From contig NC_069364.1 in NCBI RefSeq assembly GCF_021730395.1, positions 83,467,972 through 83,531,971 on the forward strand: a stretch of DNA of 64,000 nt, in the 5' to 3' direction. Made by a program: the position numbers and the translations under genes. The notes beneath the pieces were generated by a model that saw nothing but the letters and a program-made list of their open reading frames with translations, searched no databases and had not been told where the DNA came from. Below are positions 1 through 64,000 of the stretch, in pieces; within the stretch, counting starts at the first letter, position 1, and the number at the start of each line of letters is the position of its first letter. Origin of the DNA: Mercenaria mercenaria. Lineage: Eukaryota.

Positions 1-11
1 TGGCAGTACCA

Positions 12-175
12 TTTACTATTTAAAGTGGTGCTTACCCAAAAGATACTGACTGAATAGCGAACAGTGCAGATCATGACTGCATGGATGTGCAGGCTAATCA
101 TGATCTACACTGGTTGCAAAGGCAGAATCAATCATGTCCAGCATAATAATGGTTAATATCCCAAACCAAAATCGC
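12..175. mobile_element. MITE-like repeat family B, related to A
   Basis: tttact..gactgaatagcgaacagtgcagatcatg...gtgcaggctaatcatgatctacactggttgcaaaggcagaatca...ggttaatatcc. The internal palindrome is cagtgcagatcatg/catgatctacactg. A second copy is at 4470-4610. Confidence 0.55.
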
Positions 176-405
176 AAGCTTATTTTTTAGCTTGCGGCAA
201 GCTTGTTGCAAGCTTGCAGATGAAGCTTGCTGCAAGCTCAGAATTGGAACCTCGCAAGCTTGCAGTTCATTTCATTTTGCAAGCTTATGCTCATGAACCT
301 TGCTGCAAGCTTAAAATTGGAACCTTGTTGCAAGCTTGCAGGCCCTTGTATTTGATTTCAATTTGCAAGCTTGCTGTAATCTTGCGCAAGCTTGCAGAAA
401 TTGAA
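172..405. repeat. Low-complexity tandem tract built from GCAAGCTTG (reiterated HindIII sites)
   Basis: gcttgcggcaagcttgttgcaagcttgcagatgaagcttgctgcaagc... Confidence 0.85.
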
Positions 406-504
406 AGTTCCTAAAAAAAAATTCCTGCAATTAGGTCTGCAAATTAATTAATGAAACAAGAATCCCTGAACTATTACTTCTATATATTAGTTATTATAAA
501 ATAT

Positions 505-770
505 TATGACCTATAACAATTATAGGCCATATGGCAACTTTCTAGCTTCTATTGGTGGAAGTAGACACAAGGTGCACGTCTGGTCATTATTTCATATCAC
601 GGCAGGCATCTGTATATAACCACTGACTTTCCATATGCCAAATGGACAGCTTTCTAACACTGAAGAGTTCTACACTCAAAGTGAAGTTTCGAAACCACAG
701 CAGTGAAGGGCAAGTGATTCATAGTCAGTGACCTCAACAACTCTGCCACAGAGGCCCCTTTAAACATGAT
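505..770 (-). mobile_element. tRNA-derived SINE family 1, diverged copy
   Basis: It shares the body and tail (tataggccatatggcaac...) with the other copies. Its head is rc ...aaggggcctctgtggc..agtg. Confidence 0.55.
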
Positions 771-1026
771 TTTGTAGGAAAGTCTGTATATGTAGTAGCT
801 TGTCCTGTTCAGCCAGAGCCCATATTCATCAATATTTTACATGTACACTTGGACTGGAAAATATTAAATATTTATGATTTTGTTTTAAGTAAATTGCTGA
901 GCTATTTATAGCTCTTAAAACACATTTATGCAAAGTTTTATCACAATTTGTGCAAAATGTGGAAAACTTTGCATGCTTAAGTCTACATCTAAATTTCAGT
1001 CTTACAACATTGATAAATGACCTGCA

Positions 1027-1153
1027 CCATGAGAAAACCAACATAGTGCATTTGCGACCAGCAAACAGCATGGATCCTGACCAGACTGTGCGGATGTGCA
1101 GGCTAGACTGAATCCATGCTGGTCGCAAACGCATTATGTTGGTTTTCTCATGG
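1027..1153. mobile_element. Palindromic MITE family A, short copy
   Basis: catgagaaaaccaacatagtg...gcgaccagca...gatcctgaccagactgtgcggatgtgcaggctagactgaatccatgctggtcgcaaacgcattatgttggttttctcatgg, a near-perfect hairpin. Confidence 0.7.
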
Positions 1154-2024
1154 TGGGGCTCAAATACTGGCCCAGCTTATTGGAGAGAGAGAGTATTTAC
1201 CATTGTACAGTTTGGTACATATCCATATATAACTGATCTGGAACCATTGAAGAGTGCCGTGATTTGTCGAGGAGCTTGTACAGGAGATGGTACGTCTGCT
1301 CCGTGCTGTTCCCAGTCAACATTTACAGATGTCAGTCCTGGTTGGGCAGCCTTGTTGATTTGAGATTTAACCTTGGAAAAGGAATATTAATGATTCAAAA
1401 TTAAAACTACACATAATAATCCATGACAGAATTGTTGCAATACAATAAGTTTTAAATAAAGAAACACAGCAGAACAAATTGCATGTGAATTAAAGGAAAA
1501 CACCTGTTTTAAAGGATGTATCTAAATGGAAATAACACATGCCACATCAAGAAAATAAAGAAAATGAGGGATTCCGCTTTTTTAGGTGACTATCAGGCAG
1601 GGGTTTAACTGTTCTACTTTTAACAATTGCTCTGGGGTCATAATATATTGCTACATGCCAGCATCACCAACATACCTTCATTTCCCATTTAGATTTAACT
1701 TTGGTATCAAAGTACTCGAAGGATCCTGCACCAACTCTAGCCAACGCTCTTAGTAAATGTCTGTCTGCAGTGCCACTGTAAAAAAAAATATTTGACATCC
1801 CCTACTTTAAAGCGCCAGTCAAACAAATTCGCTTTGTACATATTTACTTCATATGGCAGGTCACCAAATATAAATGGTAACCAGAGCAGTATCAACACAG
1901 AGTAAATATTCATTTGACAAAAACCTCCACAGTAAGACAGATTAAAAAACAAGAGGGCCAAGATGGCCCTAGGTCGCTCACCTGATAAACACACCATAAC
2001 AGTGTAAACATGTTTGACATAGTG

Positions 2025-3695
2025 ATTTCATGGAAACAAATATTCTGACTAATTTTCATTAAGATCGGATCAAAAATGTGGTGTCTTAAGTGTAAACAAG
2101 CATTTTCTTCAATTTGACCTAGTGACCTAGTTTCTGAGCTAAGATGACCAACATTCGAACTTGACCTAGATTTGATCAAGGCAATCATTCTGACTAAATT
2201 TCATCAACCTTGATTAAAAAATACAGCCTCTATCGCATACAAAACGTTTTTCTTTGATATATCCTAGCGACCTAGTTTTTGACCCAAGATGACCCATACT
2301 CAAACTTGACCTTTATTTCATCAAGGCTAGCATTCTGACCAAATTTCATGAAGATCCATTGAAAAATAGTCTCTATTACATATACAAATTTTTTTTTTTG
2401 ATTTGACCTAGTGACCTAGTTTTTGACCACAGATGACCCATATTCTAACTTGACCTAGATTCCGTCAAGGCAATCATTCTGACTGAATTTTATGAGAACC
2501 CAGTGTAAAATGCAGCCCCTATTGCATACACAAGGTTTTTCTTTAATTTGACCGGGTGACCTAGTTTTTTATCCCAAAAGACCCATATTCAAACTCCATC
2601 TAGATTTCATATAGACAAACATTCTGATTAAATTTCATGAAGATCCTATGTAAAATGCAGCCCCTATTGCATACACAAGGTTTTTATTTGATTTGACCTA
2701 GTGACCTAGTTTTTAATCCCTGATGATCCATATTCAAACTTGACCTAGATTTTATCAAGGCAATCATTCTGACCAAAACTCATGAAGATCAATTGAAAAA
2801 TACAGCCTCTATCGCATACACAAGGTTTTTCTTTGATTTGACCTAGTGACCTAGTTTTTGATCCCAGATGACCCATTTTCAAAACTAGCCTAGATTTCAT
2901 CAAGGTAATCATTCTGACCAAAATTTATAAAGATAAAATGAAATATACAGCTTCTATCGCATACACAAGGTTTTTTCTTGATTTGACCTAGTGACCTAGT
3001 TTTTGACCCCGGGTGACCCATTTTCAAACTTGGCCTATATTTCATCAAGGTTATCATTCTGACAAAATTTCATGAAGATCAATTGAAAAATACAGCCTCT
3101 ATCGCATACACAAGGTTTTTCCTTGATTTGACCTAGTGACCTAGTTTTTGATCCCAGATGACCCATTTTCAAACTCGGCCTAGACTTCATCAAGGTAATC
3201 ATTCTGACCAAAATTCATGAAGATAGAATGAAAAATACAGCCTCTATCGCATACACAAGGTTTTTCCTTGATTTGACCTAGTGACCTAGTTTTTGACCCC
3301 GGGTGACCCATTTTCAAACTTGGCCTAGATTTTATCAAGGTAATCATTCTGACAAAATTTCATGAAGATCAACTGAAAAATACAGCCTCTATCGCATACA
3401 CAAGGTTTTTCCTTGATTTGACCTAGTGACCTAGTTTTTGATCCCAGATGACCCATTTTCAAACTCGGCCTAGACTTCATCAAGGTTATCATTCTGACCA
3501 AAATTCATGAAGATAGAATGAAAAATACAGCCTCTATTGCATACACAAGGTTTTTCCTTGATTTGACCTAGTGACCTAGTTTTTGACCCCAGATGACCCA
3601 TTTTCGAACTCGGCCTAGATTTCATCAAGGTAATCATTCTGACCAAAATTCATGAAGATCAGTTGAAAAATACAGCCTCTATCGCATACACAAGC
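2025..3695. repeat. Satellite array, about 145-bp monomer, about 11.5 copies
   Basis: The period, measured between gacctagtgacctag occurrences, is 144-146 bp. The consensus is ..gatttgacctagtgacctagtttttgatcccagatgacccattttcaaact.ggcctagatttcatcaaggtaatcattctgaccaaaattcatgaagatcaattgaaaaatacagcctctatcgcatacacaaggttttt. It sits in a PARP4-like intron. Confidence 0.9.
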
Positions 3696-3799
3696 TAAAT
3701 GTTGACGGACGACAGACAGACGACAGACGACTGACGCCGGACATCAAGTGATCAGAAGGTGAGCTAATAACGAAGAACAAAAAGAATAATTTCACTATA

Positions 3800-4080
3800 A
3801 ACTGTCATACAGAACTTTAAACTTGAAATCTCTCTCTGAACAAGGGGTGTAACTCCATTATAAAACTTCTCCCAGATCCTAAATGAAATCTATTCTCTCT
3901 CTGTACAGGGGGCATAACTCCACTAGAAAATATCATTTAAACCTAAATGCAACCTATTCTCTCTGCAAAACAAAAGAACTTTATAATCCATCTATGGAGA
4001 AAAATGTATGGGAACAAATCCAAGTCCAAGGGCTATAACCCTTAAGGAATATGTGCAACGGCTATTCTCTCAATAGTCAA
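3800..4080. repeat. Degenerate tandem repeat of about 65 bp (..tattctctct.tacagggggcataactcca..aaaa..)
   Basis: About 4 diverged units. Confidence 0.5.
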
Positions 4081-4178
4081 AATGAAAACCATACCTTTGC
4101 AATTTGTTTATGTGATCATCTTTAAACCAAACTCTGCTTTTTAAACTAATTTTTAATTTGCTACGGCCAATAATTTAC

Positions 4179-4366
4179 CTAACTCCAACTGTGAATATCC
4201 TGGTATGTTGGCAATTTTTCCTGACACTGCTCAGCAACAGTTCCGAGTTGTTCATGTGTCCGTCAGAGATCAAGAGGACATTCTGCATGGAGCTCTCCGG
4301 TTTCATGAGGTAAAAAGTATGCAATGGTCGCACAACCTCTGTGTTACCCATAGTTGCTGAAAGACT
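4179..4366 (-). CDS. PARP4-like exon, VWA domain continued (SLSATMGNTEVVRPLHTFYLMKPESSMQNVLLISDGHMNNSELLLSSVRKNCQHTRIFTVGV)
   Basis: Acceptor ttcttcctgcag and donor GTTAG|GTAAAT. VWA blocks GGT(N/E) and (F/L)..DG are present. At least one small exon between 7655 and 4366 is still missing: the upstream exon ends in phase 1 and this one starts in phase 0. The gene continues below 4179. Confidence 0.7.
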
Positions 4367-4469
4367 CTGCAGGAAGAAAAAAACGATATTATTTCCATGT
4401 TAACCCTTGACCTGCTAAATTTCTAAAATGAACTGGTCCATCTTTCAATTTGAGCAATACCATTCATTA

Positions 4470-4610
4470 TTCAAAGGGGAATATTTACTGACTGAATAGT
4501 GGACAGTGCAGACCATGTGCAGGCTGATCTTGGTCTGCACTGGTCACAAAGGCAGGATCACTTGCCGCCAGCAGGCTTATGGTTAATGTCCTAAATCTAT
4601 AAAAACTCAT
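4470..4610. mobile_element. MITE-like repeat family B
   Basis: Colinear with 12-175, lacking an 11-bp insert. It lies in the PARP4-like intron just upstream of exon 4179-4366. Confidence 0.55.
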
Positions 4611-5649
4611 TATCACTCAATTATATAGAATGGCACTGGGCAACTGTTAAACCAGATATATTTAATAGGGATTAATTTTCATATCTTATAAAATTTATGA
4701 AAATTAGTCCTCACAAAAAAAGTATGATTTTAGATCTAATTACTTTGTAAGAAAAACTGATTACTCCTGTGAGGATTAAATCTGGCTTTTGAAAACTGTT
4801 TTTAAATACTGCAAAATGTTGGCAATGCAAAAATAGGACATTATAGTATTATCTTATTTCACAGTGATACAATGTCAGTATCGAGTTTCCTCAGCAGAAA
4901 ATACCAGTCCTGTTGTCTAGCTATGCTATCAGTCTGTATAAAGATGACCTCAATACATTTTGAATCCACAAATTCAGTGCTGTATTTATCAGTTATAATG
5001 TTCAGATTTTAAGACAAACTATGAGACATTTTTCAAAAGCTATCTTTTACACTGTTCTCAATACAGCAAATGTTAAATGTAGCAATACCTAGCTACAGCA
5101 AAATGTAATGTAATTTCCCTTAAAATGCAAAACTAAATTCATATTTGAACACTGAATGCTTTGTTACATGATGAAGATCTAAATCAAACAGAACCAGGAG
5201 CTGTGTTCAATAAACGCTCGATGTCCCCGGTGGCATCCTTGTCGATACAAAGCAACCTAAGTCCAAAACGAGGTCAAGGTCAAACTGAGGTCAGGTGATG
5301 TCTGAAGATGAGGGATGGTCACAGGTTACATCTGCATTAGTATCAAGTCATTCTAGTTAGGGGTATTGATGCTAGATGAAACAGTCCCATTTGGTTAACC
5401 TCGTACGGACGGACGAATGCATGCACGGACAAACGAAGGGGCATAGAAAGTGGAAACCTACAAGTCATCCAACACAACAAAAATGAAAATGTTGAAAAAC
5501 ATATTTCCTGCACTTATGGAGAATATATCTTTGAAAGTACAGTCAAAACTTAGACAATTTTATCAGCAAGACTGACAACGAAGACAAAACTCCGACTTGT
5601 ACACACAATTTACAAGAAACATCCAGTTTTCCAAACAATACTGTGTCAC

Positions 5650-6080
5650 ACCATGACAAACTCTGATACTGGTTTCATATTTACAACTTACCATGACAAA
5701 CTCTGATGCTGGTTTCATATTGACAACTTACCATGACAAACTCTGATGCTGGTTTCATATTTACAACTCACCATGACAAACTCTGATGCCGGTTTTATAT
5801 TGACAACTTACCATGACAAACTCTGATGATGGTTTCATATTGACAACTTACAATGACATACTCTGATGCTGGTTTCATACTGACAACTTACTATGACAAA
5901 CTCTGATGCTGGTTTCATATTGACAACTTACCATGACAAACTCTGATGCTGGTTTCATATTTACAACTTACCATGACAAACTCTGATGCTGGTTTCATAT
6001 TTACAACTTACCATGACAAACTCTGATGCTAGTTTCATATTACAACTTACCATGACAAACTCTGATGCTAGTCTCATATT
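5650..6080. repeat. Minisatellite, 40-bp unit about 10.5 times (ccatgacaaactctgatgctggtttcatatttacaactta)
   Basis: Exact 40-bp periodicity. Confidence 0.9.
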
Positions 6081-6399
6081 TCCTGCTGTTTTCACAACAC
6101 AAGATGGAAACAATTCTTTCCATGCTGAAAATAAAATGTGTATTATTAAATAAGTTTAGAATATAAGTCATTTAATTGTCAAAATATAGATACTGTCACA
6201 ACTTTATTTTTTTTAGAATTTTTATCCATAAACATTTTTTGTGCCTGTTCTTAAATCAAGGACAAGTTTATGTCACATTTAGGTAAATGGGCAACTGAAA
6301 CAAAATGCTATTAAATCCAAAACTAAAAGTACCAAACAGTCTTATGAGAAGATGCATATTCACAACACCTTTACAAATCAATAAAATTCTATCTCTCCA

Positions 6400-7140
6400 A
6401 CTGAGAGTATCTTTGACCTAGGACTACAAATGAAACAAGAGTGCCAGACTGTCACAAAATACGCCCACCATAGAACTTGGCCTAATTCAAGGGGCATAAT
6501 CCAAGAGTGCCTAGGGGGATTTGGGTGGTTATCATACTTGGCCAAGATATTATGCCCACAAACATTGTCAGCAAGTTTTGGAGAGTATCTTTGACCTAAG
6601 ACTATAAATGAAACAAGAGTGCCAGACTGTCACAAAATACGCCCGTTATCGAACTTGACCTATTCAAGGGCCATATTCCAAGAGTGCCTAAGGCGATTTG
6701 GCTGATTATCGATCTTGGCCGAGATATTATACCCATCAATATTGTCAGCAAGTTTGGTGAAGATCAGACGAAAACTGTCGGACTTGGAGAGCGGACAAAG
6801 CTAAATTTGCAGTTTTTCGAGTAATTCAAGGGCCAAAATCCAACAGTGCCTGGGGCGATTTGGCTGGTTATCGAACTTGGCCGAGATATTATGCCCACAA
6901 ACATTGTCAGCAAGTTTTGTGAAGATCGGATGAAAAATGTTGGACTTAGAGTGGACAAGGCCAAATTCGCAGTTTTTTGAGTAATTCAAGGGCCATAATC
7001 CAAGAGTGCCTGGGGCGATTTGGCTGGTTATCAAACTTGGCCGAGATATTATGCCCACAAACATTGTCAGCAAGTTTGGTGTAGATCCTATGAAAACTGT
7101 TCGACTTAGAGAGCGGACATGCTTTGGATGCTGCCCACTG
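6400..7140. repeat. Tandem array, about 160-180-bp monomer, 4 copies, related to the 145-bp satellite
   Basis: The unit is ..aattcaagggccataatccaagagtgcctggggcgatttggctggttatcgaacttggccgagatattatgcccacaaacattgtcagcaagtttggtgaagatc.gatgaaaa.tgt.ggacttagag.gcggacaa. The segment cattgtcagcaagtttggtgaagatc is homologous to cattctgaccaaaattcatgaagatc in the 145-bp satellite. Confidence 0.85.
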
Positions 7141-7654
7141 CCACGGGTGTTCACATAATATGCCCCGCTCTTTCAGAGACGGGCATATACAAAGGGTCAC
7201 CTTCTAACTAGTTGCAAGAAACCCATGAAAGTTGATGTTAGACTGGAATTCTCACCCAAACATTCTCAAATTACAGAGCAGAAACTATTGATCAATATTA
7301 GGTAATATAACATGTTAGAACACGTTTCAATTTTACTTTGTACACATATTAGTAGAGGGAATGCAGGGCAATCAATAACATTTTAACAGGTGATTCAAAG
7401 CAGATAGTGATAGAAATTTGTACTTTTCTGGGAGACTTTCCCTAAACATAGATGGATGTTCAAATAAAAATCAATGCGAGTATCCTATTGCTCTATGGTC
7501 TTATTGACAAACCCATATTAATGTAGAAAAAAATACTTTTCTATGAGACTCCTTCCCTAAACATAGATGGATGTTCAAGTGAAAATAAGTGGGGTTATCT
7601 TCTGCCTCTCTGGTAATATTGACCAACCCATATTTATATAGAAGAAACATTTAC

Positions 7655-7841
7655 CTGTTCCAAACACAACAACATTAAAGTTCCATGTAGGGGGTAAATG
7701 CTGGAGAGTCAGCAGCAAGACTTTCTTGGCACTGATGATGGCATCACCCTTCATAGAGTTTGACAGGTCCAGAAGTAAAATCACACTGACATCATCCGAC
7801 TCACAGGCCTCAAATTCCGGGTAAAATGTCAGCATACATGC
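7655..7841 (-). CDS. PARP4-like exon, start of the VWA domain with the MIDAS motif (ACMLTFYPEFEACESDDVSVILLLDLSNSMKGDAIISAKKVLLLTLQHLPPTWNFNVVVFGT)
   Basis: Acceptor ctctag and donor GGAACAG|GTAAAT. It carries the D-x-S-x-S metal-ion site (DLSNSM) plus the typical VWA beta1-alpha1 pattern and the FN..(V/I)FG(T/S) block seen in ITIH/VWA5A/PARP4 VWA domains. It overlaps ORF 7575..7835(-). Confidence 0.8.
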
Positions 7842-8179
7842 CTAGAGAACAATAAGGAAATGTACATGTTATTCATAGATCACTGAATCAATATTTAGTT
7901 TGAAATAATAAAATTGATCAACATGAAATTTCTGGTTTATTCCAAGAATGCTATTTTGCCAGAACATAACTTAAGAAAGATGAAATAAATCGGAAATCTA
8001 TAAATACAGATTTGACTTTGCAGACAGATGTGATTTCAAAATCCACCGAAAACAGTGTTATACCTGCTGATTTTGATCATCAGGTTTTCTCTTCACCCAC
8101 AATTCTAGACACATGTATTTCCACTAGATCACTGAGGAGTCACAAAATGTCGACATATTTTCATAATTTCAATACTTAC

Positions 8180-8317
8180 CTGGTGATTTTGGTCATCTGG
8201 TTTTCTCTCGACCCACATTCTAGGCACGTGTATTTCTGCTAGACCAATCAGAAGCTGGAACCCATCGGCAATAGACTCCCCTTCCATCATCTCTACAGTG
8301 GCTTTTGTTAATGTCCT
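8180..8317 (-). CDS. PARP4-like exon, region between VIT and VWA (RTLTKATVEMMEGESIADGFQLLIGLAEIHVPRMWVERKPDDQNHQ)
   Basis: Acceptor gtgatatag, with an in-frame TAG just upstream, and donor CACCAG|GTAAGT. 46 codons in phase 0, leading into the VWA exon. Confidence 0.6.
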
Positions 8318-8920
8318 CTATATCACATAAAATAGCTGATGCAAATCAAATTTGGAAAACTGTAAAAGCTTACTTAAATGCTCATTTTAACAATATAAAT
8401 ATAGAAAGATGTTTGCAATGAATTTATTTTCCCAACCTCTGGAAATTAGAGTCACTTGTGACTTCAAACGAGATGTTAACTTTAAGCAACATAATCTTCA
8501 TATTAATAGCCAGCTACAAAGTACAATTATCATTGTAGTGTATCAAATCATAAAATAAAAAAAAAACTATACAATTATATAGTTCTCAAATCAACAGAGA
8601 AAACCTACTGGTATATTAAGATAGTCTACAGGGACTTTACTTTTTTGTACCCAATCATAACATAAAAGTCTTATGCAATATTCAAGCAAGCATAAGAAAC
8701 CTGTCTGAAGCAATTAAACTTGCATATATTTACCAGAGTACTTGAAACCTAAGAGGAGCAAAAGACATACTGACAGAAGCTGCTGTACCAAAACATCAAG
8801 GCACTTAATGAAGTAGCACTTTTAAACCACAAACTTCCAAAGGAATAACCTTATAAAATTGATTAAAACCCAATAAAACTGCTGATAATCATTTGTGATT
8901 TTTGTCTATTATTAGCTCAC

Positions 8921-9034
8921 CTTGACTTTGATCTTCTGTGAGGGGCATTCAATTGACCTGATGTCAAAGGGCATCTCTATTGAAACCTGCACACTTGTCT
9001 CCCCTTGTGTGACCTCCACTGTCTCAGTTTCATG
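8921..9034 (-). CDS. PARP4-like exon, region between VIT and VWA (HETETVEVTQGETSVQVSIEMPFDIRSIECPSQKIKVK)
   Basis: Acceptor catttacag and donor GTCAAG|GTGAGC. 38 codons in phase 0; the other two frames contain stops. Confidence 0.55.
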
Positions 9035-9870
9035 CTGTAAATGTACTCAAATCATAACTCAAAAAGTCAAACAGATAAATTTTTAGGCACTCTTTTCTTA
9101 CCTCTGAAAATACAGTGAAACCCCTCTAAACCAGAACCCCTGAAAAGTGGTAACCCGTCAAACCACTTCAAACTGAACAAACACCTTGGTTCATAATAAT
9201 GTTCTTTTATTGAAAATAACCACTCTAAATTAGAATATCACTCAAAAGTGAATGTTTCCTTTGGTCCAGAGGTTGTTTTGTATATAGTTGTTCCACTGTA
9301 GCTGCATGCAACGTTATCACAGTTATGATGGACCAAGGTACAGTGATACTAGTGACTATGGACATCACATTTATATAATCCTACATTTTAACCATTCACA
9401 TGGTCTTCATCAGGAATACATGAACTACACACAACAACTGCCTGTGTTATTTCCATCATCTACCTGCACTATCTCATTCAATTACCTATTATTCCATAGT
9501 TAATTACTCAAGTTGTTTTTCTTAATTTATGTGTCATTTCCTATACTATGCTGTTTACTTTCCTTTAACTAACTGCGTAACCTACGCAGCATTCTTTTAA
9601 TAATCTGTCATTGCTCTAAGTTACTTATAGTTAATGTAAACTTGTATTTTAGTTATGTTACTTTTTATATGTAATGAAGTATGTTCAGAGTATGTTATTT
9701 CCCTAATCCCTTACCTGTGTAGTTCAGTCTTGTTTCTCATAAGGACAAGTGCTTTTTCCTTTCGTTATCTGTGTAACTTCCCTTACCTGTGTAGTTTCCA
9801 AATAATACAAGTATTCTTTCTCATGAATACAAGTGTTGTTTCCTTTCATTATCTGAGTCATTTCCCTTAC

Positions 9871-10032
9871 CTGTGTAGTTTCCTTTAAAGAATCTTTCTT
9901 CCATGGAGCGACACTTCCTGGCAATCTGAAACTAACCATCTCCCCTTCTACCTGTAATTCTGCCACATATGTGATCTTGATCAAGACCGTAGCTCCTGGT
10001 GGAAGATTGCCAACACTTACAGTAAACACATC
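9871..10032 (-). CDS. PARP4-like exon, VIT domain continued (DVFTVSVGNLPPGATVLIKITYVAELQVEGEMVSFRLPGSVAPWKKDSLKETTQ)
   Basis: Acceptor gatttcag and donor ACACAG|GTAAGG. VIT-domain block F.V.VGNLPP...V.I.I.YV.EL, 54 codons in phase 0. It overlaps ORF 9724..10029(-). Confidence 0.8.
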
Positions 10033-10835
10033 CTGAAATCAAATAAGAAACTTTTTTGAAGTCTGTGCACAAAAAGAATTTTACTTTTTCATTTAAGGCT
10101 TTATTCTGCATGACTAAATGAATGTTTAAACGTTCTCATCATTCTTTCATAGTCTCTGTAAACATCAAATATTGCATCACTGTTAAGAAAAACAACAACC
10201 TTATTTGCCACTCATATTCATCAGAAAATAAGACTTCAACTTACAAGAACCAAATTTGCAATACTGTTGTATATCATGGCATTGCATTTTCCATATGTAA
10301 TGGGTTTGTACTAGTTCAACATCTTTTAGAAGTTTGCCAAAATCATTTTTTTTTACATAAAATTACATGGACATTTTTTGGCATAAAATTAAAATTGCAT
10401 TGGACAAGTTAAGGTGAATAATGAGACTAACCCATACAGTTTAGGCCAAAAATAATTTCTAACAAAAATCCATGAAAATTGAGTTCTCTGAAAGTGACTT
10501 TTGGTACAAATTTATTGACATAAGATTTTTACAAGATATTCTTATAAATAACCAAAAATATTGTGCAGAAGGTAGTAAACTGTTGCAACGCTGCTGAAAT
10601 AATGCAGAAAATTTATATTCTTCTTGCATTTTTACCAATATCTAACTTTTGTTCTCACCAAGTTTATCATTTTTCTGTGTCATATATGCCAAACTGTGTG
10701 GAAATGACCACATTGAAAAATTTCACCCAAACTGTGGGTGAGTAGCTTTAAGAATTTAAAATATGTTCTTACAAGAAAAGAGCAAAAATAAAATTGTTCC
10801 TTGTGAAGTCCAGACTTATGATGCTATGTACTTAC

Positions 10836-11060
10836 AGGTGTTTCTTCATCTTGGTCCATGAGGTAGGCACCATGACCTTCACTGATTGCTTTCTTATATT
10901 CTTTGTGAGCTTGTTCCTTCTCTTTCACCTCACCAACAATATGTTTACCATTGATAAATGCTTCAAACCCACACACAGCAGCAAGGTCCCCCAGCGGGAA
11001 GACATATTTTGCCTCCAGTGGATTCTTACTGTTGTTCTCATACTCTTGAAGAACTATCAC
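10836..11060 (-). CDS. PARP4-like exon, VIT domain (VIVLQEYENNSKNPLEAKYVFPLGDLAAVCGFEAFINGKHIVGEVKEKEQAHKEYKKAISEGHGAYLMDQDEETP)
   Basis: Acceptor gtttaacag and donor ACACCT|GTAAGT. This is the canonical VIT-domain block (YVFPL...AAV.GFEA.I.GK.I.G...EKE.A...Y..A...G..A.L). It overlaps ORF 10824..11060(-). Confidence 0.8.
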
Positions 11061-11227
11061 CTGTTAAACAACAAAAGTCAAACATCTACATGTTGACTGT
11101 AAAAAAACATGTTGTATTTTTTTTTTATTCAAAGGGTCATAACTTGTGAAAATTCAACTAACTCTAAACCCATTTAATGTGTACAACTAATGACTGTTCC
11201 TGAGAAGTTTCATTTAAATCCTGCCAA

Positions 11228-11480
11228 TAGTGGAAATTATTTTAGAATTAAAATAATTTAATTTATTTTTTCTCAAACTGTTGCTCGTTAATTACCGTCT
11301 GCTAGTTTATTAAACTGTCGTCTGTTTTCGTATATAAACGTGTCATCGATATTGTTACACTTGGCTGATCTGAACTGGTTCCTACTGATACTGGTACCCA
11401 GTCGATATAATATAAATACCAATAATCTCGTGCAGTTCTCTCACATTTTGCTAGCTACACCGTCGGTAACGTCAAAACTA
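11228..11480. repeat. About 250-bp duplicated promoter-like segment P, copy 1 (copy 2 at 16074-16320)
   Basis: ggaaattattttagaattaaaataatttaatttattttttctcaaactgttgctcgttaattaccgtctgctagtttattaaa.tgtcgtctgttttcgta.ataaacgtgtcatcgatattg...gatataatataaatacc...ctacaccgtcggtaacgtcaaaacta is over 98% identical between copies. Copy 2 abuts the end of repeat R copy A. Confidence 0.85.
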
Positions 11481-14400
11481 TTTACATGTTTTGATTTATC
11501 ATTGCAATGCCTCGTGGTCAAAGGCGGGAACTGATATTTCGGAGGAATCCTTGCAACAGAAATATTCTGCAGTATGCTCCTCAGGACAATGGCAAGAGGG
11601 ATACTAGGTGCAGATGCTTTAGAAGAGAATGTTGTTGACGGTGTTACCAATCTTCTGCCGGTATGTCGAAAAATAATGTCACAGATTTAGTAGATTGTTT
11701 GTTGTTCAAACATAGAGCCTTAAGTTTTGTTTTTTTTCATAATATTCACGAATGGGGTGTGGCGACGCAAATATATATCTACGCACGCGTCTACAGGCTA
11801 TCCTTTTGACTCTATTTTGGCATACAATATCAGTAAACTCGGTTCCACGGTTATTCAAATTTTACTGTGTATATAACTTTTGATGACATAAGGCAACATG
11901 TACTACACTTAGCTCGCAAAATCAAAGGTGTTTTGTATACACAAATGTATAATTTGATTTAATAGTCGCTATTTTGACAGGCGTCTCTGTTCATAGTCAT
12001 GATTTCCATGCTTTTTCAGTGTCAATTTAAGGTTATAAGGTAGAACTGGAGCAGGTGTCTAACAACAGTTCGTTTTTGTAAACATCATGTTTGTAAAATT
12101 AGATTTAGTTTTTGTATCCTAGCTACGATTTTCATATTTTGATATTTATAAGAATTTTGCATGTAGAGAAATATTTGTTTTGAAAACTTGTGGTACGAAT
12201 GACCTAGTAATTGAACTGTATTTGACATTTCTTTACAAACTTTACGCTCGACAGATGTTTACTTAGCGATTAAGGGTCAGCTTTAATTATAGATAAATAA
12301 GGTATTACAACCGAATTGCACAGTCAAAAGTCCGTATTTTGCAAGGGTTTGGTAGTTAATCTGAATAGTTATTAGCGCATTGAATGTACAGAAAAATATT
12401 AAGTTTTTCTGAGAAATCTACTAATGAATTCATCACTTACATTTCAGTATACCAGGTATTCTTACAAAATTGATGAGATATTGCATTATATGTATAACTT
12501 CAGAGATCGCGCATTGCGTTAGAAGAACTTATTCATTTACGAGTTATGACGATCAATTTCTTTTACGTCAAAGCACTTCAGCTCCATGGTCTAAGTCAAA
12601 CAATAATTTATGGGCCATTACATGCTGGTGAAATCAGTTAACATCAGTTTTTATGCATATGTATTATGACTGTAATTTCTGTAATCGTACGTGGTTTATT
12701 CGCAAATTTTCTTACAATGTAAAGTGTACAAATTTCAACGCGCATATGAAGTCTTTAAGTAATCAAAAGTTGTCGTCTTTTTGTTCGAGCTTCCTTTCTT
12801 AAAGGATCACTTCTCAGATTCTGTCAGTTTAGGAAACATAACAGTTGGAACATCTTATCTCTTACACAAACTGTCTTCTAATTTCATTGAATTGCTATGT
12901 TCACTTTAAGAGTAATAGTTAAATACGTTTCACTGAATTCAGAATAATCAATACGCAAATTTAAAATAATATTGAAACTGACCGAGTAGCCGGTCCCACT
13001 GCTAAATTTCAAGATTTCAGTAAAATGTTTCATTTCACAAAAATATTTCAGGTGAATATAGAGGAACTCACCATTTATCATACAATGAACGATCTTATTA
13101 ACGGTTAATATAACTGGGTTCAATAATTAGGTCACTTCGGATCTCAGTTTACGTCATTCATGCGCAGCAGGTTCAATTTAACCATTTATAAATAGTTTAC
13201 GTTATGTAGCATAGAAGTATGTCAAAACATTAAATTCACAGGCGAACACAAATTAAAACTTATTTGTAGATACACGAGGACGTTGACATATCAATTAAAG
13301 TAGCGGTCATTTGTAACTTAACCAGGTACATAACATTTGAATAGTTTGCTAGATTTTAGAATCTGCATAAATCAAAGTTGAACACTAATAAATTGTCACA
13401 TTTCTAAGATTGTACCGGTTCGTCAACATGACAATTTTTACCGGTCAATCTTTACTCGCCGTTTTTGGTCTGACAAAACTATATCATCATACAAGAATTA
13501 GGATATTTAACAATGTTATGATTTTTACAAAAAAAAAAAAAAAAATCAGTTGGATTTCAGTTTTTTCTGTTACAAAGATTTATTATTTGTCTTTTGATAG
13601 TACCCGGGTGAATATTCCGATTTTGGTATTTATTTTCACCGTCACTGATGACTTGATTTATGATACAGACTGGGATTTACAGCAAACATAACATTGACGG
13701 AATTGTTTCCAATCTTAGCGGCGGTTGTGGTTTGGGGATCAGACTTATTAAACAACTGCTGAATAATAAGTAATAAATCTAAAAGCTCTTTTGCCTCAAT
13801 AGGGCAGTTATAAGTATCTTGTACAAACTATTATGTAGTTGTCAGATTTTATTGCTTTCCTATATACGCTGAACATGTACCAGGTCGTCACGATGACATT
13901 TTTGGTTTGTTATTCAGATTCAGATAAGCAGCTCCTGATGTAGATCCATAGAGTTCGAACATTGTTACAATCTTAAATAAAAGTAGCACTTATTCCTCGG
14001 TTACATACAATACAGCTATTAAATCATTATATATATAAAAAAAAAAAAAAAAAAAAATCACTTACCGTTTACCTTAACAATGACCGATATCAACCCATCA
14101 CATTATTTTCTTATAGTGTATGTTGTTTTGTGAAAGACGAATTTAACTTACATTACAGGCTTAAAATCCTACCCCGCTGCTATTCAATTAATTCTGTTGT
14201 GTGTATGCAACCATGATTATGATAGGCACGTACCACGCTGTTGCACGCAAAACTAATGGTATTTCATATAGAATTATATATAAAATAGACTCTATTTTGA
14301 CAGGTGTCACTGTTCATAGTCGGGATTTTCTTGCTTTTTCAGTTACGATTCAAGGTTAAAATGTAGGACGGATGCAGGGCTTTAAATTAATTTCACAAAC

Positions 14401-15206
14401 TGCACGGGTTTTTCATTTACATATGGGTTTCGTCATAAATAAACTGTTAGACGGCTGTCGAAATAATTGTGCTACCCGAGACAAGCGGGCTCTATCGACA
14501 AAGTTTTTAATAAAGGTCAAATGCGACTGCTTCCCGTGCACGATATACGAGGAATACGAGTTGAAAATATGTTAGACTTTGTTTATTGTATCATACTTTG
14601 GTTTGTTTATGTGAGCAAACGATTAACATACAAATTGTTCAAGTTTCATACTTGTCCGTAGTTGAGAACAAATATGCGTATATAAAATTTCAAAACAATG
14701 AAATATGTATCTATCAAAACCCGTTATTTCAGAATTAAGGAATAGAAATCGGGTCACATAAATTTTTCTATAGGCGCAGACAAAATGTCTTCTGTATGTG
14801 CATTAATTATCTCAATTAATAGAGAAATGATCGTAAATTCAGGACTTCTACTCGTTAATCTGGAGTAAAATGTCAGTTTTTTCTTTTTTCTGCAGTTTCA
14901 GCCAAATCTTTAAAAGGGGAGCTTGTACTGTCTAATTGTTGATGCAAGTTATATCAAAATCATAGCTTTGGAAGTTGTAAGATTAGATTTAGTAATATAT
15001 GGCCCACCGCAAGTTAGTTTATTCAGGTGGCAAATTCATTATAATTAGGCTTGATATTGATGCTATGCCACATTTTGTTTCGGTCAGATGGAATACATTA
15101 TAAGAAAGTAGGACTACAGTTTTTTGGTGATTACATAAAAGATGGTTTTTTTTAAGAATAGTTTGAAAGGCCGTAGAATTTTGGCGGATAAATTATAAAT
15201 TTATTG

Positions 15207-16072
15207 TGGCGGTAAAGTTCTGTCGGCCGTGAGGTGAGCGGATACGGTGTCTGTATGTTTGCATTCAAGTTGCGTACTTTGGGGTATCATATGTTTACCA
15301 GTTTGTGTTAACTGGATAGTAAAAGGTTTTGCCCTAGTACTTGGCAATTCCTAGTGTTGCGTGTGTTGCGTACGTTGCGTTGCTCTCAGTGGTGTCACTT
15401 TGCCTTGCCTTGCCTTGCCTTGCCTTTCATTGACTCGTGTTGCGGTTTTGCTCATTCTCGGTGAAACCCGAAATGGGTGGAATGGTAGCTCGACGTTCAA
15501 TTGAAATTGTTGTGTGTTTGCATTTGAGTGATACCTGTTATAAAGTGCAAAGTGTCTTGTGTTGCTTTGCCTTTGAGTGACACCTGTTACAAAGTACAAA
15601 GTGTCTTGCGTTACTTTGCGTTGTTTGAGTGATACCTGTTACAAAGTACAAAGTGTCTTGCATTGCTTTGCCTTGTGGTCCGTTGTGTTATACTGCCTCG
15701 CTTTACATTGGCTAGGGTTGTGCATTTGACCGCATCCCGGTGACACCCGGGCTGGGTTGGATTCACAATTCGAAGTTCGATGGATTGCGCAGTTGCGTTG
15801 TTTTTGCAAGCCTTGGGTTGGTGCGTCTGTTCTCCTCTCGGTCGACGGATTTTGCTGTGCTTTTAACGACTCTACACGGTGAGACCCTTGTTGAGTCATG
15901 AGCGGCCGATCAACTCCCAATATTGTCAATATACTTTTACTGAATTTAATTAAATTATTACAAAATGTATCATGCGTATGTTTAACTATCGTTGAAAGTA
16001 TCAATGCATATTCTTGATGAATAAAGAGTGTTGTATGAGATAATTGGTTTTTTATTTGAGTAATAAAATAAT
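15207..16072. repeat. 866-bp direct repeat R, copy A (copy B at 17354-18213), inside the 7.8-kb PARP4-like intron
   Basis: tggcggtaaagttctgtcggccgtgaggtgagcgg...gagtaataaaataat is over 98% identical between copies. It contains a ccttg microsatellite and three 60-bp internal subrepeats (gagtgatacctgttacaaagtacaaagtgtcttgcgttactttgc). Confidence 0.9.
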
Positions 16073-16073
16073 G

Positions 16074-16320
16074 GAAATTATTTTAGAATTAAAATAATTT
16101 AATTTATTTTTTCTCAAACTGTTGCTCGTTAATTACCGTCTGCTAGTTTATTAAATTGTCGTCTGTTTTCGTAGATAAACGTGTCATCGATATTGTTACA
16201 CTTGGCTGATCTGAACTGGTTCCTATTGATACTGGTACCCAGTCGATATAATATAAATACCAATAATCTCGTGCAGTTCTCTCACATTTTGCTAGCTACA
16301 CCGTCGGTAACGTCAAAACT
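16074..16320. repeat. Duplicated promoter-like segment P, copy 2
   Basis: See copy 1. Confidence 0.85.
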
Positions 16321-17353
16321 ACCCGCCCGCCACACCCTGTATTTATAGGAAACTTTCGAAACATAGAGTTTTGCATCTTTAATTTCGGGCTAGTATGGTA
16401 GTTTTAACAACTTGCTAGAATACTTTGTCAGTATTTTATATACACTTTACTGATCTATTTATGTTGATCTTACATCATCTGTGGAATGTTTTATGAAATT
16501 GGTTCAAAGTTGTATAGGAAATTTGCATAAAGTCCATCTATTTAACAATAGCTAACGTTGATGTTCTAGTTCAAGTTAATTGTTATTGTCCACCCGGTCT
16601 TGACGACTGAGTTGTTAGGTACTGCCGTCTTTTTACTTACAATTGCAGGGTTAAACCGTGCCAAAGTAAATTGATGAGGGTGATATACCGGAGAGCAATA
16701 ACACTGCAGAAGATAACACATCCAGCCATCAAAATGTATGACGGGGCTAGATGTCATCTTGTTACGTGACCAATGACTTCCAAATGTGAGATGTTCATAC
16801 CGTGTTATGAAGAAAAAACTGAGACATTTTGATGCAGTGTATATAAATTTTGTTATTTAAGAAAACAGTTTAGCATGGGCGTGACTATATTTGTATAAGA
16901 CTCTCCAGTATAATTTGAAAGATTTTATACTTCTTTAAAAAGGCACGGGATAGTTGATTGATATTAATATACGTATTTCTAGTATTAAAATATATAAACT
17001 AAATGTACAAGAAGACAATAGTGAAGTAATAAAATTATTAGAATAAGTTTCACTTTTTAAGTTAAATGTTTCGTATTGACATGAAATTCAAGGACAGGAA
17101 AATAATTATAGGAAGTATTGACTGTCGTAAATATTATTTCATGTGAACTTAAAAACTTTGTGATCACAGTTGGATATCACTAAGAAAATTCTGCTATTAT
17201 TTGTGGTAACAATTATTATGTAGGACACTGGCTTTTTAACTGTGACATTTGATAGACCTTAATATTAGTTTTTCTTCATCTTGTCATAATACTATAAGTA
17301 AAAGGTGTTTATTTATAATACTGGCTTGATGGATATTGTCGCTCATAATATGT

Positions 17354-18213
17354 TGGCGGTAAAGTTCTGTCGGCCGTGAGGTGAGCGGATACGGTGTCTG
17401 TATGTTTGCATTCAAGTTGCGTACTTTGGGGTATCATATGTTTACCAGTTTGTGTTAACTGGATAGTAAAAGGTTCTGCCCTAGTACTTGGCAATTCCTA
17501 GTGTTGCATGTGTTGCGTATGTTGCGTTGCTCTCAGTGGTGTCACTTTGCCTTGCCTTGCCTTGCCTTTCATTGACTCGTGTTGCGGTTTCGCTCATTCT
17601 CGGTGAAACCCGAAATGGGTGGAATGGTAGCTCGACGTTCAATTGAAATTGTTGTGTGTTTGCATTTGAGTGATACCTGTTATAAAGTGCAAAGTGTCTT
17701 GTGTTGCTTTGCCTTTGAGTGACACCTGTTACAAAGTACAAAGTGTCTTGCGTTACTTTGCGTTGTTTGAGTGATACCTGTTACAAAGTACAAAGTGTCT
17801 TGCATTGCTTTGCCTTGTGGTCCGTTGTGTTATACTGCCTCGCTTTACATTGGCTAGGGTTGTGCATTTGACCGCATCCCGGTGACACCCGGGCTGGGTT
17901 GGATTCACAATTCAAGTTCGATGGATTGCGCAGTTGCGTTGTTTTTGCAAGCCTTGGGTTGGTGCGTCTGTTCTCCTCTCGGTCGACGGATTTTGCTGTG
18001 CTTTTAACGACTCTACACGGTGAGACCCTTGTTGAGTCATGAGCGGCCGATCAACTCCCAATATTGTCAATATACTTTTACTGAATTTAATTAAATTATT
18101 ACAAAATGTATCATGCGTATGTTTAACTATCGTTGTAAGTATCAATGCATATTCTTGATGAATAAAGAGTGTTGTATGAGATAATTGGTTTTTATTTTGA
18201 GTAATAAAATAAT
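17354..18213. repeat. 866-bp direct repeat R, copy B
   Basis: See copy A. The spacing between copies is 2147 bp. Confidence 0.9.
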
Positions 18214-18454
18214 ATAGAAGAATTAGTTCCTATTTCAAAGCACAATATGTCTTTTCTTCACTTTGACATAAAAATACAACAATCAATGGTGTTCAACTTT
18301 TTATAAAGCATATGTCATATTCCAGAACTGGTATCTCTGTTAAAACAAGCTTACGCTAGAAAGAAGTCACGTAAACGTGCGGTGACGTCAAAAGTTTTTG
18401 TTGCGACCAAGAAAGAGCACTACTATATTTTATCTACTGTTTTAGATTAAGGGC

Positions 18455-18625
18455 ATATTAGAATCGAAATAATTTATAGCAAAACCATGTTTTAACACTA
18501 TTTATACACTTGGGCGGTAATACGTCGTACAAATAATTTCACTCGGGCTGCGCCCTCAGGAAATTATTGCACCCGACGTATAACCGCCCATTGTGCATAA
18601 ATAGTGTTAAAACACTCTTTTGCTA
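18455..18625. repeat. Near-perfect 170-bp palindrome (hairpin-forming, MITE- or foldback-like)
   Basis: aaataatttatagcaaaaccatgttttaacactatttatacacttgggcggtaatacgtcgtacaaataatttc..gggctgcgccc.. is followed by its reverse complement, with arms of about 85 bp at about 93% identity. Confidence 0.7.
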
Positions 18626-18871
18626 TAAATTATTTCTTAAATATTTACTGATCTTTATTCATTCTACTGAATGCACAAGTACTGATTTCAGTACAAAACG
18701 TAAAATAAATCTATAAACAGAAATGGAAGGACATTTTTCTTCATAGATCTTTTTTTCTTAATCTCTCCCTGTCTTGATTCAGGAATAAAAGTGACAAAAA
18801 TCCATTTTCAAGCAGTAAAATTTAGAAACTAATGACAATATCTTAAATAACTTTATATAATTTTAAACACT

Positions 18872-19002
18872 TTAAACCCACCTCAGATGCAAGGTCCATC
18901 AATTTTGCTCTGACATGTACAGATTTAAGATTCACAGGCACATCATCATTACAAACAAGACCAGCCTTGACCTTTGACATAGGGTCAACAATGTCCTTGA
19001 CA
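18872..19002 (-). CDS. PARP4-like exon, linker and start of the VIT domain (SLKDVKDIVDPMSKVKAGLVCNDDVPVNLKSVHVRAKLMDLASE)
   Basis: Acceptor ttgttgcacag and donor TCTGAG|GTGGGT. The pattern VP..LKSV.V.... continues without a break, in phase 0, into the exon at 11060 after a 7.8-kb intron. Confidence 0.7.
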
Positions 19003-19821
19003 TCTTTCAGACCTGTGCAACAAAGTAATGATATAGAACACTTGTAAAATCCTAAAAGTCAATATCCTTCTTTCATTTTAACATTTAAGATATATCTTAT
19101 ATAAGTAAAAGATACAAATACTAACTCATTTTGAAAATACAAGAAAAAGATACAAATACTTATTAATTTTGGATTTGTATAAATGTACAGTCTAACATAC
19201 CTGTAAAAACCACCCTTTGGAAATGAAGAATATGGTCTTTGTTGACAGGACTGGTAGTCCCTCAACAAAGATAAATTTACACTATTAGAGTGTCATCGGG
19301 GAAAGGAAATTGTGGCCTTTATAGACAGGTTTTGTAGTAGGGCTCTTTATTCGGAGTTGGTCTTTAGCAAAAGTCAGAATATTATTAAATTCAAGATTTT
19401 CACTGATATAAGCATTTTCATAACTTGAGTATTTACAAGAAAAGAATATTTTGAAAAGAAAACTACAATGCTGATATAGTTCACTGATTAAGCGTTCAAT
19501 CTAATTATATTTCTTGAAGATAATATTTCAGATAAGATCATAAACACTGTTGTACTGTACCTATAACAATATGTTATTGTAGAAGAAGACCTCTATAAGC
19601 TGTTGCTTTCGGCTCTGATACTTTTTCAGGCATTATCTTCTGTACTATGTATCATGAATTGTAAATACTGCAATCATTGTTTGAAATAACCTACATATGT
19701 ATGTTTAAACTAATGCTGATATGTTTACACCAAAAATTGTTATAAAATAGGGATATAATCTGAGTTTTACTAAACCGATCTGGAATTTGGCACTTTATTG
19801 TGTATGTGATTTAATACATAC

Positions 19822-19975
19822 TGATTTCATTAGCATCTTCATCATCTAACTCTGATATTTCCTCTGTATTTACATATTCTTCAAAAGTCTCTTTAATCAC
19901 ATCAGTATCGGTTGTAAACTCCACCAGATATTTCAGTCTCTGTTGATCCGGACTGTACACAACATACTCATCATT
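19822..19975 (-). CDS. PARP4-like exon following the catalytic domain (NDEYVVYSPDQQRLKYLVEFTTDTDVIKETFEEYVNTEEISELDDEDANEI)
   Basis: Acceptor ctgcacag and donor ATCA|GTATGT, in phase with the neighbouring exons. The block E(Y/F)VVY...Q....YL..F is the usual end of a PARP catalytic domain. Confidence 0.6.
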
Positions 19976-20034
19976 CTGTGCAGTATAAGTATATACATGT
20001 AGTTTTGGTTAAGCTTATAAGTAACACCAAATCC

Positions 20035-20155
20035 ATTTCGGTCATATGGCAACTTTCCAGTCTAAAAGGTGGAGTAAGACCCCTGGTGCACCTTCAGCCA
20101 TTATTTCAGGCAAAGTACGAGTGATTTGAAATTGTTGACCTTAACCACTTGGCCA
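20035..20155 (-). mobile_element. SINE family 1, truncated copy
   Basis: ggtcatatggcaactttccag...gtttggccaagtggttaagg is a partial match to the SINE1 tail and head. Confidence 0.45.
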
Positions 20156-20457
20156 AACATTTATAAATAACACATATAACTATGCATACATCATAAATCT
20201 ATTTCTATGCATATTTCTCCACTAGTATTTCAATTTCAAGACATGAAGCCGTTGTATAGTTAAAGGCAAATACGACAATGATGATAATTGTGGTGTTTCT
20301 AGAGAAGGAATTACAGTATTATTATTATCATCTTGATATTGATGATAAAATCAATAATTGATATGTATGACAACTACCTGATAATGATAAACATGACTTC
20401 ATGAACATATATCTTAATCAAGCTAAAGCCTAATTTCATTTAGGTTGAAAAACTTAC

Positions 20458-20641
20458 CTTGAAAGCAGACGGAAATTCTTCAGATGTTTTCACACCATGA
20501 ATACTGTGGTAACCTTCAGGTGCACAGGTCAAGGTCAAATCCTTTTGATACATAGTTTTGCAGTTGCCAAGGGCAACCTCACTAACTAGCATGAATCTTG
20601 TACCCTTCTTTTGACTTGGAGAGGAATAGCCCACACTAGTA
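20458..20641 (-). CDS. PARP4-like exon, catalytic domain C-terminal part (TSVGYSSPSQKKGTRFMLVSEVALGNCKTMYQKDLTLTCAPEGYHSIHGVKTSEEFPSAFK)
   Basis: Acceptor tttattttag and donor TTCAAG|GTAAGT. PARP signature (L/M)L.CEVALG...L......P.G.HS..G. It overlaps ORF 20440..20634(-). Confidence 0.8.
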
Positions 20642-21191
20642 CTAAAATAAAGTACTGCACATTATTGTGTGTCAAAGTAAATGAGCTGCACAAACATAAT
20701 CGGCAGTTAAAGTGTAAACGTTTTACTGAGAGTTAAGTTATCTTCGTGTACTTACAATAAAATGTTGACAACAATCAAACCATTTCAATTTAAGCTAATC
20801 AAATTTAACTTGACTGAGTAAAGCTCAATGCTAATTTGAACAATAAATAAGTCTATTTCCTCAAATAAAAAGTACTCGTTACAATGTTATGTTTGAGCTT
20901 GGAGACCAGTCTGAGAGTGCAACTCTGTCATTGGTAGATTTCCAATCTGTTTTCAGAAACAATCAATCAGATGCTGGAGTTTTGAGACTGGTTTCTAACC
21001 TCAACTTTTATATTTCTGGGCCCTGATGGTACATAAGAAGACATCTTTGTGACCCTCCCAACAGTTAAATCAACAACCTCTGAGCTGGGCCAAAGACACC
21101 TTATTCGCAAGATCACAGCTAATATTCCTTATTTGAATCAAATGTTTCCCAGCAAACAAAATCACATGTGAAATAGCATTAAAAGTTTTAC

Positions 21192-21290
21192 CTGGCTGCA
21201 CTTGCGAAGTAAATTCCTGAACCAAGCATGCCTGGATCAGACCTTGTACCTCCATGGTCGTCAACCACAACTCTAGGCATTAATAATCCT
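21192..21290 (-). CDS. PARP4-like exon, catalytic domain (GLLMPRVVVDDHGGTRSDPGMLGSGIYFASAA)
   Basis: Acceptor gttttag and donor CCAG|GTAAAA. The GSGIYFA motif is the PARP-family G(K/S)GIYFA nicotinamide-pocket block. Confidence 0.75.
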
Positions 21291-21866
21291 CTAAAACAAA
21301 CAGAAATAGATCAAGTGTTAAGAAATTGAAAGGTTGTATGTTAGCTATCAATACACTCTGTGAATATAAAAAAACACTGTTTAACATCTTTGGCATTATT
21401 CATATACACACTAGTGTGAATAGTGCACTGTACTAAGTGAAGATACTTTTACGAAAGTTTGAAAGTTCCACTTATAACTTAAAGAAAAAACAAATCTTAG
21501 ATTTTATCACACATTATCCATCAATGAGAAAAACAAGGAGCTGCATTAGTATCAAGTCATTCTGGTAAGGGGTATTGATGCTAGACGAAACGGTCCCATT
21601 TTGCTTAACCTCGTATGGATGGACAGACGGACAGGACAATCACTATATGCCTCCCGCATCAGTAGATGCTGGTGGCATAAAAATATCACAATCGCATTTC
21701 TCTTATTATGCAAAAAGTATCAAATTAATAATTTCAAGCTATTTTTCAAATTTTCCTGAAGGTTTTATAATTCATCTACAATACAGATCTATAGGTTACA
21801 TATATACAACGCACATTAGGATGTATACATACTGTATCCCTATTGTAAAACATTTAGAATACTTGC

Positions 21867-22004
21867 CTTGACAAGATTCCTACGATATTATTGGCCTTGG
21901 AAGCATGGAAGAGAAGTTGTTTATTGGGAATATCACATGTGAAATTGGTGCTCTCCACTGGACGATTCACAGCAAATACTGCCTGAATTTTTATAGTACA
22001 GTCT
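21867..22004 (-). CDS. PARP4-like exon, catalytic domain (DCTIKIQAVFAVNRPVESTNFTCDIPNKQLLFHASKANNIVGILSR)
   Basis: Acceptor tttatttcag and the non-canonical donor TCAAG|GCAAGT, a GC-AG intron. The sequence follows the PARP block LL(W/F)HGS..N..GIL..GL, and the frame gives ...ILSR+GLLMPRVV with the next exon. Confidence 0.7.
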
Positions 22005-22885
22005 CTGAAATAAACAAATAATGCATAATTATATACATTGTAAATCATTACATTATTTCACAAACACATTCACCACAAAACATTAACAGTGAGAGATCAA
22101 TAGACCAATAAATTCTGACCATTATTTTTCAGTATCATTTGCTACCATCATTAACACATACTTGGGATTTAGGCATGCCAGCCAAGGCCAATCTTTTTTT
22201 TTATGATGAGCATACCTTACAGCAGTTAAATAATAATAACGGCAAACTGAAAGTTGATGCTCTTGAAAGGCTTATCTTGCAATATCAAATTACGCCTCAA
22301 AACAAGGTATACTAGAAATTTTTTTAACTGATTTAAGTTAGGAATATACTTTCTTTAAGTTTAAGAAGAATATGCAAAAGTTTGGGACAACATCAACTGA
22401 CATGCAAATGACATGTCAGAAACAAAGGGGAGCAACTCAAACTATCAGAACTCCAAGTGTCTCTGTCATCATACAGTTCTATAAAACTACAAAGTCATAG
22501 CCCAGTGATAAAAATTCAGTCTGTAAGGGGAGATAAACAGAAATCTATTTCAAATAGACCTCTTCTGCTTTTATCTTTCTTCTCACTGTCATCTAATATA
22601 ATGCATCAAGTAGTGCTTCTTTAAATTCAACAGAAACGATATTGTCTTGACGCAAAAATATTGAAATATAAATTGCATAATGTGAAATAACTCAGACGCC
22701 ATCTAAGACAAAGTTATTTTGGTTCCTGCAATTTGAACTTCCATTCCACTGACTGTGCAAGCAAGTTTCTTTAAATTCCCTCAAGTTGGAAAATTAATGT
22801 CTAGACAAAGTACACTTTCTACATCCAAGTTTTACTTTTACCATATGTAAACAATTTAACAATAACAACTAATCAGAGATCTCAC

Positions 22886-23046
22886 CCAGTTAGTGACTCC
22901 TCTATCAGCTGTTTGACAGTATGGAATTCAGTACTTGTTGTACTTAAACTGTCAATCCCACATCTTAGAGCTCTATATTTAGCTGGTGTACTTGCTCGCA
23001 GGGAGAAGTCTGTGGCTTCACTAACTGATATCATGTCCTTCACCAG
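22886..23046 (-). CDS. PARP4-like exon, start of the catalytic domain (LVKDMISVSEATDFSLRASTPAKYRALRCGIDSLSTTSTEFHTVKQLIEESLT)
   Basis: Acceptor gttttacag and donor ACTGG|GTGAGA. PARP signature ...Y.AL.C.I..L...S.EF..I..Y. The exon ends in phase 2 and completes a Gly codon with the next exon. Confidence 0.65.
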
Positions 23047-23788
23047 CTGTAAAACACCGTACAAAGACAATTTCAAAGGCAGTCATTCATACATTTTGCT
23101 AAAAATGAAGTCTTTAAAAAAAAAATATTTGTTTCAATTGTTCACGGTATGACCTTTTGTACAAATTCAATGACATGTAAGTTTATTGCAAATTATATTT
23201 GCAAATAACAAGTACAATTATTCGAAAGAAGTGTATGTGATGCTCTTGAAAAATCACAAAACTGGCACTCAGTCCTGGACATTTAGAAAAAAAAAAGGGA
23301 AAGCTGTGCTAGCTTCAGAAATATAGCTGAAACTCCGTATCTCGAATTCCAAATGATGAAGCGTTTTAGTTCGAGATGAACAAAATTTGACTCAAAATGA
23401 TATTTTGTGCATATATTTTTGGGCCGAGAGTTGAAAATGTCTTTGAGACAGCCAGAGTTTTGAGATAAGCAAATACGAGACTGTAATTGCTGTTGTACAA
23501 TGATCTGCTGGGGTTTCCCTGCTTAAATGGATATGGAAGTTACCCAATAACCTTTCAGACATTTTAAACATACAGTGAATCACTGCTTGTCAAAAATATC
23601 CAGGCTTGCTCAAGCAGTTCATGTAGTACCCACCCATATTTCTTACATTTTTGTAACCATTTCAAGCCTTCAAATTATTGTTAAGAGCATTTTCTTTGCT
23701 TTTGAGGCTTTTGATTTCAGCTGGGTATACCACTGTATTTATAAATTTATAGGCAGACTGTGACAAAAGTTTTAAAGAAAGTTCGTAC

Positions 23789-23962
23789 CTGACAGATATC
23801 TTGTTTCCTTGACAACCAGTATTTAGTAGGTACCATCACTCTATACTGATGCCTGTGGGGGAGTGCAATATAGAACTCATTCATCAGCTTAAAAATCTTA
23901 CTGCTATCCCCGCTGTCTAGGGCAGACTTGATCTGCTTCAAAATGGCTTCAGCTTTATTAAT
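23789..23962 (-). CDS. PARP4-like exon, PARP regulatory domain part 2 (INKAEAILKQIKSALDSGDSSKIFKLMNEFYIALPHRHQYRVMVPTKYWLSRKQDICQ)
   Basis: Acceptor tctag and donor TGTCAG|GTACGA. It contains the PARP regulatory-domain hallmark F-Y-x-x-(I/L)-P-H. It overlaps ORF 23747..23941(-). Confidence 0.65.
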
Positions 23963-24727
23963 CTAGAATATCGAAGGTTAAAATTTTATGTGAGTCATAA
24001 TTAAGAAATAATATATCTCATTCAGTGATCTGTCAGTGAATAAAATCATTGTTTGGAGTTCAGATGCGAAGGAAATAGATCACAAGGGCACAGCACAAGT
24101 GATATATTAATACACATCTGAACAATAAACAATGATCTTATTCAAGAGAAAATCATTAAATGAGATATATTATTTTGATTTTAACACATTATCAAGGTAT
24201 ATTATCTACATCTTTGAAAATATTCAACAAATACTTGCTGTTTTTCCCACAGGCTGCTATGACATTTTACACTATGACGTTAAAATTGTGACGTAAAATC
24301 GGTGAGTGTTGCATAATATTAAACAGTTTCGATCTTCTTTAGTTTAACAGGGAAATGAATCGGGCAGTGTTAGAATACTGAATATAATAACCTCACAAAT
24401 ATGAAAATGACATTGCGCAAAAGAATTTTTTTCACTGACACTGGAGACTTTTATTTCACTTTTACCATACTCATTTACATGCATATTAGAATGTACTTTC
24501 AGAATTTGCATAAGGCAAGAACAAAATGAGGGAAAGGCAACTTTTCTATGTACATCACAATACTCCTACGTATTATTTCTTGACACCTTCTGTGCCAACA
24601 AAACAAATTCAAAAGCACTACTCCATGTTAACAATAATCTTTGAAATAGAGAAAACCTAAATAAATCTACTCCAAAATGTATTACCTTGTCCTGTTGTTA
24701 TAACAAATCTAATATTAAATTGAATAC

Positions 24728-24865
24728 CTGTTCTTCCTTGATACTGGTGACATTACTGGAGAGAATTGTTTCCACTTCCTCGTTAGCTTCTAGCCATATA
24801 TGTTCTACCAGACATCCAACATCTTCTGTCATACTGCCACACTCCAAACCTAGCTCCCCCATCAT
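24728..24865 (-). CDS. PARP4-like exon, PARP alpha-helical regulatory domain part 1 (MMGELGLECGSMTEDVGCLVEHIWLEANEEVETILSSNVTSIKEEQ)
   Basis: Acceptor cactag and donor AACAG|GTATTC. 46 codons in phase 0, continuing into the FY..LPH exon. Confidence 0.55.
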
Positions 24866-25417
24866 CTAGTGACAAAATGTGTTTTAAATATAAACATTGT
24901 TTAACCAGCTTCAGTGTTACTGTCACACAAGTGTGTTAATTATGGGCAGGATTTGAATGACACATATAAAGAGTGCTGCGAGTTTCTAAACCATTTAATG
25001 AATACTGTACTATTATTTAATTTTTGAGGGCATTGAATTTCATGGTATGGGCTAGATGGGGTATTTTGCAGAGATATAAATCTGCAGAGTTAAGGTAGTG
25101 GGCCTGTGAGGACAATCTCAAATTAATGTTCAATTAAGTATACTCTGTAAGCAATTTTCAGCATTCTCCAGTATGAACAGAAAGTCAGGTGCTTGTGTGA
25201 GCTACAGTATCCTCCAAGGAATGCTAAAACCTTATACAGGTAAACATATTTCCACGGAAACTACCGACTGCAATTATGTTTCCACTACCTTAAACTTCTG
25301 AAGGGATTTTGCTTGTTCGTTAGGTTTAATTTTGTCGACTGACTCAACTGCAGAGATAAGTCCCCCACCAATATTAATGATTTCAAAGTATACAATAACT
25401 ACTTATCACAACTGAAT

Positions 25418-25665
25418 ATGATATGAGCCGAGCCATGAGAAAACCAACATAGTGTGTTTGCGACCAGCATGGATCCAGACCAGCTTGCACATCCACGCAG
25501 TCTGGTCAGGATCCATGCTGTATGCTAACAGTTTCTCTAATTCCAATAGGCTTTGAAAGCGAACAGCATGGATCCTGACCAGACTGCGCGGATGGGCAGG
25601 CTGGTCTGGATCCATGCTGGTCGCAAACCCACTATGTTGGTTTTCTCATGGCATGACTCATAATT
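25418..25665. mobile_element. Palindromic MITE family A, long copy
   Basis: Same termini as the copy at 1027, with an internally duplicated palindrome core (ggatccagaccagc.tgcacatcc.cgcagtctggtcaggatccatgctg). It shares extended flanks (atatgagccg.gcc) with the copy at 57176. Confidence 0.7.
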
Positions 25666-25842
25666 ATATGTGATAACTGTGCTGCTTATAAACAAAGTAG
25701 CAAAATCACTCACAGGCTGGACTACCCCACCCACTTCAAACAAATATATCAAACAAGGTTTCGCAAATAACACCAATATACCTTTGCAATTTAAAGGAAT
25801 GCAAAGATATTAAAACTTTGTATTATGGCATACATGTAATAC

Positions 25843-25998
25843 CTGTTTAAATTTTTCTGATCCAATATGCCTGGAGAAAAGGTCATGGGTCAAGGTCATA
25901 CCAAGTTGCTGCTGTTCTCTGTATAAATGACTGAATACTGCCAAAGTCTCATCTACTGTGTTACAGAACCTGAATTCTGTTGTGCCCGGTGCCCCTTT
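25843..25998 (-). CDS. PARP4-like exon, WGR-like region (KGAPGTTEFRFCNTVDETLAVFSHLYREQQQLGMTLTHDLFSRHIGSEKFKQ)
   Basis: Acceptor ctcatacag and donor AAACAG|GTATTA. 52 codons in phase 0, consistent with the downstream exon at 24865. Confidence 0.5.
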
Positions 25999-26811
25999 CT
26001 GTATGAGAACAAATACACAGCTACATTATATTTCATATTTATTTCTTCATTTGTTTGCTTGTATGGATTTGATATTAATTTACAACAGTAATTCAGTTAT
26101 GTAACTGTGGTCAGTTAACCTGACTAATGTTCATAGATTCTGCACCAGACCTAACTCCATCTCCACCAGTTAGTTACACAACTTGTCCACATTAATAACG
26201 GTGAAAGACAAACAACTTCATACACATTGATTTCTTTTAAACTGTAATGAAGAACATTAAAAAAATTTCCTTGCTTTTGAATCAACCTTTATGACTTCCT
26301 GATGCACAGTTCTTATGCTATTCATTCAAATAAACTTCCCTATCACAACACAACTGTGTGTAATGTAATACCAGATTTCCTGCAGACCACAAAATGTAGT
26401 TATCTGAAGAAAACAGTTGTCGTAGCATATATTGTGTTTGTGTCATGCATTGGCAATGCAGTATGTGCCTGATGTTCCATACATATGTGACTAGCATGCT
26501 ATTTACAGATATCCAATGCCCAATTTTCACTCAAATATTTTATCTTTAGATATTTAATTTCAAATGTAGCAAAGGCCACATCAAATGTATTTAACTTTAC
26601 TAAGTATGTAAATCAATTGTGTATGTAGAACTTCATGCTTCATTAAATGCCATACAGTAACACTAATTATGTATTATTATGTTTAAAAAAAACAAAACTT
26701 TAAGTTCTTTCTAGTGGTAGCACATATTAATACTGTGTTTAGCTTTACACGTATTAAATGTGACACTGTACTTTTTCAAACCTACATAGCACTGTCAAGT
26801 CAGAGTGTATA

Positions 26812-27138
26812 TCAAAATCCCCTTGATCAAAATCCCCTCCACTGAAAAATGACTGGGTGTTACAAAATCCCCTTCACACATTTGCAGGGGGTATCATAAT
26901 CCCCTCTGTGATTAACGTTATAGATATATAGATATCAGTGCTCCAAATTATATTATGTTTGCTAAAGGCATTGTATTTACGTGCTTTATGCAATAGACTT
27001 TTAAGTTGTATATAGTTGTATTTGAACTTGATGAAATAAGTAAAAATCACAGAGGGGATTATGATACCCCCTGCAAAAGTATGAAGGGGATTTTGTAACA
27101 CCCTGTCATTTTTTAGTGAAGGGGATTTTGATCAAGGG
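26812..27138. mobile_element. MITE with about 105-bp terminal inverted repeats
   Basis: The left arm atcaaaatccccttgatcaaaatcccctccactgaaaaatgactgggtgttacaaaatcccctt...cagggggtatcataatcccctctgtgatt is the reverse complement, at about 95%, of 27035-27138. The interior is about 115 bp. Confidence 0.7.
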
Positions 27139-27327
27139 GATTTTGATTGTCTCCCGTCAAGTCACATAAACATGTTATTTTATGTTTTATAGAATCATAT
27201 CAATACACAAACACTTTGTCAATATTGCAGTGTTCTTCAATCATATTTCAGCTCTCTGTCATTAATTACGTCTTTCTTAGTGAAATATACTTTTTTTGGA
27301 GAACTATTAGTTTTGTTTTCATTTTTG

Positions 27328-27585
27328 TTGGGTTTAACGTCACAAACACAATTATAGGTCATCTGGCAACCTTTCAGCTTTGATGGTGAAGTCCCCAGGT
27401 GCCCTTCCATGCATTATTTCATCACAGGCGGGCACCTGGGTAGAACCACCAACATTCCGTAAGCCAGCTGGATAGCTTCCTCACATGAAGAATTCAACGC
27501 CCCGAGTGAGGCTCAAACCTACATTGATGAGGGGCAAATGATTTGAAGTCAGAGACCTTAACCACTAGGCCACAGAGGCCCCTTT
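27328..27585 (-). mobile_element. tRNA-derived SINE family 1
   Basis: The rc begins aaggggcctctgtggcctagtggttaaggtctctgacttcaaatca (tRNA-like D- and T-box regions) and ends cctataattgtgtttgtgacgttaaaccc. It is about 90% identical to the copies at 29724 and 59020. Confidence 0.75.
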
Positions 27586-27649
27586 GTTATGGAACTCATC
27601 AGTTGTAATCAAACTATCAACAATTATTACTGTTCAGTATTCATCTGCA

Positions 27650-28500
27650 TGTTAACCTTTAGCCTACTGGTTGCAAGTGATGTTGCCTTTGTGGCCAGTG
27701 TAGATCAAGATCAGCCTGCATGCTAACCTTTAGTCTACTGACTGCAAGTGATGTAGCCTTTGTGGCCAGTGTAGATCAAGATCAGCCTGCATGTTAACCT
27801 TTAGCCTACTGACTGCAAGTGATGTTGCCTTTGTGGCCAGTGTAGATCAAGATCAGCCTGCATGTTAACCTTTAGCCTACTGACTGCAAGTGATGTAGCC
27901 TTTGTGGCCAGTGTAGATCAAGATCAGCCTGCATGTTAACCTTTAGCCTACTGACTGCATGTGATGTTGCCTTTGTGGCCAGTGTAGATCAAGATCAGCC
28001 TGCATGTTAACCTTTAGCCTACTGACTGTAAGTGATGTTGCCTTTGTGGCCAGTGTAGATCAAGATCAGCCTGCATGTTAACCTTTAGCCTACTGACTGT
28101 AAGTGATGTTGCCTTTGTGGCCAGTGTAGATCAAGATCAGCCTGCATGTTAACCTTTAGCCTACTGACTGCAAGTGATGTTGCCTTTGTGGCCAGTGTAG
28201 ATCAAGATCAGCCTGCATGTTAACCTTTAGCCTACTGACTGCAAGTGATGTTGCCTTTGTGGCCAGTGTAGATCAAGATCAGCCTGCATGTTAACCTTTA
28301 GCCTACTGACTGCAAGTGATGTTGCCTTTGTGGCCAGTGTAGATCAAGATCAGCCTGCATGTTAACCTTTAGCCTACTGACTGCAAGTGATGTTGCCTTT
28401 GTGGCCAGTGTAGATCAAGATCAGCCTGCATGTTAACCTTAGCCTACTGACTGCAAGTGATGTAGCCTTTGTGGCCAGTGTAGATCAAGATCAGCCTGCA
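27650..28500. repeat. Satellite, about 62-bp monomer, about 14 copies, derived from MITE family B
   Basis: The unit ttaacctttagcctactgactgcaagtgatgttgcctttgtggccagtgtagatcaagatcagcctgcatg is the rc of the family-B segment gcaggctgatcttggtctgcactggtcacaaaggcaggatcacttgc..cagcaggcttatggttaa. Confidence 0.85.
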
Positions 28501-28801
28501 TGTCCCTGCATGCTCACCTTGGTCTGCACTGTTCCACAAGTCTGTAAATTTTCAGTGAACACCCCTTTGAATAATAAGTGGTACTTCTCAAAATGAATGA
28601 TGGACCAGTCCATTTTAGAACTATAGCAAGGTAAAGGTTACCAGTAAGTTATAGTTAACATCCAAGAACCACAGACAAATTATTAAATGGTTAAGTGATT
28701 GCTGTCACTCTGTAAGTTTTTTACTAACAGCACAAACACCCTATTTGCCGTCAAAATACTTAAAGAACCCCAGAAACTATCCTAGAAGTCTTAATACTTA
28801 C

Positions 28802-28936
28802 TTCCACAGTGTTCAGTGTACCAGAATGGGAGGTAACTCTGTATTTATGGCTCGTGCCAGAGTTACCTGCACTGAATGTTTCATCAACATGGACTTCTAG
28901 AACAGCAAATGTTTTTCGTACCTTCTTTTCTGTCTT
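28802..28936 (-). CDS. PARP4-like candidate exon (KTEKKVRKTFAVLEVHVDETFSAGNSGTSHKYRVTSHSGTLNTVE), region between BRCT and WGR
   Basis: A 45-codon open frame bounded by acceptor atttacag and the strong donor GTGGAA|GTAAGT, phase 0 at both ends. The domain assignment is uncertain. Confidence 0.4.
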
Positions 28937-29723
28937 CTGTAAATCAAAACATTCAGTATGAGCTAATCTCTAATGCAATTCCATAAAATATTAATTTTTG
29001 CTTTTCACTCAAACTTAGAAATTAAAGATATAAAACTCTACTCATTAGTGTCATTTTCCAAGTAAGCTTATCAACAATGATAGTATACAAATATAAAGTA
29101 TTGATCTTTTGCTATTTTCTTTAGCGCATACCCGTTAGTTTTCTAAGTGTCTGAAATACATAACACATTAGCAGGGCAACTGAATTCTGGAATATGCTTT
29201 ATGACCAAAGAATAGTACTATGGTGTTCTGAAATATTTGAGCTATTTGCAGACTGATCTAAGTACAACTGAATTTGGCGCCTTGGATTCAGACCTGGTTA
29301 AATCGTGGCTTATAAAGAAAGCCACATCACTGTTATAGTCTAAGACGGATCCTACTATTAAACTACTTTGAACCAGTGTTCTACTCTTTTATTTGCCAAA
29401 AGTTAGGAACATCATTCTGAAATCAAGGTCACAAAGGAATAAACCAGAAATGTAATGAGATATGCATTACCTCCCCTTTAAAGAGGGCAAATTTTGCAAT
29501 TTGGAAATCCTTGGTGAAAGTAGGACAGTTTTTGTCATCTTGTTTCCACATCTTGAAGCTGCTTATGTTAATAAAGGGTTTGATACTTTTCTTTTTGTCC
29601 TTTTTCTGAAATCTGGAGGCTGAAGATATAAAGAGCAACTAAATATTTTAAACCTTAATTTGAGGTAAGACTTTTTGTTAATCATCAAATTGATGTACTG
29701 TATGCTGATACCCTCATTTTTTG

Positions 29724-29986
29724 TTGAGTTTAATGTCACACGACACAATTATAGGTCACATGGTGACTTTACAGCTTTCCATGGTGGAGGAAGATCCCAG
29801 GTGCCCATTCAGGAATTATTTCATCACAGGCCGAGGCACCTGGGTAGAACCACCAACTTTCTGTAAGCCAGATGGATGGCATCCTCACATGAAGAATTTA
29901 TGCCCCAAGAGAGGCTTGAACCCATACTGATGAGAAGCAAGTGATTTTGAAGTCAGCAACCTTAACTCCTCCACAACAAAGGCCCC
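29724..29986 (-). mobile_element. tRNA-derived SINE family 1
   Basis: Same family as the copy at 27328. It lies in a PARP4-like intron. Confidence 0.75.
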
Positions 29987-30998
29987 AGGTCAAACAGAAC
30001 TTTGGGATATTGATGGAATTAAACAAAATGGGAAATACAGAAAATGGTGATATTTATTTCCCATATATACATGTTCTGAAGATATAAAAAACTTGAAATA
30101 TGTACACTGCTTGTACAAATACTGATATTTGATTGATAGATTTCAAAATATTCAAACAATGACCGCCCTACCATCCAATATCATCTAAGACACCCCAACT
30201 CATGCATTTAAAACGCGGAAATTCTGTAAGAAATGTTTACTCTTTTTGAGACCTTTAAATCAAAATGACCTTATGCATTCCATGCTACAGAATTTAAACA
30301 TTTTGCTCTAATTATACCAACACTGTTTGCACTGATCATGGGCATGTTTTAAGTTTTTCCGAGATCAATACAATTGATCTCAGTTATATACATTACCTAC
30401 TTGTAGGAACAAATTATACAAACAGACTAGATATATTGCTTTTGGTAAACACATTTATCTCTCAGTAAGACCTCAATGGCTTCCTTAAGCAATGATATTA
30501 AGGTGTATACATAACTTTATATGTGTGCATATAAATAGATACTGTGAAATCATTTAATTTCCAGGGCATGAAATTTCGTGATTTTGGTCAAAACGGCAAT
30601 TTCGTGGGGATATGAATTCGTGGATTTCAATTTTTGATTTGTTTGAACATACAATATATGGCAATTTTATTTTTTCGTTGCAATGGGATCAAATTTCGTG
30701 GATTGACTCAACCACGAAATCCACGAAAATTAGTCCCCCACAAATATTAATGATTTCAAAGTATTGTTCTACCTAACATTTGTAAGCACTATTTTTTAAA
30801 CCACCACAATTTAATTACATCCTTTATTCATGCTGTTGCAACCTGCTCTAATGATTTCTGTATTGCAAATTAAGGCCTAGAGCTGATAGTTTACAGTCTC
30901 TCCTGTTCAACTGAATTTTACAACATGATCTTTTTTAATATTTTTAATGACCCTGTGTATAAATCTACTTTAAAACATTATTTTAATATACTATATAC

Positions 30999-31197
30999 CT
31001 GATATCTTTCCTTCCTTGAGTCCCTCAGATTTAGATTTTCCCGCCATCAAATAGTCATCTGTACTGAGCTGGTGCCCGGCTTCAATACTCATCTTGATCC
31101 AGTCTACAGACACAACCGGAAAACCGTACTTGGCCGCCATTTTACATTTATATGAGAATTCTGCCTTCTTGCTATCATCACACACAACATGTGTACT
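30999..31197 (-). CDS. PARP4-like exon: BRCT domain C-terminal half (STHVVCDDSKKAEFSYKCKMAAKYGFPVVSVDWIKMSIEAGHQLSTDDYLMAGKSKSEGLKEGKIS)
   Basis: Acceptor catattcag and donor CAG|GTATAT. The BRCT signature (THVV..., GFPVVS.DWI..SI..G..L...DY) overlaps ORF 30991..31185(-). Confidence 0.7.
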
Positions 31198-31721
31198 CTG
31201 AATATGTAAATATATATATGTATGGGTATCACAATAAAAAGGACCACCACGATAGATTTCCTCAAAACCTTTTCTAGTGGTTAAGCTGTCCAGTGAGAAC
31301 CTTTTTTGTATATCTGCATCATAGTTTAATGAAAGAGCATGTTAATACAGTAAACGAAAATAGATTAAGCAGTTTTTAATATATTAAGTGCCTTTTCTAC
31401 CACATTCTGTATTGTACTGATGCAAAAACAGAGTTTCCAAATTTTAGTGTGAAGACAGCTTAAGTTCTGTTAGTGCCTCAGTCCTGGTCATCAATGACAT
31501 TTTTTTTTTCTTTGATTTTACAGGATCTTGAAAAACTTTTATTTCAGACAGAAAATTATGTTCTGGAATATAAATTAAATTGCTATAGCATAGTACATAG
31601 TAATAAGAGGATTACTTTCTATCTATCTTCAGTTGGTATAATGCATGTGATTTTATCTCCATACTAATGTTCAATCAGATCTTCAGTTCCCAAAACTTAC
31701 AGAATGTGTAATTTGACATAC

Positions 31722-31850
31722 CTTTTTAGTAACAATGAAAGAAACGATGCCTCCATTTGATGTTATATCCTTTCTTATAGCTGTTTTTTCTTTAAACTTG
31801 ACAGCTGTGGTCAAATCTAGAACAATCTGACAGCCTTCAAACAATGCCAT
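31722..31850 (-). CDS. PARP4-like gene, first coding exon: ATG at 31850..31848, BRCT domain N-terminal half (MALFEGCQIVLDLTTAVKFKEKTAIRKDITSNGGIVSFIVTKK)
   Basis: Minus-strand translation is open for 43 codons from the ATG and is followed by a GTATGT donor (plus 31716-31721). The motif ...NGG.VS...T followed in the next exon by STHVV is a typical BRCT start. The frame joins the next exon in phase 0. Confidence 0.55.
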
Positions 31851-32455
31851 TTTCTGTTTATTCTGTAATCACATATAGCTGAAAAAATATGACTGATATT
31901 AAGAAAAAAATGAAACTAGACTCTTTGCCATCAATACATTTTTAATCTTTAGCCTGCTGGCTGCAAGTGATTTTGCCTTTGCGACCAGTGCATACCATGA
32001 GCATTGTTTTTTACAGTACTTCCAAAATTCTGCCTTGACAGAAATTGAAACACAAAATCAGACAGAAACATTTTATATTATCTTTAGCATTTCTGTTTGT
32101 GAATGATTTATAAACTGAATGTTAATGCTATGTTAACAAACTAAAACAAGAATGATGTGTTTGTAAAATGCGCATGCCTCTCATGCTGGCTTTTCCTGAT
32201 CACTATGACCTTTGTCCAACTGACCCCAAAAAAATATGGGTAATCTACTGACCACAGTTTGATGCCTGTAGACCAAAGTGTTCTCCACTTATTGATTGGA
32301 AACCATTTTCAGTCTCAAGGTCACTGCAGCCTTGACCTTTAACCTACTGACCCCCAAAACAATATGGCTCATCAATTGCCACAGCAGGCAATGCTCATTA
32401 ATTTTGCAGATAATGTGAAGATAGAAATGTGTTACGTATAAGTTAGATAATACAT

Positions 32456-32596
32456 AAAAGTGTGTTACCGGCTAGTATCATCATGCGCGGGGGAATCTCA
32501 GGGAACGTAATTTGGGTAGCAAACGAGCCTCGTAGAAGCGAGTTTGCTATCAAATTACGTTCCCTGAGATTCTCCCAAGCATGATGATACTCGCCG
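32456..32596. repeat. Imperfect 140-bp palindrome about 600 bp upstream of the PARP4-like start codon
   Basis: gtgttaccggctagtatcatcatgcgcgggggaatctcagggaacgtaatttgggtagcaaacgagcctcg pairs with cgagtttgctatcaaattacgttccctgagattctcccaagcatgatgatactcgccggtaacac. Arms are about 65 bp at about 88% identity. Confidence 0.65.
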
Positions 32597-34319
32597 GTAA
32601 CACACGAGTATGTATTGTCTAACTGATTTATTGCATGATTAAAAAGAGTAAAATTAACACATTTTTAAATATCATAAATTTAAAATATTTAAAAATATTT
32701 CCCCTCTTGAGCCTCCCTTAGGAACATTTCATGATAAACCCCCAACTGCCTTATAAAAGCCAGAAGATGGCGCTGGGCAGGTTTTTATATAAATTATGCA
32801 TGCTTCACATCAGAGATCCCTTTTTCAAAATTTTAAATAAATTACTGAAAAAAAAGTTATAAAAAAGTGAAATACACATTGAAACATTCTTTATTGATTG
32901 TTGTAATTATTTTTTAAAACAAAAAGTTGTAAAATAGAGTTTCAGAAATAATTTAAAGTAACTGCTAAAAATTTGAATTTGCCAAGAGGCGCTAACGATG
33001 TCATGAACCCTGGAGAAATAGAGAATGCAAACAATTCCCACGTGGCTAATTTTATCAACAAACCTGATAAGCAGAAGGTTTCATGTAGGCTATCAATGGA
33101 ATTAACACCTAGAGCATATTTTTAAACTGAATAGAATATCATAATCATTTTTGCAGTTATATTTTTATGTTACTTAAAAAATCAAGTTTTAAATCAAGAT
33201 GTAGAGAACTAAACTACAGACATACAGTAATCAATTATTTCAAATAGCTTATCATTTCCAATACCTTATCACAGCAACACTTGCTAATTTATGTATTGTT
33301 CTACATCCCAGACAGAGAAAACTGTGAGCGATACCTGTGTGCAACGGAATTTAGAGCACGGCTAACCGTGGCGATACCAGAATTTAGAAAACAGAAAACT
33401 TCAAAGGAAAATGCCGCAGTCATGCAATAATGTACATTCTCTTCCAAATTCGAATATTAAAGTATCAGTAGAGTGGCAGAAACAGTAAGTGATGTTATTC
33501 CACCTGGAGTGTTCCTCCTTATCCAAACTAACACAGATTTTTCTGTTGGTACTTTTATTTTATAATACTGATTATTTTCACATCTCAACAAGATATATAA
33601 ACAATCCATTGCTAGCATTTTTTTTTCAGTGAGCTGTATGATGAACATTCATGCAGACCAAATGTGTATTTTCTTATTTGAGATATGTTGCAGCCAAGTC
33701 AAATGTGAAACTCACAGAAGATAAATGATAGGTCTCATATTGATGACAAAGACATGCAAAGAAAATTTTGACTCACTGACAGTCTTGAAATATTTTAAGC
33801 AATACACTATTTTTAATGTTTATGCAAAATGAGTCTTTATGATATGCCTTACATTTTTATCATGACACAAAAATGGTACTTGTTTCTTATGAACATAATT
33901 TATTGCTGGATGTGCTTGAGCTATGTGAAGTTGAAGAGACAGATTCAAATATATAAGAGACCTGGGTGTGATACCCTAAGCTAGCTCACTGCAAACTAGT
34001 CCCAATCTGTGACTCTAGTTATCTCCCCTAACAATCAGGGTAATCAACGTACTTCAGTCTTTGAGACATGATTGCTAACACAATGGTGATTTAATGGCGA
34101 AAAGGAAAATATTTCTGAATATTAGCAAATTTGCTTTTGTGCTTGGTTATGTGTAATACACCATATGCCATGTCAGGAGCACTTTGCAGTACCTGAAAAG
34201 TCAAGCACTGACCTAATGGTGATGTCACATCTTTATTACGTCACTGTTTGCACATTTGTTTCAGCATCATGTACTGGTACTTGATAGCAGTAAACTGAGA
34301 GCACAACATTTCAGGCCAA

Positions 34320-34990
34320 TTCTAAGTGTATTAGCGCAAAATAATTTAACTAGACAAATGACCACCCTAGACAGTCAAGTGTATTATCACTAGACAATTG
34401 ACCACCCTAGACAGTCAAGTGTATTATCACTAGACAACTGACCACCCTAGACAGTCAAGTGTATTGTCATTAGACAATTGACCACCCTAGACAGTCAAGT
34501 GTATTGTCACTGGACAATTGACCACCCTAGACAGTCAAGTGTATTGTCACTGGACAATTGACCACCCTAGACAGTCAAGTGTATTGTCACTAGACAATTG
34601 ACCACCCTAGACAGTCAAGTGTATTATCACTAGACAATTGACCACCCTAGACAGTCAAGTGTATTATCACTAGACAAATGACCATCCTAGACAGTCAAGT
34701 GTATTATCAACAGTCAAGTGTATTATCACTAGACAAATGACCACCCTAGACCGTCAAGTGTATTATCATTAGACAAATGACCACCCTAGACAGTAAAGTG
34801 TATTATCATTAGACAAATGACCATCCTAGACAGTCAAGTGTATTATCACTAGACCAATGACCACCCTAGACAGTCAAGTGTATTATCATTAGACAATTGA
34901 CAACCCTAGACAGTCAAGTATATTATCACTAGACAATTGACCACCCTAGACAGTTAAGTGTATTATCATTAGACAAACTAGAGCTATCAC
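34320..34990. repeat. 40-bp satellite, block 1 (ctagacaattgaccaccctagacagtcaagtgtattatca)
   Basis: About 16 head-to-tail 40-bp units. Confidence 0.9.
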
Positions 34991-35039
34991 TAAAGATGAT
35001 GAATATACACCCCCCCCGCATGCACTGACACAGTACATT

Positions 35040-35790
35040 GCAATTTGACGCACACAAGATTGCATAGTTATGTGGACTGTATGTATATAGACTGTATGTA
35101 TACAGTATAGTAACAAAAAACAAAGTTCCATAACTATACAGAATATTTACCTAAAAGAATGTAACATGCACCATGCACAACTAGGGTTGGAACTGATCAC
35201 TTGTGTGAAGTTTCATTAAATTGTGTGCAAGGGTTTGGTAGATTAGGCACGCACAAGATTGCATATGCAGACTGTATGTACATAGTATGTTAACAAGAAA
35301 CAAAGTCCCATAACTCTGCAATTTTTGTCGCTGAAAGAACCTAACATGCCCCATGCACAACTACTGTTGTTACTGATCACTTGTGTGAAGTTTCATTAAA
35401 TTGTGTCAAGGGGATGAGGAGAGGTGGTGCGCACAAGATTGTGTCTATGTATATAGTATAGTAACAAAAAAACAAAGTCCCATAACTCTGCAAATTTTTT
35501 TTCTAAAAGAACCTAACATGCCCCATGCACAACTACTGTTGGTACTGATCACTTGTGTGAAATTTCATTAAATTGTGTCAAGGGGATGAGGAGAGATGGT
35601 GCGCACAAGATTGTGTCTATGTATATAGTATAGTAACAAAAAAAAAAAGTCCCATAACTCTGCAAATTTTTTTTCTAAAAGAACCTAACATGCCCCATGC
35701 ACAACTACTGTTGGTACTGATCACTTGTGTGAAGTTTCAAAAATTCTGTCAAGGGGATAAGGAGAGATGGTGCGCACAAGATTGCGTCTA
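35040..35790. repeat. Tandem repeat, about 172-bp unit, 4 copies, interrupting the 40-bp satellite
   Basis: The unit contains gcacaagattg..tatgtatatagtatagtaacaaaaaaacaaagtcccataactctgcaa...cctaacatgccccatgcacaactactgttggtactgatcacttgtgtgaagtttcattaaattgtgtcaaggggatgaggagag.tggtgc. It ends in a GACA/GACG tract at 35785-35815. Confidence 0.85.
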
Positions 35791-35864
35791 CGGACAGACG
35801 GACAGACAGACAACCTGAAACCAGTATACCCCCCCCCCTTACAACTTTGTTGTCGCGGGGTACA

Positions 35865-38800
35865 ATGACCATCTTAGACAGTCAAGTGTATTATCACTAG
35901 ACAAATGACTACCCTAGACAGTCAAATGTATTATCATTAGACAAAAGACCATCCTAGACAGCCAAGTGTATTATCACTAGACAAATGACTACCCTAGACA
36001 GTCAAATGTATTATCATTAGACAAAAGACCACCCTAGACAGTCAAATGTATTATCACAGTAGACAGTCAAGTATATTATCACTAGACAAGTGACCACCCT
36101 AGACAGTCAAATGTATTATCACAGTAGACAGTCAAGTATATTATCACTAGACAAGTGACCACCCTAGACAGTCAAATGTATTATCACTAGACAAATGACC
36201 ACCCTAGACAGTCAAGTGTATTATCACTAGACAAATGACCACCCTAGACAGCCAAGAGTATTATCACTAGACAAATGACCACCCTAGACAGTCATCAGTG
36301 TATTATCACTAGACAAATGACCACCCTAGACAGCCAAGTGTATTATCACTAGACAAATGACCACCCTAGACAGTCAAATGTATTATCACTAGACAAATGA
36401 CCACCCTAGACAGTCAAGTATATCATCACTAGACAAATGACCACTCTAGACAGTCAAATGTATTATCACAGTGGACAGTCAAATGTGTTATCACTAGACA
36501 AATGACCACCCTAGACAGCCAAATGTATTTAATATCACTAGACAAATGACCACCCTAGACAGCCAAGTGTATCACAGTAGACAGTCAAGTGTGTTATCAC
36601 TAGACAAATAACCACCCTAGACAGCCAAATGTATTTAATATCACTAGACAAATGACCACCCTAGACAGCCAAGTGTATTATCACTAGACAAATGACCCCC
36701 CTAGACAGTAAAGTGTATTATCATTAGACAAATGACCATCCTAGTCAGTCAACTATATTATCACTAGACAAATGACCACCCTAGACAGTTAAGTGTATTA
36801 TCATTAGACAAATGACCATCCTAGACAGTCAAGTGTATTATCATTAGACAAAAGACCACCATAGACAGTCAAATTATTATCAGAGTAGACAGTCAAGTAT
36901 ATTATCACTAGACAAATGACCACCCTAGACAGTCAAACGTATTATCACTAGACAAATGACCACCCTAGACAGTCAAGTGTATTATCACTAGAAAAATGAC
37001 CACCCTAGACAGCCAAGTGTATTATCACTAGACAAATGACCACCCTAGACAGTCAAGTGTATTATCATTAGACAAATGACCACCCTAGACAGTCAAGTAT
37101 ATTATCACTAGACAAATGACCACCCTAGACAGTCAAATGTATTATCACAGTAGACAGTCAAGTGTGTTATCACTAGACAAATGACCACCCTAGACAGCCA
37201 AATGTATTTAATATCACTAGACAAATGACCACCCTAGACAGTAAAGTGTATTATCATTAGACAAATGACCACCCTAGACAGTCAAGTATATTATCACTAG
37301 ACAACTGACCACCCTAGACAGTCAAATGTATTATCACAGTAGACAGTCAAGTGTGTTATCACTAGACAAATGACCACCCTAGACAGTCAAGTGTATTATC
37401 ACTAGACAAATGACCACCCTAGACAGCCAAGTGTATTATCACTAGATAAATGACCACCCTAGACAGTCAAATGTATTTAATATCACTAGACAAATGACCA
37501 CCCTAGACAGTCAAGTGTATTATCACTAGACAAATGACCACCCTAGACAGTCAAATGTATTTAATATCACTAGACAAATGACCACCCTAGACATTCAAGT
37601 GTATTATCACTAGACAAATGACCACCCTAGACAGTCAAATGTATTTAATATCACTAGACAAATGACCACCCTTGACTGTCAAGTGTATTATCACTAGACA
37701 AATGACCAACCTAGACAGTCAAGTGTATTATCACTAGACAAATGACCATCCTAGACAGTCAAATGTATTTAATATCACTAGACAAATGACCACCCTAGAC
37801 AGCCAAGTGTATTATCACTAGACAATTGACCACCCTAGACAGTCAAATGTATTTAATATCACTAGACAAATGACCACCCTAGACAGCCAAGTGTATTATC
37901 ACTAGACAAATGACCACCCTAGACAGTCAAATGTATTTAATATCACTAGACAAATGACCACCCTAGACAGTCAAGTGTATTATCACTAGACAAATGACCA
38001 CCCTAGACAGTCAAATGTATTAATATCACTAGACAAATGACCACCCTAGACAGTCAAGTGTATTATCACTAGACAAATGACCACCCTAGACAGTCAAATG
38101 TATTTAATATCACTAGACAAATGACCACCCTTGACAGTCAAATGTATTTAATATCACTAGACAAATGACCACCCTAGACAGTCAAATGTATTTAATATCA
38201 CTAGACAAATGACCACCCTAGACAGTCAAGTGTATTATCACTAGACAAATGACCACCCTTGACTGTCAAGTGTATTATCACTAGACAAACGACCACCCTA
38301 GACAGTCAAGTGTATTATCACTAGACAAATGACCATCCTAGACAGTCAAATGTATTTAATATCACTAGACAAATGACCACGCTAGACAGCCAAGTGTATT
38401 ATCACTAGACAAATGACCACCCTAGACAGTCAAATGTATTTAATATCACTAGACAAATGACCACCCTAGACAGTCAAATGTATTATCACTAGACAAATGA
38501 CCACCCTAGACAGTCAAGTGTATTATCACTAGACAAATGACCATCCTAGACTGTCAAAGTAGTTTAATATCACTAGACAAATGACCACCCTAGACAGTCA
38601 ATGTATTTAATACACTAGACAAATGACCACCCTAGACAGCAAGTTATTCACAAAATACCACTGCTGTCAAGTATTAATCACTAGACAAACGACCACCTAG
38701 ACAGTCAAGTGTATTATCACTAGACAAATGACCACACCATATTAGACAAATGACCACGCTAGACAGTCAAGTGTATTATCACTAGACAAATGACCACCCT

Positions 38801-39215
38801 AGACAGTCAAATGTATTTCATATCACTAGACACATGATCAACCTAGACAGTCAAATGTATTATCATTAGACAAAAGACCACCCTAGACAGTCAAATGCAT
38901 TATCACAGTAGACAGTCAAGTGTATTATCACTAGACAAATGACCACCCTAGACAGTCAAATGTATTTCATATCACTAGACACATGATCAACCTAGACAGT
39001 CAATGTATTATCACTAGACAAAAGACCACCCTAGTACATGCCTAAGTAGTATTATTATCACTAGACAAATGACCACCCTATGACAGTCAAGTGTATTTGA
39101 TCCACCTAACACAAATTAGCACCAAATCCACTAGACAGCAAGTGTATTATCTAAATCCACTAAGGTACAACAAATGACCACCTAGATCAAGTGTATTATC
39201 ACTAGACAAATAAGT
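35865..39215. repeat. 40-bp satellite, block 2 (about 84 units, with variants gtcaaatgtatttaatatcactagacaaatgaccaccctagaca)
   Basis: Continuous 40-bp periodicity over 3.3 kb. Confidence 0.95.
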
Positions 39216-39484
39216 GAATGAAGTATTGCCATGCAATACTAAGTCCCTTACTGGAAGGCACCTAATTTTCTCTACTGCAGTATAACATAATGAACTGATA
39301 TTTGTCAGTGATGTATAAACAATATTGTACTATACTAATCCCCATTGATAACGTGGTTCCCGCCGAAACGCAAGGACGAGTCTAATTCATGATAACTGAT
39401 GTAATAACAATTCATTATGCATGCACATTACTTGACAAGCAAATATTAGTATTTCTTTCATTTTAGATATCCACTGTGTATATG

Positions 39485-39572
39485 GCAACATAGCTCAGTT
39501 GGGTAAAATGCAGACAACAGCTGGATATCAGCAAATCGTTTTATGGTTTCGAATCCTCATGAGTTTTTTTCA
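39485..39572 (+). other. tRNA-like sequence (degenerate, SINE-head-like)
   Basis: gcaacatagctcagttgggtaaaatgcag...ggtttcgaatcc. D-box and T-box elements are present but no acceptor pairing. It converges on a second tRNA-like copy on the minus strand 260 bp away. Confidence 0.4.
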
Positions 39573-39827
39573 GAATTTTTTTTTGTTTTCTTTTTCTATT
39601 CATTTTCATTTTTGCTTCCGTATTTTTGTTTGTTTCTTTGATGGTTTGTATTTATATAACACAATATTGTGTTCATTACATGTATTCGTATGGCTTAAGT
39701 GCATGCATTTAATCAATATCATCTTTGATATATAATAAACTGCCATACCGCAGTAGATACCTCTCTGTCGTGTTGTCACAGAGCTCATGAAGGAATCTTA
39801 TTTTTTATGCAAAAGTGAAAAAAAAAT

Positions 39828-39915
39828 TAAATGTCGATGGTGAGTTTCGAATCCACACGGCAAAAGATCTGTTGAACATGGACAGTATGCTTTACCACTG
39901 AGCTAATTCGTAATT
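39828..39915 (-). other. tRNA-like sequence (degenerate), convergent partner
   Basis: The rc reads gaattagctcagtggtaaagcat...ggattcgaaactcacc. Confidence 0.4.
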
Positions 39916-40229
39916 GGTACAAAATCTAGAAATATTTAGATTGTAACATGTTAGAAAAATGTTGAATTCCCTATGTCCCAGTTTCATCTATATATAGTCA
40001 TGTTTGTAAATATCAAATTATTGTTGGGGCATAGTATATGTTATAACAACACACTTGGATTAAAATGTGCATATATAAAAACCCACAGTTGTTTTCATAT
40101 TGAATTGTTTTGGCTGATTATAAAAATGTTATCATGTAAGTTATTTATAGTAACAACAAAGGGAAATTAATCTTAAAAAAAAAACAAAAAAAAACAAGAG
40201 ATCACAGAGTGATCTTGACGCCCACCATT

Positions 40230-41510
40230 GAGCCATTTCTGATTGTTCCAAATTTCAAGACTAGCTCAAGGTCAAATTTCATTTCAGTACACATCACTGT
40301 GCATGTGGCCTATGCATGTGGTCCAAATTTGAAAGCTGTAGCTTGAGAAATGTGAAAGAAGGTCACAAGACCAATTTCAAGGTCAAAGTTCATTTCGGTA
40401 TACAAAACTATGCATATGCTTCAAATTTGAAGCCTGTAGCTTTAGAAATGTGAAAGTAGGTCACTAGGTCAATCTCAAGATCAAAATTCATTTCGGTACA
40501 CAAAACTATGCATGTGGTCCAAATTTGAGGGCTGTAACTTGAGAAATGTGAAAGTAGGTCACTAGGTCAAAATCAAGGTCAAATTTCATTTCGGAACACA
40601 AAACTATGCATGTGGTCCAAATTTGAAGCCTGTACCTTCAAAAATGTGAAAGTAGGTCACTAGGTCAATGTCAAGGTCAAAGTGTTTTTCAGTACACAAA
40701 ACTATGCATGTGGTCCAAATTTGAAGGTTGTAGCTTGAGAAATGTGAAAGTAGGTCACTAGGTCAATGTCAAGGTCAAAGTTTCTTCGGTACACAAAACT
40801 ATGCATGTGGTCCAAATTTGAAGGTTGTAGCCTGAGAAATGTGAAAGTAGGTCACTAGGTCAAAATCAAGGTCAAATTTCATTTCGAAACACAAAACTAT
40901 GCATGTGGTACAAATTTGAAAGCTGTAGCTTGAGAAATGTGAAAGAAGGTCACAAGACCAATTTCAAGGTCAAAGTTCATTTCGGTATACAAAACTATGC
41001 ATGTGGTCCAAATTTGAAGGCTGTAGCTTGAGAAATGTGAAAGTAGGTCACTAGGTCAATGTCAAGGTCAAAGTTTTTTTCGGTACACAAAACTATATGC
41101 ATGTGGTCCAAATTTGAAGGCTGTAGCTTGAGAAATGTGAAAGTAGGTCACTAGGTCAAAATCAAGGTCAAATTTCATTTCGGAACACAAAACTATGCAT
41201 GTGGTCCAACATTGAAGCCTGTACCTTCAAAAATGTGAAAGTAGGTCACTAGGTCAATGTCAATGTCAAAGTTTTTTTCCGTGCACAAAACTATGCATGT
41301 GGTCCAAATTTGAAGCCTGTACCTTCAAAAATAAGAAAGTAGGTCACTAGGTCAATGTCAATGTCAAAGTTTTTTTCAGTGCACAAAACTATGCATGTGG
41401 TCCAAATTTGAAGGCTGTAGCTACAGAAATGTGGAAGTATGTCACTAGGTCAAAATCAAGGTCAACTCATGTCAATGTTCATCTTGCCACTCAAAACTAT
41501 ACATGTGGTC
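40230..41510. repeat. Satellite, about 100-bp monomer, about 13 copies, related in inverted orientation to the 145-bp satellite at 2025-3695
   Basis: The unit is gaaatgtgaaagtaggtcactaggtcaaaatcaaggtcaaatttcatttcggaacacaaaactatgcatgtggtccaaatttgaaggctgtagcttga. The segment ggtcactaggtcaaa.tcaagg matches the rc of the 145-bp monomer (ccttgatttgacctagtgacc). Confidence 0.8.
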
Positions 41511-41529
41511 CAAATCTGAATGTTGTAGG

Positions 41530-41810
41530 TTATTGACAAGAAGATTTTAAAAGCTTTTCCCTATATAAGTCTATATGAACCATGTGACCCCCGGGGGCAG
41601 GGCCATATTTGACCCTAGGGGGATAATTTGAACAAACTTGGTAGAGAACCACTAGATGATGCTACATAACAAATATCAAAGCCCTAGGCTTTGTGTTTGG
41701 ACAAGAAGATTTTCAAAGTTTTTCCCTATATAAGTCTATATAAACCATGGGGATAATTTGAACAATCTTAGTAGAAGACCACTAGATGATGTCACATGCA
41801 AAATATCAAA
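41530..41810. repeat. About 140-bp direct repeat, 2 copies (..gacaagaagattttcaaag.ttttccctatataagtctata..accatg...ggataatttgaacaa.ct.gtagaa.accactagatgatg..acat..aaatatcaaagccctag)
   Basis: Two diverged copies. The second leads directly into the 40-bp satellite. Confidence 0.7.
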
Positions 41811-41811
41811 G

Positions 41812-42895
41812 CCCTAGACAGTCAAGTGTATTATCACTAAACAAATGACCACCATTAACAGTAAAGTGTATTATCACAAGACAATTGACCATCCTAGACA
41901 GTCAAGTGTATTATCACTAAACAAATGACCACCCTAGCCAGTCATGTGTATTATCACTAGACAATTGACCACCCTAGACAGTCAGGTGTATTATCACTAG
42001 ACAAATGACCACCCTAGACAGTCAGGTGTATTATCACTAGACAAATGACCACCCTAGACAGTCAGGTGTATTATCACTAGACAAATGACCACCCTAGACA
42101 GTCAGGTGTATTATCACTAGACAAATGACCACCCTAGACAGTCAGGTGTATTATCACTAGACAAATGACCACCCTAGACAGTCAGGTGTATTATCACTAG
42201 ACAAATGACCACCCTAGACAGTCAGGTGTATTTTCACTAGACAAATGACCACCCTAGGCAGTCACGTGTATTATCACCAGACAATTAACCACCCTAGACA
42301 GTCAGGTGTGTTATCACTACAAAATTGACCCCCCTGGACAGTCAGGTGTATTATCACTAGACAAATGACCCCCCTAGACAGTCAGGTATATTATCACTAG
42401 ACAAATGACCACCCTAGACAGTCAGGTGTATTATCATTAGACAAATGACCACCCTAGACAGTCAGGTGTATTATCTGCCACTAGACAAATGACCACCCTA
42501 GACAGTCAGGTGTATTATCATTAGACAAATGACCACCCTAGACAGTCAGGTGTATTATCACTAGACAATTAACCACCCTAGACAGTCAGGTGTGTTATCA
42601 CTACAAAATTGATTCCCCTAGACAGTCAGGTGTATTATCACTAGACAAATGACCACCCTAGACAGTCAGGTGTATTATCACTAGACAAATGACCACCCTA
42701 GACAGTCAGGTGTATTATCACTAGACAAATCACCACCCTAGACAGTCAGGTGTATTATCTGCCACTAGACAAATGACCACCCTAGACAGTCAGGTGTATT
42801 ATCACTAGACAAATGACCACCCTAGACAGTCAAGTGTATTATCACTAGACAAAAGACCACCCTAGACAGTCAAGTGTATTATCACTAGACAATCT
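41812..42895. repeat. 40-bp satellite, block 3 (variant gtcaggtgtattatcactagacaaatgaccaccctagaca)
   Basis: About 27 units. Confidence 0.9.
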
Positions 42896-43087
42896 GACAC
42901 TCTATCTTAATAATCTTTGAACAAATTATTTTTAAAGTTACATGTACTATGATTTGCAGTGGAACAGTAGTTAAATTACCTGCGACTGCATTCTACAGTA
43001 TTGAGAAAAATGCCAATTTGCAATTAATTTACATCAAATGATGCAGGTGTGTATCTATCTATGTAATAATTATAGGTTATTATACAA

Positions 43088-43192
43088 GGCTGGTGTGCCT
43101 TAAGGCGATATTGGCATACTAGGAGAGGTATAGGACCGAGGGCAAATACCAGTCTAGTATGCTAATATCGCCTTAGGACACACTAGCTCTGT
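43088..43192. repeat. About 100-bp imperfect palindrome
   Basis: ctggtgtgccttaaggcgatattggcatactag ... ctagtatgctaatatcgccttaggacacactag. Confidence 0.55.
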
Positions 43193-43321
43193 TTTATAAC
43201 CTTTTTATTGCATATGTTCTACTGTTAAAGTGAAAACGAGAAAACTAAAATAATTTAATGTTGCAGAGCGACACTGAATGTTCATGTAATGCGCGGGAAC
43301 GTCAATGCTGTCTGATGAGGC

Positions 43322-44729
43322 TGACATCTATGGCACGCCAATTGTCCAATAATTACGTGAACCCAGGTTCACAGTCGAAAAACTAGGATTAACGATCGAT
43401 AAACTAGGTTTTTCGAACGTAAAACCAGGTTTTTCGAATACTAACCTATATTTTCAAGCAAAAACATAAGATAACCATAGTTTATGCTCGTGAACCCAGG
43501 TTTACGTTCGATAAACTAGGTTTCTTGACTGAACTATGAATTTCTGTTGTTATCCTAAGTTCATGAGTGTGAACCTATATTTACGGGCGTAAACCTATAT
43601 TTACGGGTGTTTACGGGCGTAAACCATAGTTTATGAACGTGAACCTATGTTAACGACCGTGAACTTGGGTTTACAACCGTAAACATAGGTTCACACTCGT
43701 GAACATAGGATAACGACCTAAAATCATAGTTAGGTTTGAGAAACCTAGTTTATCGAATGTAAACCTAGGTTCACGTTTGTAAACTATGGTTCACGCTCGT
43801 AAACCTAAGTTCACGGTCATAAACATAGGTTCTCGCTCGTAAACATAGGTTCACGTCTGTAAACTATGGGTCACGGCAAGCCAATTATCCAATAATTACG
43901 TTCTTGGTCGAAAAACTAGGATTAACGAATACTAACCTATATTTTCGAGCGAAAACATAGAATAACGGGCATAATTGTCCTTGGTTTACGTTCTTGAACC
44001 CATGTTAACGATCGATAAACTAGGTTTTTCCAATTGAGCAAGAACATATTTTTATGGGCGTGAACCTGGGTTCACAAGCGTGAACCATAGTTTACGAACA
44101 TGAACCTATGTTTACGACCAAAAATCATAGCTTTGTTCGAGAAACCTAGTTTATCGAACGCAAACCTATGTTCACGCTCGTATACCCAAGTTCACGTTCG
44201 CAAACATAGTTTCACATTCGTAAACATAGGTTACGTTCATAAACAAAGTTTCACATCCATAAACTATAGTTCACGGTCATAAACATAGGTTAACGTCTGT
44301 AAACATAGGTTCATGGCCGTAAACCCATGTTCACGCCCGAAATTAATAACTGATTTTATAATCCTAATATATCAACCGTAAACCATGGTTTACGTATGAT
44401 AATCTAGGTTTCTCGACTGAACTACGAATTTCAGCCGTTATCTTATGTTTACGGTCGTTATCCTATGTTTACGCTTGTGAACCCCAGTTCACACTCGTAA
44501 ACCTTAGTTTACGACCATGAACTTGGGTTTACAAGCGTGAACCTATCTTTATGAGCTTGAACTATGGTTTACGGCGTTATCCTATGTTTTCACTCGAAAA
44601 TATAGGTAAGTATTCGAAAAACCTGGTTTTACGTTCGAAAAACCTGGTATATCGATCGTTAATCTCAGTTTTTCCACCGTGAACCTAGGTTCACGTAATT
44701 ATTGGACAACTGGCGTGCCATAGACGTCA
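43322..44729. mobile_element. Foldback-like element: about 170-bp terminal inverted repeats around degenerate 20-21-bp tandem subrepeats
   Basis: The left end tgacatctatggcacgccaattgtccaataattacgtgaacc.aggttcac..tcgaaaaactaggattaacgatcgata is the rc, at about 90%, of 44560-44729. The interior is made of gtaaacctaggttcacg-type 20-mers and holds an extra degenerate TIR-like copy at 43865-44030. Confidence 0.55.
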
Positions 44730-46477
44730 TTTCCTTTCAAACATTTGTTTTAAATTCATGCATTCTAGGGCCATAGTTTCTTGTGTCAACCTTATTCAAC
44801 AACACTAAGAGGAAGCTAATGAAATTATGTTAATATACCATGCATTCTTGTTAGTTTGTATATACTTCACATTCTGTCAGTGGAAGTATAAAATCTGGAT
44901 GTTTTGCCAAACAGTTGTTTATTTATAATATATATGCCTCACTTCTCTTCTCTTTCATCACACTAACATATATACTTTACATATTTACAAGTCTTGAACT
45001 CATATGTCAATAATTCGTGCGGACCATTTTACCTTTGACTCAGGGTGGGTTTTTTTTTGCCATTTTTATACAGTCGACATCGTACTTGCGACCACCTCTA
45101 TTAAGCGATATTTGCATTAAACGACCAGTCAAAATCCCTCCCGAACGTTTTCAGTATATATATTCATTCCATTAAACGACTTTTTTATTAAACGACTAGC
45201 GACCACATTAATGTAGTCCCAACAGGTAAAATATTCGACAAAAGTATCTATTAAGCGACCGGGTACCAAAATTCTACCGGGCATTTCTTCATCTGTGTTA
45301 TTAGCGAGTACGTTTTGCACATGACTGAATGCAATTAACCTTTGTATCAGTCAAACTGACAAACAATCTATTCATAATTTTCACGGTGTGTGGTCTTGGA
45401 AAAGTGTTCCCGATGTTAAAACAGATTTTGAAACCATACATGTATGTTCATAATAAATAAAGTTACATTAACAGTTAAAAATAACTTCCCTTTTCATCTG
45501 ACTGAAATTCATTAAGAGACCATTCCATTAAGAGATCACTTTTTAGCAGTCCCTTGGGTGGTCTCTTATACAATGTCGTCTTTAGCTATTATTCGGCTAT
45601 ATTCCCAATGCCAAAAATGAGTGCAAAAATTCCCAATCCACATTCTGAAAAAAAAAATTCATCAAAATTACACAAACATTGACCAAATTATGGACAATTT
45701 TGTAATGGTAGTATGTTAAAGAGGTTGTACAATGTGAAACAAGTGTATGAGAAAGTGCTTAAACACATCCTTACTATATCCTATGGGACTAAATATTTCC
45801 CAATTCAGAACATTTACGCGTCAAAGTCCCAATTTTTGGGGTATAGGCTATGTTACCGAAACAGCAAGAGAAAACCCTGCTACTACAATGTGTTACATTG
45901 AAAAGCGGTTTGTGTCCTGATGTTGCAAGTGTAACAACAAATATACAGAGTTCATTATGATCTTATTTTAAACTTATCATTTTGTTTGATCTGAATCTTC
46001 ATAAAGTTGACATAGCATTCCAAAGCCCATCTCACTAAAGAAGTATCTGAGGGTAGACATCTACAGTTAGAAATGAGTAATGGCAATAGTGATTTTGAAT
46101 ACCCATAAATAACTCGAAACTGCCAAGGTCACCGAGGTCAGGACTCCTGCAAAGGAAGTGATATTTCATAAATCAGACGATGCCTTTGTATTTGCAATTT
46201 AATGATGTATTTATGAATATGTAAAAATGATATTGTACATGCTGAAGCATTTGTCCAATTTTCATTTTTATAATAACTGGTTCGGAATACCAGGGGTAAC
46301 ACTGTATACTCTCTGGGACATCAAAAGAGATGGGATAACTCTAAAATTATTATGTCATACCACAGTCTGAGTCTAAGTGAGTTCAGATTGGACATGCTCG
46401 TAGCTGCCTGTATGCAAATACGCAGTTGTGTAATGAAATTCTGACAGTTTAATTTTTTGTCCTTCCCAAATCACCCA

Positions 46478-47205
46478 AATTTGAAATACTGTATAAGTGG
46501 TTAAGTTAGAGAGGCGGAAATATTGGCGAATTTCGTGAATTGACAAAATTCGCTAACATTTTCTCAAACATAAAAAATTAATATCAGCCAACCCATCATA
46601 AAAACACCAGCAGTAAATGAGAGAAACAGACCCTCTGTCTCTGTCTGTACACTGTACACGTTTTTAAAGCTACCTTTTATGGCCTTAAATACGTCAAAAC
46701 AAAAAAGCCCGAGTTGTTTGGTTATATTTCATACAGGTAAAGATTATCTTAATTTGATTAAATTCCATTCATTTGTTGACAGATACAAAACTAGCTATTT
46801 TTAGCTATTTACCGTAAACTGACATAGGCGAGTATGGAAGCGAGAAAACATACTGACTTTTAAAAATGCATTTCACACCTTTACAAAATGTAACAAAAGG
46901 ATTTACTTCAATGCATATTGTTAGCCTTTTTTCAGGTTGATAGTTACACATATTTTGCTTTCCTTTAAACAAATACTAGTACGCTTTCAAGTAATAACTT
47001 TTTATAAAAAAAAGAGAAAACAATAATTTTAGTAATGTGCAGCACATTTTCTTATATATGAACATTCGCTGGCTCCATTTCTTATGAAAAGCTGTTTTTG
47101 TTTTTACGCAAGTTAAAAAAGGGGAATTCGCTAATATTTCCGCACGCCAAATGTCTGGAATTCCGAATTCGCTAACTCTTGGAAATAACCACTTATACAG
47201 TAAAA
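46478..47205. mobile_element. MITE-like element with about 80-bp imperfect TIRs and a possible TA target duplication
   Basis: tactgtataagtggtta..gcggaaatattggcgaatt at 46478-46540 matches rc ctgtataagtggtta..gcggaaatattagcgaattc at 47120-47205. The flanks are ..aaTA|CTGTATAAG and CTTATACAG|TAaa. Confidence 0.4.
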
Positions 47206-48699
47206 AGCAGAGGGGGTAGGGGGTGAAGGGGTTAATCGGCTGTTCACAAATAGACCAAATAAAATTGCAGTAGCAGAAACGCAGACTTTTGTTGTCCGCT
47301 TCACTGTCCAATAATCACAGTCATCTCCAATCAAATGCTATTTTACTGTATGTTTGTATAACGCTTTTTTTATCATGGTAAATATACAGTGTACCGCACT
47401 GTGTGACGTATTTTGATATTGATTGAAAAGTAAACATGGCGGCAAAATTCTGGTTCAAGCTTTAATCCACCATATCCTATGTGTTAGGAAATAAAGACCA
47501 CACTTTAACTGATACAGAAAGATGTCATTCCTCATATCTAAATGGGACCAAACCTTGAAACAATAAGTAACACCACAGAAATGTTGACAAAATTGTGTTC
47601 CAATATATTATTATATATACATAAAAATTGTCAAAGAATGTAAGAACAGTCTTTTTTTTTTATTAGAAAGTACTACTAGTAGTATGTGGAGTTTGAATGG
47701 ATGTGAACATCTCAATGGCATGTTGCTATTCATGTTTTTCGTTGAAAGTAACCTAGTGGTAAGAAATTTAATGCATATCTAAAACATACATCTAATCACA
47801 TTAAAATTAGAAGACTGAGAAAAATGAACATGTTTAAAGTTATCATGGATTATTTTTTGTCCGGAAATGCATTCAACGGGCCCTATTTCAACGAGTAAAA
47901 TCTAAAATTTTCTTGGTGGAGGCCCCCATGAACCCCCACCTGTGGGAGGGGGCCACCCCCCTCCCACACCTAGTACCTAGCCTTACTCATTTGGCTTATC
48001 AGGATAACTTTTTTTATGATCTGATATTTTATAGCTGTCATCCCTCTAAGCCTTACCGGTATCTGTATTTTACTGTTAGGAAAACAAAGACATTAAAAAA
48101 AAATCCAAAAAGTCATAAAATACTGGTCAGATTACTTGTTTTAATAAATTAAACATTAATATTCATGTAGAAACTTCACACGAGTTGAACTTATAATTTT
48201 AAATAAAAGACTAAATCTTCGAAAATATGATGTGACAGATGCAAGGACATATCTACCCTAACACTAGTTTCAATAAACAGCCAACTGCCGATGACACTAA
48301 ACTGCAGAAACAAAACACAAAATAAACATTCATAAAATGTCAGCAAGGAAATTTTATGCTTTAATGTCAACATAAATTCATTTTCAGAGATGTAATCATT
48401 ACAAATATTATGTACATATACCAGAAAACATTCCCAATGGATTTCATTGGGGATTTCCTAACAGGAATATGCAGATTAAATTTGGACGTGACAGAGACAG
48501 TCAACAGTCAAAAGTTATCACGCCATCCCGAAACGTCCTATTATTTGGACTAACACCTCCACCTCAGATCTGCATAATGACAAAATCACTCCAGCTTACG
48601 TGCCTGTTAGAACATAACATTTTCCAGTAATAAACTCAAAAACTTCCTACTTGAAACTTATTAAAAACCTTAGATTTTTCTTAAGGGTCCTTATTGTAC

Positions 48700-48800
48700 C
48701 CTAAGTCACCACTTAGTGGTCCTTAGTGCTCACTTTGAGGTCCTTAGTGGTCCTTTGTGCCTCCTTAGTGGTCCTTAGCGGTCCTTAGTGGTTTATTGCA
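48700..48800. repeat. 10-bp minisatellite (gtccttagtg), about 8 units
   Basis: Direct reading. Confidence 0.85.
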
Positions 48801-48825
48801 GGACCGATTAAAAACCTGTTAAGGC

Positions 48826-49290
48826 TGATCACTACCAAATAGAATGTAAGCCTCCGCAGGTCTAGTCACAAGTAGTCCAAATATAAATAGTACTAATCTT
48901 TTTTCCTTTCCTAGTGCATTTTCTCGGCAGCAACGTGCTTACTTTTACCCTACCGCGTTTCAGTATGTATCACTTTGCATTCTATTGAAATCAGCATGTT
49001 CCTATTGCATGCTAGATAAAAATGGCGGCGTAAGAATTTAATGTCACGAAAAGAGAAACTGAAAGAAGCGAAAAGTAGTAAATTCAGCGGGTTGTATTTA
49101 ACGAACTGTAGTTTTCTTATATAAAAGTTAACATCCCATTTTCTTTTTGTTTTTCTAAAGTAGCGATCTAGTTCTTTATGGGAATATAAGTCTCTGAAAA
49201 TCTGATATGCTAGAAAATGTCGAAAAACCGTTATGAAGTGAGTGACTTTTATATGAAATAAAGAACAGCTGGATTTAGTGGTGTTCAGCC
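48826..49290. repeat. About 465-bp direct repeat, copy 1 (second copy 49797-50265, about 99% identical)
   Basis: ctgatcactaccaaatagaatgtaagcctccgcaggtctagtcacaagtag...ggtgttcagcct is present twice in direct orientation, separated by about 510 bp. The repeat begins TG and ends CA (tgatcac...gtgttca). Confidence 0.85.
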
Positions 49291-49796
49291 TATAAGGGGC
49301 AATACATGGTATTTTCTGAAACCCCTCGAAAATGAATGGAAATGCCATTAATCTATTCTTTATGATGTAAAACGGTAACAAATGGCTAAAAACGCTTAAA
49401 TTTCTTGTGTTTTTGGAATTAAGATCAAATTTTCGACCAGGTGGCACTATTTTGGTTCGTTTTAAGACCTAGTAAATGTCTATTCTCGATTTTAGCACTT
49501 CAGTTGCCTAAATAATATTGAAATTAGCATGTTTCTGAATGAAAATGACAAACATCGTAACGATTAAATGGATGTTAAATGTAAATTCCACGAATAAGGT
49601 AAAATAAATTGAAATATTGCCTGCACAGGGCTAAATTTTGCATATTTTTGGGGATGGGGGTGACCTGTAATGAATTGTCATTTCTCTACATTTTCTCAAT
49701 ATTTTGCACCAAAACTAAGCAGAATCATTGTAAAATAGGTGTACCTTGAAAATGAATGCAAATTCATGGAAAAATCAAACAAAAATTTTCTCTTAT

Positions 49797-50265
49797 AGGC
49801 TGATCACTACCAAATAGAATGTAAGCCTCCGCAGGTCTAGTCACAAGTAGTCCAAATATAAATAGTACTAATCTTTTTTCCTTTCCTAGTGCATTTTCTC
49901 GGCAGCAACGTGCTTACTTTTACCCTACCGCGTTTCAGTATGTATCACTTTGCATTCTATTGAAATCAGCATGTTCCTATTGCATGCTAGATAAAAATGG
50001 CGGCGTAAGAATTTAATGTCACGAAAAGAGAAATTGAAAGAAGCGAAAAGTAGTAAATTCAGCGGGTTGTATTTAACGAACTGTAGTTTTCTTATATAAA
50101 AGTTAACACCCCATTTTCTTTTTGTTTTTCTAAAGTAGCGATCTAGTTCTTTATGGGAATATAAGTCTCTGAAAATCTGATATGCTAGAAAATGTCGAAA
50201 AACCGTTATGAAGTGAGTGAATTTTATATGAAATAAAGAACAGCTGGATTTAGTGGTGTTCAGCC
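49797..50265. repeat. About 465-bp direct repeat, copy 2
   Basis: See copy 1. ORFs 48950..49447(-) and 49925..50365(-) simply reflect this duplication. Confidence 0.85.
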
Positions 50266-50729
50266 TTAACCGAAATATGATACCGTTCGAACCAACAGTC
50301 GTTAGAGAAGTATCCAAATTTCGAATAAGGTAGATGTGACAAACGAAACTGACTGAAAGAAACATAATAAATAATCTGATTTAAAGATCTGATTTACCTT
50401 ACATGCAAAACTCGACGCAAAACACTTTAGATAAGGAAATATTCAACACTTCCGCAACAATACACATCAAGAAATCTGGGTTAGTTACTGTTTGTTTAAT
50501 ACATACAGTAATAAGCGTTTGGATGATTGAGAATCACCCGCCAAAATGTCATCGCTCAAAATAACAAATGAGTCCATTTATCTACATATTTGTCCTTGGG
50601 TTAACAGTGCAAACAAACAATGTATATCAAAAACTGTCTTTTTTTGCATAGTTAACTGCAAGGGAAAATGATTTGATTACAAATTATGTTAAATCTACGT
50701 GTCGTATAACTATCCAAAGACGATTGGAG

Positions 50730-51010
50730 GCTGCATGGAGGTAAAAGGTAAAGGTAAGTTTTATTTACCGTCGCTTGGTGAAACAATTAACATAAGCTCT
50801 ATAGAGCTTTTCTGCGACCCTATATTAAGAACAGTTAAAACCAATTATACCTCACCCCCAGCAATTTGCTGGTACCCATTTACAGCTGGGTCGGCTGAGG
50901 CAATCGATAAATTAAAGTGCCTTGCCCAAGGACACACCGCAATGGGAGTAGCCAGGATTCGAACCAGAGGCCTTCACCTCCGTAGGAAAGTGTCTTAGCC
51001 CTCTCGACCA
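50730..51010 (-). mobile_element. CORE/MIR-like SINE
   Basis: The rc contains ggttcgaatcctggc...ggtgtgtccttgggcaaggcactttaa...gcctcagc...ctgtaaatgggtacc. This is the conserved CORE/MIR central domain (compare mammalian MIR TGTGACCTTGGGCAAGTCACTTAACC...GCCTCAG...CTGTAAAATGGG). Confidence 0.65.
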
Positions 51011-51299
51011 ATGCGAGGTTGTATTTGTGGTCAAATTGTCATTCAAAGGAAAGACGGATGACGGGTTATAATATGGCGCCAAAAAACGGACGGTGCTGAA
51101 ATTTTGGTTTCACTTCATCTATCTATCTTCCGATAATGTCAAAACCCCTCACGGGGACGTAGGCATTATTAGGCTGAAATGGAAAAATGGAAAAATAGCA
51201 GCTATCATGCAATGTAGGTTGAGACATGATCAATGGCTACATCGAACTGGGTGGGCAACAGCAAGAGACACAGAGAGATAATTCCAGTGATATGCTGTT

Positions 51300-52821
51300 C
51301 TACAGCTTGTGTATTGAATGAGGGGAACTAAGTAACCTTCTTTGGGGATGGCAACTAGTCCATGATTGATTTATACATAAGGGAAAGTCTGTTATCAATA
51401 CATCGGAGTTCTAGTCGACTTAGGTTTAAGGGAGTGTAACATATCTGTAATACTGGAGGTTTGACGGTAGCCAGCCTTAATCCCAACGAGCTGCCCGTCT
51501 CTGAACACCCTCTGTCTGGTCTATGAAGGATTGAGTACAAGGTGACCACACTTCAGAACCATATTCCAACTGGGGTCTAACAAGTGCTTGGTAAGCCATG
51601 GACTTTGATGGTCACAGTCAGATTTGACCTTGCTGTTTCTGCGCAGAAACCCTAATGTTTAATTGGCTTTCTTTGTTGAACTTTTGATATGGGCGTCCCA
51701 TGAAAGATTGTCTGATATATCCGCGCCAAGGTATTTGGCCGAGGTGACTGCTTCGAGCAGGACTCCATGGAGGTAGTACTGGGTGGGAATAAGATGTTTC
51801 CTTCTTGTGACGTGGATGGTTTGACATTTGGAGAGGTTTAATTTCATATCCCACTCCAAACCCACTCCTCTAACATTTTGTGGTCATTTTGGAGGGTAAC
51901 TAATGCATTTGCAGATGACAGTGTGAGGTAGATTGCTTTATCATCTGTAAAGAGGCGTACTTTAGAGCTGATATTTTGTGGGAGGTCATATATATTGACT
52001 AAAAAGAGCAGGGGTCCAAGGGCGGAACCCTGTGGAACACCAGGCATCTGAACTGATGTCATTCAGGATTCTGCTATCAAGAAAACTTTTTATCCTCTTT
52101 AGAGTTTGACCTCTGACTCCATAATTGAGCATTTTCAGTAGGACTTTCTCGTGGCTGACCTTATCGAAAGACTTACTAAAATCTAGTTAGCAGTAATATG
52201 AGATCTACTTCTTTCTAATCATAGACTGAGGTTATCAGGTCATTTACTAACATTGCTAGTTGGGTGACACGTGATCTTTTCCCCGAAACCCATGTTGCAG
52301 GTTGTAGAGGATACTTTGGCTGGTGAAATGTTTTACTATTGAGGAGGGAACTATGCGTTTTAATACTTTGCATAGAAGACATGTTAAAGAAATAGGACTA
52401 TAGTTGGCGGGTTTGACCTTTCAGTTTTGTTGTAAACATGGGTTACATTTGCTGACTTCCACTGGGATGGTAGGGATCCTTCTTCACAGGATCTTGCATA
52501 TTTAAGATGAAATTACCATTTTGATTAACTGACATATCTTGAGGTTTCATTTTACAAAGTGAAGCAAGTGTCAGTGGAGATTTTGGGCTGAAGACCGACT
52601 GAAACTGTTTGTTCAGTACTGTTGCCTTGGCGTTATCTTATGACAGAGCTTCGTTTCATACTTCAGGGATGACATGGAGGACGACTCTTGTTTGGAATGT
52701 TTAATTAATGAGTAGATTTTCTTTAAATTTGGTCTACTTGGAAGGTTGGGGTCAGTACTATGTAGATTTAGGATGTCTTCAAGATATTGGTGATAAGCCG
52801 CTTTGACGTTTTTCCGCACTA
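51300..52821 (-). mobile_element. Non-LTR retrotransposon (LINE, CR1/L2/RTE-like), reverse-transcriptase and 3' part, degenerate
   Basis: Minus-strand ORFs carry RT motifs: GVPQGSALGPLLFLVNIYDLP, FTDDKAIY (the YxDD region), LNLSKCQTIHVTRRK and VTSAKYLGADISDNLSWDAHI. A 3' block LEYGSEVWSP...VQRRAARW is also present. Frameshifts and stops show it is a pseudogene copy. Confidence 0.8.
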
Positions 52822-52826
52822 AGTGT

Positions 52827-55800
52827 CACGGTGGGGAAACCAAGAATGCAACGTCATCAAAACCCAGCGCAAATGAGCTGACCACACACAAATTTACGTC
52901 GATTCAGGTCAGAAAAGTCTTGTAACTTTTTTATTACTGCAGCTTCCGACTCGAGATAAAGAGCACCGTACCCGGCCTGGAGTATACTATTCTGCGGTAG
53001 TGTTCCATATTGTACGTATAGCTTGGTTTTTGCTCGAAAACTCGAACAGTTGGCAAAGAAGGTATGAGCTGTACCACACTTTTGTCTAAGAAAGTGAGTT
53101 TTGACCGCATTTTCGTGAAATGAGGACAAATTTGAAGCTCATTTAATATCAGTGACTAGCATAACAGTCAATCATTGTTTTATTTTGCTATTTTCAAGGA
53201 TATCTGACGATATTTTTTCAAAACAAACACCGTTATTAAAATGAGAACATCCACACTGACGACTTTGTTGGAGAACATCCACACTATTATCATGCACTAT
53301 TTAGAAAAATCAAGACAAAACCGTTTTTGTTTTAAAATCTGACATGTGAAAAAGTAAGGTAAAAGTGATAAGTTTCACTGCATTCAATCTGCGCGTCATT
53401 CGTTATTTTGTTTCAGATGGCAGTATTTTTTCTTTTTATGACATACTGCAAATTTAATAATGTCAATTTGAAAATGTTGTTGCAATCCGTAGGGCATTTG
53501 ATCTATATAAATATTTAGTAGAGTAGATTCTACATGAATAAGATCGTGTTATATATAATAATTATAATATAAAATATAAAAATGGAAAAGAAAACATAAA
53601 TCTTTTTTCCACCTTTTTAGTGTTTGAAATTACTTTTCTCCAATGTCATTGCAGTATTTTTGGAATTATGGGGAAATTAATTTTGGTAAATCAAGATTTA
53701 CTTTCATTCGTTTATTAACCCGGTAAGTCACATATACTGTACGCAGAGCTTAAATTTGTAAACAAAAAATAATTTTAAACACTAAACAGGTTAGCCAATA
53801 ATTAGAAAAATAAAACTTCTCATCCCATTTAAATTATTTTAGCACCAATAACATATGCGAGATAACAAAGTCTATGTAAATTTCTTTTACCAAACCACAA
53901 ACTTATACTTAAACACCCTTACAATTTTCCTGGCTGAACTATTATTAACGAACAATACGGCTCAAGCTCTATAAAACAATTTGAAATTATTAAGATCTGC
54001 TAATGTGAATAGGTGCCCGCAACTAGTAAATTATTAATACAGTTGTAACAGTATTTAGTGATTGAAATTATTTTGTCCAATGGCATTGCAGAACATTTCA
54101 AATTATGGGCAATTCATTTTAATAAATCAGCATTTGATTGAAGTGCGATATTAGGGGCTAAGCTTCAGCCGGAAAACCTGCTCTGCGGGAACACTTAAGA
54201 CAGTCACAGCGGAGAGAGTATGGAAAGGTGTATAAATACTGACGAAAGTTTAAGGTGTTACATGAAAATCTTTCCCGTATGATGCTTAAGGTAGTTCGGA
54301 TCCATTTTTGTTTTCTTCACTGATTTGAAATTTGATTAAACTCCCGATTTTTCAAAATTATAGAATAAACTTGCAACTGTTGGCAAATGTAAATTGATAG
54401 AGTCACGTGCTTTTTCTGCTGAACAAAATGTTTTGACCTTAAGTAACTTTTTGTAATATGTGCCTATAGGAAATCATCTTTTCAAAAGTAAATTGTCCCC
54501 AATGAAGCTTTTAATGAATCTTCTCAGTCAAAAATATAAGCTACGGTCTTACATGTGATTAAATCAAATGTATAAAACCGTGTTTTTATGTTTGCCTTTA
54601 TTTTAGTTTATACAGAATTCATTTTAGGTCGATTTTGAAGGAAGTTCTATAACTTACATTCATCACTCTCGACCCCTCATTCCTGATGGGATCAATCGCC
54701 ACGGGGGTATGAGAGAAGAGGCCAGTTTCCCTTTTAATGCTGAACGCCAAGCAAGGGAGCTACTGGTACCATTTTTCACGTCTTTGGTATGACGCGGCCG
54801 GGAATCGAATCCACGACCTCACGCACTCAAAGCGGACGCCCTAACACTTGGCTATAGACCTTGCCTTTATTTTAAGAGATCAAGCTGATTTAAAGACACC
54901 ATTTAGAACTATTTAATGTTCAAACAATTTTAATATCATGTTTTATCTTTAGAAATATAATATTGTTGTCATGGGATTGCCATTCAATAAACGAATTTCG
55001 GTTCCGTATGCAGAACCCAGGCTTTAGTCTACGTAATGATAATACATTGTATGCCTTTCTATCGGTTTTTTATGTATAAGGTTGGATTGTATTTGATATT
55101 TGAAAGAGACTTCCATTTGCTGAAATAAGATTTAAAATATCTAACAGTTATAATATTTAGTTAAAGTACTAACTATCCGTGTTTTATGCACTTTGGGATG
55201 GATATAGTTCTAAACAAAATAACAATACAATAACTATTTCAATCCTCTATTTGCTTTTAAACTTTGTGTGCAGGACTTTTATGCGACTTTGTCTTGTTAT
55301 CTTAAAATAATGTTTTTCCTAAGATGCAATCAATCTGAACACCGTGTCCTTATGCCACACTTTACACAGAGATTAATGTTAGCCTAACATGTGCTCAGCC
55401 ATTGCTATATAATTTGGCAGATCTATTTTAACTGGTCTACAGACTTGCGGTAAATGGTATGAACTGCTGATTGTATGTATAGACGACATTTGTTGTTGAA
55501 CAACGTAGCTTGACTGCCTAAGACACAGCTTTTAGGAAGCATTACTGCAATAATGGTAATTAAGAGTGTGGATGTTCTCCAACAAAGTCGTCAGTGTGGA
55601 TGTTCTCATTTTAATAACGGTGTTTTTTTTTAATAAAATATCGTCAGATATCCTTGAAAATAGCAAAATAAAGCAATGTTTGACTATTATGCTAGTCACT
55701 GATATTAAATGAGCTTCAAATCTGTCCTCATTTCACGAAAATGCGGTCAAAACTCACTTTCTTAGACAAAAGTGTGGTACAGCTCATACCTTCTTTGCCA

Positions 55801-56024
55801 ACTGTTCGCGTTTTCGAGCAAAAACCAAGCTATATGTACAATATGGAACACTACCGCAGAATAGTATACTCCAGGCCGGGTACGGTGCTCTTTATCTCGA
55901 GTCGAAAGCTGCAGTAATAAAAAAGTTACAAGACTTTTCTGACCTGAATCGACGTAAATTTGTGTGTGGTCAGCTCATTTGCGCTGGGTTTTGATGACGT
56001 TGCATTCTTGGTTTCCCCACCGTG
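52827..56024. mobile_element. Non-autonomous DNA transposon with long terminal inverted repeats, candidate Transib-like
   Basis: Arms 52827-53285 and 55565-56024 are reverse complements, about 460 bp at about 97% identity. The termini read 5'-CACGGTGGGG...CCCCACCGTG-3'. The element is flanked by the direct repeat AGTGT at 52822-52826 and 56025-56029. The 2.3-kb interior is non-coding and contains a SINE2 copy. It is inserted into the LINE. Confidence 0.6.
54722..54862 (-). mobile_element. tRNA-like SINE family 2, inside the long-TIR element
   Basis: The rc matches 60749-60885 over about 135 bp. Confidence 0.6.
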
Positions 56025-56029
56025 AGTGT

Positions 56030-56600
56030 GTTAGGTCTAGGAACTTCTTCCGAATAGAAGACTTGTTTGTCTTCCTAGCTTTTTAATAGGCCCTATTACG
56101 TCTTCACATATAAGTTGCCCCATAACCACAAAGGACGCATCTGACTCCCGAGCTAGTGAATGAGCTAGCTGATAGAGCAGCTGTCTTTCGCAGTTGTCAG
56201 GTCTGTAAGGGTAAACCACAACACTATGTCAGATATCAACTTTGCAATTATCATCTCGTTTGGAATTTAAGGTCCTCTTCTCTTTTTTGCAGAGACTAGA
56301 ATCCCTCTCCTATGTCTCATTCCTCTGGACAACTGTAACATTTTGCGTGTTTTAAGCTTAATTGTAGTCGTACCCATCTGTTGGCTCTTCGTATTTATGA
56401 AGGTAATTTGATAGAACCAAACAACATCCGCGGGTTGCCGAAACAAACTAATTAGACGACAGGTGACAGGAAAGTGATTTATAGTCACAGCGAACTTATC
56501 AATTTCACCCTGATCAGTGTTGACTTTTTTATTATATTGGAGACATTGCTTTAAAACTCTGAGAAGGATTACTAGTATCATATCAGTAGTCTCGGTAATT
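56030..56600 (-). mobile_element. Upstream (5') part of the same LINE, possibly an endonuclease-region remnant
   Basis: Minus-strand ORFs 56037..56219 and 56267..56581 sit directly beyond the insertion that interrupts the RT-bearing segment. Their similarity to an APE-type endonuclease is weak. Confidence 0.35.
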
Positions 56601-57159
56601 TTAATGAAAAGGCGGTGTGCACGGAATTTCTTAAGTCACAGAGCTCGATTTCACTGATCGGTAGGAAGTGGAAAATGCAGCAGTAGCCTTTAATAAGTTG
56701 ACTGTTACTACTCCATGGAACGCATATAATTATATATATATGTGTATTTACAACCTTTGGGCTGTGCGCACTTGTATTATCAGCTTCAAACAGCGACAAT
56801 ACTAGCTGTCATAAATTTTGTGCAAATCAGTGAAGAATGCCTATTTTGTTCATGATTTCAAAAGTCACGATTTTTGACACAAAATTAAAAGCTGAATTTT
56901 AATTTATGTTTACAAACTTTGATTTTAAGCCGTGTTGAGCAGGCCCAACAAAACAGAATAAAACTGTGATAAAATATATCACAACATGAACGTGTAGTGT
57001 TTATTAAAAATCATTCGATCATTCATAAACTGGTAGGGAAAGCTTTAGTTTATTTAAGTTTATGCCATGCAAAGGAACACTGGAAAAAATGTGAGACCGT
57101 ATATCACAAATGATAAAATCTGTGAAAAAATCCTTTGGAAGCATAGAAAGCAATCAAGC

Positions 57160-57410
57160 AACAAACATATGAGCCGCGCCACGTGAAAAATCAACATAGT
57201 GGCTTTGCGACCAGCATTGATCCAGACCAGCCTGCACATCCGCGCAGTCTGGTCAGGATCCATGCTGTTCGCTTTCAAAGCCTATTGCAATTAGAGAAAC
57301 TGTTAGCGAACAGTATGGATCCTGACCAGACTGCGCGGATGCGCAGGCTGGTCTGGATCCATGCTGGTCGCAAACGCACTATGTTGGTTTTCTCAAGGCT
57401 GGGCTCAAAA
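57160..57410. mobile_element. Palindromic MITE family A, long copy
   Basis: About 90% identical to 25418-25665. Confidence 0.7.
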
Positions 57411-57853
57411 ATTGATGTGAATTGATTTTCACTTGGTTATTGCAGTTAGCTCCAAGTATACCTACTTGAAACAAAAAGGAAGACGTATTGAAAAGAAAAT
57501 AGAACCATAAAGCGCAGGTAAAGGACGGATAATAAAAGTTGGGACCAGAGAGTTCAATATAAATCCAACTAATGCATTCGCTAGCTACGTCCGCAGATTA
57601 TGAAAAGTTTGTAAACACCTTATGTTTGCTCAAAAGCTAATATCATGACTGCAATACTCGACCTGGGATAATTTGATATTGGAAATATTGAAATTTAGTT
57701 TATACCATCAAATTTTAACAGTTTAAATTTTTAAACTTATAAATGTGGACTTTCTTTGAATGTTACCGCAGCTTATATATTGGAACTTATTTTCTAATTT
57801 AATTTTACTTAATTTTAATTAGTGTCGAAATGTGATTTTCGGTATTAAGAGAT

Positions 57854-57917
57854 ATGTCAGTGAAAATGACGTCTCTCAGGATTGCAGTTTTCGGGGATAA
57901 AAATGTTGGAAAATCAG
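57854..57917 (+). CDS. RERG/RASL-like small GTPase, first coding exon with the P-loop (MSVKMTSLRIAVFGDKNVGKS)
   Basis: ATG at 57854. The G1 motif GxxxxGKS (FGDKNVGKS) is present and the exon ends at CAG|GTGAGA. A TATA-like tataaatg lies about 115 bp upstream. Confidence 0.6.
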
Positions 57918-59019
57918 GTGAGACACTTTGCTAAAAATTTGGCACCTACCAATATTTTGTTATTACATGACTCCTTCTACAGCCGACTGTATTTTTGCTT
58001 AAGACAGGCCGTCAGTGGTCAGTTATAGACTTCTGACCATTTCTCACGCCACGTATGGGGAATGCAGAGTTTATGGTCTAGTTCCGCTCTCACTGACCGC
58101 GTATGGGGGATGTAAATTTTATGATCTAATGCTACTTTCACTGGGATTTGAACACAAAGAACTCATAATTTCAGATAGGCCTATTACAAAAGTAAAATTG
58201 AGTGTAAAGACACATTTTTAAACATCCTAAATTCTCCCAGCATTTTAGGCGACAGACACCCTTGAATCATAGGCACCTCGAAAAAAAAAAAAACAAAAAA
58301 CAACACAGGAATTAGTTTCAGGGTATACACCAGCGCTTTTTCAAAATATTTGAGTTAGTCATCTATTTCATATCTATCTTGTAGCCTCCAGCGTAGACAG
58401 CCCGCTTGTGACATATTTACACTTCGTGCGACTCTTAAGTATCACTTCACATCTTCTCATCATCTTTGAATTAAAGTAAAATTTATTGTCGATAATTCAG
58501 GCAGATGGAGAACTGCTTAAGTGTAGCTCTAATGATTCCCATTTAGATTTGAATGAAATATTGCATTAGTGACAGATGGGAGTTTCCGCATTATTTCATA
58601 ATTTCATGTAGGAGCCAAAATCAACAACGCACAAAAACGTTGCGTTCTTTATAAAAAATCTCCAAGTTCATAACACTTTATTTGTTTCGCAAACAATTTA
58701 TTGTGAAAATAGTTTGCTAAAAGAATTCTTAGATATAAGTCAGTTATTGAGTTTGTTTGTTTATAAATGTATGTTCAAAGAAGGAACGCAAACAGCTTTA
58801 AAACTTTTACCGCATGTTTTTAAAAGTAAGTAAACATGGCCGGGCAGTTTTCAGTGCTGATATCTGCCATACCTCTGCTAATTGTTTGTGTTTTTCTTAT
58901 AATGCTAATGGATTTACTGACTAGCATGGAATACAGCCAGTGCATAGTTTAAAGGCCCTGCATGACAATATACATGCAAAGTATTTTTGTTACAATTCAG
59001 TATTGATACATTATTGAAG

Positions 59020-59283
59020 TGGCCGCCGTGGCCGAGTGGGTTTGGTGACTTCGAATCATTTGCCCCACACCGCTATGGGTTCGAGACTTCTCTTGGGATG
59101 TAGAATTGTTTCATGTGAGAAAGCAATCCAACTGACAATTAACGGAGGCCAGTGATTCTACCCAGGTGCCCGCTTGTGCCTAAAATGATGACCTGACTAG
59201 TATCAGGGGTCTTCTTCCAACAACAAAAGCTGGAAATTCGCCATATGACCAATGAATTGTGTCGGTGCGACGTTAAAGCCGAC
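59020..59283 (+). mobile_element. tRNA-derived SINE family 1, plus-strand copy
   Basis: gtggccgccgtggccgagtgggtttggtgacttcgaatcatttgcccc...ctacccaggtgcccgc...gtgcgacgttaaagccgac, colinear with the rc of the copies at 27328 and 29724. Confidence 0.7.
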
Positions 59284-60379
59284 AAAAATATTCATTATTT
59301 TGCAGGAAAACCGTGACATTCACAAAAATGTACTGGATATCAAATTCTGCTATTAAATATGTATATAATTATATCATTTCGTTTGTATAACTATAATTTA
59401 TGGTGGGAAACATTTATATTTAAGCGGGCCTTATGTCTCGTGTCGCTTGCACTTAGAAACTGTATCTTACAGTACATTAAGTGAATTGCCATGCTTTTTG
59501 CATAACAAGATTATTGCTGTGTGACGGACAGATACTTTTAAAGTTTGCTTATTTGTTTCATACAGCTTTAATCCAAATTTAACCATCGGTGTCCCAGGAT
59601 TATGTACTAGTCCTTACTTTTTCTTTTCACGAAACAGACAAGTTTCCGTCATGAAACAGACGTCATTCAGTCTGCCATGAAAGGCTCGAGACCTCTAGTC
59701 TGGTTTTCTCGCGAGCTAATCGAACGGACTGGCAAGAGTTCTAAAACATATATGCACAAGATATGAACATCTTTCGCGAAAGGGTGATAATTTAACATTT
59801 ATTAGATGAAATGTGATTAATCTTAAGTCGGCGGCATGTCAAATATTTAACTCGTAGACGCTTGTTGATCTCCAAGATAGGACAGCTGTAATATGGCATG
59901 AAATCTCCCATTAACCTTCGTAATTTTAAATAATGTTATCATTATCATTTAAGACTGTCTAAAACTTTAATCCGTGTAATCTAAACCACGTATCCCGTTT
60001 GAACATAATATTATTATTTACTTGATAAATTGGAATTGAATAAATATTGATTGATGGGCTTTTAAATAAGTCGATTCAAGTTAAGTGTATTTATTGTTCA
60101 ATATGACTGTTTCTGTTTTCTGTTGAAAGTTTGGCCGTCATTTTTATTGTAGTTGGTAAATGTTTGTCATCTAGCAAGGCCTTTTGTTTATGTGAGATGA
60201 ATATATCCCCGAGAACAAACTAAAACAGCTACAGTTAAAAACCCTTAGATGTTATAGTATTTTACCGGTAGTATATTGCCGTAATATGGTATAAATCTTT
60301 GCACCGTCGAATTGTTCCATTTATTATTTAACAGAAAACAAGAGATATTTGTAAAATACGTAACCCTCACCTCCGTGAT

Positions 60380-60740
60380 GTATTATCCCATTTCACTCCC
60401 GTGATCACTATGACATTGACTTTTGACCTACTTACCCCAATTCAATGGGGTCATCAATTTCTTAAGCCATGTCATGCTACCAAGTTTGAAGATACTGCGT
60501 CAAGTGGTTCTCAAGTTATTGAGTGGAAACGGTTTTCAATGTTCAGGCCCCTGTGACCTTGACCTTTGACTTACTGACTCCAAACAATAGGGGTCTTCTA
60601 CTTCATTACGCACAATAACGCATCCACGGTTTAAGGTTCTTGTTCAAAAGACTACGAAGTTACCGTGCAGAAATAGTTTTCAATTTTCAATGTTAAGGCA
60701 TCTGTGACATTGACCTTTGACCTGTTGGCTCCGAGAACAA
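60380..60740. repeat. About 160-170-bp tandem repeat family, left array, in inverted orientation relative to 61130-62100
   Basis: The rc of ..ccattgacttttgacctacttaccccaattcaatggggtcatcaatttcttaagccatgtcatgctaccaagtttgaagatactgcgtcaagtggttctcaagttattgagtggaaacggttttcaatgttcaggcccctgtgaccttgacctttgac matches the units to the right. Confidence 0.75.
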
Positions 60741-60744
60741 GACG

Positions 60745-60885
60745 AACCCCCTCGGTAGCCTAGTGGTAGAGCGTCCGCTTCGAGTGCGGGAGGTCGTGGG
60801 TTCGATCCCCGGCCGCGTCATACCAAAGACGTAAAAAATGGTACTGGCAGCTTCCTCGCTTGGCGCTCAGCATTAAGGGGATAGT
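60745..60885 (+). mobile_element. tRNA-like SINE family 2
   Basis: ctcggtagcctagtggtagagcgtccgcttcgagtgcgggaggtcgtgggttcgatccccggccgcgtcataccaaagacg..., a cloverleaf-like head with a degraded T-stem. The second copy at 54722 is in reverse orientation. Confidence 0.6.
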
Positions 60886-61062
60886 GCTAGGACTAGTCAG
60901 CCCGGTGTCAGTATAATGTGACTGGGTGGGGTATCATGCCACGTGTCTACGGCGTGATATTCCAGTGAGGCAGCACTATAAAGTTGGGCATTGTGCTCAC
61001 TGCTACAAGTAGACAAAGTCGTTTATATGACTGAAAAATTGTTGAAAAAGACGTTAAACCCG

Positions 61063-61064
<2 letters not shown>

Positions 61065-61109
<45 letters not shown>
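61065..61109. repeat. (CA)n microsatellite, about 22 units
   Basis: acacacac... read directly. Confidence 0.95.
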
Positions 61110-61110
<1 letters not shown>

Positions 61111-61129
61111 GAGGGTTATCTACTTCGTA

Positions 61130-62100
61130 TTCCCAATCGTGTTATCAAGTTTGAGAGTTCTTGGTCGGGTGGTTCTCAAGATATAATGGGGAAACCGTTT
61201 TCAATGTTCAGATCTATGAGCCTTGAAAACTGTTTCTGCCCAGTAACTGGAGAACCACTTAGCCCAGAACCTTCAAATTTAATAGCCTGACTTGGTTTAG
61301 AAAGTAAATGACCCTTATTATTATTGGTGTTTGTCAATCAAATGTCAAAGTCACGGGGGTTTGAACCTGAAAACCGTTTCCGCTCAATAATTTGAGAATA
61401 ACGTAAGCCAGAACCTCCAAACTTGACAGCACGACTGGGTTTATAAAGCAAATGTCCCCTATTGTTTTAGGGATCAAAAGGCCAACAACTTGAGAACCAC
61501 GTGACCAAGAACCTTCAGGCTTAAGCTGATGGCCCCTATTACATCTTGAAGTCAATAGGTCAAAGTTCAAGGTCACAGAGGCCTGAACATTAAATACGCT
61601 TTCTGTTTAATATCTTGAGAACCACTTGACCCAGGATTTTCAAGCTTGATGACATGATTATGCTAATAAAGGAGATGACCCCTATAGTTTTTATCAGCAA
61701 GTCAAAGGTCACAAGTGCCTGAACCTTGAAAAGTGTTTCTGCACAACTTGCGAACCGCTTGGCATAGAACCTTCAAACTTGATTGCATGATTGGGCATAT
61801 GAAGTAGATTACCCGTATTGTTTTGATGTCAATAGGTCAAAAGTTAAGGTCTAAGGAACTACTTGATCCAGAACCTTCAGTCTTGATAGCATGATTTGGC
61901 TTATAAAGAAGATGACACCTATTGTTTTGAAAGTCAGGAAGTTCAAGATCAGAGGGGCCTAAACCTTCAAAAATCGTTTCCGCTCAATATCTTGAGACTC
62001 ACTTGACCCAGTACCTTCAAACTACGATAGCATGATCTGGCTTGTGAAGTAGATGGCCACTAATGTTTTGGGCGTTAGTAGGTCAAGATCATGGTGATGA
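61130..62100. repeat. About 160-170-bp tandem repeat family, right array, about 6 copies
   Basis: The unit is ..gtcaaaggtcacaagtgcctgaaccttgaaaagtgtttctgcacaacttgcgaaccgcttggcatagaaccttcaaacttgattgcatgattgggcatatgaagtagattacccgtattgttttgatgtcaatag. It sits in intron 1 of the RERG-like gene. Confidence 0.8.
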
Positions 62101-62320
62101 CGTGATCAGGGGGATGGTGGCATTCGTGTTTTACAAACATCTCTTGTTAATTCAGTTTTACTTAAAGGTTGATAATCTTTACTTACGGGATACGTTTCTG
62201 TCCAGATACTCTTGCTTATAAGAGGCTAATACCGAGGAATTCATCCAACAGAAAAAATATGTCGCTGTTGAGATTGTTCTTTGGGGCGTAGTAAAATACT
62301 TTTATGTTTTATCATTTCAG

Positions 62321-62377
62321 CCGTAACAGTGCGATTCTTAACGAAACGTTTTATTGGTGAATACAATTCGGATATAG
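62321..62377 (+). CDS. RERG/RASL-like small GTPase, exon 2 (AVTVRFLTKRFIGEYNSDI)
   Basis: Acceptor atcatttcag and donor ATATAG|GTAAAC. Joined to exon 1 in phase it reads GKSAVTVRFLTKRFIGEY, which is close to the RERG block ALVVRFLTKRFIWEYDP. It includes the switch I region. Confidence 0.65.
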
Positions 62378-62527
62378 GTAAACAAGAAAATAATTGTATA
62401 CTTAATCTTTTTGAACACTGTTAGTATTTTAAATTTACTTTGCTGTTCTAGAGTGTATTATACAAAAGTTTCAAATTTTTAATACGTCATAGTTACGTCA
62501 AAACGTTTTGAGGTTTAACTGAAAATA

Positions 62528-63511
62528 ATGCTGCGTTTACACTTAGCCACGATGTCCACGATTTGAGAGAAGCGTGGTGAGCGTAGGGGTTCGTGGGATC
62601 GAATCGTGGTGATCTTGAGGGAACTTGGTGGAATCGTGATCATTGTAGGGATCGTGACAAAATTTTTGACAGTCAAAAATTTTGCCACGATTACCCCGAT
62701 TTATCTTAAATCTTGAAAGAGCGTGACAGAACGTGGAAATCGTTGTAGAGCTTAACAGACCTTAACGTAGCGCATCAGACCTTGATGCTCCATCGTATGG
62801 GGATCTTGGTGAACTTGGAAACACGATTCTAAGTTCCACTAGATCTGGAGGCATCCTTACATAGTTGACGTTGGAGCCAACATCTTCACGCCTGAGTTCT
62901 GTGTTGAAAAGTGCCTTCGGTTTTCTCTTAACCATGATCTCATCCAACAGGTCTTGTGCCTTCTATTTCTTCTTCTCCTTCCTATCTCTTCTATCCTGCC
63001 CTGTTCCGTCCCTTGTTGCTGCTGCCGACAAGAAACTATTATAGGCATACACGAAAATTGCAAATTCAGCATCTTGTTCAGCTCTTTGATGCATAGCTCG
63101 TTCCTCTTTGGAATCTCTGGAGAGAATGTGAGTGTGACCCTTGCCTCCTATTTATACTCCAATCGTGCTCAAAACGTGACAATCTTGATCAAATCGTGGC
63201 CATAAATCGTAAGAGAGCTTAACAAAACTTGATAACGTGAGGGATCTAAACAGAACTTGACAAAACGTGATAGCATATCGTGGTAATCGTAAGAGAACTT
63301 GAAAGAACGTGATGAAAATCGTGGCGGAGATCGACCAGAATCGTGTTAGCTTCGTAATAAAACGCTGCAGGTAGTAACAAAACGTACTGAGAGCGTAAGA
63401 AAGTGGAGGAAAGCGTAGTAATACAAGATTCGAGCAATAAATCGTGGAGCTCCGAGCTTTTCTTTAAATCGTGGACATCGTGGCTAAGTGTAAACGCAGC
63501 ATAAGCAACGC
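62528..63511. mobile_element. Non-autonomous DNA transposon (MITE-like) with 37-bp perfect TIRs and ATCGTG/CACGAT subterminal repeats
   Basis: The TIR gctgcgtttacacttagccacgatgtccacgattt at 62529-62565 is the exact rc of 63475-63511. The interior carries dozens of aatcgtg, acgtgat and cacgat motifs and no credible ORF. It sits in intron 2 of the RERG-like gene. Confidence 0.7.
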
Positions 63512-63585
63512 AATAAAAGCTCTTGATAATATTGTTGGCCAGCTTCTCCACCCCTCAAAGAGTTTACTGAAAACTGTTTCTAAAG

Positions 63586-63590
<5 letters not shown>

Positions 63591-63632
<42 letters not shown>

Positions 63633-63639
63633 AAAAAAA
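63591..63639. repeat. Homopolymer run of C (32) followed by A (17)
   Basis: Direct reading. Confidence 0.95.
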
Positions 63640-63701
63640 GCAGAATCGTCCTGGTAGTTCAGCGTTTACTATAATTCTATAATTCAGTGTCTTTTTTCCA
63701 G

Positions 63702-63778
63702 ATTTGCTATACCGTTCCAGCATTAAACAAGAAGATTATATTACAGATATAGAAATACTAGATACATGCTCAAAAAAT
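63702..63778 (+). CDS. RERG/RASL-like small GTPase, exon 3 (DLLYRSSIKQEDYITDIEILDTCSKN)
   Basis: Acceptor cttttttccag and donor AAAAAT|GTAAGT. It reads in phase from exon 2 (EYNSDID...) and follows the pattern ..Y......D...V..EILDT. It lies between beta2-beta3 and G3. The gene continues past the window end. Confidence 0.55.
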
Positions 63779-64000
63779 GTAAGTATTTGCTCGGAAAAAT
63801 ATACGGTTAATCTTTATTTCATTTACATGTATATTCAATTGACCATAAAATTATACAAAGTACATATATAATCCGTCCGCCTAAAATTCTATCGTTTGCG
63901 TGGCAAGACTCGAACTCGAGCCTACCTGACTCGGTCCATTTACAATGTATCATCTATCCTTTGATCTCTCAAATCCAGTTCGCTAATTGGTCATATTTAT

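Follow-up and report, generated by a model that had tools for sequence, protein, structure and literature searches.

Tandem arrays and elements around a PARP4-like gene

The window, i.e., the whole analysed stretch of Mercenaria mercenaria DNA (64,000 nt), includes a PARP4-like gene whose exons, on the minus strand, run from about 31868 to a point below 1386. The best matches of its protein in a protein databank search are molluscan PARP4-like proteins (44-52% identity). Three tandem arrays, A, B and C (Table 1), with lengths of 0.6-1.7 kb, are all located inside or near this gene. Arrays A and B are intronic because they fall within the span of the exons; array C lies ~8.4 kb upstream of the start codon. 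An earlier interpretation of this DNA from its letters only (below, the sequence-only reading) had reported three arrays, one of them intronic and one ~8 kb upstream of the gene. The places were right and the limits close, as determined with TRF and from degenerate edge monomers.

The core of array A found by TRF is 2112-3694 (period 145, 10.9 copies, 86% matches), and degenerate monomers at the outer edge widen it to the limits in Table 1. For array B, TRF gives 6483-7111 with period 160 and 3.8 copies. The first 177-bp "period" in B is a tandemly duplicated 178-bp piece (6403-6580 vs 6581-6758), which holds a flank, an element head and a partial monomer. Array C was found at 40310-41465 with 11.8 copies and a 293-bp higher-order period, and degenerate edge monomers again stretch its limits. 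It had been described as a 100-bp satellite; the array is there, but its period is 98 bp.

Local amplification also acted on the arrays. The six right-hand monomers of A form a 290-bp dimeric higher-order repeat with monomer pairs 97-99% identical, the left-hand monomers being diverged (68-85%). Array C contains a 587-bp duplication (99%).

Table 1. Arrays, elements and their parts in the window
Feature	Position	Strand	Description
Array A	2023-3694	-	145-bp monomers, ~11.5 copies
Array B	6483-7119	-	160-178 bp, 3.8 copies
Array C	40230-41531 (start and end approximate)		98 bp, 12 copies
Element A	1950..3767	-	non-autonomous HINE-like Helentron of 1.8 kb in an intron; complete, but decayed
A right flank (3' end in Helentron sense)	1950..1986	-	terminus CTCTTG at 1950-1955
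A palindrome AGGGCCA-aga-TGGCCCT	1954-1970		sequence kept across loci
A 3' subterminal repeat GCTCACCTGAT	1976-1986		
A left flank (5' end)	3704..3767	-	end ...GCTAA at 3767, based on about 22 foreign tails and locus L123
A microsatellite (GACG/GACA)n	3704-3741		GTCN-type on the minus strand
A 5' subterminal repeat ATCAGAAGGTGAGC	3751-3764		
Conserved box in A	2114..3582	-	AAACTAGGTCACTAGGTCA, 9 copies
Element B	6403..7189	-	HINE-like, 160-bp array at 6483-7119; exact ends uncertain
Element C	40195..41811	-	5'-truncated, HINE-like; CAAGAG terminus at 40195-40200
C palindrome AGATCAC-aga-GTGATCT	40199-40215		7-bp stem, z = -2.6
Conserved box in C	40453..41354	+	AAAGTAGGTCACTAGGTCA, 9 exact copies; inverted relative to the carrier, compared with A
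Element D	34978..35865	-	HINE-like; 172-bp x 4 array at 35095-35790
D microsatellite (ACGG/ACAG)n	35790-35813		

Larger elements, A to D, were delimited around these arrays and around a fourth one. Read along the minus strand, they have the order 5' subterminal repeat (with a hairpin), GTCN-type microsatellite, tandem repeats, variable leader, 3' subterminal repeat, palindrome, CTCTTG and T-rich host DNA. In the Helentron sense the termini are TTAGCTCACCTGAG...CTCAGGTGAGC-palindrome-CTCTTG. We call the CAAGAG-palindrome end the head and the end with the microsatellite and subterminal repeat the tail. The 3' subterminal repeat is complementary to the 5' one, and the hairpin partner is present in intact copies. 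Within A/T runs, the termini can be placed only to within 1-2 bases.

The palindrome of element A folds into a 7-bp stem (z = -3.6, 0/200 shuffles as stable), and its subterminal pair is GCTCACCTGAT vs ATCAGaaGGTGAGC. Element A keeps the 5' subterminal repeat, but the hairpin partner (IR) of its relatives is deleted. Element B has the 5' hairpin ATATGCCCCGCTCT-ttc-AGAGACGGGCATAT at 7158-7188, a duplicated head (CAAGAG at 6436 and 6614), a degenerate microsatellite and a 3' palindrome that is weak in folding, as is that of D. Array C begins 35 bp past the head of element C and is directly followed by ~1.7 BIV160/Cg170-like units (41535-41811); neither a microsatellite nor a 5' end was found in this element, which meets a 40-bp satellite through the common CCCTAG. 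Element D splits one 40-bp satellite unit precisely (TAGACAAA/.../TGACC, with the insertion point ambiguous by 1-2 nt) and has no target-site duplication, the neighbouring 40-bp units representing the empty site.

The shared box and the kinship of the monomers

A search of the window for the box TTGACCTAGTGACCTA with at most one mismatch gave 19 matches, 9 in A (+) and 10 in C (-), with 0.01 expected, and none outside A and C. The inverted core common to these arrays, pointed out in the sequence-only reading, is therefore real. However, elements A, B, C and D are all on the minus strand, A being on the same strand as the PARP4-like gene. Thus the "opposite orientation" ascribed to the satellites holds for the box and not for the insertions. 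A common orientation of four or five carriers has no statistical weight.

The box is the best-conserved stretch of A-family monomers in independently retrieved loci, and it consists of the 8-mer TGACCTAG duplicated in tandem. Full-text literature searches with its sequence returned nothing, or one unrelated rhinovirus paper. The pattern AAA[C/G]TAGGTCA-CT-AGGTCA fits the vertebrate ROR element (WAWNTAGGTCA) with a second AGGTCA 2 bp further on. A repeat of AGGTCA at this distance is the "RevDR2" arrangement of Rev-erb (vertebrate consensus from PMC6956161). The ROR/RevDR2-like pattern occurs in 18 window monomers, with none expected, and in 65 of 123 loci, 120 of which were retrieved by a 16-mer that forms most of the pattern. 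Conservation of the box as a putative nuclear-receptor binding site seems quite unlikely to us. If mollusc ROR/HR3 or Rev-erb/E75 homologues did bind it, the spread of the arrays would place clusters of clock-related sites in introns and upstream of genes.

An alignment of A with B monomers, both in one orientation, spans about 68 columns (z = 10 vs shuffles), and an A-family profile built exclusively from foreign contigs (see below) matches B monomers with E = 6e-14 to 6e-6. Judged by these alignments, A and B are true diverged relatives along most of the monomer and belong to one monomer family, as the sequence-only reading had supposed for B.

The same reading had also treated A and C as related satellite families, and here the comparison gave another result. 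We scored the A-C alignment against shuffles with stiff gap scoring, since a semi-global version with cheap gaps gave 35% "identities", equal to shuffles. Without the 16-bp box, 63 of 300 shuffles score as well as the real sequences. The identity over alignment columns is 46%, below the 60% that the reading itself had named as the lower limit for kinship, and the match of the A-family profile to C is limited to profile positions 2-22. Array C as an inverted whole-monomer copy of A was rejected: the likeness ends at the ~20-bp box and the rest is within shuffles. By sequence comparison, A and C have only this box in common, and C is a different, 98-bp unit.

The C box together with about 35 nt resembles, in reverse, another ~145-bp repeat family of foreign loci (E = 1e-5 to 1e-3).

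Conserved ends at unrelated loci and the nature of the carriers

For comparison we used 120 loci obtained by scanning metagenomes with the box 16-mer. Their host DNA is mollusc-like and lies outside the window's own genome; we call these loci foreign. They carry 56 A-like arrays with 75-80% identity and a median of 4.4 monomers. A head is present beside 23 of 40 A-like arrays (1.8% of random windows from the same loci), and a tail beside 19 of 42 (0.4%). With strict patterns, both ends were detected at only 7 of the 27 fully contained arrays.

The 28 foreign heads have AA/CAAGAGGGCCCAGAGGGCCCTGGAACGCTCACCTGAG in common and are preceded by unrelated flanks, with A-runs on the plus strand before them. 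About 22 tails consist of the microsatellite, then AGCTCACCATGAGCACTTCGTGCTCAGGTGAGCTAA, then unrelated sequence. The ends of element A match these conserved ends, the head at 28 and the tail at about 22 foreign loci. The hairpin AGCTCACCATGAGCAC-ttcg-GTGCTCAGGTGAGCT is found in foreign tails and in L123, and GCTCACCTGAG / CTCAGGTGAGC form a perfect 11-bp subterminal pair in foreign loci. The exact head subtype of element A (GGCCAAGATGGCC palindrome) also occurs in L123 and L124 with different flanks, i.e., in three contexts; the homology of both loci to element A begins exactly at CAAGAGG, past the unrelated flanks. Short dispersed arrays with conserved ends, which the sequence-only reading had proposed to look for, are thus what the metagenome loci contain.

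These data bear on the possibility that the arrays are ordinary satellites that formed locally through slippage and unequal crossing-over, the box being due to convergence or chance. Higher-order repeats with nearly identical monomer pairs do point to recent local amplification, and a duplicated 8-mer could arise repeatedly. But the frequency of the box is far above chance, and ends are kept across dozens of loci with unrelated flanks, one head being seen in three contexts. In-place origin is extremely unlikely, and the earlier view that slippage alone is not enough stands, with local amplification as an addition.

Very probably, the arrays are the tandemly repeated middle part of HINEs, i.e., of non-autonomous rolling-circle transposons of the Helentron type. 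The 5' subterminal inverted repeat with a complementary IR is found in foreign tails, L123 and window element B, and the short eroded microsatellite of the left flank in A, D and about 22 foreign tails. A complementary 3' subterminal repeat is followed by a palindrome, with stems in A and C and weaker ones in B and D. The orientation of the repeats relative to the flanks is constant: A-like arrays with a detected head always show head, C-like leader (where present) and array on one strand. Insertions without target-site duplication into T-rich or TT sites were observed for D and for the B-type element of L123, which sits within the A-rich linker of a C-like array. In foreign contigs the copies are numerous and dispersed, with ends that are conserved and flanks that are unrelated. 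A mobile Helentron-type carrier, one of the options of the sequence-only reading, is supported by such bounded ends and by the precise insertion of D.

The other option was a MITE. Cut-and-paste MITEs (the original classification of the "pearl" elements of bivalves) or tRNA-derived SINEs with tandem repeats would also be small, non-coding and modular, with internal repeats and short subterminal inverted repeats. However, target-site duplications are absent at D and at the L123 B-type insertion, the inverted repeats are not terminal but subterminal, and ends as asymmetric as these (palindrome vs microsatellite) fit HINEs. ARAGORN found no tRNA-like head in elements A-D, which also have no poly-A tail, and pearl, DTC84 and MgE are placed among HINEs in the current literature. 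We regard MITEs or SINEs as very unlikely carriers.

The position of array C deserves separate consideration. It could be an independent 98-bp satellite and not cargo, with the head at 40195 belonging to a separate, truncated, abutting element and HINEs merely landing in such arrays. The C-like array of L123 is indeed broken by a B-type HINE and adjoined by an A-type HINE. Element C of the window has no 5' end, no C array elsewhere was seen with its head subtype (..GACGCCCACC), and a protein-database search with the C-array ORF gave no further C-type arrays; the only counterpart of the window B/C head subtype (CAAGAG-palindrome-ACGCCCRCC), in L058, is a loose one. On the other hand, L086 is a complete element with the window order: head, C-like units (x4), BIV160-like units (x3), microsatellite and tail. 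The short distance between head and array C, followed by BIV160-like units, repeats this arrangement. Moreover, C-like units lie between the head and the array of A-type elements in at least six loci. The C profile matches L015, L099, L074, L118, L012 and L075 (E = 1e-6 to 1e-15). In all six the match is upstream of an A-like array that has the same strand, and in those with a recognised head pattern (L015, L074, L012, and L099 by eye) it is downstream of that head. The C(+)/A(+) arrangement thus recurs inside single foreign elements, and an independent C satellite is unlikely.

If the arrays are HINE cargo, copies would have been mobilised in trans by the Rep/helicase of an autonomous Helentron. 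We only infer this mobilisation, because no autonomous Helentron was found in the window or linked to these ends; among nine long ORFs scanned in the window, the sole Pfam match is one reverse-transcriptase fragment. The copies would have entered T-rich sites without target duplication, within two introns of the PARP4-like gene as well as upstream of it. Once inserted, the arrays expanded in place through unequal exchange. The C unit serves in related elements as a leader module beside A-like arrays, or as the first array before BIV160-like repeats. Since the C unit is distinct from A, overlaps with it in the box only and has a leader role in carriers, the A-C link is explained by modular assembly and not by descent of one satellite from another.

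Common short boxes are therefore no proof of descent between two satellites. The locus provides a worked example of modular assembly: ends of one kind enclose different repeats, one repeat type is found between different ends, and a leader unit has grown into an array of its own. It adds another mollusc lineage where Helentron-type carriers, not local origin, would spread satellite-like repeats through genes, and such arrays are better annotated as transposon cargo than as independent satellites.

Comparison with known systems

DINE-1 of Drosophila is the prototype of a non-autonomous Helentron with tandem repeats, and its central repeats can expand into satellites. It is from another phylum and unrelated in sequence to the window elements; autonomous partners are known for DINE-1 and none here. 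Among bivalves, the pearl family (CvA, CvE and others; Crassostrea virginica, Anadara trapezia), DTC84 (Donax trunculus) and MgE (Mytilus galloprovincialis) are alike by description. They are modular, with up to about six ~160-bp internal satellite-related repeats and a microsatellite-like segment; first classed as MITEs, they now count as HINEs.

The ~165-bp units at 41535-41811 match both published primers of the BIV160 / Cg170 / HindIII bivalve satellite with 2-3 mismatches (41553-41577, 41718-41742 and 41608-41628), and by eye they resemble the CL1 (Cg170-type) array sequence. Neither primer matches arrays A, B or C, so that only these 1.7 units belong to BIV160/Cg170.

The closest known system is Cg_HINE of Crassostrea gigas (Vojvoda Zeljko et al. 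2020), with which we group the Repbase "Helitron-N_CGi" entries. In its scheme the left flank consists of a 5' subTIR, an IR and a GTCY/GTCK microsatellite, and the right flank of a 3' subTIR and a palindrome; there is no TSD, and the targets are T-rich or TT (PMC7492417). Its sequences differ from those of the window: the part of the sequence supplement of that paper that was covered holds neither the box nor the subTIR. The window elements differ in that the microsatellite adjoins the array and the variable leader is on the 3' side. Their arrays are long (11-12 monomers), unlike those of Cg_HINE (mean 3.6), to which the median at the foreign loci is closer. B-like repeats have two different end types (window vs L123), whereas each repeat cluster of C. 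gigas kept one flank pair. The module order, the 140-180-bp tandem repeats, the 3' subTIR of 11-12 bp with a palindrome, the absence of TSD, the T-rich targets and the copies in introns and near genes are the same. Also shared are some elements with two consecutive arrays, and the same flanks with different repeats. Tandem-repeat HINEs of oysters and clams have already been published, and the window elements are a clear but ordinary new example of them.

Tandem arrays and the elements that carry them

Three tandem arrays, A, B and C, were delimited with Tandem Repeats Finder; the same letters are used for their carrier elements, and D designates a fourth element. When degenerate edge monomers are counted, array A reaches 2023 and array C spans about 40230-41531. 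The PARP4-like gene on the minus strand is real, with exon-like ORFs from 31868 down to 1180 that, when concatenated, match molluscan PARP4-like proteins with 44-52% identity, including BRCT, PARP, VIT and VWA domains. Arrays A and B thus fall within introns of this gene, and C is located some 8.4 kb upstream of its start codon; the sequence-only reading had described them accurately.

All arrays are framed alike. On the plus strand, A-rich host DNA on their left gives way to CAAGAG, after which come a short palindrome and then a conserved 10-12-mer. To the right of A and D stands a microsatellite, (GACG/GACA)n or (ACGG/ACAG)n, and after it the reverse complement of the left 10-12-mer. We call the CAAGAG end the head (3' in the Helentron sense) and the microsatellite end the tail (5'). 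On folding, the palindrome at the 3' end yields a 7-bp stem in A (z = -3.6) and in C (z = -2.6) and is weak in B and D; a good hairpin is present at the 5' end of B (7158-7188). The elements show the architecture of HINEs, i.e., non-autonomous Helentrons (rolling-circle transposons), and all four carriers have the same, minus-strand orientation.

Coordinates of the arrays, element parts and other repeats in the window
Feature	Position	Strand	Description
Array A	2112-3694		145 bp, 10.9 copies, 86% matches
Array B	6483-7111		160 bp, 3.8 copies
Array C	40310-41465		98 bp, 11.8 copies; 293-bp period also scored
A, terminus CAAGAG	1950	plus-strand reading	
A, palindrome	1954-1970	plus-strand reading	AGGGCCA-aga-TGGCCCT
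A, conserved subterminal 10-12-mer	1976-1986		GCTCACCTGAT
A, microsatellite	3704-3741		
A, right-side subterminal repeat	3751-3764		ATCAGaaGGTGAGC
A, element end	3767		
Element D	34978-35865	minus	172 bp x 4 array
40-bp satellite	34349-39200, 41812-42892		unit TAGACAGTCAAGTGTATTATCACTAGACAAATGACCACCC; higher-order variants 65/84/105/124 bp
HINE-like pair	60337-62148		convergent; CAAGAG heads at 60339 (+) and 62146 (-)
Foldback-type element	43322-44729		154-nt terminal inverted arms, 91% complementary
Inverted arms	52826-53289, 55561-56025		~465 nt, 95-98% complementary, about 2.3 kb between
71-bp array	27645-28503		12 copies, 97% matches
40-bp array	5650-6081		10.8 copies, 93% matches

Element D sits precisely inside a single unit of the 40-bp satellite, with TAGACAAA directly on one side, TGACC on the other and no target duplication; the adjacent satellite units represent the empty site. 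Insertion occurs without TSD into T-rich sites. The satellite is broken by D and by a 2.6-kb block holding element C, which has no 5' end; a shared CCCTAG forms its junction with the satellite.

The arrays also grew locally. In A, a dimeric repeat of 290 bp comprises the six monomers beside the microsatellite, with pairs 97% and 99% identical, and monomers toward the 3' end are 68-85% identical. A 587-bp segment of C is duplicated (99%), and B has a 178-bp tandem duplication across its head. Therefore local amplification came after insertion, and it accounts for the unusual length of the window arrays.

Several other repeats were observed. The HINE-like pair contains ~190-bp repeats of another family (..TGACCTTGACCTTTGACCTAC..), and two sequences interrupt it: an (AC)23 microsatellite at 61064-61109 and, at 60750-60819, a tRNA-Ser-like stretch recognised by ARAGORN. 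The interior of the foldback-type element is filled by subrepeats of ~20 bp (GTAAACCTAGGTTCACG...) that run in either direction. The very homogeneous 71-bp array, in another PARP4-like intron, has a left flank that is tRNA-like by eye, with no ARAGORN call; no HINE ends were seen there, and none were evident in the flanks of the 40-bp array, which shares an intron with B and is unrelated to the 40-bp satellite. Two pairs of near-identical direct duplications (15400-16110/17540-18230 and 48850-49470/49825-50380) contain near-identical ORFs, and the first has identical Tandem Repeats Finder arrays at 15517-15674 and 17659-17816, which suggests recent segmental or transposon duplications. A dispersed repeat (translation ..NSMDPDQTARMCRLVWIHAGRK.TMLVFS..) has three copies in both orientations (~830-1180, 25409-25645 and 57063-57422).

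Foreign loci with the same ends

A metagenome scan with the 16-mer TTGACCTAGTGACCTA yielded at least 120 contigs; among the matches listed, many are plainly mollusc-like host DNA. These contigs contain at least 56 A-like arrays, 75-80% identical to A. Among the matches listed, the arrays have a median of 4.4 monomers (range 0.6-12.6), the head is present for 23 of 40 with sufficient upstream sequence and the tail for 19 of 42; windows drawn at random from these contigs give 1.8% and 0.4%, respectively. At least 28 heads share AA followed by CAAGAGGGCCCAGAGGGCCCTGGAACGCTCACCTGAG, and the sequence ahead of this junction is unrelated. Common to at least about 22 tails is ...CAAATGTTGAC-(GACG/CACG)n-...AGCTCACCATGAGCACTTCGTGCTCAGGTGAGCTAA, past which the sequence is again unrelated. 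The 5' and 3' subterminal repeats of the foreign loci are a perfect 11-bp complement. Conserved ends thus occur at many unrelated sites. In contigs L041, L050, L054 and L057 the same ends enclose BIV160-like repeats in place of A-like ones; ends and repeats are combined modularly.

Two further contigs, L123 and L124, were retrieved as encoding matches to an ORF of A used as a protein query. Both have window A's own head subtype, CAAGAGGGCCAAGATGGCCCTAGGTCGCTCACCTGAG, and the homology of the three copies begins exactly at CAAGAGG, after three differing flanks. The 5' hairpin lost from the window copy is intact in L123. This contig (ENA ERZ27257093 k141_231008) carries tandem A-type and B-type HINEs with single C-like 98-bp units between them; an A-rich linker within the C-like array is the site where the B-type HINE interrupts it, and the A-type HINE abuts the same array. 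Its B-like repeats have GCTCACCTG-type ends, in contrast to the ACGCCCACC-type ends of window B, so one repeat family occurs with two end types.

The conserved ends, unrelated flanks, absence of TSD and HINE layout uphold the earlier proposal of a mobile carrier, here of Helentron type. An autonomous Helentron Rep/helicase may have mobilised the copies in trans. Among nine long ORFs of the window scanned against Pfam, no such gene was found, and only a reverse-transcriptase fragment was detected (RVT_1, 51847-52062, minus strand, E = 1.7e-5), just upstream of the inverted arms at 52826-56025.

Relatedness of the repeats and orientation of the box

The sequence-only reading regarded all three arrays as related. 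Monomers of A and B can be aligned without inversion across about 68 columns (z = 10 relative to shuffled sequences); their global score is 139, versus 26 +/- 19 for shuffles. A profile made solely from A-like monomers in foreign contigs (n = 75) recovers all A monomers (E = 1e-22 to 1e-32) and, on the same strand, those of B as well (profile positions 34-136, E = 6e-14 to 6e-6). The profile's match to C, on the minus strand, is confined to positions 2-22 (E about 6e-4). The sole significant local match between A and C is an inverted 20-mer with 19/20 identical positions, the box; without its 16-bp part, the score of A against reverse-complemented C was equalled in 63 of 300 shuffles, and matches of a C profile to A are confined to the surroundings of the box. 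These comparisons show that A and B belong to one diverged family and that C is a separate repeat having the box in common with A, so the claimed relationship holds for A and B and is reduced to the box for C.

The common core itself was borne out: the 16-mer (up to one mismatch) has 19 window matches against 0.01 expected, all of them in A (nine, plus strand) or C (ten, minus strand). The box pattern AAA[C/G]TAGGTCACTAGGTCA occurs 18 times in the window, with none expected. In A-family monomers from loci retrieved independently of the box, it is the most conserved part (1.76 bits versus a mean of 1.40). It equals the vertebrate RORE consensus followed, at a spacing of 2, by another AGGTCA (the RevDR2 arrangement); a regulatory role would be pure speculation and is very improbable.

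The window-C profile has near full-length matches in L015, L099, L074, L118, L012 and L075 (E = 1e-6 to 1e-15), each just upstream of an A-like array on the same strand, and the head, wherever detected, is further upstream than the C-like unit. The complete element in L086 consists of a head, a leader, four C-like units, about three BIV160-like units, a microsatellite and a hairpin tail. Window C has the same order: a head at 40195, 12 C units and ~1.7 BIV160-like units (41535-41811) matching both published BIV160 primers with 2-3 mismatches. It follows that in C-type units the box is inverted relative to the carrier. The opposite orientation noticed earlier is therefore real for the box but internal to the modules, not a result of two opposite insertions. 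The box of C with about 35 nt resembles, in reverse, another ~145-bp repeat family of foreign contigs (E = 1e-5 to 1e-3); the C unit may have been acquired when another repeat was captured, or rearranged, in the reverse orientation.

Comparison with known systems

In published HINEs, the left flank comprises a 5' subterminal inverted repeat (subTIR), a complementary hairpin partner (IR) and a GTCY/GTCK-type microsatellite, with tandem repeats next (PMC7492417). A 3' subTIR accompanied by a palindrome makes up the right flank, and the elements enter T-rich or TT targets without producing a TSD (Vojvoda Zeljko et al. 2020, PMC7492417). The window elements show this published layout when their minus strand is read (PMC7492417). 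The phenomenon is already known from earlier accounts of pearl, DTC84 and MgE and from Cg_HINE of the Pacific oyster, and the window elements represent it with different sequences.

Follow-up and report, generated by a model that had tools for sequence, protein, structure and literature searches.

Structure of a PARP4 (vault PARP) gene in a mollusc-like animal genome

PARP4 and its closest relatives

Human PARP4 is a protein of 1724 amino acids represented by structures of its helical domain and ART (HD-ART; PDB 8SX1/8SX2), of the ART (8SWY), and of its complex with the vault (9BW6/9BW7). Roles have been assigned to residues of its ART, including the mono-ADP-ribosylating signature T484 (PMC10711553), and its residence in the vault depends on a C-terminal MINT domain, the modelled part of which includes residues 1587–1661, with MVP contacts at S1614, K1618, Q1682, and R1689 (PMC12280208). 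PARP4-like proteins of molluscs are represented by Pomacea canaliculata, Candidula unifasciata, Lottia gigantea (LOTGIDRAFT_119348), Saccostrea cucullata, and Solemya velum.

The minus strand of the window, by which we mean the whole 64,000-nucleotide stretch analyzed, almost certainly contains between positions 31850 and 1201 the 5′ two-thirds of a single intact protein-coding PARP4 ortholog (vault PARP, Clade 5A of the PARP superfamily) from a mollusc-like animal genome. This is a known kind of gene and a routine call rather than a discovery; its main value lies in correct annotation, and no new mechanism is involved. Residues 2–1101 of the spliced product align with residues 4–1094 (of 1724) of human PARP4 in a single alignment (E = 4e-217), with a bit score of 726 as compared with 92 for PARP2 and 52 for ITIH4. 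Among solved structures, the weaker matches are partial, comprising the catalytic domains of PARP2 and PARP1 (1e-25 to 1e-17) and ITIH4 (2e-13). These results bear out an earlier note on this DNA, which had identified the gene as PARP4 and not ITIH or VWA5A.

We found 426 database relatives, the best of which carry PARP4 names and come from gastropods, oyster, corals, and fish. Identity is 54% to the Pomacea "PARP4-like" protein, 53% to Candidula, 48% to coral, and 36% to mammal, rising to 60–66% in the VIT-vWA part for Saccostrea, Pomacea, Candidula, and Lottia. No near-identical protein was present in the searched database set, in which all matches are about 1200 aa or shorter, and closer full-length relatives may exist.

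Two other protein groups resemble parts of the model. In ITIH-type proteins, too, a VIT precedes a MIDAS-bearing vWA, and ITIH4 aligns to residues 634–1095 (E = 2e-13); however, ITIH and VWA5A proteins are without BRCT, helical domain, and ART, all three of which belong here to one reading-frame chain. An ITIH or VWA5A identity was rejected on the grounds that the chain already holds these domains when the VIT begins at residue 624, and that the VIT is split by an intron joining both halves. PARP1, PARP2, and PARP3 share HD-ART homology with the model (E = 1e-25 to 1e-13), but their ART is C-terminal, whereas the model continues into VIT-vWA and has no zinc fingers. We rejected membership of this group given the more than 520 residues beyond the ART fold and the sequence S-G-T in place of W-G-R.

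Exon–intron structure

The spliced chain comprises 22 coding exons (table 1) and 1102 codons with zero stops and consistent phases throughout. Twenty of its 21 introns are GT-AG and one, after E9, is GC-AG with a textbook GC donor, in accord with the borders and phases claimed previously. When four mollusc PARP4 proteins were compared with the window by tblastn, 19 colinear minus-strand HSPs were obtained (per-exon E of 1e-5 to 1e-35), and a family HMM recovered the same exon chain. The HMM, run on both strands, detected nothing comparable elsewhere in the window that would constitute a second PARP4 copy. Two in-frame or same-phase sites are available at three junctions, those of E2 with E3, of the donor of E5 (25843 or 25834), and of the donor of E8 (22886 or 22898); the sites used here were chosen provisionally by homolog length and site quality, that of E8 by length agreement with Lottia.

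The earlier note placed the exons it had found between 4179 and 31850, and both end points are exact: the initiating ATG begins at 31850, and E20 ends with base 4179. Its count of 18 exons in this interval was too low, the actual number being 20. It had anticipated a missing exon between 7655 and 4366, which we identify as E19, and further ones at 26–31 kb, where E4 indeed lies, although E5 falls just below that range. It had also put the 3′ end of the gene below 4179; the gene does continue there with E21 and E22 but then leaves the window, at a point corresponding to human residue ~1094. No exon beyond E22 was found in positions 1–1200. The gene model thus covers the 5′ two-thirds, and the C-terminal third (~630 residues in human, including MINT) lies beyond the left window edge.

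Intron positions are largely those of annotated mollusc genes. Over the range covered by both genes, Lottia PARP4 has the same position and phase for each of the 16 introns; with Solemya PARP4, 18 of 21 agree exactly and two more lie within 2–3 alignment columns. The gene extends over more than 30.6 kb within the window as compared with about 10 kb in Lottia, with a similar coding length.

Table 1. Exons and amplified donor regions of the PARP4 gene, with motif positions (minus strand) in parentheses; a slash marks the splice site
Feature	Position	Strand	Content	Support	Splice borders and shared introns
E1	31722..31850	-	Starts at ATG; BRCT N-terminal half, aa 1-43	tblastn to Pomacea P0001 residues 1-43, E = 2.7e-10	Donor AAG/gtatgt; donor-side intron as in Solemya (position, phase)
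E2	30999..31197	-	BRCT C-terminal half, aa 44-109	tblastn E = 2e-12	Acceptor ttcag/, donor CAG/gtatat; intron shared with Solemya
E3	29471..29619	-	Basic linker, start of WGR-like segment, aa 110-159	tblastn E = 2.9e-5	Junction spells GKISA, matching Pomacea
E4	28802..28936	-	WGR-like core strand HKYRVTSHSGTL, aa 160-204	Top local-alignment fragment in intron vs 17 homolog segments	ttacag/, GAA/gtaagt; 3′ intron position shared with Solemya
E5	25843..25998	-	WGR-like helix, aa 205-256	Weak family HMM match, E = 0.61; aligns to homologs	catacag/, CAG/gtatta; both introns shared with Solemya
E6	24728..24865	-	Start of helical (regulatory) domain, aa 257-302	tblastn E = 4.6e-6	Intron shared with Lottia and Solemya
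E7	23789..23962	-	Helical domain with EFYIALPH, aa 303-360	tblastn E = 1.4e-9; Pfam PARP_reg 297-368	
E8	22886..23046	-	Helical domain end, aa 361-413	tblastn E = 1.1e-9	Intron shared with Lottia
E9	21867..22004	-	ART, catalytic His; LLFHAS (21916-21899), NIVGIL(S) (NIVGIL 21889-21872)	tblastn E = 2.8e-9	Donor AAG/gcaagt restores ILSRGLL exactly
E10	21192..21290	-	ART, Tyr of H-Y-E; GSGIYFA (21223-21203)	tblastn E = 5e-10, 76% identity	
E11	20458..20641	-	ART, LVSEVALG (20589-20566); Thr at PARP1-K903 / human T484 position	tblastn E = 1.7e-12	
E12	19822..19975	-	ART end, catalytic Glu (NDEYVVY), then acidic linker	tblastn E = 3.1e-5	
E13	18882..19012	-	VIT start, aa 606-649	tblastn E = 4.3e-8; Pfam VIT_2 from 624	
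E14	10836..11060	-	VIT core; YVFPL (11006-10992), AAVCGFEAFINGK (10982-10944)	tblastn E = 1.9e-35, 87% identity	Follows 7.8-kb intron
E15	9871..10032	-	VIT end; FTVSVGNLPPG (10026-9994)	tblastn E = 6.5e-23	Donor CAG/gtaaggga, duplicated downstream
84-bp duplication	9715..9883	-	E15 end and donor; three copies of actacacag/gtaaggga		
E16	8921..9034	-	Between VIT and vWA	tblastn E = 1.1e-7	
E17	8180..8317	-	Between VIT and vWA (HVPRMWVE)	tblastn E = 1.4e-14	
E18	7655..7841	-	vWA start, MIDAS D887-L-S889-N-S891; DLSNS (7769-7755)	tblastn E = 1.5e-15	
E19	6051..6124	-	74-nt vWA exon (AWKELFPSCVVKTAGNMRLASEFVM)	Local alignment vs 14 homolog segments	ttttcag/, ATG/gtaagt; Lottia counterpart also 74 nt, same phases
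40-bp tandem array	5650..6081	-	Starts inside E19, repeats its last ~30 nt and donor	TRF 10.8 copies, 93% match	
E20	4179..4366	-	vWA (GNTE..., LISDGH)	tblastn E = 9.9e-17	
E21	1676..1775	-	vWA end	tblastn E = 1.5e-9	Introns shared with Lottia and Solemya
E22	1201..1371	-	After vWA; last exon in window	tblastn E = 8.3e-21	Donor ATG/gtaaat; intron shared with Lottia and Solemya (position, phase)

Domains, predicted activity, and the vault

Pfam models fall on the spliced product in the order BRCT (3–80), PARP_reg (297–368), PARP (398–575; E = 6e-36), VIT (634–746; E = 1e-37), and VWA_3 (882–1031; E = 2e-19), the architecture defined for vPARP in PMC2964712 and the domain order of human PARP4. 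The N-terminal BRCT scores 39.8 bits with Pfam BRCT (cut-off 21.3) and 34.8 bits with BRCT_2; its motif reads S-F-I as compared with S-F-S in human PARP4. PARP_reg scores 28.2 bits on the fragment but 25.9 on the whole protein, just below the Pfam cut-off of 26.8. The helical domain lies directly N-terminal of the ART, and the crystallized human HD-ART construct (8SX1) is matched by residues 251–582 with E = 6e-71. The motifs quoted in the earlier note were all located on the minus strand, including the regulatory FY..LPH, found in E7 as EFYIALPH, and the DxSxS MIDAS, which is intact.

The domain order proposed there therefore stands for the five Pfam domains, but the WGR-like part is weakly supported. 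The label derives from homology to a human PARP4 segment called WGR in the literature and from an hhalign match of about 50%, with no family-level hit. A profile of the segment matches human PARP4 141–236 (E = 1e-26) and not PARP1/2/3. By hhalign, the segment shows a weak, register-consistent similarity to WGR domains, with values of 51% against that of PARP1 and 48% against a PARP1/2/3 WGR alignment (E about 2e-4), and Pfam WGR gave no match at E <= 10 to the model fragment spanning the segment or to 16 homolog segments. At the W-G-R position of PARP1 the model has S-G-T and human PARP4 has F-L-L.

H447, Y487, and E557 of the H-Y-E triad and D887, S889, and S891 of the MIDAS occupy invariant columns of the homolog alignment; LVSEVALG is a conserved core motif. 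The triad, a Thr at the PARP1-K903 position, a Lys at human K516, and the DxSxS MIDAS are common to human PARP4 and the model, and "AASTSVGY" here lines up with "SLSTSIKY," the human stretch around T484. At this position gastropod proteins have Lys. In the model, human N471 is replaced by Met, the PARP1/2 state, and human Glu544-Asp545 by Lys-Asn. The ART fold is predicted, by analogy with human PARP4 (PMC10711553), to bind NAD+ and to transfer single ADP-ribose units; a mono- rather than poly-ADP-ribose product is predicted because of the Thr at the K903 position, as in human T484. The BRCT is likely a nucleic-acid-binding module, and the VIT-vWA with its metal site would serve as a protein-interaction module. 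The comparative value of invertebrate PARP4 sequences is that they differ from human PARP4 at several acceptor-site positions used to explain the mono-ADP-ribose-only product.

It is possible, although unlikely, that the gene is a true PARP4 ortholog by descent whose product is not vault-resident in this lineage but a free cytoplasmic or nuclear mono-ADP-ribosyltransferase, in which case "vault PARP" misdescribes its function. Lodwick et al. (2025; PMC12280208) describe PARP4 as a vertebrate vault component, report that conservation of the PARP4-contacting residues of MVP is confined to vertebrates, and suggest a late arrival of PARP4 in the vault; the MINT domain is also not within the window. 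Against this, Citarelli et al. (2010; PMC2964712) found the vPARP architecture to be limited to animals in which vaults are known, and nothing in the window contradicts a MINT domain further downstream. "Vault" in the name of the gene would follow from orthology, the MVP-binding domain being encoded beyond the window, and vault residence of invertebrate PARP4 is a question raised by the 2025 structure. The call of a PARP4 ortholog is common to both readings. The architecture BRCT / WGR-like / HD / ART / VIT / vWA, the catalytic and metal-site residues, and even intron positions have been kept in the mollusc-like lineage, in keeping with what is known of where the vPARP clade occurs among animals (PMC2964712).

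Intron repeats and amplified donor sites

The introns contain four satellites, MITE-like inverted repeats, and one tRNA-like SINE head, much as the earlier note had described. Such crowding with satellites and transposon remnants might be expected of a decaying or nonfunctional copy, an unprocessed pseudogene, and amplified decoy donor sites at two exons (see below) could derail splicing. We regard this reading as highly improbable, as the 1102 codons in 22 exons are free of stops and frameshifts, all splice sites are canonical, the catalytic and MIDAS residues are kept, and exons are up to 87% identical to relatives, as seen in the VIT core.

Least probable of all, and contradicted by the data, is that two adjoining genes, a PARP1/2-like one (BRCT-WGR-HD-ART) and a separate ITIH/VWA5A-like one (VIT-vWA), were joined only by reconstruction: E13 and E14 are set apart by a large intron (7.8 kb, repeat-rich) and the VIT-vWA part alone also matches ITIH4 (E = 2e-13) and ITIH1 (E = 3e-12), but that intron lies inside the VIT domain (VIT_2 from 624, VIT from 634, E13/E14 junction at residue 649), a codon is split between E12 and E13 (phase 1), the E12 linker of 33 aa is as long as in Pomacea, a single alignment to human PARP4 runs colinearly through the whole chain, and the intron positions match single annotated genes in Lottia and Solemya. 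The check for separate PARP and VIT/VWA genes suggested earlier hence left the single PARP4 gene standing.

In both E15 and E19, the 3′ end of the exon has been tandemly amplified on the spot together with its donor. The E19 array provides nine extra GT[AG]AGT donors, and its 40-bp unit was not found elsewhere in the window. Should the spliceosome use these decoys, the lineage would have PARP4 isoforms carrying extra residues in the vWA and the VIT-vWA linker, and the donor-site minisatellite could also throttle output via nonsense-mediated decay; separately, PARP4 of molluscs may have no place in the vault. We consider this set of proposals doubtful. The first extra E19 donor, at +39 nt, is in frame and would add VSCNMKLASEFVM, and the others, recurring every 40 nt, would lead to premature stops. 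The extra E15 donor, at +84 nt, is likewise in frame and would add 28 aa.

A PARP4 gene cut off by the window edge

The gene at this locus belongs to a family already described, and the window edge cuts it short. PARP4-type proteins are a recognized clade in animals (PMC2964712), and public annotation already lists mollusc members by name. With the visible fragments roughly joined as a query, 426 relatives were retrieved at E-values down to 3e-200, the best of which carry PARP4 or PARP4-like names and come from gastropods, oyster, corals, Trichoplax, fish, and tetrapods. Full-length relatives seem to lie outside the search set, since the matches listed were all shorter than ~1200 aa and did not include human PARP4 (1724 aa). 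Residues 2–1101 of the spliced minus-strand product (hereafter the model) align in a single stretch to residues 4–1094 of human PARP4 (E = 4e-217), and the human crystal construct 8SX1, comprising the helical domain (HD) and ADP-ribosyltransferase (ART) fold, aligns with E = 6e-71. After PARP4 come PARP2 and PARP1, which match in the catalytic part alone at 1e-25 to 1e-17, and an ITIH4 match (2e-13) is confined to VIT–vWA. The PARP4 identity proposed in the earlier note therefore stands, other families matching only in part and far more weakly.

The Pfam order is also the predicted one, namely BRCT (3–80), PARP_reg (297–368, above its cut-off in a scan of the fragment by itself), PARP (398–575), VIT (634–746), and VWA_3 (882–1031). 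Identities and invariant columns come from an alignment of seven proteins, in which the model shares 54% identity with Pomacea canaliculata PARP4-like, its best relative, 53% with Candidula, 48% with coral, 43% with Solemya, and 36% with mammal; over VIT–vWA, oyster (66%) and gastropod (65%) are the closest and lie at nearly the same distance. Catalytic H447, Y487, and E557 and the D887-x-S889-x-S891 of the vWA metal site (MIDAS) occupy invariant columns. All peptide motifs quoted in the earlier note were found on the minus strand at their expected places, including LVSEVALG, which is a conserved core motif but does not supply the triad residue, the catalytic Glu being the E of NDEYVVY.

The window is AT-rich (G+C 32–40%), with the short open fragments and many repeats of an animal genome. 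With four mollusc proteins as tblastn queries, 19 matches lie colinearly on the minus strand between 31850 and 1201. A family HMM trained on 98 relatives and scanned over both strands of the 64 kb recovered this chain and a weak exon at ~25.9 kb; outside the chain it returned only noise (E > 1), and on this ground another PARP4 copy and a gene on the plus strand were both rejected for the region. Candidate splice sites were tabulated around each match, and donor–acceptor pairs were chosen for frame and for the residue spacing of relatives. The two remaining gaps were closed by local alignment of homolog segments against intron translations, one of them by the exon anticipated between 7655 and 4366. 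The final model has 22 exons (E1–E22) and 3306 coding bases, or 1102 codons without a stop, in consistent phase throughout. Of its introns, 20 of 21 are GT–AG and the other, after E9, has a consensus GC donor (AAG/gcaagt, the slash marking the exon border), so the borders and phases first described hold. The gene does occupy 4179–31850, with 20 exons there rather than 18, and it continues below 4179.

The model was tested by comparison with the gene structures of Lottia gigantea and Solemya velum; their PARP4 proteins were mapped exactly onto their loci, and introns were compared on an alignment of the three proteins. Within the range shared with Lottia, each of the 16 introns agrees with the model in column and phase, and E19 has the same length in both genes. 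Solemya agrees exactly at 18 of the 21 internal introns of the model; at another two the phase is shared at an offset within 2–3 columns where the alignment is gappy, the last one differs, and an additional intron is present in Solemya. These common intron positions strongly support reading the exon chain as one gene. The donor after E22 coincides with an intron in both species. Four C-terminal reference pieces (E ≤ 100, word size 2) found no further 3' exon in 1–1200, which consists mostly of dispersed repeat. With a donor site closing its last exon and no other exon following in that interval, the gene runs off the window.

That the PARP part and the VIT–vWA part are two separate genes, which the earlier note had named among the outcomes that would refute it, is excluded: the 7.8-kb intron between E13 and E14 interrupts the VIT domain at residue 649, one codon is split between E12 and E13, and the acidic linker is exactly as long as in Pomacea.

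WGR-like segment and proposed function

Human PARP4 is arranged as BRCT-WGR-HD-ART-VIT-vWA-MVP-ID (Frigon and Pascal, PMC10711553); its WGR was assigned from sequence analysis and AlphaFold and lacks the W-G-R residues (PMC10711553). Even with the threshold relaxed to E ≤ 10, Pfam WGR matched neither the model fragment covering the corresponding segment nor any of 16 homolog segments. Searched against PDB sequences, a profile of this segment recovered human PARP4 141–236 (E = 1e-26) and reached no PARP1/2/3 chain. Its comparison with the WGR of PARP1, and with aligned WGR sequences of PARP1, PARP2, and PARP3 that had been checked against PDB chains, gave ~50% probability (E ~2e-4) in a sensible register, with YRVTSHSGTL over YWIFRSWGRVG and the following helices also aligned. 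On these profile comparisons, a WGR-like label for the segment between BRCT and HD is a reasonable but putative one.

Homology to human PARP4 predicts that the ART fold binds NAD+ through H-Y-E and adds ADP-ribose to targets. The human protein is limited to mono-ADP-ribose by acceptor-site changes, the chief one being Thr484 where PARP1 has Lys903 (PMC10711553). The model too has Thr at the Thr484 position, for which reason mono-ADP-ribosylation would be its expected output. It differs from human PARP4 in having Met at N471, as do PARP1/2, and Lys-Asn at E544-D545. The acceptor-site positions invoked to account for the mono-ADP-ribose restriction of human PARP4 vary among invertebrate orthologs (model residues ~480–557, exons E10–E12; proteins P0001 [Pomacea], P0002, and P0003). 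Met, the PARP1/2 state, is found at N471 in the aligned mollusc and coral proteins; at T484, the three gastropod proteins have Lys, the PARP1 K903 state, and the model, Solemya, coral, and the two vertebrates of the alignment have Thr. The BRCT domain is an RNA-binding module in human and may have that role here, and VIT–vWA with its intact MIDAS suggests metal-dependent protein binding.

Residence of the human protein in vaults depends on a C-terminal MVP-interaction (MINT) domain, and the MVP residues contacting PARP4 are conserved in vertebrates only (PMC12280208). The part encoding MINT, estimated at roughly the last 160 residues in human PARP4, would fall beyond the window. On both counts, "vault PARP" is here a family name and not a demonstrated location.

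Tandem arrays at two splice donors

A 40-bp array starts within vWA exon E19 and reiterates its last ~30 nt together with the 5' splice site. The result is nine extra consensus GT[AG]AGT donors, running from 6012 through 5972 to 5692, with the sequence tttgtcatg/GTAAGTTGT or one close to it. Use of the first would add 39 nt in frame, encoding VSCNMKLASEFVM, and later ones lead into a stop. Through an 84-bp duplication, the last bases and donor of E15 (10032–9871), at the end of VIT, are present three times (actacacag/gtaaggga). Splicing at the second donor (exon end 9787) would keep the frame, meet no stop, and add 28 aa; a stop lies ahead of the third (9715). Since each unit is confined to its own site within the window, we infer that both arrays are local duplications of exon–intron boundaries. 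A dispersed element landed at exon borders was rejected on the same ground, and also because the exon ends copied by the arrays align to conserved homolog residues.

Repeats and the rest of the window

Features located in the window
Feature	Position	Strand	Remarks
Exon E4, 135 nt	28936-28802	minus	local alignment of homolog segments
Exon E5	25998-25843	minus	weak HMM exon, then confirmed
Exon E19, 74 nt	6124-6051	minus	local alignment of homolog segments
Two exons below 4179	1775-1676; 1371-1201	minus	tblastn chain
40-bp minisatellite, 10.8 copies	5650-6081	minus	93% match; overlaps E19
84-bp duplication	9715-9883	minus	overlaps end of E15
145-bp satellite, 10.9 copies	2112-3694		86% match; fills most of E20-E21 intron
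160-bp satellite, 3.8 copies	6483-7111
71-bp satellite, 12 copies	27645-28503		97% match
tRNA-like element head	27498-27579	minus	Rfam tRNA 27.4 bits, E = 8.5e-4
MITE-size inverted-repeat pairs	26811-27147; 25422-25662; 32438-32627; 24006-24175
Direct repeats, ~870-1010 bp	15202-16072; 17349-18213		7.8-kb intron; 97-100% identical, spacing ~2142 bp
255-bp repeated segment	11226-11480; 16067-16321		98% identity, 4.8 kb apart
Decayed retrotransposon, frameshifted reverse-transcriptase fragments	~51300-52830	minus	piece 51847-52062 Pfam RVT_1, E = 1.7e-5
tRNA-Ser(CGA), only tRNA call in window	60750-60819	plus	ARAGORN; Rfam tRNA 30 bits vs 29-bit threshold
Two longest ORFs of window, 165 and 146 aa	48950-49447; 49925-50365	minus	no Pfam match

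The introns are filled with repeats, as had been claimed, including satellites, MITE-size inverted repeats, and a tRNA-like element head. The 145-bp satellite yields a ladder of similar 55–58-aa minus-strand ORFs that are not genes. The tRNA-like head adjoins the 71-bp satellite, a single inverted copy of whose unit, with flanking similarity, lies at 4398–4586; a diverged copy of the head lies at 689–761. Together, head and satellite look like a SINE-type element with an internal segment expanded into a satellite. The MITE-like pairs have arms of 61–105 nt that are 80–95% complementary and 31–131 nt apart; one arm family recurs at 1060–1165, with similar translated motifs around 57.2 kb (protein level only). 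The long direct repeats may have arisen by recent segmental duplication or may represent the terminal repeats of a small, non-autonomous retroelement; the longest ORF in this region has no Pfam match.

No neighboring gene was detected in 32–64 kb by Pfam matches to the ten longest ORFs (two intronic ones included), and the only signals there are the reverse-transcriptase fragment and one tRNA-like match. With its borderline score and repeat-rich setting, the latter, the tRNA-Ser(CGA) call, may be a repeat of tRNA origin and not a functional gene. A ~120-aa stretch is nearly identical between the 165- and 146-aa ORFs, which are probably two copies of an uncharacterized repeat. Unlike the remaining window, 36001–40000 has a strong compositional strand asymmetry (GC skew -0.26 and AT skew +0.24 at 36–38 kb), and its longest ORFs are ≤81 aa.

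Follow-up and report, generated by a model that had tools for sequence, protein, structure and literature searches.

Repeated modules in an intron of a PARP4-like gene of the hard clam are probably the ends of a non-autonomous transposon family

Two pairs of direct repeats, P and R, lie within one intron of a PARP4-like gene of Mercenaria mercenaria. Very probably, a single non-autonomous transposon family has P and R as its end modules and moves via a joined-ends form. This reading fits because the outer boundaries of the inserted block and its internal R/P junction are the same point. With regard to class, we tentatively and slightly favour a Helentron-type rolling-circle element (HINE-like) over a tyrosine-recombinase retroelement with split direct repeats, since both ends carry hairpins, a 9-nt inverted match exists between the ends, and R contains a microsatellite and tandem repeats.

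The window, i.e. the whole 64-kb stretch of DNA that was analysed, contains the PARP4-like gene on the minus strand, extending from about position 31850 to 1201. The donor GT of the intron is located at 18871-18870 and the acceptor AG at 11064-11063 (phase 0), and the exons on both sides encode the VIT domain. With the 6,983-bp block the intron measures approximately 7.8 kb, without it 826 bp. Because this remainder compares with the 626, 1,409 and 1,300 bp of the homologous introns in three relatives (L001, L003 and L004), the comparison of sequences shows segment 11231-18213 to be extra, apparently inserted DNA, which would have enlarged the intron from about 0.8 to 7.8 kb. An empty insertion site was not recovered, and the introns of relatives could not be aligned.

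Table 1. Location of the features of the intron and the inserted block (window coordinates).
Feature	Position	Strand	Basis
Intron of PARP4-like gene	11063-18871	-	Splice sites read from sequence; exon homology
Whole block, P1-X-R1/P2-Y-R2, 6,983 bp	11231-18213	+	BLAST self-comparison; boundary reading
P1, 5′ end module (A1), 250 nt	11231-11480	+	BLAST; alignment
X, 3.7-kb non-coding interior of unit 1	11481-15206	+	Self-BLAST; ORF and Pfam scans
R1, 3′ end module (B1), 866 nt	15207-16072	+	BLAST; alignment
P2, second 5′ module copy (A2), abuts R1	16072-16321	+	BLAST; alignment
Y, 1.03-kb non-coding interior of unit 2	16322-17353	+	Self-BLAST; Pfam scan
R2, second 3′ module copy (B2)	17354-18213	+	BLAST; alignment
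P terminal hairpin AAATTATTTTA-GAAT-TAAAATAATTT (11-4-11), 3 nt inside the left end	11234-11259 (P1), 16075-16100 (P2)	+	Inverted-repeat search; folding
Hairpin near the 3′ end of R1 (TTTTATT-TGAGT-AATAAAA; 4 nt from the end)	16050-16068	+	Folding
Perfect 9-4-9 palindrome TAAAATAAT-GGAA-ATTATTTTA, centred on the R1/P2 junction	16064-16085	+	Inverted-repeat search
TATAAATA (11411-11418) with Inr-like TCACATT (11441-11447, A at 11443)	11411-11447	+	Sequence reading, motif match only
Exon-like ORF, 29 codons	11574-11660	+	28/29 identity to N-terminus of M. mercenaria XP_053375375.1
Candidate splice donor GTATGT	11661-11666	+	Similarity to clam protein ends there

An earlier note on this DNA had placed P at 11228-11480 and 16074-16320 with more than 98% identity, and the duplication was confirmed at 11231-11480 and 16072-16321. 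BLAST aligned 11226-11480 with 16067-16321 over 255 nt (98.4%); within the element proper, P1 and P2 differ by three substitutions in 250 nt and by no indels. As had also been described, the 866-bp R recurs 2147 nt further on (offset at the R start). R1 and R2 are 98.5% identical over 866 columns; they differ by seven substitutions and two indels, one of 5 nt (TTGCC, in the microsatellite) and one of 1 nt. Both pairs are approximately 99% identical and of equal age (3/250 substitutions in P, 7/866 in R), in agreement with the proposal that the duplications are recent, and P2, reported as fused to the end of R, does abut R1 at 16072. No further copy of P or R was detected by BLAST in the 64-kb window, nor any copy in the metagenome, viral and prokaryote-genome collections scanned. 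Likewise, the end motifs of P and R did not recur elsewhere in the window with up to three mismatches (0 expected from shuffles).

The block is composed of two complete non-coding units in head-to-tail order: P1-X-R1 (unit 1, 4.84 kb) and P2-Y-R2 (unit 2, 2.14 kb). The left edge of P1, the R1/P2 junction and the right edge of R2 are all one and the same point. At 16072 the junction reads ...AAAATAA-T-GGAAATT..., with just one T between the units. The block is flanked by ...AATAG(T)/GGAA on the left and AATAA/(T)ATAG on the right. Each side thus offers a T, but the exact boundary is uncertain by one base. ATAG is present on both outer flanks, the left flank has AATA.T in common with the end of R, and T runs are absent at the block boundaries. 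X contains a 160-nt direct repeat (73% identity) and two poly(A) tracts; it showed no similarity to Y, even at 7-nt BLAST words. The longest ORF in X and Y comprises 93 aa. ORFs in R reach 121 aa, and the longest of them is without a homologue among 5.8 billion proteins. Pfam searches of six frames of X, Y and R+P (E ≤ 1) yielded nothing apart from one chance-level match, and neither gag nor reverse transcriptase, RNase H or tyrosine recombinase showed up, even as a remnant, in any frame of the block. Taken together, the coincident boundaries, the extra block and the unrelated interiors look like the signature of transposon end modules, an outcome which the earlier note had anticipated in allowing that P and R might be ordinary transposon parts.

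The ends of the units are structured. Folded as single-stranded DNA, the terminal hairpin of P reached -6.9 kcal/mol (z = -3.2). The 3′ hairpins of R are weak (-2.7 and -2.5 kcal/mol, z = -2.4 and -2.2) and overlap the 3′ repeat; that of R2 is a re-registered 8-bp version, and across R1 and R2 an A/T stem of 7-8 bp is located 1-4 nt from the end. Every stem at the P and R ends consists of A/T only. The P hairpin and the junction palindrome are the only perfect inverted repeats in the intron with arms of at least 9 nt and a short spacer (Markov expectation 0.7). Between the unit ends, the perfect inverted match is only 9 nt long (TAAAATAAT, the final nucleotides of R), while a Smith-Waterman shuffle test of the best inverted match between the ends gave p ~0.04 for a different 12-mer. 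R1 additionally contains (GTGTTGCGT)3, (TTGCC)5 at 15400-15426, a tandem array at 15517-15676 (three units, each 49-52 nt long) and, within the last 53 nt of R, two AATAAA signals (16020-16025 and 16062-16067).

P also harbours promoter-like motifs. The TATA-like strings noticed earlier are present, and the ORF downstream of P1 reads MLLRTMARGILGADALEENVVDGVTNLLP, as had been given. TATATAAA at 11331-11338 in P1 is altered to TAGATAAA in P2; TATAAATA and the Inr-like motif are kept in both copies, the box being located 32 nt upstream of TCA(+1)CATT, which as a motif match is weak evidence. An ATG and a GTATGT donor do occur, each displaced by one base from the 11575 and 11660 first assigned to them (11574 and 11661). 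The ORF begins 93 nt downstream of P1 with its ATG at 11574-11576 and a purine at -3; two other ATGs occur ahead of it, after the predicted start site. The proposal of a plus-strand first exon gained support, since 28 of the 29 codons match the start of XP_053375375.1 (LOC128547264), a RefSeq gene model of the hard clam, whose residues 1-29 match the ORF and which diverges exactly at the GTATGT donor. Part of X is also present in this gene model. Downstream exons of XP_053375375.1 were found nowhere in the 64-kb window, and this orphan protein lacks homologues as well as Pfam domains. The sequence that follows P2 is unrelated and does not include a copy of the exon. The TATA box and Inr-like motif in P and the exon-like ORF could be features carried by the element, and they might drive a plus-strand transcript, which would run antisense to the PARP4-like gene.

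HINE and Helentron elements possess a subTIR of 11-13 bp with a complementary inverted repeat (IR) 1-22 bp away, a microsatellite, central repeats and a 3′ palindrome; they insert between T and T without target-site duplication, and tandem copies are known (PMC4067079, PMC7492417, PMC11417382, PMC5148889). The 5′ hairpin of P and the repeats within R agree with these descriptions. In a clam genome, rolling-circle elements account for approximately 4-5% (about 389,000 copies) and tyrosine-recombinase elements for 0.2% (PMC8905726). Under the Helentron-type reading, a HINE-like element would be mobilised in trans by a Rep/helicase encoded elsewhere. The 5′ hairpin of P would represent the subterminal inverted repeat of that end together with its complement close by, the matching 3′ repeat would be the final 9 nt of R, which overlap the 3′ hairpin, and X and Y would be cargo differing between family members. 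The microsatellite and central tandem repeats in R are typical of HINEs of bivalves. The dimer might have originated through the precise attachment of a second unit to the 3′ terminus of the first; alternatively, both units might have been copied in as a composite after the transposase had read through the first 3′ end. Several observations count against the Helentron-type reading. A single event suffices for a split-direct-repeat element, but a precise dimer of members that differ in cargo calls for a composite donor or for two events. The shortness of the inverted end match, the A/T-only stems, the overlap of the 3′ repeat with its hairpin, the lack of T runs and the single T between the units also speak against it. 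Units of 2.1 and 4.8 kb are large for a HINE, and no Rep/helicase partner was seen in the 64-kb window, in which the only ORFs of at least 130 aa are two without a Pfam match (48950-50365). Finally, outside the block no copy of P or R was found in the window or in the collections scanned, so that mobility is deduced from structure alone.

Somewhat less probably, the block goes back to a single insertion, that of a non-autonomous tyrosine-recombinase retroelement with split direct repeats (PAT, Ngaro or VIPER type), arranged as A1(P1)-X-B1(R1)A2(P2)-Y-B2(R2). Transcription would begin in P1, downstream of the TATA box, and terminate in R2 past an AATAAA signal. The R/P junction would serve as template for closing the circle, which a recombinase provided in trans would then open at this palindromic site for integration. 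The topology of the block is exactly the A1...B1A2...B2 order that defines these elements (PMC8547959, PMC6681497, PMC4157794), a kilobase-sized A2-B2 sequence has precedent in nematode Pat1 and Kangaroo (PMC4157794), and a single event would account for all of it, down to the unrelated interiors and the two equally diverged repeat pairs. Moreover, the R/P junction is a perfect 9-4-9 palindrome with the crossover at the spacer edge, like a recombinase core site; the AATA.T common to the left flank and the R end, the TATA box and Inr-like motif in P, the two AATAAA in the last 53 nt of R, and an ORF starting 93 nt beyond A1, the place expected for the first ORF in elements of this kind, point in the same direction. 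Ngaro and DIRS elements are known in bivalves (PMC10294476, PMC8905726), and SIRE provides a precedent for a non-autonomous derivative (PMC6681497). Nevertheless, coding traces are lacking in every frame despite repeats that are approximately 99% identical, and such an origin thus requires a fully non-coding family, not described in this form in the literature examined. It also leaves the 3′ hairpin and the end-to-end inverted match without a role; the 866-nt R is long compared with the B repeats in the literature examined (57-294 nt), and in a clam genome tyrosine-recombinase elements are rarer than the rolling-circle kind by a factor of about 100 (PMC8905726). We would give only a small chance to the stronger version, in which the block would parasitise tyrosine-recombinase retroelements and be the first fully non-coding element with split direct repeats to be described. 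Its P repeat would contain a working TATA/Inr promoter and a short spliced leader exon; this exon would have seeded at least one orphan gene of the clam (LOC128547264) and would here drive a transcript antisense to the PARP4-like gene. If true, this element would be loosely comparable to TRIMs beside LTR elements.

A further reading starts from the earlier note, which had raised P1 as the possible promoter of a nested or antisense transcript and P2 as a possible second copy of it: P and R would be separate local duplications of host regulatory modules, P1 would be the promoter of a nested plus-strand gene (first exon 11574-11660) and P2 a spare promoter. The match of the exon to the first coding exon of the RefSeq model (28/29, same donor), the spacing of the TATAAATA box from the Inr-like motif and the purine at -3 are in its favour, but it now appears improbable: the coincidence of three boundaries is not expected from independent local duplications, the whole block is missing from the homologous introns of the relatives, and X and Y are unrelated. 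In addition, the window contains none of the downstream exons of the clam protein, this protein is an orphan, P2 is followed by unrelated sequence and has one TATA box mutated, and two upstream ATGs precede that of the ORF. Long-read assemblies sometimes produce false tandem duplications, and the head-to-tail order at approximately 99% identity would suit either an assembly artefact joining two haplotypic or paralogous copies or a local tandem duplication of P-X-R followed by replacement of one interior. Both are still harder to credit, since the dissimilarity of X and Y at 7-nt BLAST words would require an exact replacement between the P end and the R start, 10 substitutions and two indels between the copies fit poorly with simple collapse or expansion, and the junction lies in a structured palindrome. 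The least probable origin is an array of the LTR retrotransposon, TRIM or LARD type, with R+P as the LTR and both outer LTRs truncated. R1+P2 does form a 1.1-kb unit between internal regions, and ATAG on both outer flanks would allow a 4-bp target-site duplication. However, TG...CA termini, a primer-binding site after P, a polypurine tract before R and a tRNA match are all absent; two independent truncations exactly at the R/P point would be needed, the internal regions differ, and one interior between two full LTRs is not found.

Compared with known systems, the block resembles the non-autonomous Helentrons (HLE2) HINE, DINE-1, Cg_HINE and pearl, which are likewise non-coding. Both copies of P have a 5′ subterminal repeat whose inverted complement follows after 4 bp, a short but weak hairpin lies at the 3′ end, the two ends show inverse complementarity over 9 nt, and R contains the microsatellite (TTGCC)5 and a short satellite-like array (three units of 49-52 nt). 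A clear target-site duplication is missing, and a T stands on each flank. For HINEs, which are very abundant in bivalves, tandem copies and copies with common flanks but a different interior have been reported. In contrast to HINEs, the end-to-end inverted match is 9 nt instead of 11-13 nt (11-16 nt for the 3′ repeat), the 3′ repeat and the hairpin overlap, whereas in HINEs the repeat comes first, the stems are A/T only, T runs are absent at the ends, the variable segment lies before and not after the microsatellite, and the units measure 2-5 kb. The conserved 3′ module has 866 nt, compared with approximately 60 nt in Cg_HINE.

Pat1, Kangaroo, Ngaro and VIPER (with its short derivative SIRE) have the same A1-X-B1A2-Y-B2 topology, with outer ends in register with the B/A junction, near-identical repeat pairs, no canonical target-site duplication and an A module of similar size. 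Unlike these elements, the block lacks gag, RT/RNase H and YR ORFs and their remnants, its B is longer than in the published examples examined, and Y is 1 kb of non-coding sequence, where those elements have either a YR gene or a roughly 30-bp spacer. Tandem and multi-terminus Helitron composites of bat, maize, rice, Fusarium (FoHeli) and Xenopus (HelenXT233) show the same head-to-tail units with a precise 3′-end/5′-end junction and end modules likewise duplicated in one locus; here, both units are complete and carry different cargo. As in transposon-borne promoters whose first exon feeds chimeric or orphan gene models, the end module with its TATA box and Inr-like motif is followed by an ATG...GT exon, which matches exon 1 of an annotated orphan gene. 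Most likely, the transposon block itself is ordinary, and this match to exon 1 of LOC128547264 is the one feature that goes beyond it.

Two repeat pairs lie within a 7.8-kb intron, and BLAST of this region against the whole window confirmed both of them: 11226-11480 and 16067-16321 (P) share 98.4% identity over 255 nt, and 15207-16072 and 17354-18213 (R) share 98.5% over 866 nt. No further copy of either was found within the 64 kb. A MAFFT alignment of the trimmed repeats gave 3 substitutions per 250 nt for P and 7 per 866 nt for R, the latter with one (TTGCC) unit indel and one 1-nt indel in addition; both pairs are thus equally diverged. Alignment of the three junctions showed that P1/P2 homology begins at (T)GGAAATT, the exact end of R1, and that R2/R1 homology stops at AAAATAA(T), the exact start of P2. 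The outer ends of the block therefore correspond to the same point as its internal R-P junction, a breakpoint ambiguous by one T. The interiors X and Y showed no similarity to each other, even with 7-nt BLAST words. X itself contains a 160-nt direct repeat (11897-12055 and 14227-14378, 73% identity, spaced by 2.3 kb) and two pure poly(A) tracts (13529-13545, 17 nt; 14037-14057, 21 nt), which may be older nested insertions inside the cargo.

Components of the 6,983-bp block (11231-18213), in window positions
Feature	Description	Position
P1	250-nt repeat, unit 1	11231-11480
X	interior of unit 1	11481-15206
R1	866-nt repeat, unit 1	15207-16072
P2	250-nt repeat, unit 2	16072-16321
Y	interior of unit 2	16322-17353
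R2	866-nt repeat, unit 2	17354-18213

The enclosing intron is real, as the earlier note had assumed. It lies on the minus strand in phase 0 (donor 18871, acceptor 11063), and the exons on either side code for the VIT domain of a PARP4-like gene; tblastn with a sponge PARP4-like protein places this gene on the minus strand at approximately 31850-1201. Among relatives' contigs matching these exons, the nearest matches had nucleotide identities of 83-85% (L001 and L002) and 72-79% (L003 and L004). Both exons are carried by L001, a JGI metagenome contig (83% in the exons), and by the ENA contigs L003 and L004 (72-79%). The homologous introns measure 626 bp (L001), 1,409 bp (L003) and 1,300 bp (L004), and the window intron would measure 826 bp without the block; none of these three relatives contains P-, R-, X- or Y-like sequence. 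The intron is hence enlarged approximately nine-fold, and the single block accounts for this growth. The relatives' introns are too diverged to align with the window intron or to rebuild the empty site; judged from the sequence comparison, the block is nevertheless evidently inserted DNA. Three forms of the empty site can be expected: CCTGCCAATAGTATAGAAG without any duplication, ...AATAGTTATAG... with integration between two T's, and CCTGCCAATAGAAG with ATAG as the target-site duplication.

In sponge-type PARP4-like homologues (from proteins P0001-P0028), including a cluster with Corticium candelabrum XP_062507749.1, one unbroken ORF spans both VIT exons, so that lineage lacks the intron (11062/18872). 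Close to the homologous VIT exon, on its downstream side, L003 carries a BEL/Pao-type retrotransposon ORF (12787-17277, 1,496 aa) and L004 a mariner-type transposase (11648-12715). The neighbourhood of the PARP4-like gene gathers transposons in several lineages. In the same intron as the block, 250 bp past its right end, lies a MITE-like foldback (18466-18636) whose 44-nt arms are 91% complementary and enclose a loop of 83 nt. A dispersed repeat of approximately 230 nt (1060-1175, 25440-25673 and 57187-57420; 79-91% identity between copies) has a pair of inverted sequences inside it (GCGACCAGCATGGATCC...GGATCCATGCTGGTCGC) and resembles a small non-autonomous transposon. Satellite-like arrays occur at 2100-3700, 5570-6120, 6400-7100, 27500-28580, 34200-39000, 40200-41600 and 43600-44570, with periods of 145, 40, 160-177, 71, 40-44, 98 and 20 nt, and several of them sit in introns of the PARP4-like gene. 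At 48822-50365, two segments identical over at least 300 nt (100%) and 975 nt apart overlap the window's only two ORFs of at least 130 aa, which measure 165 and 146 aa, lie on the minus strand and lack a Pfam match.

Neither X nor Y contains an ORF longer than 93 aa. At E ≤ 1, Pfam searches with all six frames of X, Y and R+P gave one chance-level match and nothing else, and a 121-aa ORF in R had no homologue in the protein search. No tRNA was detected. The R tandem-unit motif and a 23-mer across the R-P junction had no match in metagenome contigs, nor had the R-start 24-mer in viral contigs or the R motif in prokaryote genomes.

The units have structured ends. A perfect 11-4-11 hairpin (AAATTATTTTA-GAAT-TAAAATAATTT) is formed within the first 29 nt of P, and a palindrome, likewise perfect (9-4-9; TAAAATAAT-GGAA-ATTATTTTA), by the R-P junction. 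The 7.8-kb intron contains just these two perfect inverted repeats with short spacers and at least 9 nt per arm, against a first-order Markov expectation of 0.7, and the whole 64 kb holds only two other hairpins with stems of at least 10 bp. Folded as single-stranded DNA, the start of P reached -6.9 kcal/mol (z = -3.2), and in R1 and R2 alike the last 25 nt formed a weak hairpin with a stem of 7-8 bp (-2.7 and -2.5 kcal/mol; z = -2.4 and -2.2). Adjacent TA to AT substitutions between R1 (16052-16053) and R2 (18193-18194), at R positions 847-848, re-register this hairpin while the 7-8 bp stem is kept in both copies; random slippage within a run of T's could account for the shift. P nucleotides 6-14 recur in reverse complement as the final 9 nt of R, and inverted similarity of the two ends past these 9 nt was not significant. 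R further contains (GTGTTGCGT)3, (TTGCC)5 and three tandem units of 49-52 nt.

P and R had been read in the earlier note as independent duplications of regulatory modules, a view that is not supported, given coinciding boundaries, insertion of the block and unrelated interiors. Taken with the structured ends and the absence of coding capacity, these observations make it very probable that the block consists of two units of a non-autonomous mobile element lying head to tail, with P as the 5' and R as the 3' end module. P possibly holds a promoter-like core, with TATAAATA 32 nt upstream of TCA(+1)CATT, and AATAAA occurs twice in the final 53 nt of R; such motifs, read from the sequence, are weak evidence in DNA of 27-36% G+C. 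For near-identical "promoter-like" modules in an intron, transposon ends should be the first reading and duplicated regulation the second, and the chief value of this result lies in annotation.

An exon-like cassette follows P1, and none follows P2. The ATG and GTATGT of the proposed plus-strand first exon are present, each one base away from where the earlier note had placed it (11574-11576 and 11661-11666). An exact look-up of its 38-aa ORF returned no record, and a phmmer search with the 51-codon open stretch among 1.84 billion representative proteins gave one significant match (E = 5e-8), XP_053375375.1 ("uncharacterized protein LOC128547264") of the hard clam Mercenaria mercenaria. Window positions 11574-11660 are identical to its residues 1-29 at 28 of 29 positions, and the likeness stops at the proposed donor, which lends the candidate exon outside support. 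The other 170 residues are encoded nowhere in the window. XP_053375375.1 has no Pfam domain and found only itself among 5.8 billion clusters; it is thus an orphan model and not a conserved host gene. The alignment shows the start of X to be present either in another clam genome or at a different locus, annotated there as a spliced first coding exon, although a match to an annotated exon is no demonstration of transcription at the window locus. The protein search gave no match near 100% identity to the VIT exons, and for this reason the window probably does not come from M. mercenaria itself. A TATA/ATG/GT cassette borne by a transposon can surface in a related genome as the first exon of an orphan gene model. 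This mildly interesting link between block and gene model is a concrete ground to re-examine LOC128547264 and to look for antisense transcription inside the PARP4-like gene.

Several kinds of element were considered. A Penelope-like partial tandem is ruled out by full 5' ends in both units and by the difference between X and Y. No Rfam family was found at E ≤ 1, and hence no hammerhead and no retrozyme/Penelope pseudo-LTR signature. A cut-and-paste transposon whose inverted ends are ATTATTTTA and whose target duplication is GGAA suits unit 1 only and is ruled out by unit 2, where the two sides differ (GGAA and ATAG). In neither orientation do the ends match those of a canonical Helitron (5' TC ... 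CTRR 3', insertion between A and T). The block is most probably an ordinary young transposon insertion of a known kind that expands the intron, and its class is left between two candidates that fit the architecture.

Split-direct-repeat tyrosine-recombinase (YR) retroelements are defined by the layout A1-[..]-B1A2-[..]-B2 (PMC8547959, PMC6681497, PMC4157794), an exact match to the block, and with such an element a single event explains the locus. The other defining features, reverse transcriptase and YR, were tested for and are absent from the block, so that only a non-autonomous derivative comes into question, a reading that we consider possible and only slightly less likely than the one below. 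If genome-wide copies keep the P-X-R-P-Y-R order, they would represent a non-coding split-direct-repeat family, of which no description was found in the literature consulted. In a clam genome, rolling-circle elements outnumber tyrosine-recombinase elements approximately 135 to 1 in copy number (PMC8905726); on the other hand, precise dimers with different cargo must be rare among rolling-circle elements. Weighing this ratio, this rarity and the terminal hairpins together, we tentatively place a non-autonomous Helentron (HINE), a rolling-circle element, ahead by a small margin, with neither candidate reaching even odds. In HINEs, the 5' subterminal repeat measures 11-13 bp and is accompanied, at a distance of 1-22 bp, by a complementary inverted repeat; further features are a microsatellite, tandem repeats in the central part, and a 3' subterminal repeat with a palindrome. 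They insert between two T's without duplication, and copies with common flanks and different interiors, as well as tandem copies, are on record (PMC4067079, PMC7492417, PMC11417382, PMC5148889). The block has a 3' repeat of only 9 nt, a weak 3' hairpin and an ambiguous T/T site, none of which speaks clearly for or against a HINE. It does carry a HINE-like 5' subterminal repeat together with a microsatellite and tandem repeats.

Follow-up and report, generated by a model that had tools for sequence, protein, structure and literature searches.

The window analysed here, a 64-kb stretch of Mercenaria mercenaria DNA, is AT-rich (GC about 0.31–0.41), dense in tandem arrays and free of open reading frames (ORFs) longer than 172 aa between stop codons. 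Pfam, homologue and tblastn searches identified a PARP4-like gene on its minus strand, spanning 7602–31341, with a BRCT exon at about 30994–31341, PARP catalytic exons at 18852–21994, VIT exons at 9826–11063 and a VWA exon at 7602–7841. The best named match in the exon search was Crassostrea gigas PARP4-like (73%), the closest match being an ENA contig (89%). A contig of a related bivalve that carries the orthologous gene (L001) aligns with the window in exons only, at 69–85% nucleotide identity, and the introns are not comparable. The tandem array that is the subject of this analysis lies between the BRCT and PARP exons, from which we infer that it is intronic, in sense orientation to the PARP4-like gene. 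It sits 55–60 bp upstream of a tRNA-derived SINE. This SINE is ~265 bp long and has three copies in the window that are 71–80% identical (27321–27584 on the minus strand, 29718–29986 and 59017–59289). An Rfam search found nothing in the array and only the tRNA-like head of the neighbouring SINE (27498–27579; tRNA, 27.4 bits, below the gathering score).

The array extends over 859 bp of the minus strand (27645–28503) and is the sole array of its unit within the window. Tandem Repeats Finder reported a period of 71 bp, 12.1 copies, 97% matches, no indels and a score of 1,641, and the anchor CTGCATG[CT]TAACC marks 12 unit starts at a spacing of exactly 71 bp. An earlier, sequence-only reading of this DNA had placed an array near 27650–28500; both measures confirm that array, whereas the 62-bp period assigned to it is wrong, the programme and the unit spacing each giving 71 bp. 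The array is composed of 12 units of 71 bp and a 7-nt partial unit, the head-proximal unit being 70 bp. Read on the element strand, the unit is CAGGCTGATCTTGATCTACACTGGCCACAAAGGCAACATCACTTGCAGTCAGTAGGCTAAAGG-TTAA-CATG. Mean pairwise identity in a unit-by-unit alignment is 97.6%. Five of the 12 units equal the consensus and units m8–m11 are identical to one another, while 7 of the 11 variants, including a 1-bp deletion, fall in the edge units m1, m2 and m12. ORFs within the array amount to just 25 aa, and none longer than 45 aa overlaps 27600–28700. The unit core CACTGGYYRCAAAGGCNNNATCACTTGC had no exact match in JGI metagenomes, GTDB genomes or IMG/VR, collections that are poor proxies for the bivalve host.

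Every unit matches, on the opposite strand, a dispersed repeat of the window, family B. This reverse-complement relation had been claimed from inspection and is borne out by blastn. With the reverse complement of 28406–28700 as query (unique sequence plus one unit), query positions 58–268 matched window positions 4398–4586 (73% over 214 bp, E=7e-32), 116–236 matched 5–123 (E=1.4e-15) and 208–262 matched 32003–31949 (80% over 55 bp, E=1.6e-8). An nhmmer profile built from three family-B copies aligned over model positions 1–215 with 28643–28428 (E=7e-68), and also matched 4398–4591 (E=7e-64). These matches are genuine: a 28-nt degenerate unit core, searched with up to 3 mismatches, found 14 sites in the window (the 12 units, family-B copy 2 and a fragment at 31.9 kb) versus none in 100 shuffles. 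Homology to family B extends over 67 of the 71 bp of the unit, comprising 63 bp of element and the TTAA. Across these 67 bp, which end at the TTAA, the unit consensus is 85.1% identical to copy 2, 82% to a copy in metagenome contig L008, 79% to the 31.9-kb fragment and 75% to copy 1; the identity above 85% over ~60 bp that had been proposed thus stands for copy 2 but not for the other three.

Family B is a non-coding element of about 190–215 bp (187–213 bp in canonical copies) with 17-bp terminal inverted repeats (motif CCTTTAGCCTGCT) and TTAA at both ends. Copy 2 (4400–4586, plus strand) is a canonical full-length copy of 187 bp, flanked on either side by TTAA, with terminal inverted repeats of 17 nt (TTAACCCTTGACCTGCT and AGCAGGCTTATGGTTAA) that are 76% identical, and the tail homologous to the array unit at 4520–4586. 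Copy 1 (1–156, plus strand) is cut by the window start and ends in GGTTAA, its TTAA lying at 153–156. The coordinates first given for these two copies (12–175 and 4470–4610) fell on the right elements but were incomplete, missing the 5′ half of copy 2. A complete copy of 203 bp is present in L008 (JGI metagenome contig Ga0182091_1486927), with a perfect 17-bp terminal inverted repeat (TTAACCTTTAGCCTGCT and AGCAGGCTAAAGGTTAA). L008 is one of six contigs returned by a scan of JGI metagenomes with the palindrome arm GCTGATCTTGRTCTRCACTGG; four others hold a palindromic module alone and the sixth, L005 (human gut), is a chance match. None of the six carries a tandem tail.

The degraded single copy expected near 31925–31990 exists, at 31942–32003 on the minus strand, and was recovered by blastn, by nhmmer (E=4e-13) and in the alignment. 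It has a TTAA end at 31942–31945, and its homology starts within ~6 nt of the point at which the array unit starts. That this fragment might be an internally deleted full element was considered and rejected since upstream head homology is absent, which makes the fragment a solo tail. This tail resembles the array consensus (79%) no more closely than it does other copies (81–82%). The family thus numbers three copies and one fragment in 64 kb, with one further copy in the metagenome contig. Copies are 68–80% identical to one another and carry no ORF; at this level of identity the dispersed copies are old.

Similarity among the four copies stops exactly at the TTAA on both sides, with no other flanking direct repeat. 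TTAA is found at 7 of 8 ends, the remaining one reading GTAA (5′ end of the array copy). Being short, non-coding and bounded by terminal inverted repeats, family B has the structure of a MITE, with TTAA as its putative target-site duplication. Both piggyBac and Kolobok transposons target TTAA. In piggyBac, the TTAA target is duplicated and the termini start CCY...RGG, the inverted repeat being CCCTAGAAAGATA. The termini of family B read TTAA/CCTTTAG... and ...CTAAAGG/TTAA, with a start of CC(T/C)TT, and the family is probably a piggyBac-like MITE, an assignment of superfamily made from few ends (four full or near-full copies and one fragment for the TTAA target site). No transposase ORF was found in the 64-kb window. 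Kolobok/T2 ends, on the other hand, carry an AGGRR/RR motif (PMC6004289); membership of the Kolobok/T2 MITEs was rejected because, although the TTAA is present, the termini are CC(T/C)TT and not RR. A SINE identity, considered for family B on account of its 5′-truncated copy, was also rejected given the inverted repeats and TTAA ends and the lack of a tRNA-like head or tail repeat. Separately, copies 1 and 2 share ~9 of 11 bases beyond the 3′ TTAA (T[AG]TCC[CT]AAA[CT]C; 156–170 and 4586–4600), which L008 and the array copy do not. The sharing could be due to chance, to a preferred target site or to a subfamily with a longer end, and some family-B copies could extend further.

The array directly adjoins the single-copy head, or 5′ part, of a family-B element (28504–28641, minus strand), identified by blastn, nhmmer, inverted repeats and alignments. 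The alignment with copy 2 runs on past the unit through 28504–28641. The locus is therefore one full-length minus-strand family-B element (27652–28641) whose terminal 71 bp are repeated 12 times. The head had been overlooked because the earlier coordinates of copy 2 took in just its 3′ half. The 5′ terminal inverted repeat of the array-bearing copy is GTAACCTTTACCTTGCT (28625–28641), its terminal inverted repeats match over 15 nt at 80%, and its 5′ TTAA has decayed to GTAA (28638–28641). Each array unit contains the 3′ palindrome arm, the 3′ terminal inverted repeat, TTAA and 4 nt common to the flank. The direction originally proposed, from family-B element to array unit and not the reverse, is supported in two ways. 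The unit holds the 3′ terminal inverted repeat that pairs with the single-copy 5′ repeat in the head, and the dispersed copies, 68–80% identical, have one tail each (including that in L008) as against array units at 97.6%. The array is young or continuously homogenized by comparison with an old dispersed family.

Both borders of the array could be read to the base. Two ACATGCAG octamers bound it, 851 bp apart (12×71−1). The proximal octamer (28496–28503) lies in the loop of a hairpin; the distal one (27645–27652) is made of the last A of the terminal TTAA (27652–27655) and the flank bases CATGCAG. On the element strand, and with a slash at the border, the proximal junction reads ...GCAGGGACATGCAG/GCTGATC... 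and the distal junction ...AAAGGTTAACATGCAG/ATGAATAC.... Copies 1 and 2 also have TGCAG at their internal site, and it is therefore ancestral to family B. At the ACA of the internal octamer the other copies differ, copy 1 reading ATGTGCAG. The microhomology may thus have started out at just 5 nt, lengthened later by homogenization, and the ACA may be either original or homogenized. Whatever its phase, the unit takes in 63 bp of element, the TTAA and 4 nt shared with the flank, which argues that the array arose at its present locus after insertion and was not delivered by transposition.

The hairpin is a palindromic module at 28476–28531 (minus strand), with a 5′ arm CAGTGCAGACCAAG at 28518–28531 and a 3′ arm CTTGATCTACACTG at 28476–28489. 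The first array unit starts in the hairpin loop, and only the first junction has both arms. In the alignment the ACATGCAG of the array copy occupies columns 48–55 and the 3′ arm begins at column 60. DNA folding gave z-scores of −3.3 for the array copy, −3.4 for copy 2 and −5.5 for copy 1; that of an isolated unit was −0.7. Pairing is conserved: in the consensus of nine sequences, which are kin and include two from one family, 18 pairs are formed with 94% of cells paired (28–36% in slid controls), 8 pairs are altered on both sides (two at most in slid controls) and none of 500 shuffles reaches the observed covariation score. The two arms thus change together, and pairing is kept. The module could have been conserved as a site for a transposase, out of structural need or through common descent, all of which are possible.

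The module is found beyond family B. As a stretch of ~60–70 nt (GCGAACAGTGCAGACC..CTGATCAGACTGCGC / GCGCAGGCTGATC..GGTCTGCACTGGTCGC) it is common to at least three repeat families and to several independent bivalve-like data sets. In the window it occurs at 60–125, 4499–4547 and 28476–28531, at ~830–1360, and in a foldback-like family (~25420–25650 and ~57160–57400). In contigs it occurs in L001 (9784–9863), L003 (1234–1323), L004, L006 (316–399), L007 (3126–3202) and L008 (~1182–1246).

We favour, with a probability of about 0.7, a history in which a single old family-B element inserted in the PARP4-like intron and its 3′-terminal 71 bp were duplicated in place after insertion and expanded to 12 units. 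The founding duplication would have joined two copies of a short direct repeat, (ACA)TGCAG, spaced 71 bp apart: the first at the unpaired palindrome apex, the second where the element meets its flank. Such a palindrome can stall or break replication, and the duplication would probably have been seeded by slippage or a template switch during replication at the hairpin, or else by microhomology-mediated repair. Later growth and homogenization by unequal exchange or slippage would leave central units identical and edge units divergent. An edge-to-centre gradient of variants is the classic signature of unequal exchange, although in a single haplotype slippage, unequal sister-chromatid exchange and rolling-circle amplification look alike. 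The order of these events and the part given to the hairpin are what we infer from the anatomy, homology, boundaries, microhomology, hairpin and variant gradient, all of which are observed.

Could the locus instead be one array of a 71-bp satellite family that left the MITE and now occurs genome-wide? The unit is clearly derived from a transposable element (TE), a solo tail is found in the same orientation at a distance of 3.4 kb, and bivalves commonly have satellites of TE origin (PMC8268682, PMC11136912). Against this, there is a single array in 64 kb and it is still joined to its own element head; its unit includes junction and flank bases, pointing to a local origin; the unit core has no exact match in three public collections, none of them a collection of bivalve genomes; and the solo tail is 79% identical to the array consensus as against 81–82% to other copies. 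We consider a genome-wide family unlikely. The sequence-only reading had described a satellite born from a MITE. Its tandem amplification of the tail is upheld; a separate satellite, detached from the element, is not, since the array remains tethered to the head. The label satellite is premature and unjustified by the evidence. The array is a short, intronic, minisatellite-like run of 12 copies of a transposon end, and cellular function is not implied.

Less probable again is expansion by way of a circle, whether a tail excised in circular form was copied by rolling-circle replication or extrachromosomal circular DNA was reinserted. Rolling-circle routes have been discussed for TE-derived satellites (PMC12628747), and the 11 identical junctions and four identical central units are compatible with a burst. 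However, at its head end the array keeps exact register with its parent element, and at the other end with the native flank, such that reintegration would need homologous recombination at the same site, and the variants grade from edge to centre. Because of this perfect register with both parent element and native flank, a circular intermediate is less economical than duplication in place.

Tandem arrays are error-prone in assemblies, and an array or copy number produced by mis-assembled repeats has to be weighed. Yet substitutions private to individual units, and one 1-bp deletion, occur in non-periodic order, both borders join unique sequence cleanly and the window contains many other well-structured arrays, making an artefact very improbable. 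Least credible of all is that the satellite came first, a pre-existing 71-bp tandem repeat from which an ancestor of family B captured one monomer: tandem-repeat capture by MITEs has been proposed for Xenopus miDNA4 (reviewed in PMC12628747), but here the unit holds the 3′ terminal inverted repeat that is partner to the 5′ repeat, together with one arm of a palindrome, the opposite arm being in the single-copy head; several TE families and data sets share the palindromic module in unduplicated form; and family B is much older, or less homogeneous, than the array.

Duplication in place at a MITE tail has clear parallels, TE-derived tandem arrays being well documented, and the locus works like the known cases. 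In Xenopus, amplified MITE segments form tandem arrays in Xstir/Xmix (T2-MITE, Kolobok) and miDNA4 (a Tc1/mariner MITE), where MITE, composite MITE-plus-array and array forms coexist (PMC12628747; PMC6004289). As at the present locus, tandem units there derive from the MITE's own sequence, and stem-loops together with short direct-repeat microhomologies have been invoked as seeds (PMC12628747; PMC6004289); the target site of the T2 family is TTAA, the tetranucleotide seen at the ends of family B. The Xenopus arrays differ in that an internal segment bounded by both ends is amplified, whereas here it is the terminal 71 bp with inverted repeat, TTAA and junction bases. T2/Kolobok termini are AGGRR/RR, unlike the CC termini found here, and the window has a single such locus with no sign of transposing array-bearing elements.

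Among bivalves, the pearl elements of Crassostrea virginica and DTC84 of Donax trunculus offer a model system for links between TEs and satellite DNA (PMC3879986). They resemble the present locus in their bivalve host, in a short array within a small non-autonomous element, and in a palindrome near the unit junction that is a proposed hotspot for copy-number change. The core repeats of pearl/DTC84 are ~156 bp (up to 5) and central between left and right modules, with a microsatellite at one end of the array and a putative target-site duplication of AA. At the present locus the 71-bp unit is terminal without a right module, no microsatellite is present and the element ends in TTAA. Membership of pearl/DTC84 was rejected on the terminal array, the lack of a microsatellite and ends of TTAA rather than AA. 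Microhomology or palindrome hotspots, and the same class of event, have been described (PMC12628747, PMC3879986).

Two further systems are comparable. In Crassostrea gigas, Helentron/Helitron-N-borne arrays (Cg170 and others) are likewise short and satellite-like, lie dispersed in euchromatin and genes and are attached to parts of TEs (PMC7492417, PMC8268682). They belong to the rolling-circle class, and the element carries and spreads the arrays, whereas here an inverted-repeat-bounded element has undergone local expansion. In the foldback transposon Tetris of Drosophila virilis the region of the terminal inverted repeat also expands into tandem arrays (PMC4079207). There, internal tandem repeats are regular in the terminal repeats and a true multi-locus satellite results, whereas in family B a single tail is canonical and one copy has expanded.

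The locus is a clean, base-resolved case of a tandem array starting from a mobile element, with parent element, unit borders, seeding microhomology, breakpoint palindrome and homogenization gradient all readable in ~1 kb. It backs existing models (Xstir, miDNA4, DTC84) and opens no new one. It could serve as a teaching case and as a likely VNTR marker in the PARP4-like intron.

The 12-unit array and the solo tail at 31942–32003 both begin at the palindrome apex (within ~6 nt). We offer, as a speculation more likely wrong than right by a wide distance, that the module might be a recurrent point of breakage or template switching that releases or duplicates tail-only units, such that TTAA-MITEs like family B would systematically give rise to new families of tandem repeats in the genome. 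If this were true, 12 intact transposon ends, each with inverted repeat and TTAA, would give a resident transposase alternative ends and so lead to local rearrangement.

Several other repeats were recorded in the window. A 145-bp repeat forms an array of 10.9 copies at 2112–3694, and a related-looking 160-bp array of 3.8 copies lies at 6483–7111. Both the 145-bp repeat and the sequence flanking its array on the left (AAAAACAAGAGGGCCAAGATGGCCCTAGGTCGCTCACCTG), in the region 1940–3694, recur in metagenome contigs ~70 bp downstream of the palindromic module (L006 1–250 and L007 3269–3308), and the 145-bp array is for this reason probably also carried by a mobile element. Right after copy 1, positions 157–420 hold irregular repeats packed with the palindromic motif GCAAGCTTGC (HindIII sites).

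A block of 8.6 kb (34341–42898), far larger than the 71-bp array, consists mainly of three arrays of a 40-bp tandem repeat (TAGACAGTCAAGTGTATTATCACTAGACAAATGACCACCC) that show higher-order periods, and is interrupted by a 172-bp array of 4 copies (35095–35790) and a 98/293-bp array of 12 copies (40310–41465). Within the span of the PARP4-like gene there are local segmental duplications at 98.4–98.5% (15207–16072 versus 17354–18213, and 11226–11480 versus 16067–16321), which include a 49/52-bp mini-array. Finally, two ORF-like pairs have nearly identical translations, one pair direct and one inverted: 48953–49468 with 49928–50380, and 52860–53138 (minus strand) with 55713–55991 (plus strand). 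Since neither pair has a Pfam match, they are probably further repeat families.

Follow-up and report, generated by a model that had tools for sequence, protein, structure and literature searches.

A rearranged 1.4-kb foldback-like structure built of short palindromic repeats in animal genomic DNA

The tandem repeats of the Drosophila FB elements are 10, 20 or 31 bp in length, and the target-site duplications of Galileo are short (7 bp). Muta1, a MULE from Aedes aegypti described as a "type 2 foldback element", has terminal inverted repeats (TIRs) of about 145-150 bp, composed of a 10-bp imperfectly palindromic terminal motif and nine 12-bp subterminal repeats, and its natural non-autonomous derivatives carry unequal repeat numbers at their two ends (PMC5499845). 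Experiments on Muta1 showed that its subterminal repeats strengthen the binding of transposase, are indispensable to cleavage and increase excision, and that the palindromic tip is also of importance (PMC5499845). The composite TIRs of Tm1 from Meloidogyne (Mutator/Phantom) vary in length, with 13-15-bp repeats behind short end motifs; its members include MITE-like non-coding forms of about 1 kb, the two TIRs average 93% identity, and the duplications are of 9 bp, with 45 of 53 complete copies flanked by 8-10 bp (PMC3169594). Tetris, from D. virilis, is organized in flanking, tandem-repeat and inner domains around a non-coding middle and produces 8-10-bp duplications; only three "structurally complete" copies were found among many rearranged ones (PMC4079207). 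Galileo, a Drosophila element of the P superfamily, has long repetitive inverted ends whose tandem repeats carry extra binding sites for the transposase (THAP), and its case shows that more than one superfamily has given rise to a foldback anatomy (PMC3688188). The bivalve elements pearl and Cg HINE are non-autonomous MITEs or Helentron-derived elements carrying short satellite-like arrays (PMC7492417).

The structure described here was found in a 64,000-nt stretch of DNA (hereafter the window; all positions are counted from its first letter), which is eukaryotic, with 36% G+C, a single ORF longer than 150 codons and dozens of tandem arrays. It is located in animal DNA that is either intergenic or upstream, about 12 kb past the BRCT exon of a PARP4-like gene, on the upstream side of that gene (Table 1). 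The best matches of the PARP4-like exons were 81-93% identical, on fragments from ENA and Logan contigs (accessions returned for the matching contigs: ERZ13706889, ERZ25878582, GCA_012263305.1 and GCA_029979725.1), so the source genome seems to be absent from the protein collection.

Table 1. Positions of the repeat structure, its parts and the neighbouring PARP4-like exons in the 64-kb window.
Feature	Position	Strand	Basis or remark
VIT exon, PARP4-like (vault PARP) gene	9727-10038	-	Pfam and protein match
BRCT exon, PARP4-like (vault PARP) gene	30994-31341	-	Pfam and protein match
Whole element, 1408 bp, about 70-72 units of 20-21 nt, non-coding	43322-44729	.	Long imperfect palindrome
Left terminal 8-mer TGACATCT, decayed TGACGTCx palindromic tip, inner 6-mer GACATC	43322-43329	+	
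Left inverted end (outer domain O)	43322-43475	+	Period 21 at 43376-43438 (TRF), self-comparison, unit threading
Unit 1: outer end, hairpin module, regular array	43322-43874	.	Self-comparison, threading
Internal hairpin module	43473-43791	.	76% self-complementary over 320 nt
Most regular array, about 4 units of GTAAACNTAGGTTCACGNNC	43792-43874	+	TRF and threading
Unit 2, colinear direct copy of unit 1	43865-44338	+	77% identity, 346/448 aligned positions
Third end copy	43875-44033	+ (direct to left end)	26-mer search, alignment
AT-rich spacer, not fitting the unit	44339-44376	.	Threading rows match only 11-14 positions
Right-arm array, opens with landmark B direct	44377-44575	+	77% identity to 43489-43595
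Right inverted end	44576-44729	-	90.8% identity to left end
Right terminal 8-mer AGACGTCA, inner palindromic 6-mer GACGTC	44722-44729	-	

All 1408 bp of the element could be threaded onto one 20-nt unit, GTRAACCTAGGTTYACGNYC, by wrap-around alignment, which gave 72 rows, 53 of them matching at least 14 of the 19 specified positions, and a score of 1178, as compared with -113 ± 27 for shuffles and with -44 and -164 for flanks of equal length. The 20-21-bp subrepeats of the original prediction were recovered by TRF as periods of 20 and 21, and the 16-mer GTGAACCTAGGTTCAC occurred, at up to three mismatches, at 17 sites that all fell within 43357-44694 (0.15 expected), its sole perfect copy being in the right end. 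Together with a neighbouring C and G, the unit makes up an 18-nt palindrome, CGTRAACCTAGGTTYACG (also written CGTGAACCTAGGTTCACG), followed by a 2-nt spacer. The best-kept positions form symmetric half-sites (A4, 98%; A5, 93%; C6, 97%; T12, 91%; T13, 100%; A15, 91%), unlike the variable centre and spacer.

Since the unit is itself palindromic, any two arrays resembled each other at 60-78% in either orientation in the self-comparison, and 90 inverted pairs were counted in the region. True orientation was given by the A/G asymmetry of the half-sites and by a landmark motif, B (CGATAAACTAGGTTTCTYGAC), which was found in direct orientation at positions 43505, 44009 and 44393, but turned round at 43735 and 44135. 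Apart from the outer ends and some landmarks, nothing clearly exceeded this palindrome background.

Self-comparison of the window showed the two ends to be 91% complementary over 154 nt without gaps, and their direct alignment yielded 139 matches, 14 mismatches and one gap (139/153). With one gap allowed, the similarity reached about 175 nt, beyond which it fell abruptly to the array background (58-65%); the true high-identity inverted repeat is the outer ~154-175 nt only. Both ends terminate at the same base. The terminal 18-mer TGACRTCTATGGCACGCC was present only at the two ends within the 64 kb, and the 26-mer GGCACGCCAATTGTCCAATAATTACG, taken from the end, only at both ends and at 43875 (0.00 expected for each in shuffles). 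Besides a unique terminus of about 35 nt, the left end holds a single palindromic unit (GTGAACCCAGGTTCAC) and some five variant units of 21 nt, of the CGAAAAACTAGGTTTTTCGAA type. The TIR comprises a terminal motif with an 8-nt near-palindromic tip and then about six subrepeat units inside 154 nt. Composite ends of this kind, 154-175 nt long at 91% identity and made of 20-21-nt units, are those of foldback TIRs. A continuation of the inverted repeat past 43322 and 44729, seen by eye as about eight matches in 12 nt with one gap, was unconvincing, and BLAST of the two flanks of the element returned no flank-to-flank inverted match.

The partial third TIR-like copy, formerly placed at 43865-44030, was confirmed at 43875-44033, in direct orientation to the left end. 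It carries the 26-mer with two mismatches (43875-43900), is 82-83% identical to either outer end, has deletions of 10 and 42 nt, lacks the outermost 10 nt, and keeps CpGs that the two outer ends lost in different ways. Two adjacent or nested units had been suggested on this ground. A direct duplication of the left ~0.5 kb was indeed found (units 1 and 2 in Table 1), but the missing outer 10 nt of the inner copy speak for an internal duplication or rearrangement of about 0.5 kb and against a second complete element.

From end to end, the element is 62.6% self-complementary. The hairpin module runs from a direct B through a GTGAAC...GTTTAC array and a GTAAAC...GTTCAC array to an inverted B, and contains an inverted pair with 89% similarity over 53 nt. 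A TRF run of period 20 (43759-43864, 5.3 copies) includes part of the regular array that follows. The AT-rich spacer is a possible middle domain of the element. The array of the right arm proved to be a direct, not an inverted, relative of the left-arm array at 43489-43595, which shows that the interior is rearranged and that this is no simple two-armed foldback; the element is a rearranged mosaic rather than a clean two-armed palindrome. Duplications and rearrangements inside the element are usual in foldback families (PMC4079207, PMC3169594).

No ORF beyond a stop-free stretch of 63 codons was present in the element. Folded as single-stranded DNA, the whole element reached a minimum free energy (MFE) of -402 kcal/mol in a structure whose outer stem is formed by the left and right ends, and two of its parts gave z-scores of -22 and -18.5 (the latter for 43322-43874) against dinucleotide shuffles. 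The element thus has the properties of a foldback, a single strand that folds back on itself and a short, non-coding middle. This anatomy, the lack of coding capacity and the fold-back potential were observed directly, and they bear out the foldback-type anatomy of the original prediction, with its composite inverted ends of subrepeats.

The outer 8 nt at both ends constitute a TGACGTCA-like near-palindrome. No target-site duplication of 8-10 bp was present in the flanks (ctgatgaggc / tttcctttca), and no direct repeat of 8-11 bp with up to two mismatches was found when the boundaries were shifted symmetrically by up to 14 nt. Among the direct repeats at such boundaries, the 6-mer GACATC/GACGTC (GACRTC) alone exceeded 5 nt; its single mismatch is a CpG transition. 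As GACGTC is palindromic, this sole candidate for a target duplication, of 6 bp, would look the same as the terminal bases of the inverted repeat, the reading to which the two informative positions of the 8-mer point. Duplications of 6 bp are not known from elements other than hAT6, IS3EU and Dada; a length of 9 bp would point to MULE/Phantom. With asymmetric boundaries, ACGTCA, extended to ACGTCAAT/ACGTCATT, recurred 15-17 nt outside the left end, a match that we take as chance. The diagnostic termini of further TIR superfamilies in which subterminal repeats occur are YARNG with an 8-bp duplication for hAT, CACNNTG with 5 bp for Transib and CACTA with 3 bp for CACTA, and P elements make duplications of 7-8 bp. 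The tips of the element (TGACRTCTATGG) have none of these hAT, Transib, CACTA or P diagnostics, and no matching direct repeat of 3, 5, 7 or 8 bp was seen at consistent boundaries.

Neither a second copy nor an empty site was found in the 64-kb window, where the element and both its flanks matched only themselves. Collections of metagenome, viral and prokaryote contigs scanned with the pattern GCCANTTNTCCAATAATTACG returned five loci, whose BLAST similarity was confined to the 21-32 nt of the pattern region, indicating chance matches; a two-unit pattern had no matches in the viral contigs. Seven concatenated stop-free translations searched against 5.8 billion predicted proteins gave 627 word candidates, none with E <= 10, and no transposase was recognized by Pfam among the ten longer stop-free stretches of the window that were scanned. 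A virus or origin-like iterons were dropped as explanations, there being no ORFs or viral matches, and a Helitron or Helentron end was set aside, as no supporting feature was noticed in the element or its flanks. A structured RNA gene was likewise dropped: Rfam returned only a weak tRNA-like match (RF00005, 60753-60815, plus strand, 30 bits against a threshold of 29), which may be the head of a tRNA-derived SINE or a degenerate tRNA.

The reading that we favour, with moderate confidence, is that the element is a DNA transposon of foldback-like type, non-autonomous, decayed and rearranged in its interior, following the type 2 foldback plan of Muta1, Tm1, Tetris and Drosophila FB. We infer its past mobility, and likewise any binding of a transposase by its units and any superfamily membership. 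Of the earlier claim of a foldback element, the anatomy therefore stands, while transposable-element status does not follow from one copy in the window, chance matches elsewhere and no 8-10-bp duplication. The assignment to the foldbacks is structural, this class being polyphyletic, and the element is not placed in Mutator/Phantom or in any other superfamily; as it lacks the 8-10-bp duplication that defines Mutator foldbacks, it is likened to the type 2 foldbacks and not placed among them.

The alternative that survives best, although we judge it unlikely, is a locus-specific palindromic minisatellite that was never mobile. Its unit would have expanded by slippage and unequal exchange, and local direct and inverted duplications favoured by hairpins or cruciforms would account for the inverted ends of 154 nt as well as for the direct duplication of 0.5 kb. 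That every part of the structure, even most of its "ends", threads onto one 20-nt unit is what such an origin predicts, and it agrees with the single locus in the 64 kb and across the collections searched, with the failure to find an unambiguous target-site duplication, with an interior pieced together from modules in both orientations, a direct end copy among them, and with the many other tandem arrays of the window. However, the match of the outer ~35 nt (TGACATCTATGGCACGCCAATTGTCCAATAATTAC) to the unit is poor (13 and 8 of 19 positions), and yet, except for the outermost 10 nt, this stretch is common to all three end copies. Moreover, foldback transposons that have been tested are laid out in exactly this way, with a terminal motif, then subterminal repeats and arrays (PMC5499845), and both ends stop at one palindromic 8-mer, a coincidence estimated at about 1/64 to 1/256 for an arbitrary breakpoint.

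It is decidedly improbable, in our view, that the structure is a chimera in which nested insertion or ectopic recombination has joined at least two copies from one foldback family. Different insertions would then have supplied the right end on the one hand and the left end with the duplicated units on the other, and the outer flanks would never have shared a duplication, as their mismatch at 8-10 bp suggests. The direct orientation of the right-arm array relative to the left-arm array and the third end copy inside the element point the same way, and Galileo copies at inversion breakpoints are reportedly chimeric, with exchanged duplications. Rearranged forms also dominate Tetris, and its relative DAIBAM has been implicated in generating inversions (PMC4079207). 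Nevertheless, the identity between the outer ends (90.8%) exceeds that of either to the inner copy (82-83%), which is more simply explained by a single element whose ends are paired; without the outer 10 nt, the inner copy does not make up a complete second element, and the reciprocal product was not seen in the window.

The observed/expected ratio of CpG was 1.58 in the element (81 CpGs, at 38% G+C), as compared with 0.52 for the remaining window and 0.43 in the surrounding 10 kb; youth, missing methylation or constraint could explain this excess. The two CpGs of the unit were changed 15-20% of the time, whereas most other core positions were changed in 0-9%, and five of the 14 mismatches between the ends fell at CpG sites. 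At three of these five (alignment columns 157 and 160/161), the middle copy retained the ancestral CG. This pattern of decay was observed directly among the three end copies and is, judging from their alignment, that of copies of one source decaying neutrally. A host-functional array upstream of the PARP4-like gene could take the form of some 70 clustered, CpG-rich palindromic sites to which proteins bind (an enhancer, an insulator or a protein sink), or that of a hairpin-RNA locus as a source of small RNAs. Such an array would suit the CpG excess, the strongly conserved half-sites beside a variable centre and spacer, the extreme hairpin potential and the presumed resemblance of the half-sites to GGTTCA (nuclear-receptor type) and GTAAACA (forkhead type) motifs, but it is very improbable, as the CpG positions decay faster than the rest of the core, like neutral DNA, and a high CpG count follows simply from two CpGs per unit.

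If the structure is a foldback-like transposon, then, on the model of elements studied by experiment, a transposase encoded elsewhere would recognize the 8-nt palindromic tip and the unique 35-nt terminus for cleavage, and the many 18-nt palindromes (half-site GTRAAC) would provide extra binding sites, probably for dimers, which would strengthen binding and the pairing of the two ends. Decay after insertion would have produced the 9% divergence of the arms, enriched at CpG sites, and the direct duplication of about 0.5 kb and the array inversions would have been gained by unequal or hairpin-mediated exchange among the palindromic units. The element is probably immobile now.

Other repeats were abundant in the vicinity and elsewhere in the window. 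A 3.2-kb element at 52829-56022 has inverted ends of 402 nt at 98% and 77 nt at 95%, termini CACGGTGGGG and, on both sides, AGTGT as a perfect direct repeat of 5 bp. This copy is probably young, and we take the 5-bp duplication and the CACNNTG tip to be a Transib signature. With its clean duplication, this inverted-repeat element indicates that the genome carries cut-and-paste transposons. A small MITE-like hairpin (43074-43202; 49-nt arms at 84% complementarity, 31-nt loop), with no sequence relation to the foldback unit, lies 120 bp to the left of the element, and another hairpin (87-nt arms at 93% complementarity, 31-nt loop) was detected at 57187-57391. About 400 bp to the right of the element (45116-45259), ATTAARCGAC occurs four times in 145 bp (0.18 expected per window), a cluster that may mark where the subterminal repeats of another element lie.

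Short dispersed tandem arrays are unusually frequent in the window. A 40-bp unit, CTAGACAGTCAAGTGTATTATCACTAGACAAATGACCACC, makes up large arrays in a single orientation at 34349-39102 and 41812-42892, which are interrupted by a 172-bp array (35095-35790) and a 98-bp array (40310-41465), and the last of them ends 430 bp to the left of the element. Further satellite-like arrays were found at 2112-3694 (145 bp x10.9), 5650-6081 (40 bp x10.8), 6483-7111 (160 bp x3.8) and 27645-28503 (71 bp x12.1, 97% identical). Direct local duplications about 1-2 kb apart were represented by two pairs: 15354-15676 / 17502-17818, with identical 49-52-bp tandem arrays, and 48953-49468 / 49928-50380, which share a long stop-free stretch that had no Pfam match in the one copy scanned (48953-49468).

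Tentatively, and as a possibility that is open to serious doubt, the locus may represent the first copy of an undescribed foldback family made of 18-nt palindromic dimer-binding sites, possibly from an unusual superfamily with a 6-bp palindromic target, GACGTC. In such a family, arms and interior would consist wholly of 18-nt palindromes, giving a CpG-island-like, cruciform-prone block. A real family would add a foldback-type element whose every repeat unit is a palindrome, and would offer a natural test of subterminal repeats as multimeric transposase-binding platforms, an idea derived from Muta1 and Galileo; if the host is molluscan, it would also be a foldback family in a phylum for which none was found described in the literature searched. 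Long imperfect palindromes are hotspots for hairpins, replication stalling, inversions and the birth of satellites, hence their relevance to assembly quality and to structural variation near the PARP4-like gene. Should the structure be only a local minisatellite, it would matter for no more than repeat masking and annotation.

Among the described systems, Galileo has ends longer than 1 kb and a P-type transposase, and no THAP-type motif was identified in the element. Pearl and Cg HINE are scattered in repeat-rich invertebrate DNA (PMC7492417), much as this window is full of arrays; their arrays lie between unrelated ends, whereas the ends of the element are built of the palindromic repeat itself. 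The Drosophila FB and Tetris elements share with it the long composite inverted ends, made of an outer domain and tandem repeats, and the small non-coding middle; many of their copies are rearranged, and their tandem repeats can seed satellites (PMC4079207). The repeats of Tetris are of about 220 bp and its ends reach 1.7 kb (PMC4079207), as compared with units of 20 nt and ends of 154-175 nt in the element. FB and Tetris are multi-copy and make duplications of 8-10 bp (9 bp), whereas the element has one copy in the window and no such duplication, and its palindromic units render direct and inverted arrays nearly equivalent. Tm1 is similar in its composite TIRs built of repeats, its non-coding members of about 1 kb and its TIR identity; its asymmetric 7-bp end motifs, Phantom-type transposase and 9-bp duplications have no demonstrated counterpart in the element.

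Muta1 is the closest in plan, paralleled in the element by the 8-nt palindromic tip and the 20-21-nt repeats within an end of 154-175 nt. The Muta1 repeats are of 12 bp, with 3-4-bp linkers, and non-palindromic, whereas the units of the element are palindromes; duplications of 8-9 bp flank Muta1 and none was found here. Muta1 encodes a transposase, whereas the element is non-coding and filled with repeats throughout; the likeness is one of plan, with no sequence similarity claimed. The original statement that foldbacks are sparsely described outside a few taxa was overstated. The structure is real but of a known kind; its foldback anatomy matches the published accounts (PMC4079207, PMC3169594, PMC5499845).

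Follow-up and report, generated by a model that had tools for sequence, protein, structure and literature searches.

We examined a window of 64,000 nucleotides on contig NC_069364.1 of Mercenaria mercenaria (the whole stretch of DNA analysed, with positions counted from its first letter) and found a 3.2-kb element at 52822-56029, flanking 5-bp copies included, that ends in 460-bp inverted repeats (TIRs). The two arms (52827-53285/6 and 55565-56024) were inverted and 97.6% identical over 464 aligned columns, with 10 substitutions within the first 400 nt plus one 1-nt indel. Both arms begin CACGGTGGGG, the terminus sequence at either end of the element is CACGGTGGGGAAACC, and the heptamer CACGGTG was present at both ends. 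The target-site duplication (TSD), AGTGT, abuts both termini and is repeated perfectly; five fixed positions would all agree by chance in about 1/1000 cases. The six-frame Pfam scan of the element gave zero matches at E<=1, and no ORFs of at least 70 aa were found in it except within the arms (a 90-aa ORF is present in the TIR). Near-identical reverse-complement arms, a perfect AGTGT direct repeat bracketing the element and an interior free of a transposase ORF had all been described in the original prediction, and our analysis agrees with it on these three points. The 15-nt direct subrepeats at the inner edge of the TIRs are putative subterminal protein-binding sites.

Table 1. Features of the element and of the LINE that surrounds it.
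Feature	Position	Strand	Evidence or remark
Host LINE, downstream part (RT domain), decayed (stops and frameshifts)	51622-52826	-	PF00078 RT homologues, E down to 1e-149
Left TSD copy AGTGT	52822-52826	.	Equals 56025-56029; LINE frame restored when one copy is kept
Left TIR, ~459 bp, begins CACGGTGGGGAAACC	52827-53285	+	97.6% identity to reverse complement of right arm
RSS/Transib-like heptamer CACGGTG	52827-52833	+	6/7 to RSS CACAGTG, 5/7 to Transib CACAATG
Nonamer-like block ATCAAAACC, TIR positions 30-38	52856-52864	+	22 bp 3' of heptamer
Two perfect 15-nt direct subrepeats GAGAACATCCACACT, inner TIR edge	53243-53257, 53271-53285	+	
AT-rich non-coding interior, 26-39% GC	53286-55564	.	Composition, six-frame Pfam scan, ORF listing
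tRNA-derived SINE, 255 bp, secondary insertion	54606-54860	-	tRNA-like head, perfect 14-bp TSD TTGCCTTTATTTTA
Right-arm mirror of 15-nt subrepeats GAGAACATCCACACT	55565-55579, 55593-55607		
Right TIR, ends ...GGTTTCCCCACCGTG	55565-56024	-	Inverted-repeat alignment with left arm
Right TSD copy AGTGT	56025-56029	.	Identical to left copy
Host LINE, upstream part (endonuclease-RT linker)	56030-56220	-	In frame with 52826 once element is removed

The insertion point lies in the linker that separates the endonuclease and RT domains of the LINE. Removal of 52827-56029 (the element plus one AGTGT) rejoined the minus-strand LINE reading frame, and the rejoined peptide (..KKFLDLT/HLVRKNVKAAY.., junction at the slash) aligned without gaps across the junction to nine intact LINE proteins (KKFLDLKHLVRK); the frame and the gap-free alignment were regained only with this exact deletion. 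The alignment is an empty site reconstructed at the protein level; in the DNA, the uninterrupted site would read ...CCGCACTAAGTGTGTTAGGTC.... Since the frame is restored and the alignment to intact LINEs is gap-free, the element is a genuine transposon that inserted precisely, rather than a locally duplicated and inverted segment. An origin by segmental duplication or through faulty assembly would be in keeping with the lack of a second copy in anything searched, but exact boundaries, a perfect 5-bp flanking repeat and a LINE frame rejoined without gaps would be unexpected from either, and we consider it extremely improbable. The original prediction had itself named a local inverted duplication with no empty site as one case that would speak against it, and the precise insertion with its TSD is at odds with that case.

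The frame restoration also bears out that the element is nested in the LINE and younger than that LINE copy, and the predicted break between the RT and upstream regions was located in the endonuclease-RT linker. The argument that an arm identity of 97% points to a recent insertion was unsound: transposition does not regenerate the TIRs, and arm identity therefore cannot date a cut-and-paste insertion. The SINE that had been noticed in the interior was confirmed on the minus strand with its own perfect 14-bp TSD (54592-54605 and 54861-54874). The order of events is thus the LINE, then the DNA transposon, and later the SINE inside the transposon. A related SINE copy, also with a tRNA-like head, is present in the window at 60750-60880 (+).

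With CAC as the start of the termini, 5 bp is the only duplication length that fits, and flanking stretches of 2, 3, 4 and 6 bp are mismatched (left/right GT/AG for 2 bp, TGT/AGT for 3 bp and GTGT/AGTG for 4 bp). Arm complementarity reaches one base past CAC (T52826/A56025; arms 52826-53227 and 55624-56025). This extension of the inverted repeat would suit a reading with TCAC...GTGA as the true termini and the 3-bp GTG as the duplication, as in a family with 3-bp TSDs (atypical Transib, CMC, PIF/Harbinger, Zator or Academ). Such a reading yields the same empty site as the 5-bp one, and Transib lineages with 3-bp TSDs are known (bioRxiv 10.64898/2026.08.26.747230). A one-base extension of complementarity is nevertheless expected by chance in 25% of cases, and T-CAC termini are found in none of the cited 3-bp-TSD families. 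The target duplication of Harbinger elements is TWA, which also counts against GTG. In 3-bp-TSD Transibs the termini begin with G (bioRxiv 10.64898/2026.08.26.747230), and altogether we hold the 3-bp reading to be very unlikely.

Several other groups were rejected from the duplication or the termini. DIRS-like inverted repeats were discarded because a TSD is present here, while DIRS elements are not known to make any. Mutator, P, piggyBac and Tc1 elements have TSDs of lengths that do not match. We also rejected hAT: members of that group have an 8-bp TSD and a third terminal base that is always G (PMC1131882, Figure S7 legend), whereas our element has C at that position and lacks a duplication of 8 bp.

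TSDs of 5 bp, called unique among eukaryotic DNA transposons, are part of the signature of Transib (PMC1131882), in agreement with the original prediction, which had recognised a 5-bp TSD with termini beginning CACGGTG as a Transib hallmark. Here AGTGT provides such a duplication, in one insertion that could formally also be read with 3 bp. Transib, RAGL elements and RSSs all share an invariant CAC triplet, and the conserved positions of Transib TIRs are CAC at 1-3 and A at 34-35 (PMC1131882). All five were matched in our TIR, with AA at positions 34-35 within ATCAAAACC, and an RSS-like heptamer starting 5'-CAC was found at both ends. The Hztransib heptamer may likewise be CACGGTG, a likeness to which we gave no evidential weight. 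The heptamer of our element differs from the CACAATG consensus of insect Transib families (PMC1131882). Arms that are long and symmetric are in keeping with Transib, because the characterised Transib of Helicoverpa zea (Hztransib) has 'long TIRs' (PMC1852546) and TIRs are symmetric in most families (PMC8289069).

The element resembles the non-autonomous Transib elements TransibN of Anopheles and Hopper/Kodama of Drosophila in its CAC heptamer, 5-bp TSD, symmetric TIRs and A at positions 34-35, and also in a non-coding interior, which implies mobilisation in trans; unlike in those families, for which TIRs of 37-38 bp are cited, the TIRs here measure 460 bp. Under the Repbase rule, a non-autonomous element shares the TSD length of a classified member and has at most one mismatch to it over positions 1-11 (PMC4455052). 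From the CAC ends and the 5-bp duplication of this one copy, an ordinary form of TE classification, a Transib/RAG1-like assignment is probable. Against it we weighed the single copy, the lack of a transposase in the window, the extra T/A base, and the lability of TSD length and termini, which vary within Transib and should support rather than decide classification (bioRxiv 10.64898/2026.08.26.747230). We likewise weighed the target, which at 40% GC (in this single event) is not GC-rich, in contrast with the GC-rich targets favoured by Transib and RAG (PMC1131882), and the mollusc host, since in bivalves an intact Transib transposase was reported in 1 of 14,275 DDE elements and appears to be very rare (PMC10294476). 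The original prediction of a non-autonomous Transib therefore stands in part: the non-autonomous transposon, its CAC termini and its 5-bp TSD hold, while membership in Transib, a superfamily defined primarily by homology of the transposase (DDE) to Transib transposase and the RAG1 core, is argued here from the structural features of a single copy with no transposase linked to it and is unproven.

Alternatively, the element could be a non-autonomous member of the CMC group (CACTA/EnSpm, Mirage, Chapaev), the sister group, or belong to a superfamily not yet described whose transposase makes 5-bp staggered cuts at CAC ends. CMC elements share with ours the CAC ends, often long TIRs and subterminal repeats, and our 15-nt direct repeats look like those near the ends of CACTA elements. 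CMC and Transib transposases are moreover treated as closely related in phylogeny, and TSD length can shift within one lineage, as in the Nozomi-related Transibs with TSDs of 5 bp, 3 bp and TA (bioRxiv 10.64898/2026.08.26.747230). We still judge this origin unlikely, as our termini read CACGG and not CACTA and as the TSDs of CMC elements range from 2 to 4 bp (bioRxiv 10.64898/2026.08.26.747230), lengths at which the element shows no duplication with CAC termini.

Oysters carry RAG-like (RAG1L-RAG2L, ProtoRAG-type) transposons, and the element could be a non-autonomous derivative of one of this kind. In Crassostrea virginica and Pinctada imbricata, RAGL transposons have TIRs and invariably 5-bp TSDs, and non-autonomous copies are among them (PMC7204232); the element matches the oyster RAGL_B transposons in host phylum, CAC termini and TSD length. 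Beyond CAC, however, its TIR departs from the protostome RAGL consensus CACTWMCAAACKTYKBB, with 4/17 positions matched (CAC plus one), and it has GGG at positions 8-10, where the consensus has a conserved AAA (PMC7204232). There is no RAG1L/RAG2L remnant in the element, and neither CACGGTG nor CACCGTG occurs in the text-form supplementary files of PMC7204232. A RAGL derivation thus seems improbable.

We then compared the ends with vertebrate RSSs. The heptamer agrees with CACAGTG at 6/7 positions, and the block ATCAAAACC, placed after a spacer of 22-23 bp as in a 23-RSS, agrees at 7/9 positions with the RSS nonamer ACAAAAACC and at 6/9 with the Transib nonamer AAAAAAATC. A match of at least 7/9 has a background of 0.3% per position, or p ~0.02 over six spacer lengths; the match is barely above chance, and the block is only suggestive of an RSS-type nonamer. 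CACGGTG is an efficient RAG heptamer, but the GG that follows it here is a poor RAG spacer context (PMC9723617). The ends are also symmetric (23/23), unlike the 12/23 pair of vertebrate RSSs.

The original prediction had suggested looking for other copies with the same termini and for a partner encoding the transposase. Within the window, no second copy was recovered by blastn of the element or by searches for its terminal 23-mer or 15-mer that tolerated as many as 3 mismatches, and a scan for CACNNTG...CANNGTG pairs with a 5-bp TSD revealed no further element. The lone extra 15-mer match (44667-44681, 3 mismatches) shows no extended similarity and was attributed to chance; it falls within an arm of another inverted-repeat element in the window, 48 bp from the edge of that arm. 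The 90-aa TIR ORF and all six TIR frames had no match among 5.8 billion proteins. Degenerate patterns of the TIR ORF found no copy in metagenome and genome contig collections, nor did exact matching of the terminal 20-mer or 18-mer when viral contigs were searched as well. As the genome of this species is not among these collections, little can be concluded from finding no copy there. An exact look-up of the 146-aa ORF at 49925-50365 gave no match either, and the closest sequence from outside the window, a JGI contig, shares 99% of amino acids but only 84% of nucleotides at a PARP4 exon and therefore belongs to a related species. Regarding the partner, no Transib or RAG1-like transposase was detected in the window among ORFs of at least 75 aa, whose Pfam scan returned PARP4-like exons only.

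Taken together, the probable explanation is a single copy of a non-autonomous DNA transposon of the cut-and-paste type. The transposase that mobilised it in trans was most likely of Transib type (RAG1-core-like DDE), with its gene elsewhere in the genome. The chemistry would follow from the transposase type, with Hztransib and RAG as the models of the mechanism (PMC4840297; PMC1131882). The element, ~2.9 kb in size before the SINE landed, would have been bound at both identical ends by the transposase, nicked at the border between flank and CAC, and released through hairpins on the flanking DNA. The two 3'-OH ends would then have been joined to the target strands with a 5-bp stagger, and gap repair would have produced the AGTGT duplication.

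A bolder reading would pair this non-autonomous element with a Transib/RAG1-like transposase that was active recently in a mollusc, the ends of the element having a genuine 23-RSS-like architecture (CACGGTG, a 22-23-bp spacer and a ACAAAAACC-like nonamer). We regard this reading as unlikely; if true, a protostome would provide an example of heptamer-spacer-nonamer ends outside vertebrates, and the element could be used to clone the cognate transposase. If the Transib assignment does not hold, the locus is routine repeat annotation with a nested-TE chronology, which serves the TE library and leaves current views unchanged. If it does hold, the 460-bp ends would be a specific probe for an autonomous RAG1-like transposase in a mollusc genome, and this probe could also show whether different copies conserve the nonamer-like block. 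This would be of interest in a lineage where Transib transposases look scarce (PMC10294476) and given the evolutionary interest of RAG-like transposons (PMC7204232).

The element (52827–56024) is bounded by two long inverted arms, in which a 1-nt indel is the sole break between the two segments reported by the repeat finder. Aligned globally to the reverse-complemented right arm, the left arm matched from CACGGTGGGG to ...GAGAACATCCACACT, beyond which the alignment collapsed, and blastn gave an arm-to-arm identity of 97.6% over 464 columns. At its inner edge, each arm has a pair of perfect 15-nt direct repeats (GAGAACATCCACACT) with a spacing of 28 bp. The near-identical arms, CACGGTG termini and AGTGT flanks of the original prediction were all present in the sequence 52700–56150. 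AGTGT directly abuts both termini and, with the termini set at CAC, the flanking 2, 3, 4 and 6 bp mismatch, 5 bp being the only fit. That prediction had missed that arm complementarity reaches one base past the CAC termini (T52826/A56025); because of this further base, TCAC...GTGA termini with a 3-bp duplication (GTG) are formally possible, if very unlikely, and both readings lead to an identical empty site.

Coordinates of the features in and around the element (positions within the window)
Feature	Position	Strand	Remarks
PARP4 (vault PARP)-like gene exons	7578-7841, 9727-10038, 10827-11063, 30994-31341	minus	VWA, VIT, BRCT (Pfam)
Target-site duplication	52822-52826, 56025-56029		AGTGT
Inverted arms, outer segment	52826-53227/55624-56025		402 nt, 98% complementary
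Inverted arms, inner segment	53213-53289/55561-55637		77 nt, 95% complementary
TIR-arm ORF	52857-53129, 55713-55991	minus, plus	about 90-93 codons; 2 amino-acid differences between arms
Interior inverted pair	within 53611-53791		27 nt, 89% complementary, 127 nt apart
Interior direct repeat	53616-53693/54054-54129		78 bp, 82% identical, 438 bp apart
tRNA-derived SINE	54606-54860	minus	255 bp; tRNA-like head; perfect 14-bp TSD TTGCCTTTATTTTA
Related SINE copy	60750-60880	plus	tRNA-like head: ARAGORN tRNA-Ser(cga); Rfam tRNA, 30 bits
Second inverted-repeat element	43322-44729		about 1.4 kb; arms 154 nt, 91% complementary
Palindromic repeat	57147-57425, 25409-25652, 1027-1176		86-93% identity
ORF pair	48953-49468, 49928-50380	minus	165 and 146 aa, near-identical, about 975 bp apart

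The flanks of the element consist of a decayed minus-strand LINE (RT fragment ...LFTDD...). The empty site was rebuilt by deleting 52827–56029 and translating the minus strand: one frame then crosses the junction (...RKKFLDLT/HLVRKNVKAAYHQYLEDIL..., slash at the junction), and it would shift if zero or two AGTGT copies were kept. The stitched conceptual LINE protein had 1,578 RT-family homologues (best E = 1e-149), and the junction region was free of gaps in the alignment with nine homologues that span it (e.g. the external protein P0001, DRKKFLDLKHLVRKKVKEAYNQYLENIL). Endonuclease sequence was found upstream of the junction in homologues P0010 and P0014, and PF14529 in some of the matches; the insertion point falls in the linker between the LINE endonuclease and RT domains. 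The predicted nesting within a LINE is borne out by this empty site, reconstructed at the protein level, which shows a real and precise insertion; because a single AGTGT restores the LINE frame, 5 bp appear to have been duplicated on insertion. This empty site leaves no room for a local inverted duplication; a non-mobile origin of the element is extremely improbable. The named LINE matches belonged to Pinctada and to lucinid-symbiont MAGs (most likely host contamination). Proteins P0009, P0020, P0021, P0031, P0049 and P0097, recorded in 'Candidatus Thiodiazotropha' MAGs as reverse transcriptases, are close kin of the host LINE and, since they are related to an animal LINE, most likely represent contamination from the host lucinid clam.

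The GC content was about 41% in the arms and 26–39% in the interior. As predicted, we found no sign of a transposase, with no Pfam match at E ≤ 1 in any frame of the whole element. The only ORFs of at least 70 aa were one of about 90 aa per arm, which had neither a homologue among 5.8 billion proteins nor a Pfam match, and whose length was within the expectation from 60 random ORFs of at least 75 aa in the window. The interior does contain the SINE that had been proposed; with the related copy it shares no more than about 137 bp, covering head and core, at 88% identity, and the element measured about 2.9 kb before the SINE. The inverted pair and the direct repeat of the interior may be small nested MITE-like sequences. 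The LINE inserted first and the DNA transposon followed. The SINE within this only known copy of the transposon may predate or postdate the arrival of the transposon at this site. Fairly recent events would fit the perfect TSDs of 5 and 14 bp, which yield no date. Arm identity, from which a recent insertion had been claimed, does not measure age, since in cut-and-paste transposition the two arms travel with the element without change.

According to Kapitonov and Jurka (PMC1131882), Transib is alone among the superfamilies of eukaryotic DNA transposons in making 5-bp TSDs, and its TIR consensus comprises CACAATG, a 22–23-bp spacer and AAAAAAATC, with CAC and the A's at positions 34–35 (nonamer positions 5–6) conserved (PMC1131882). 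Our element has the heptamer CACGGTG, and AA at positions 34–35. Its positions 30–38 (ATCAAAACC) match the RSS nonamer at 7 of 9 sites (background 0.3% per position; p ~0.02 over six spacer lengths). Transib targets are GC-rich (PMC1131882); at 40% GC, the AGTGT of this single insertion is not. Long identical arms are acceptable for Transib, since Hztransib has 'long TIRs' with a 5-bp TSD (PMC1852546) and TIRs are symmetric in most Transib families (PMC8289069). In Repbase, non-autonomous elements are matched to a classified member by TSD length and terminal positions 1–11 (PMC4455052). One Transib lineage shows 5-bp, 3-bp and TA TSDs with variable termini, and the authors of that work argue that such characters may back a classification and should never outweigh homology of the transposase (2026 preprint, bioRxiv 10.64898/2026.08.26.747230). 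A bivalve survey reported 1 intact Transib among 14,275 DDE elements (PMC10294476). In hAT elements, G is always at terminal position 3 and TSDs are of 8 bp (PMC1131882). CMC (CACTA/Mirage/Chapaev) elements also have CAC ends, but their TSDs are of 2–4 bp (bioRxiv 10.64898/2026.08.26.747230), against 5 bp here with CAC termini; membership of CMC or of an unknown superfamily is unlikely. RAG-like (RAGL) transposons are present in oysters and likewise produce 5-bp TSDs, yet the terminus of our element agrees with their TIR consensus (CACTWMCAAACKTYKBB) at only 4 of 17 positions (PMC7204232), and a RAGL derivative is quite unlikely. We thus have a genuine non-autonomous TIR transposon with clear limits and the structural signature of Transib (CAC ends, 5-bp TSD, AA at 34–35); the proposed membership of Transib itself is probable but unproven.

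No second copy was found in the 64-kb window by blastn (word size 9), by searching the terminal 23-mer and 15-mer with up to 3 mismatches, or by scanning for CACNNTG pairs with 5-bp TSDs. One extra 15-mer match (44667–44681; CACGGTGGAAAAAC) lies 48 bp inside one arm of the second inverted-repeat element, which is unrelated and has nothing further in common, and is probably a coincidence. The arms of that element start with TGAC(A/G)TCTATGGCACGCC, its interior is full of short subrepeats in both inverted and direct orientation (ACCAGGTTTTTCGAA units), and it has no obvious TSD. Outside the window, no copy was recovered with the TIR ORF and six-frame TIR protein queries, with degenerate-pattern scans of metagenome and genome contigs, or with exact terminal 18–20-mers in metagenome, genome and viral contigs; these negatives weigh little because the source species is absent from the collections. 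The nearest outside DNA to the window was 84% identical, in a conserved exon.

The BRCT exon of the PARP4-like gene is separated by >21 kb from the transposon, which lies on its upstream side. The VIT exon of this gene (Pfam E = 1.5e-23) shares 83–88% identity with PARP4 from both gastropods and bivalves (Plakobranchus, Potamilus, Mytilus, Magallana, Saccostrea, Biomphalaria), and a JGI metagenome contig (L003; 3300049158) carries a mollusc PARP4 exon with 99% amino-acid and 84% nucleotide identity to the window. The PARP4 and LINE matches mark the source of the window as a mollusc, probably of the bivalves. The palindromic repeat, with at least three copies in the window, one of them about 1.1 kb beyond the right end of the transposon, encodes similar peptides on both strands (..MDPDQTARM..LVWIHAGRK..) and resembles a MITE family or a foldback family. 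The ORF pair indicates that a segment was duplicated in tandem or that a repeat is arranged in this way; neither ORF had a meaningful Pfam match, and the 146-aa ORF (49925–50365) had no exact entry in the protein collection.

The best-supported mechanism, in which we infer the identity of the enzyme, would be mobilisation in trans by a RAG1-core-like DDE transposase. Such an enzyme would nick at the border between flank and CAC, leaving hairpins on the flanks and blunt excised ends; strand transfer to the target with a 5-bp stagger would follow, and repair would leave the 5-bp duplication. This chemistry is established for Hztransib and RAG (PMC4840297; PMC1131882). Its product is seen here, namely a precise insertion with a 5-bp TSD and CAC ends, in an element that has no coding capacity. 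The element also allows the conservation of the nonamer-like block to be examined, and it is of value chiefly as a probe with which to seek an autonomous RAG1-like partner in a mollusc.
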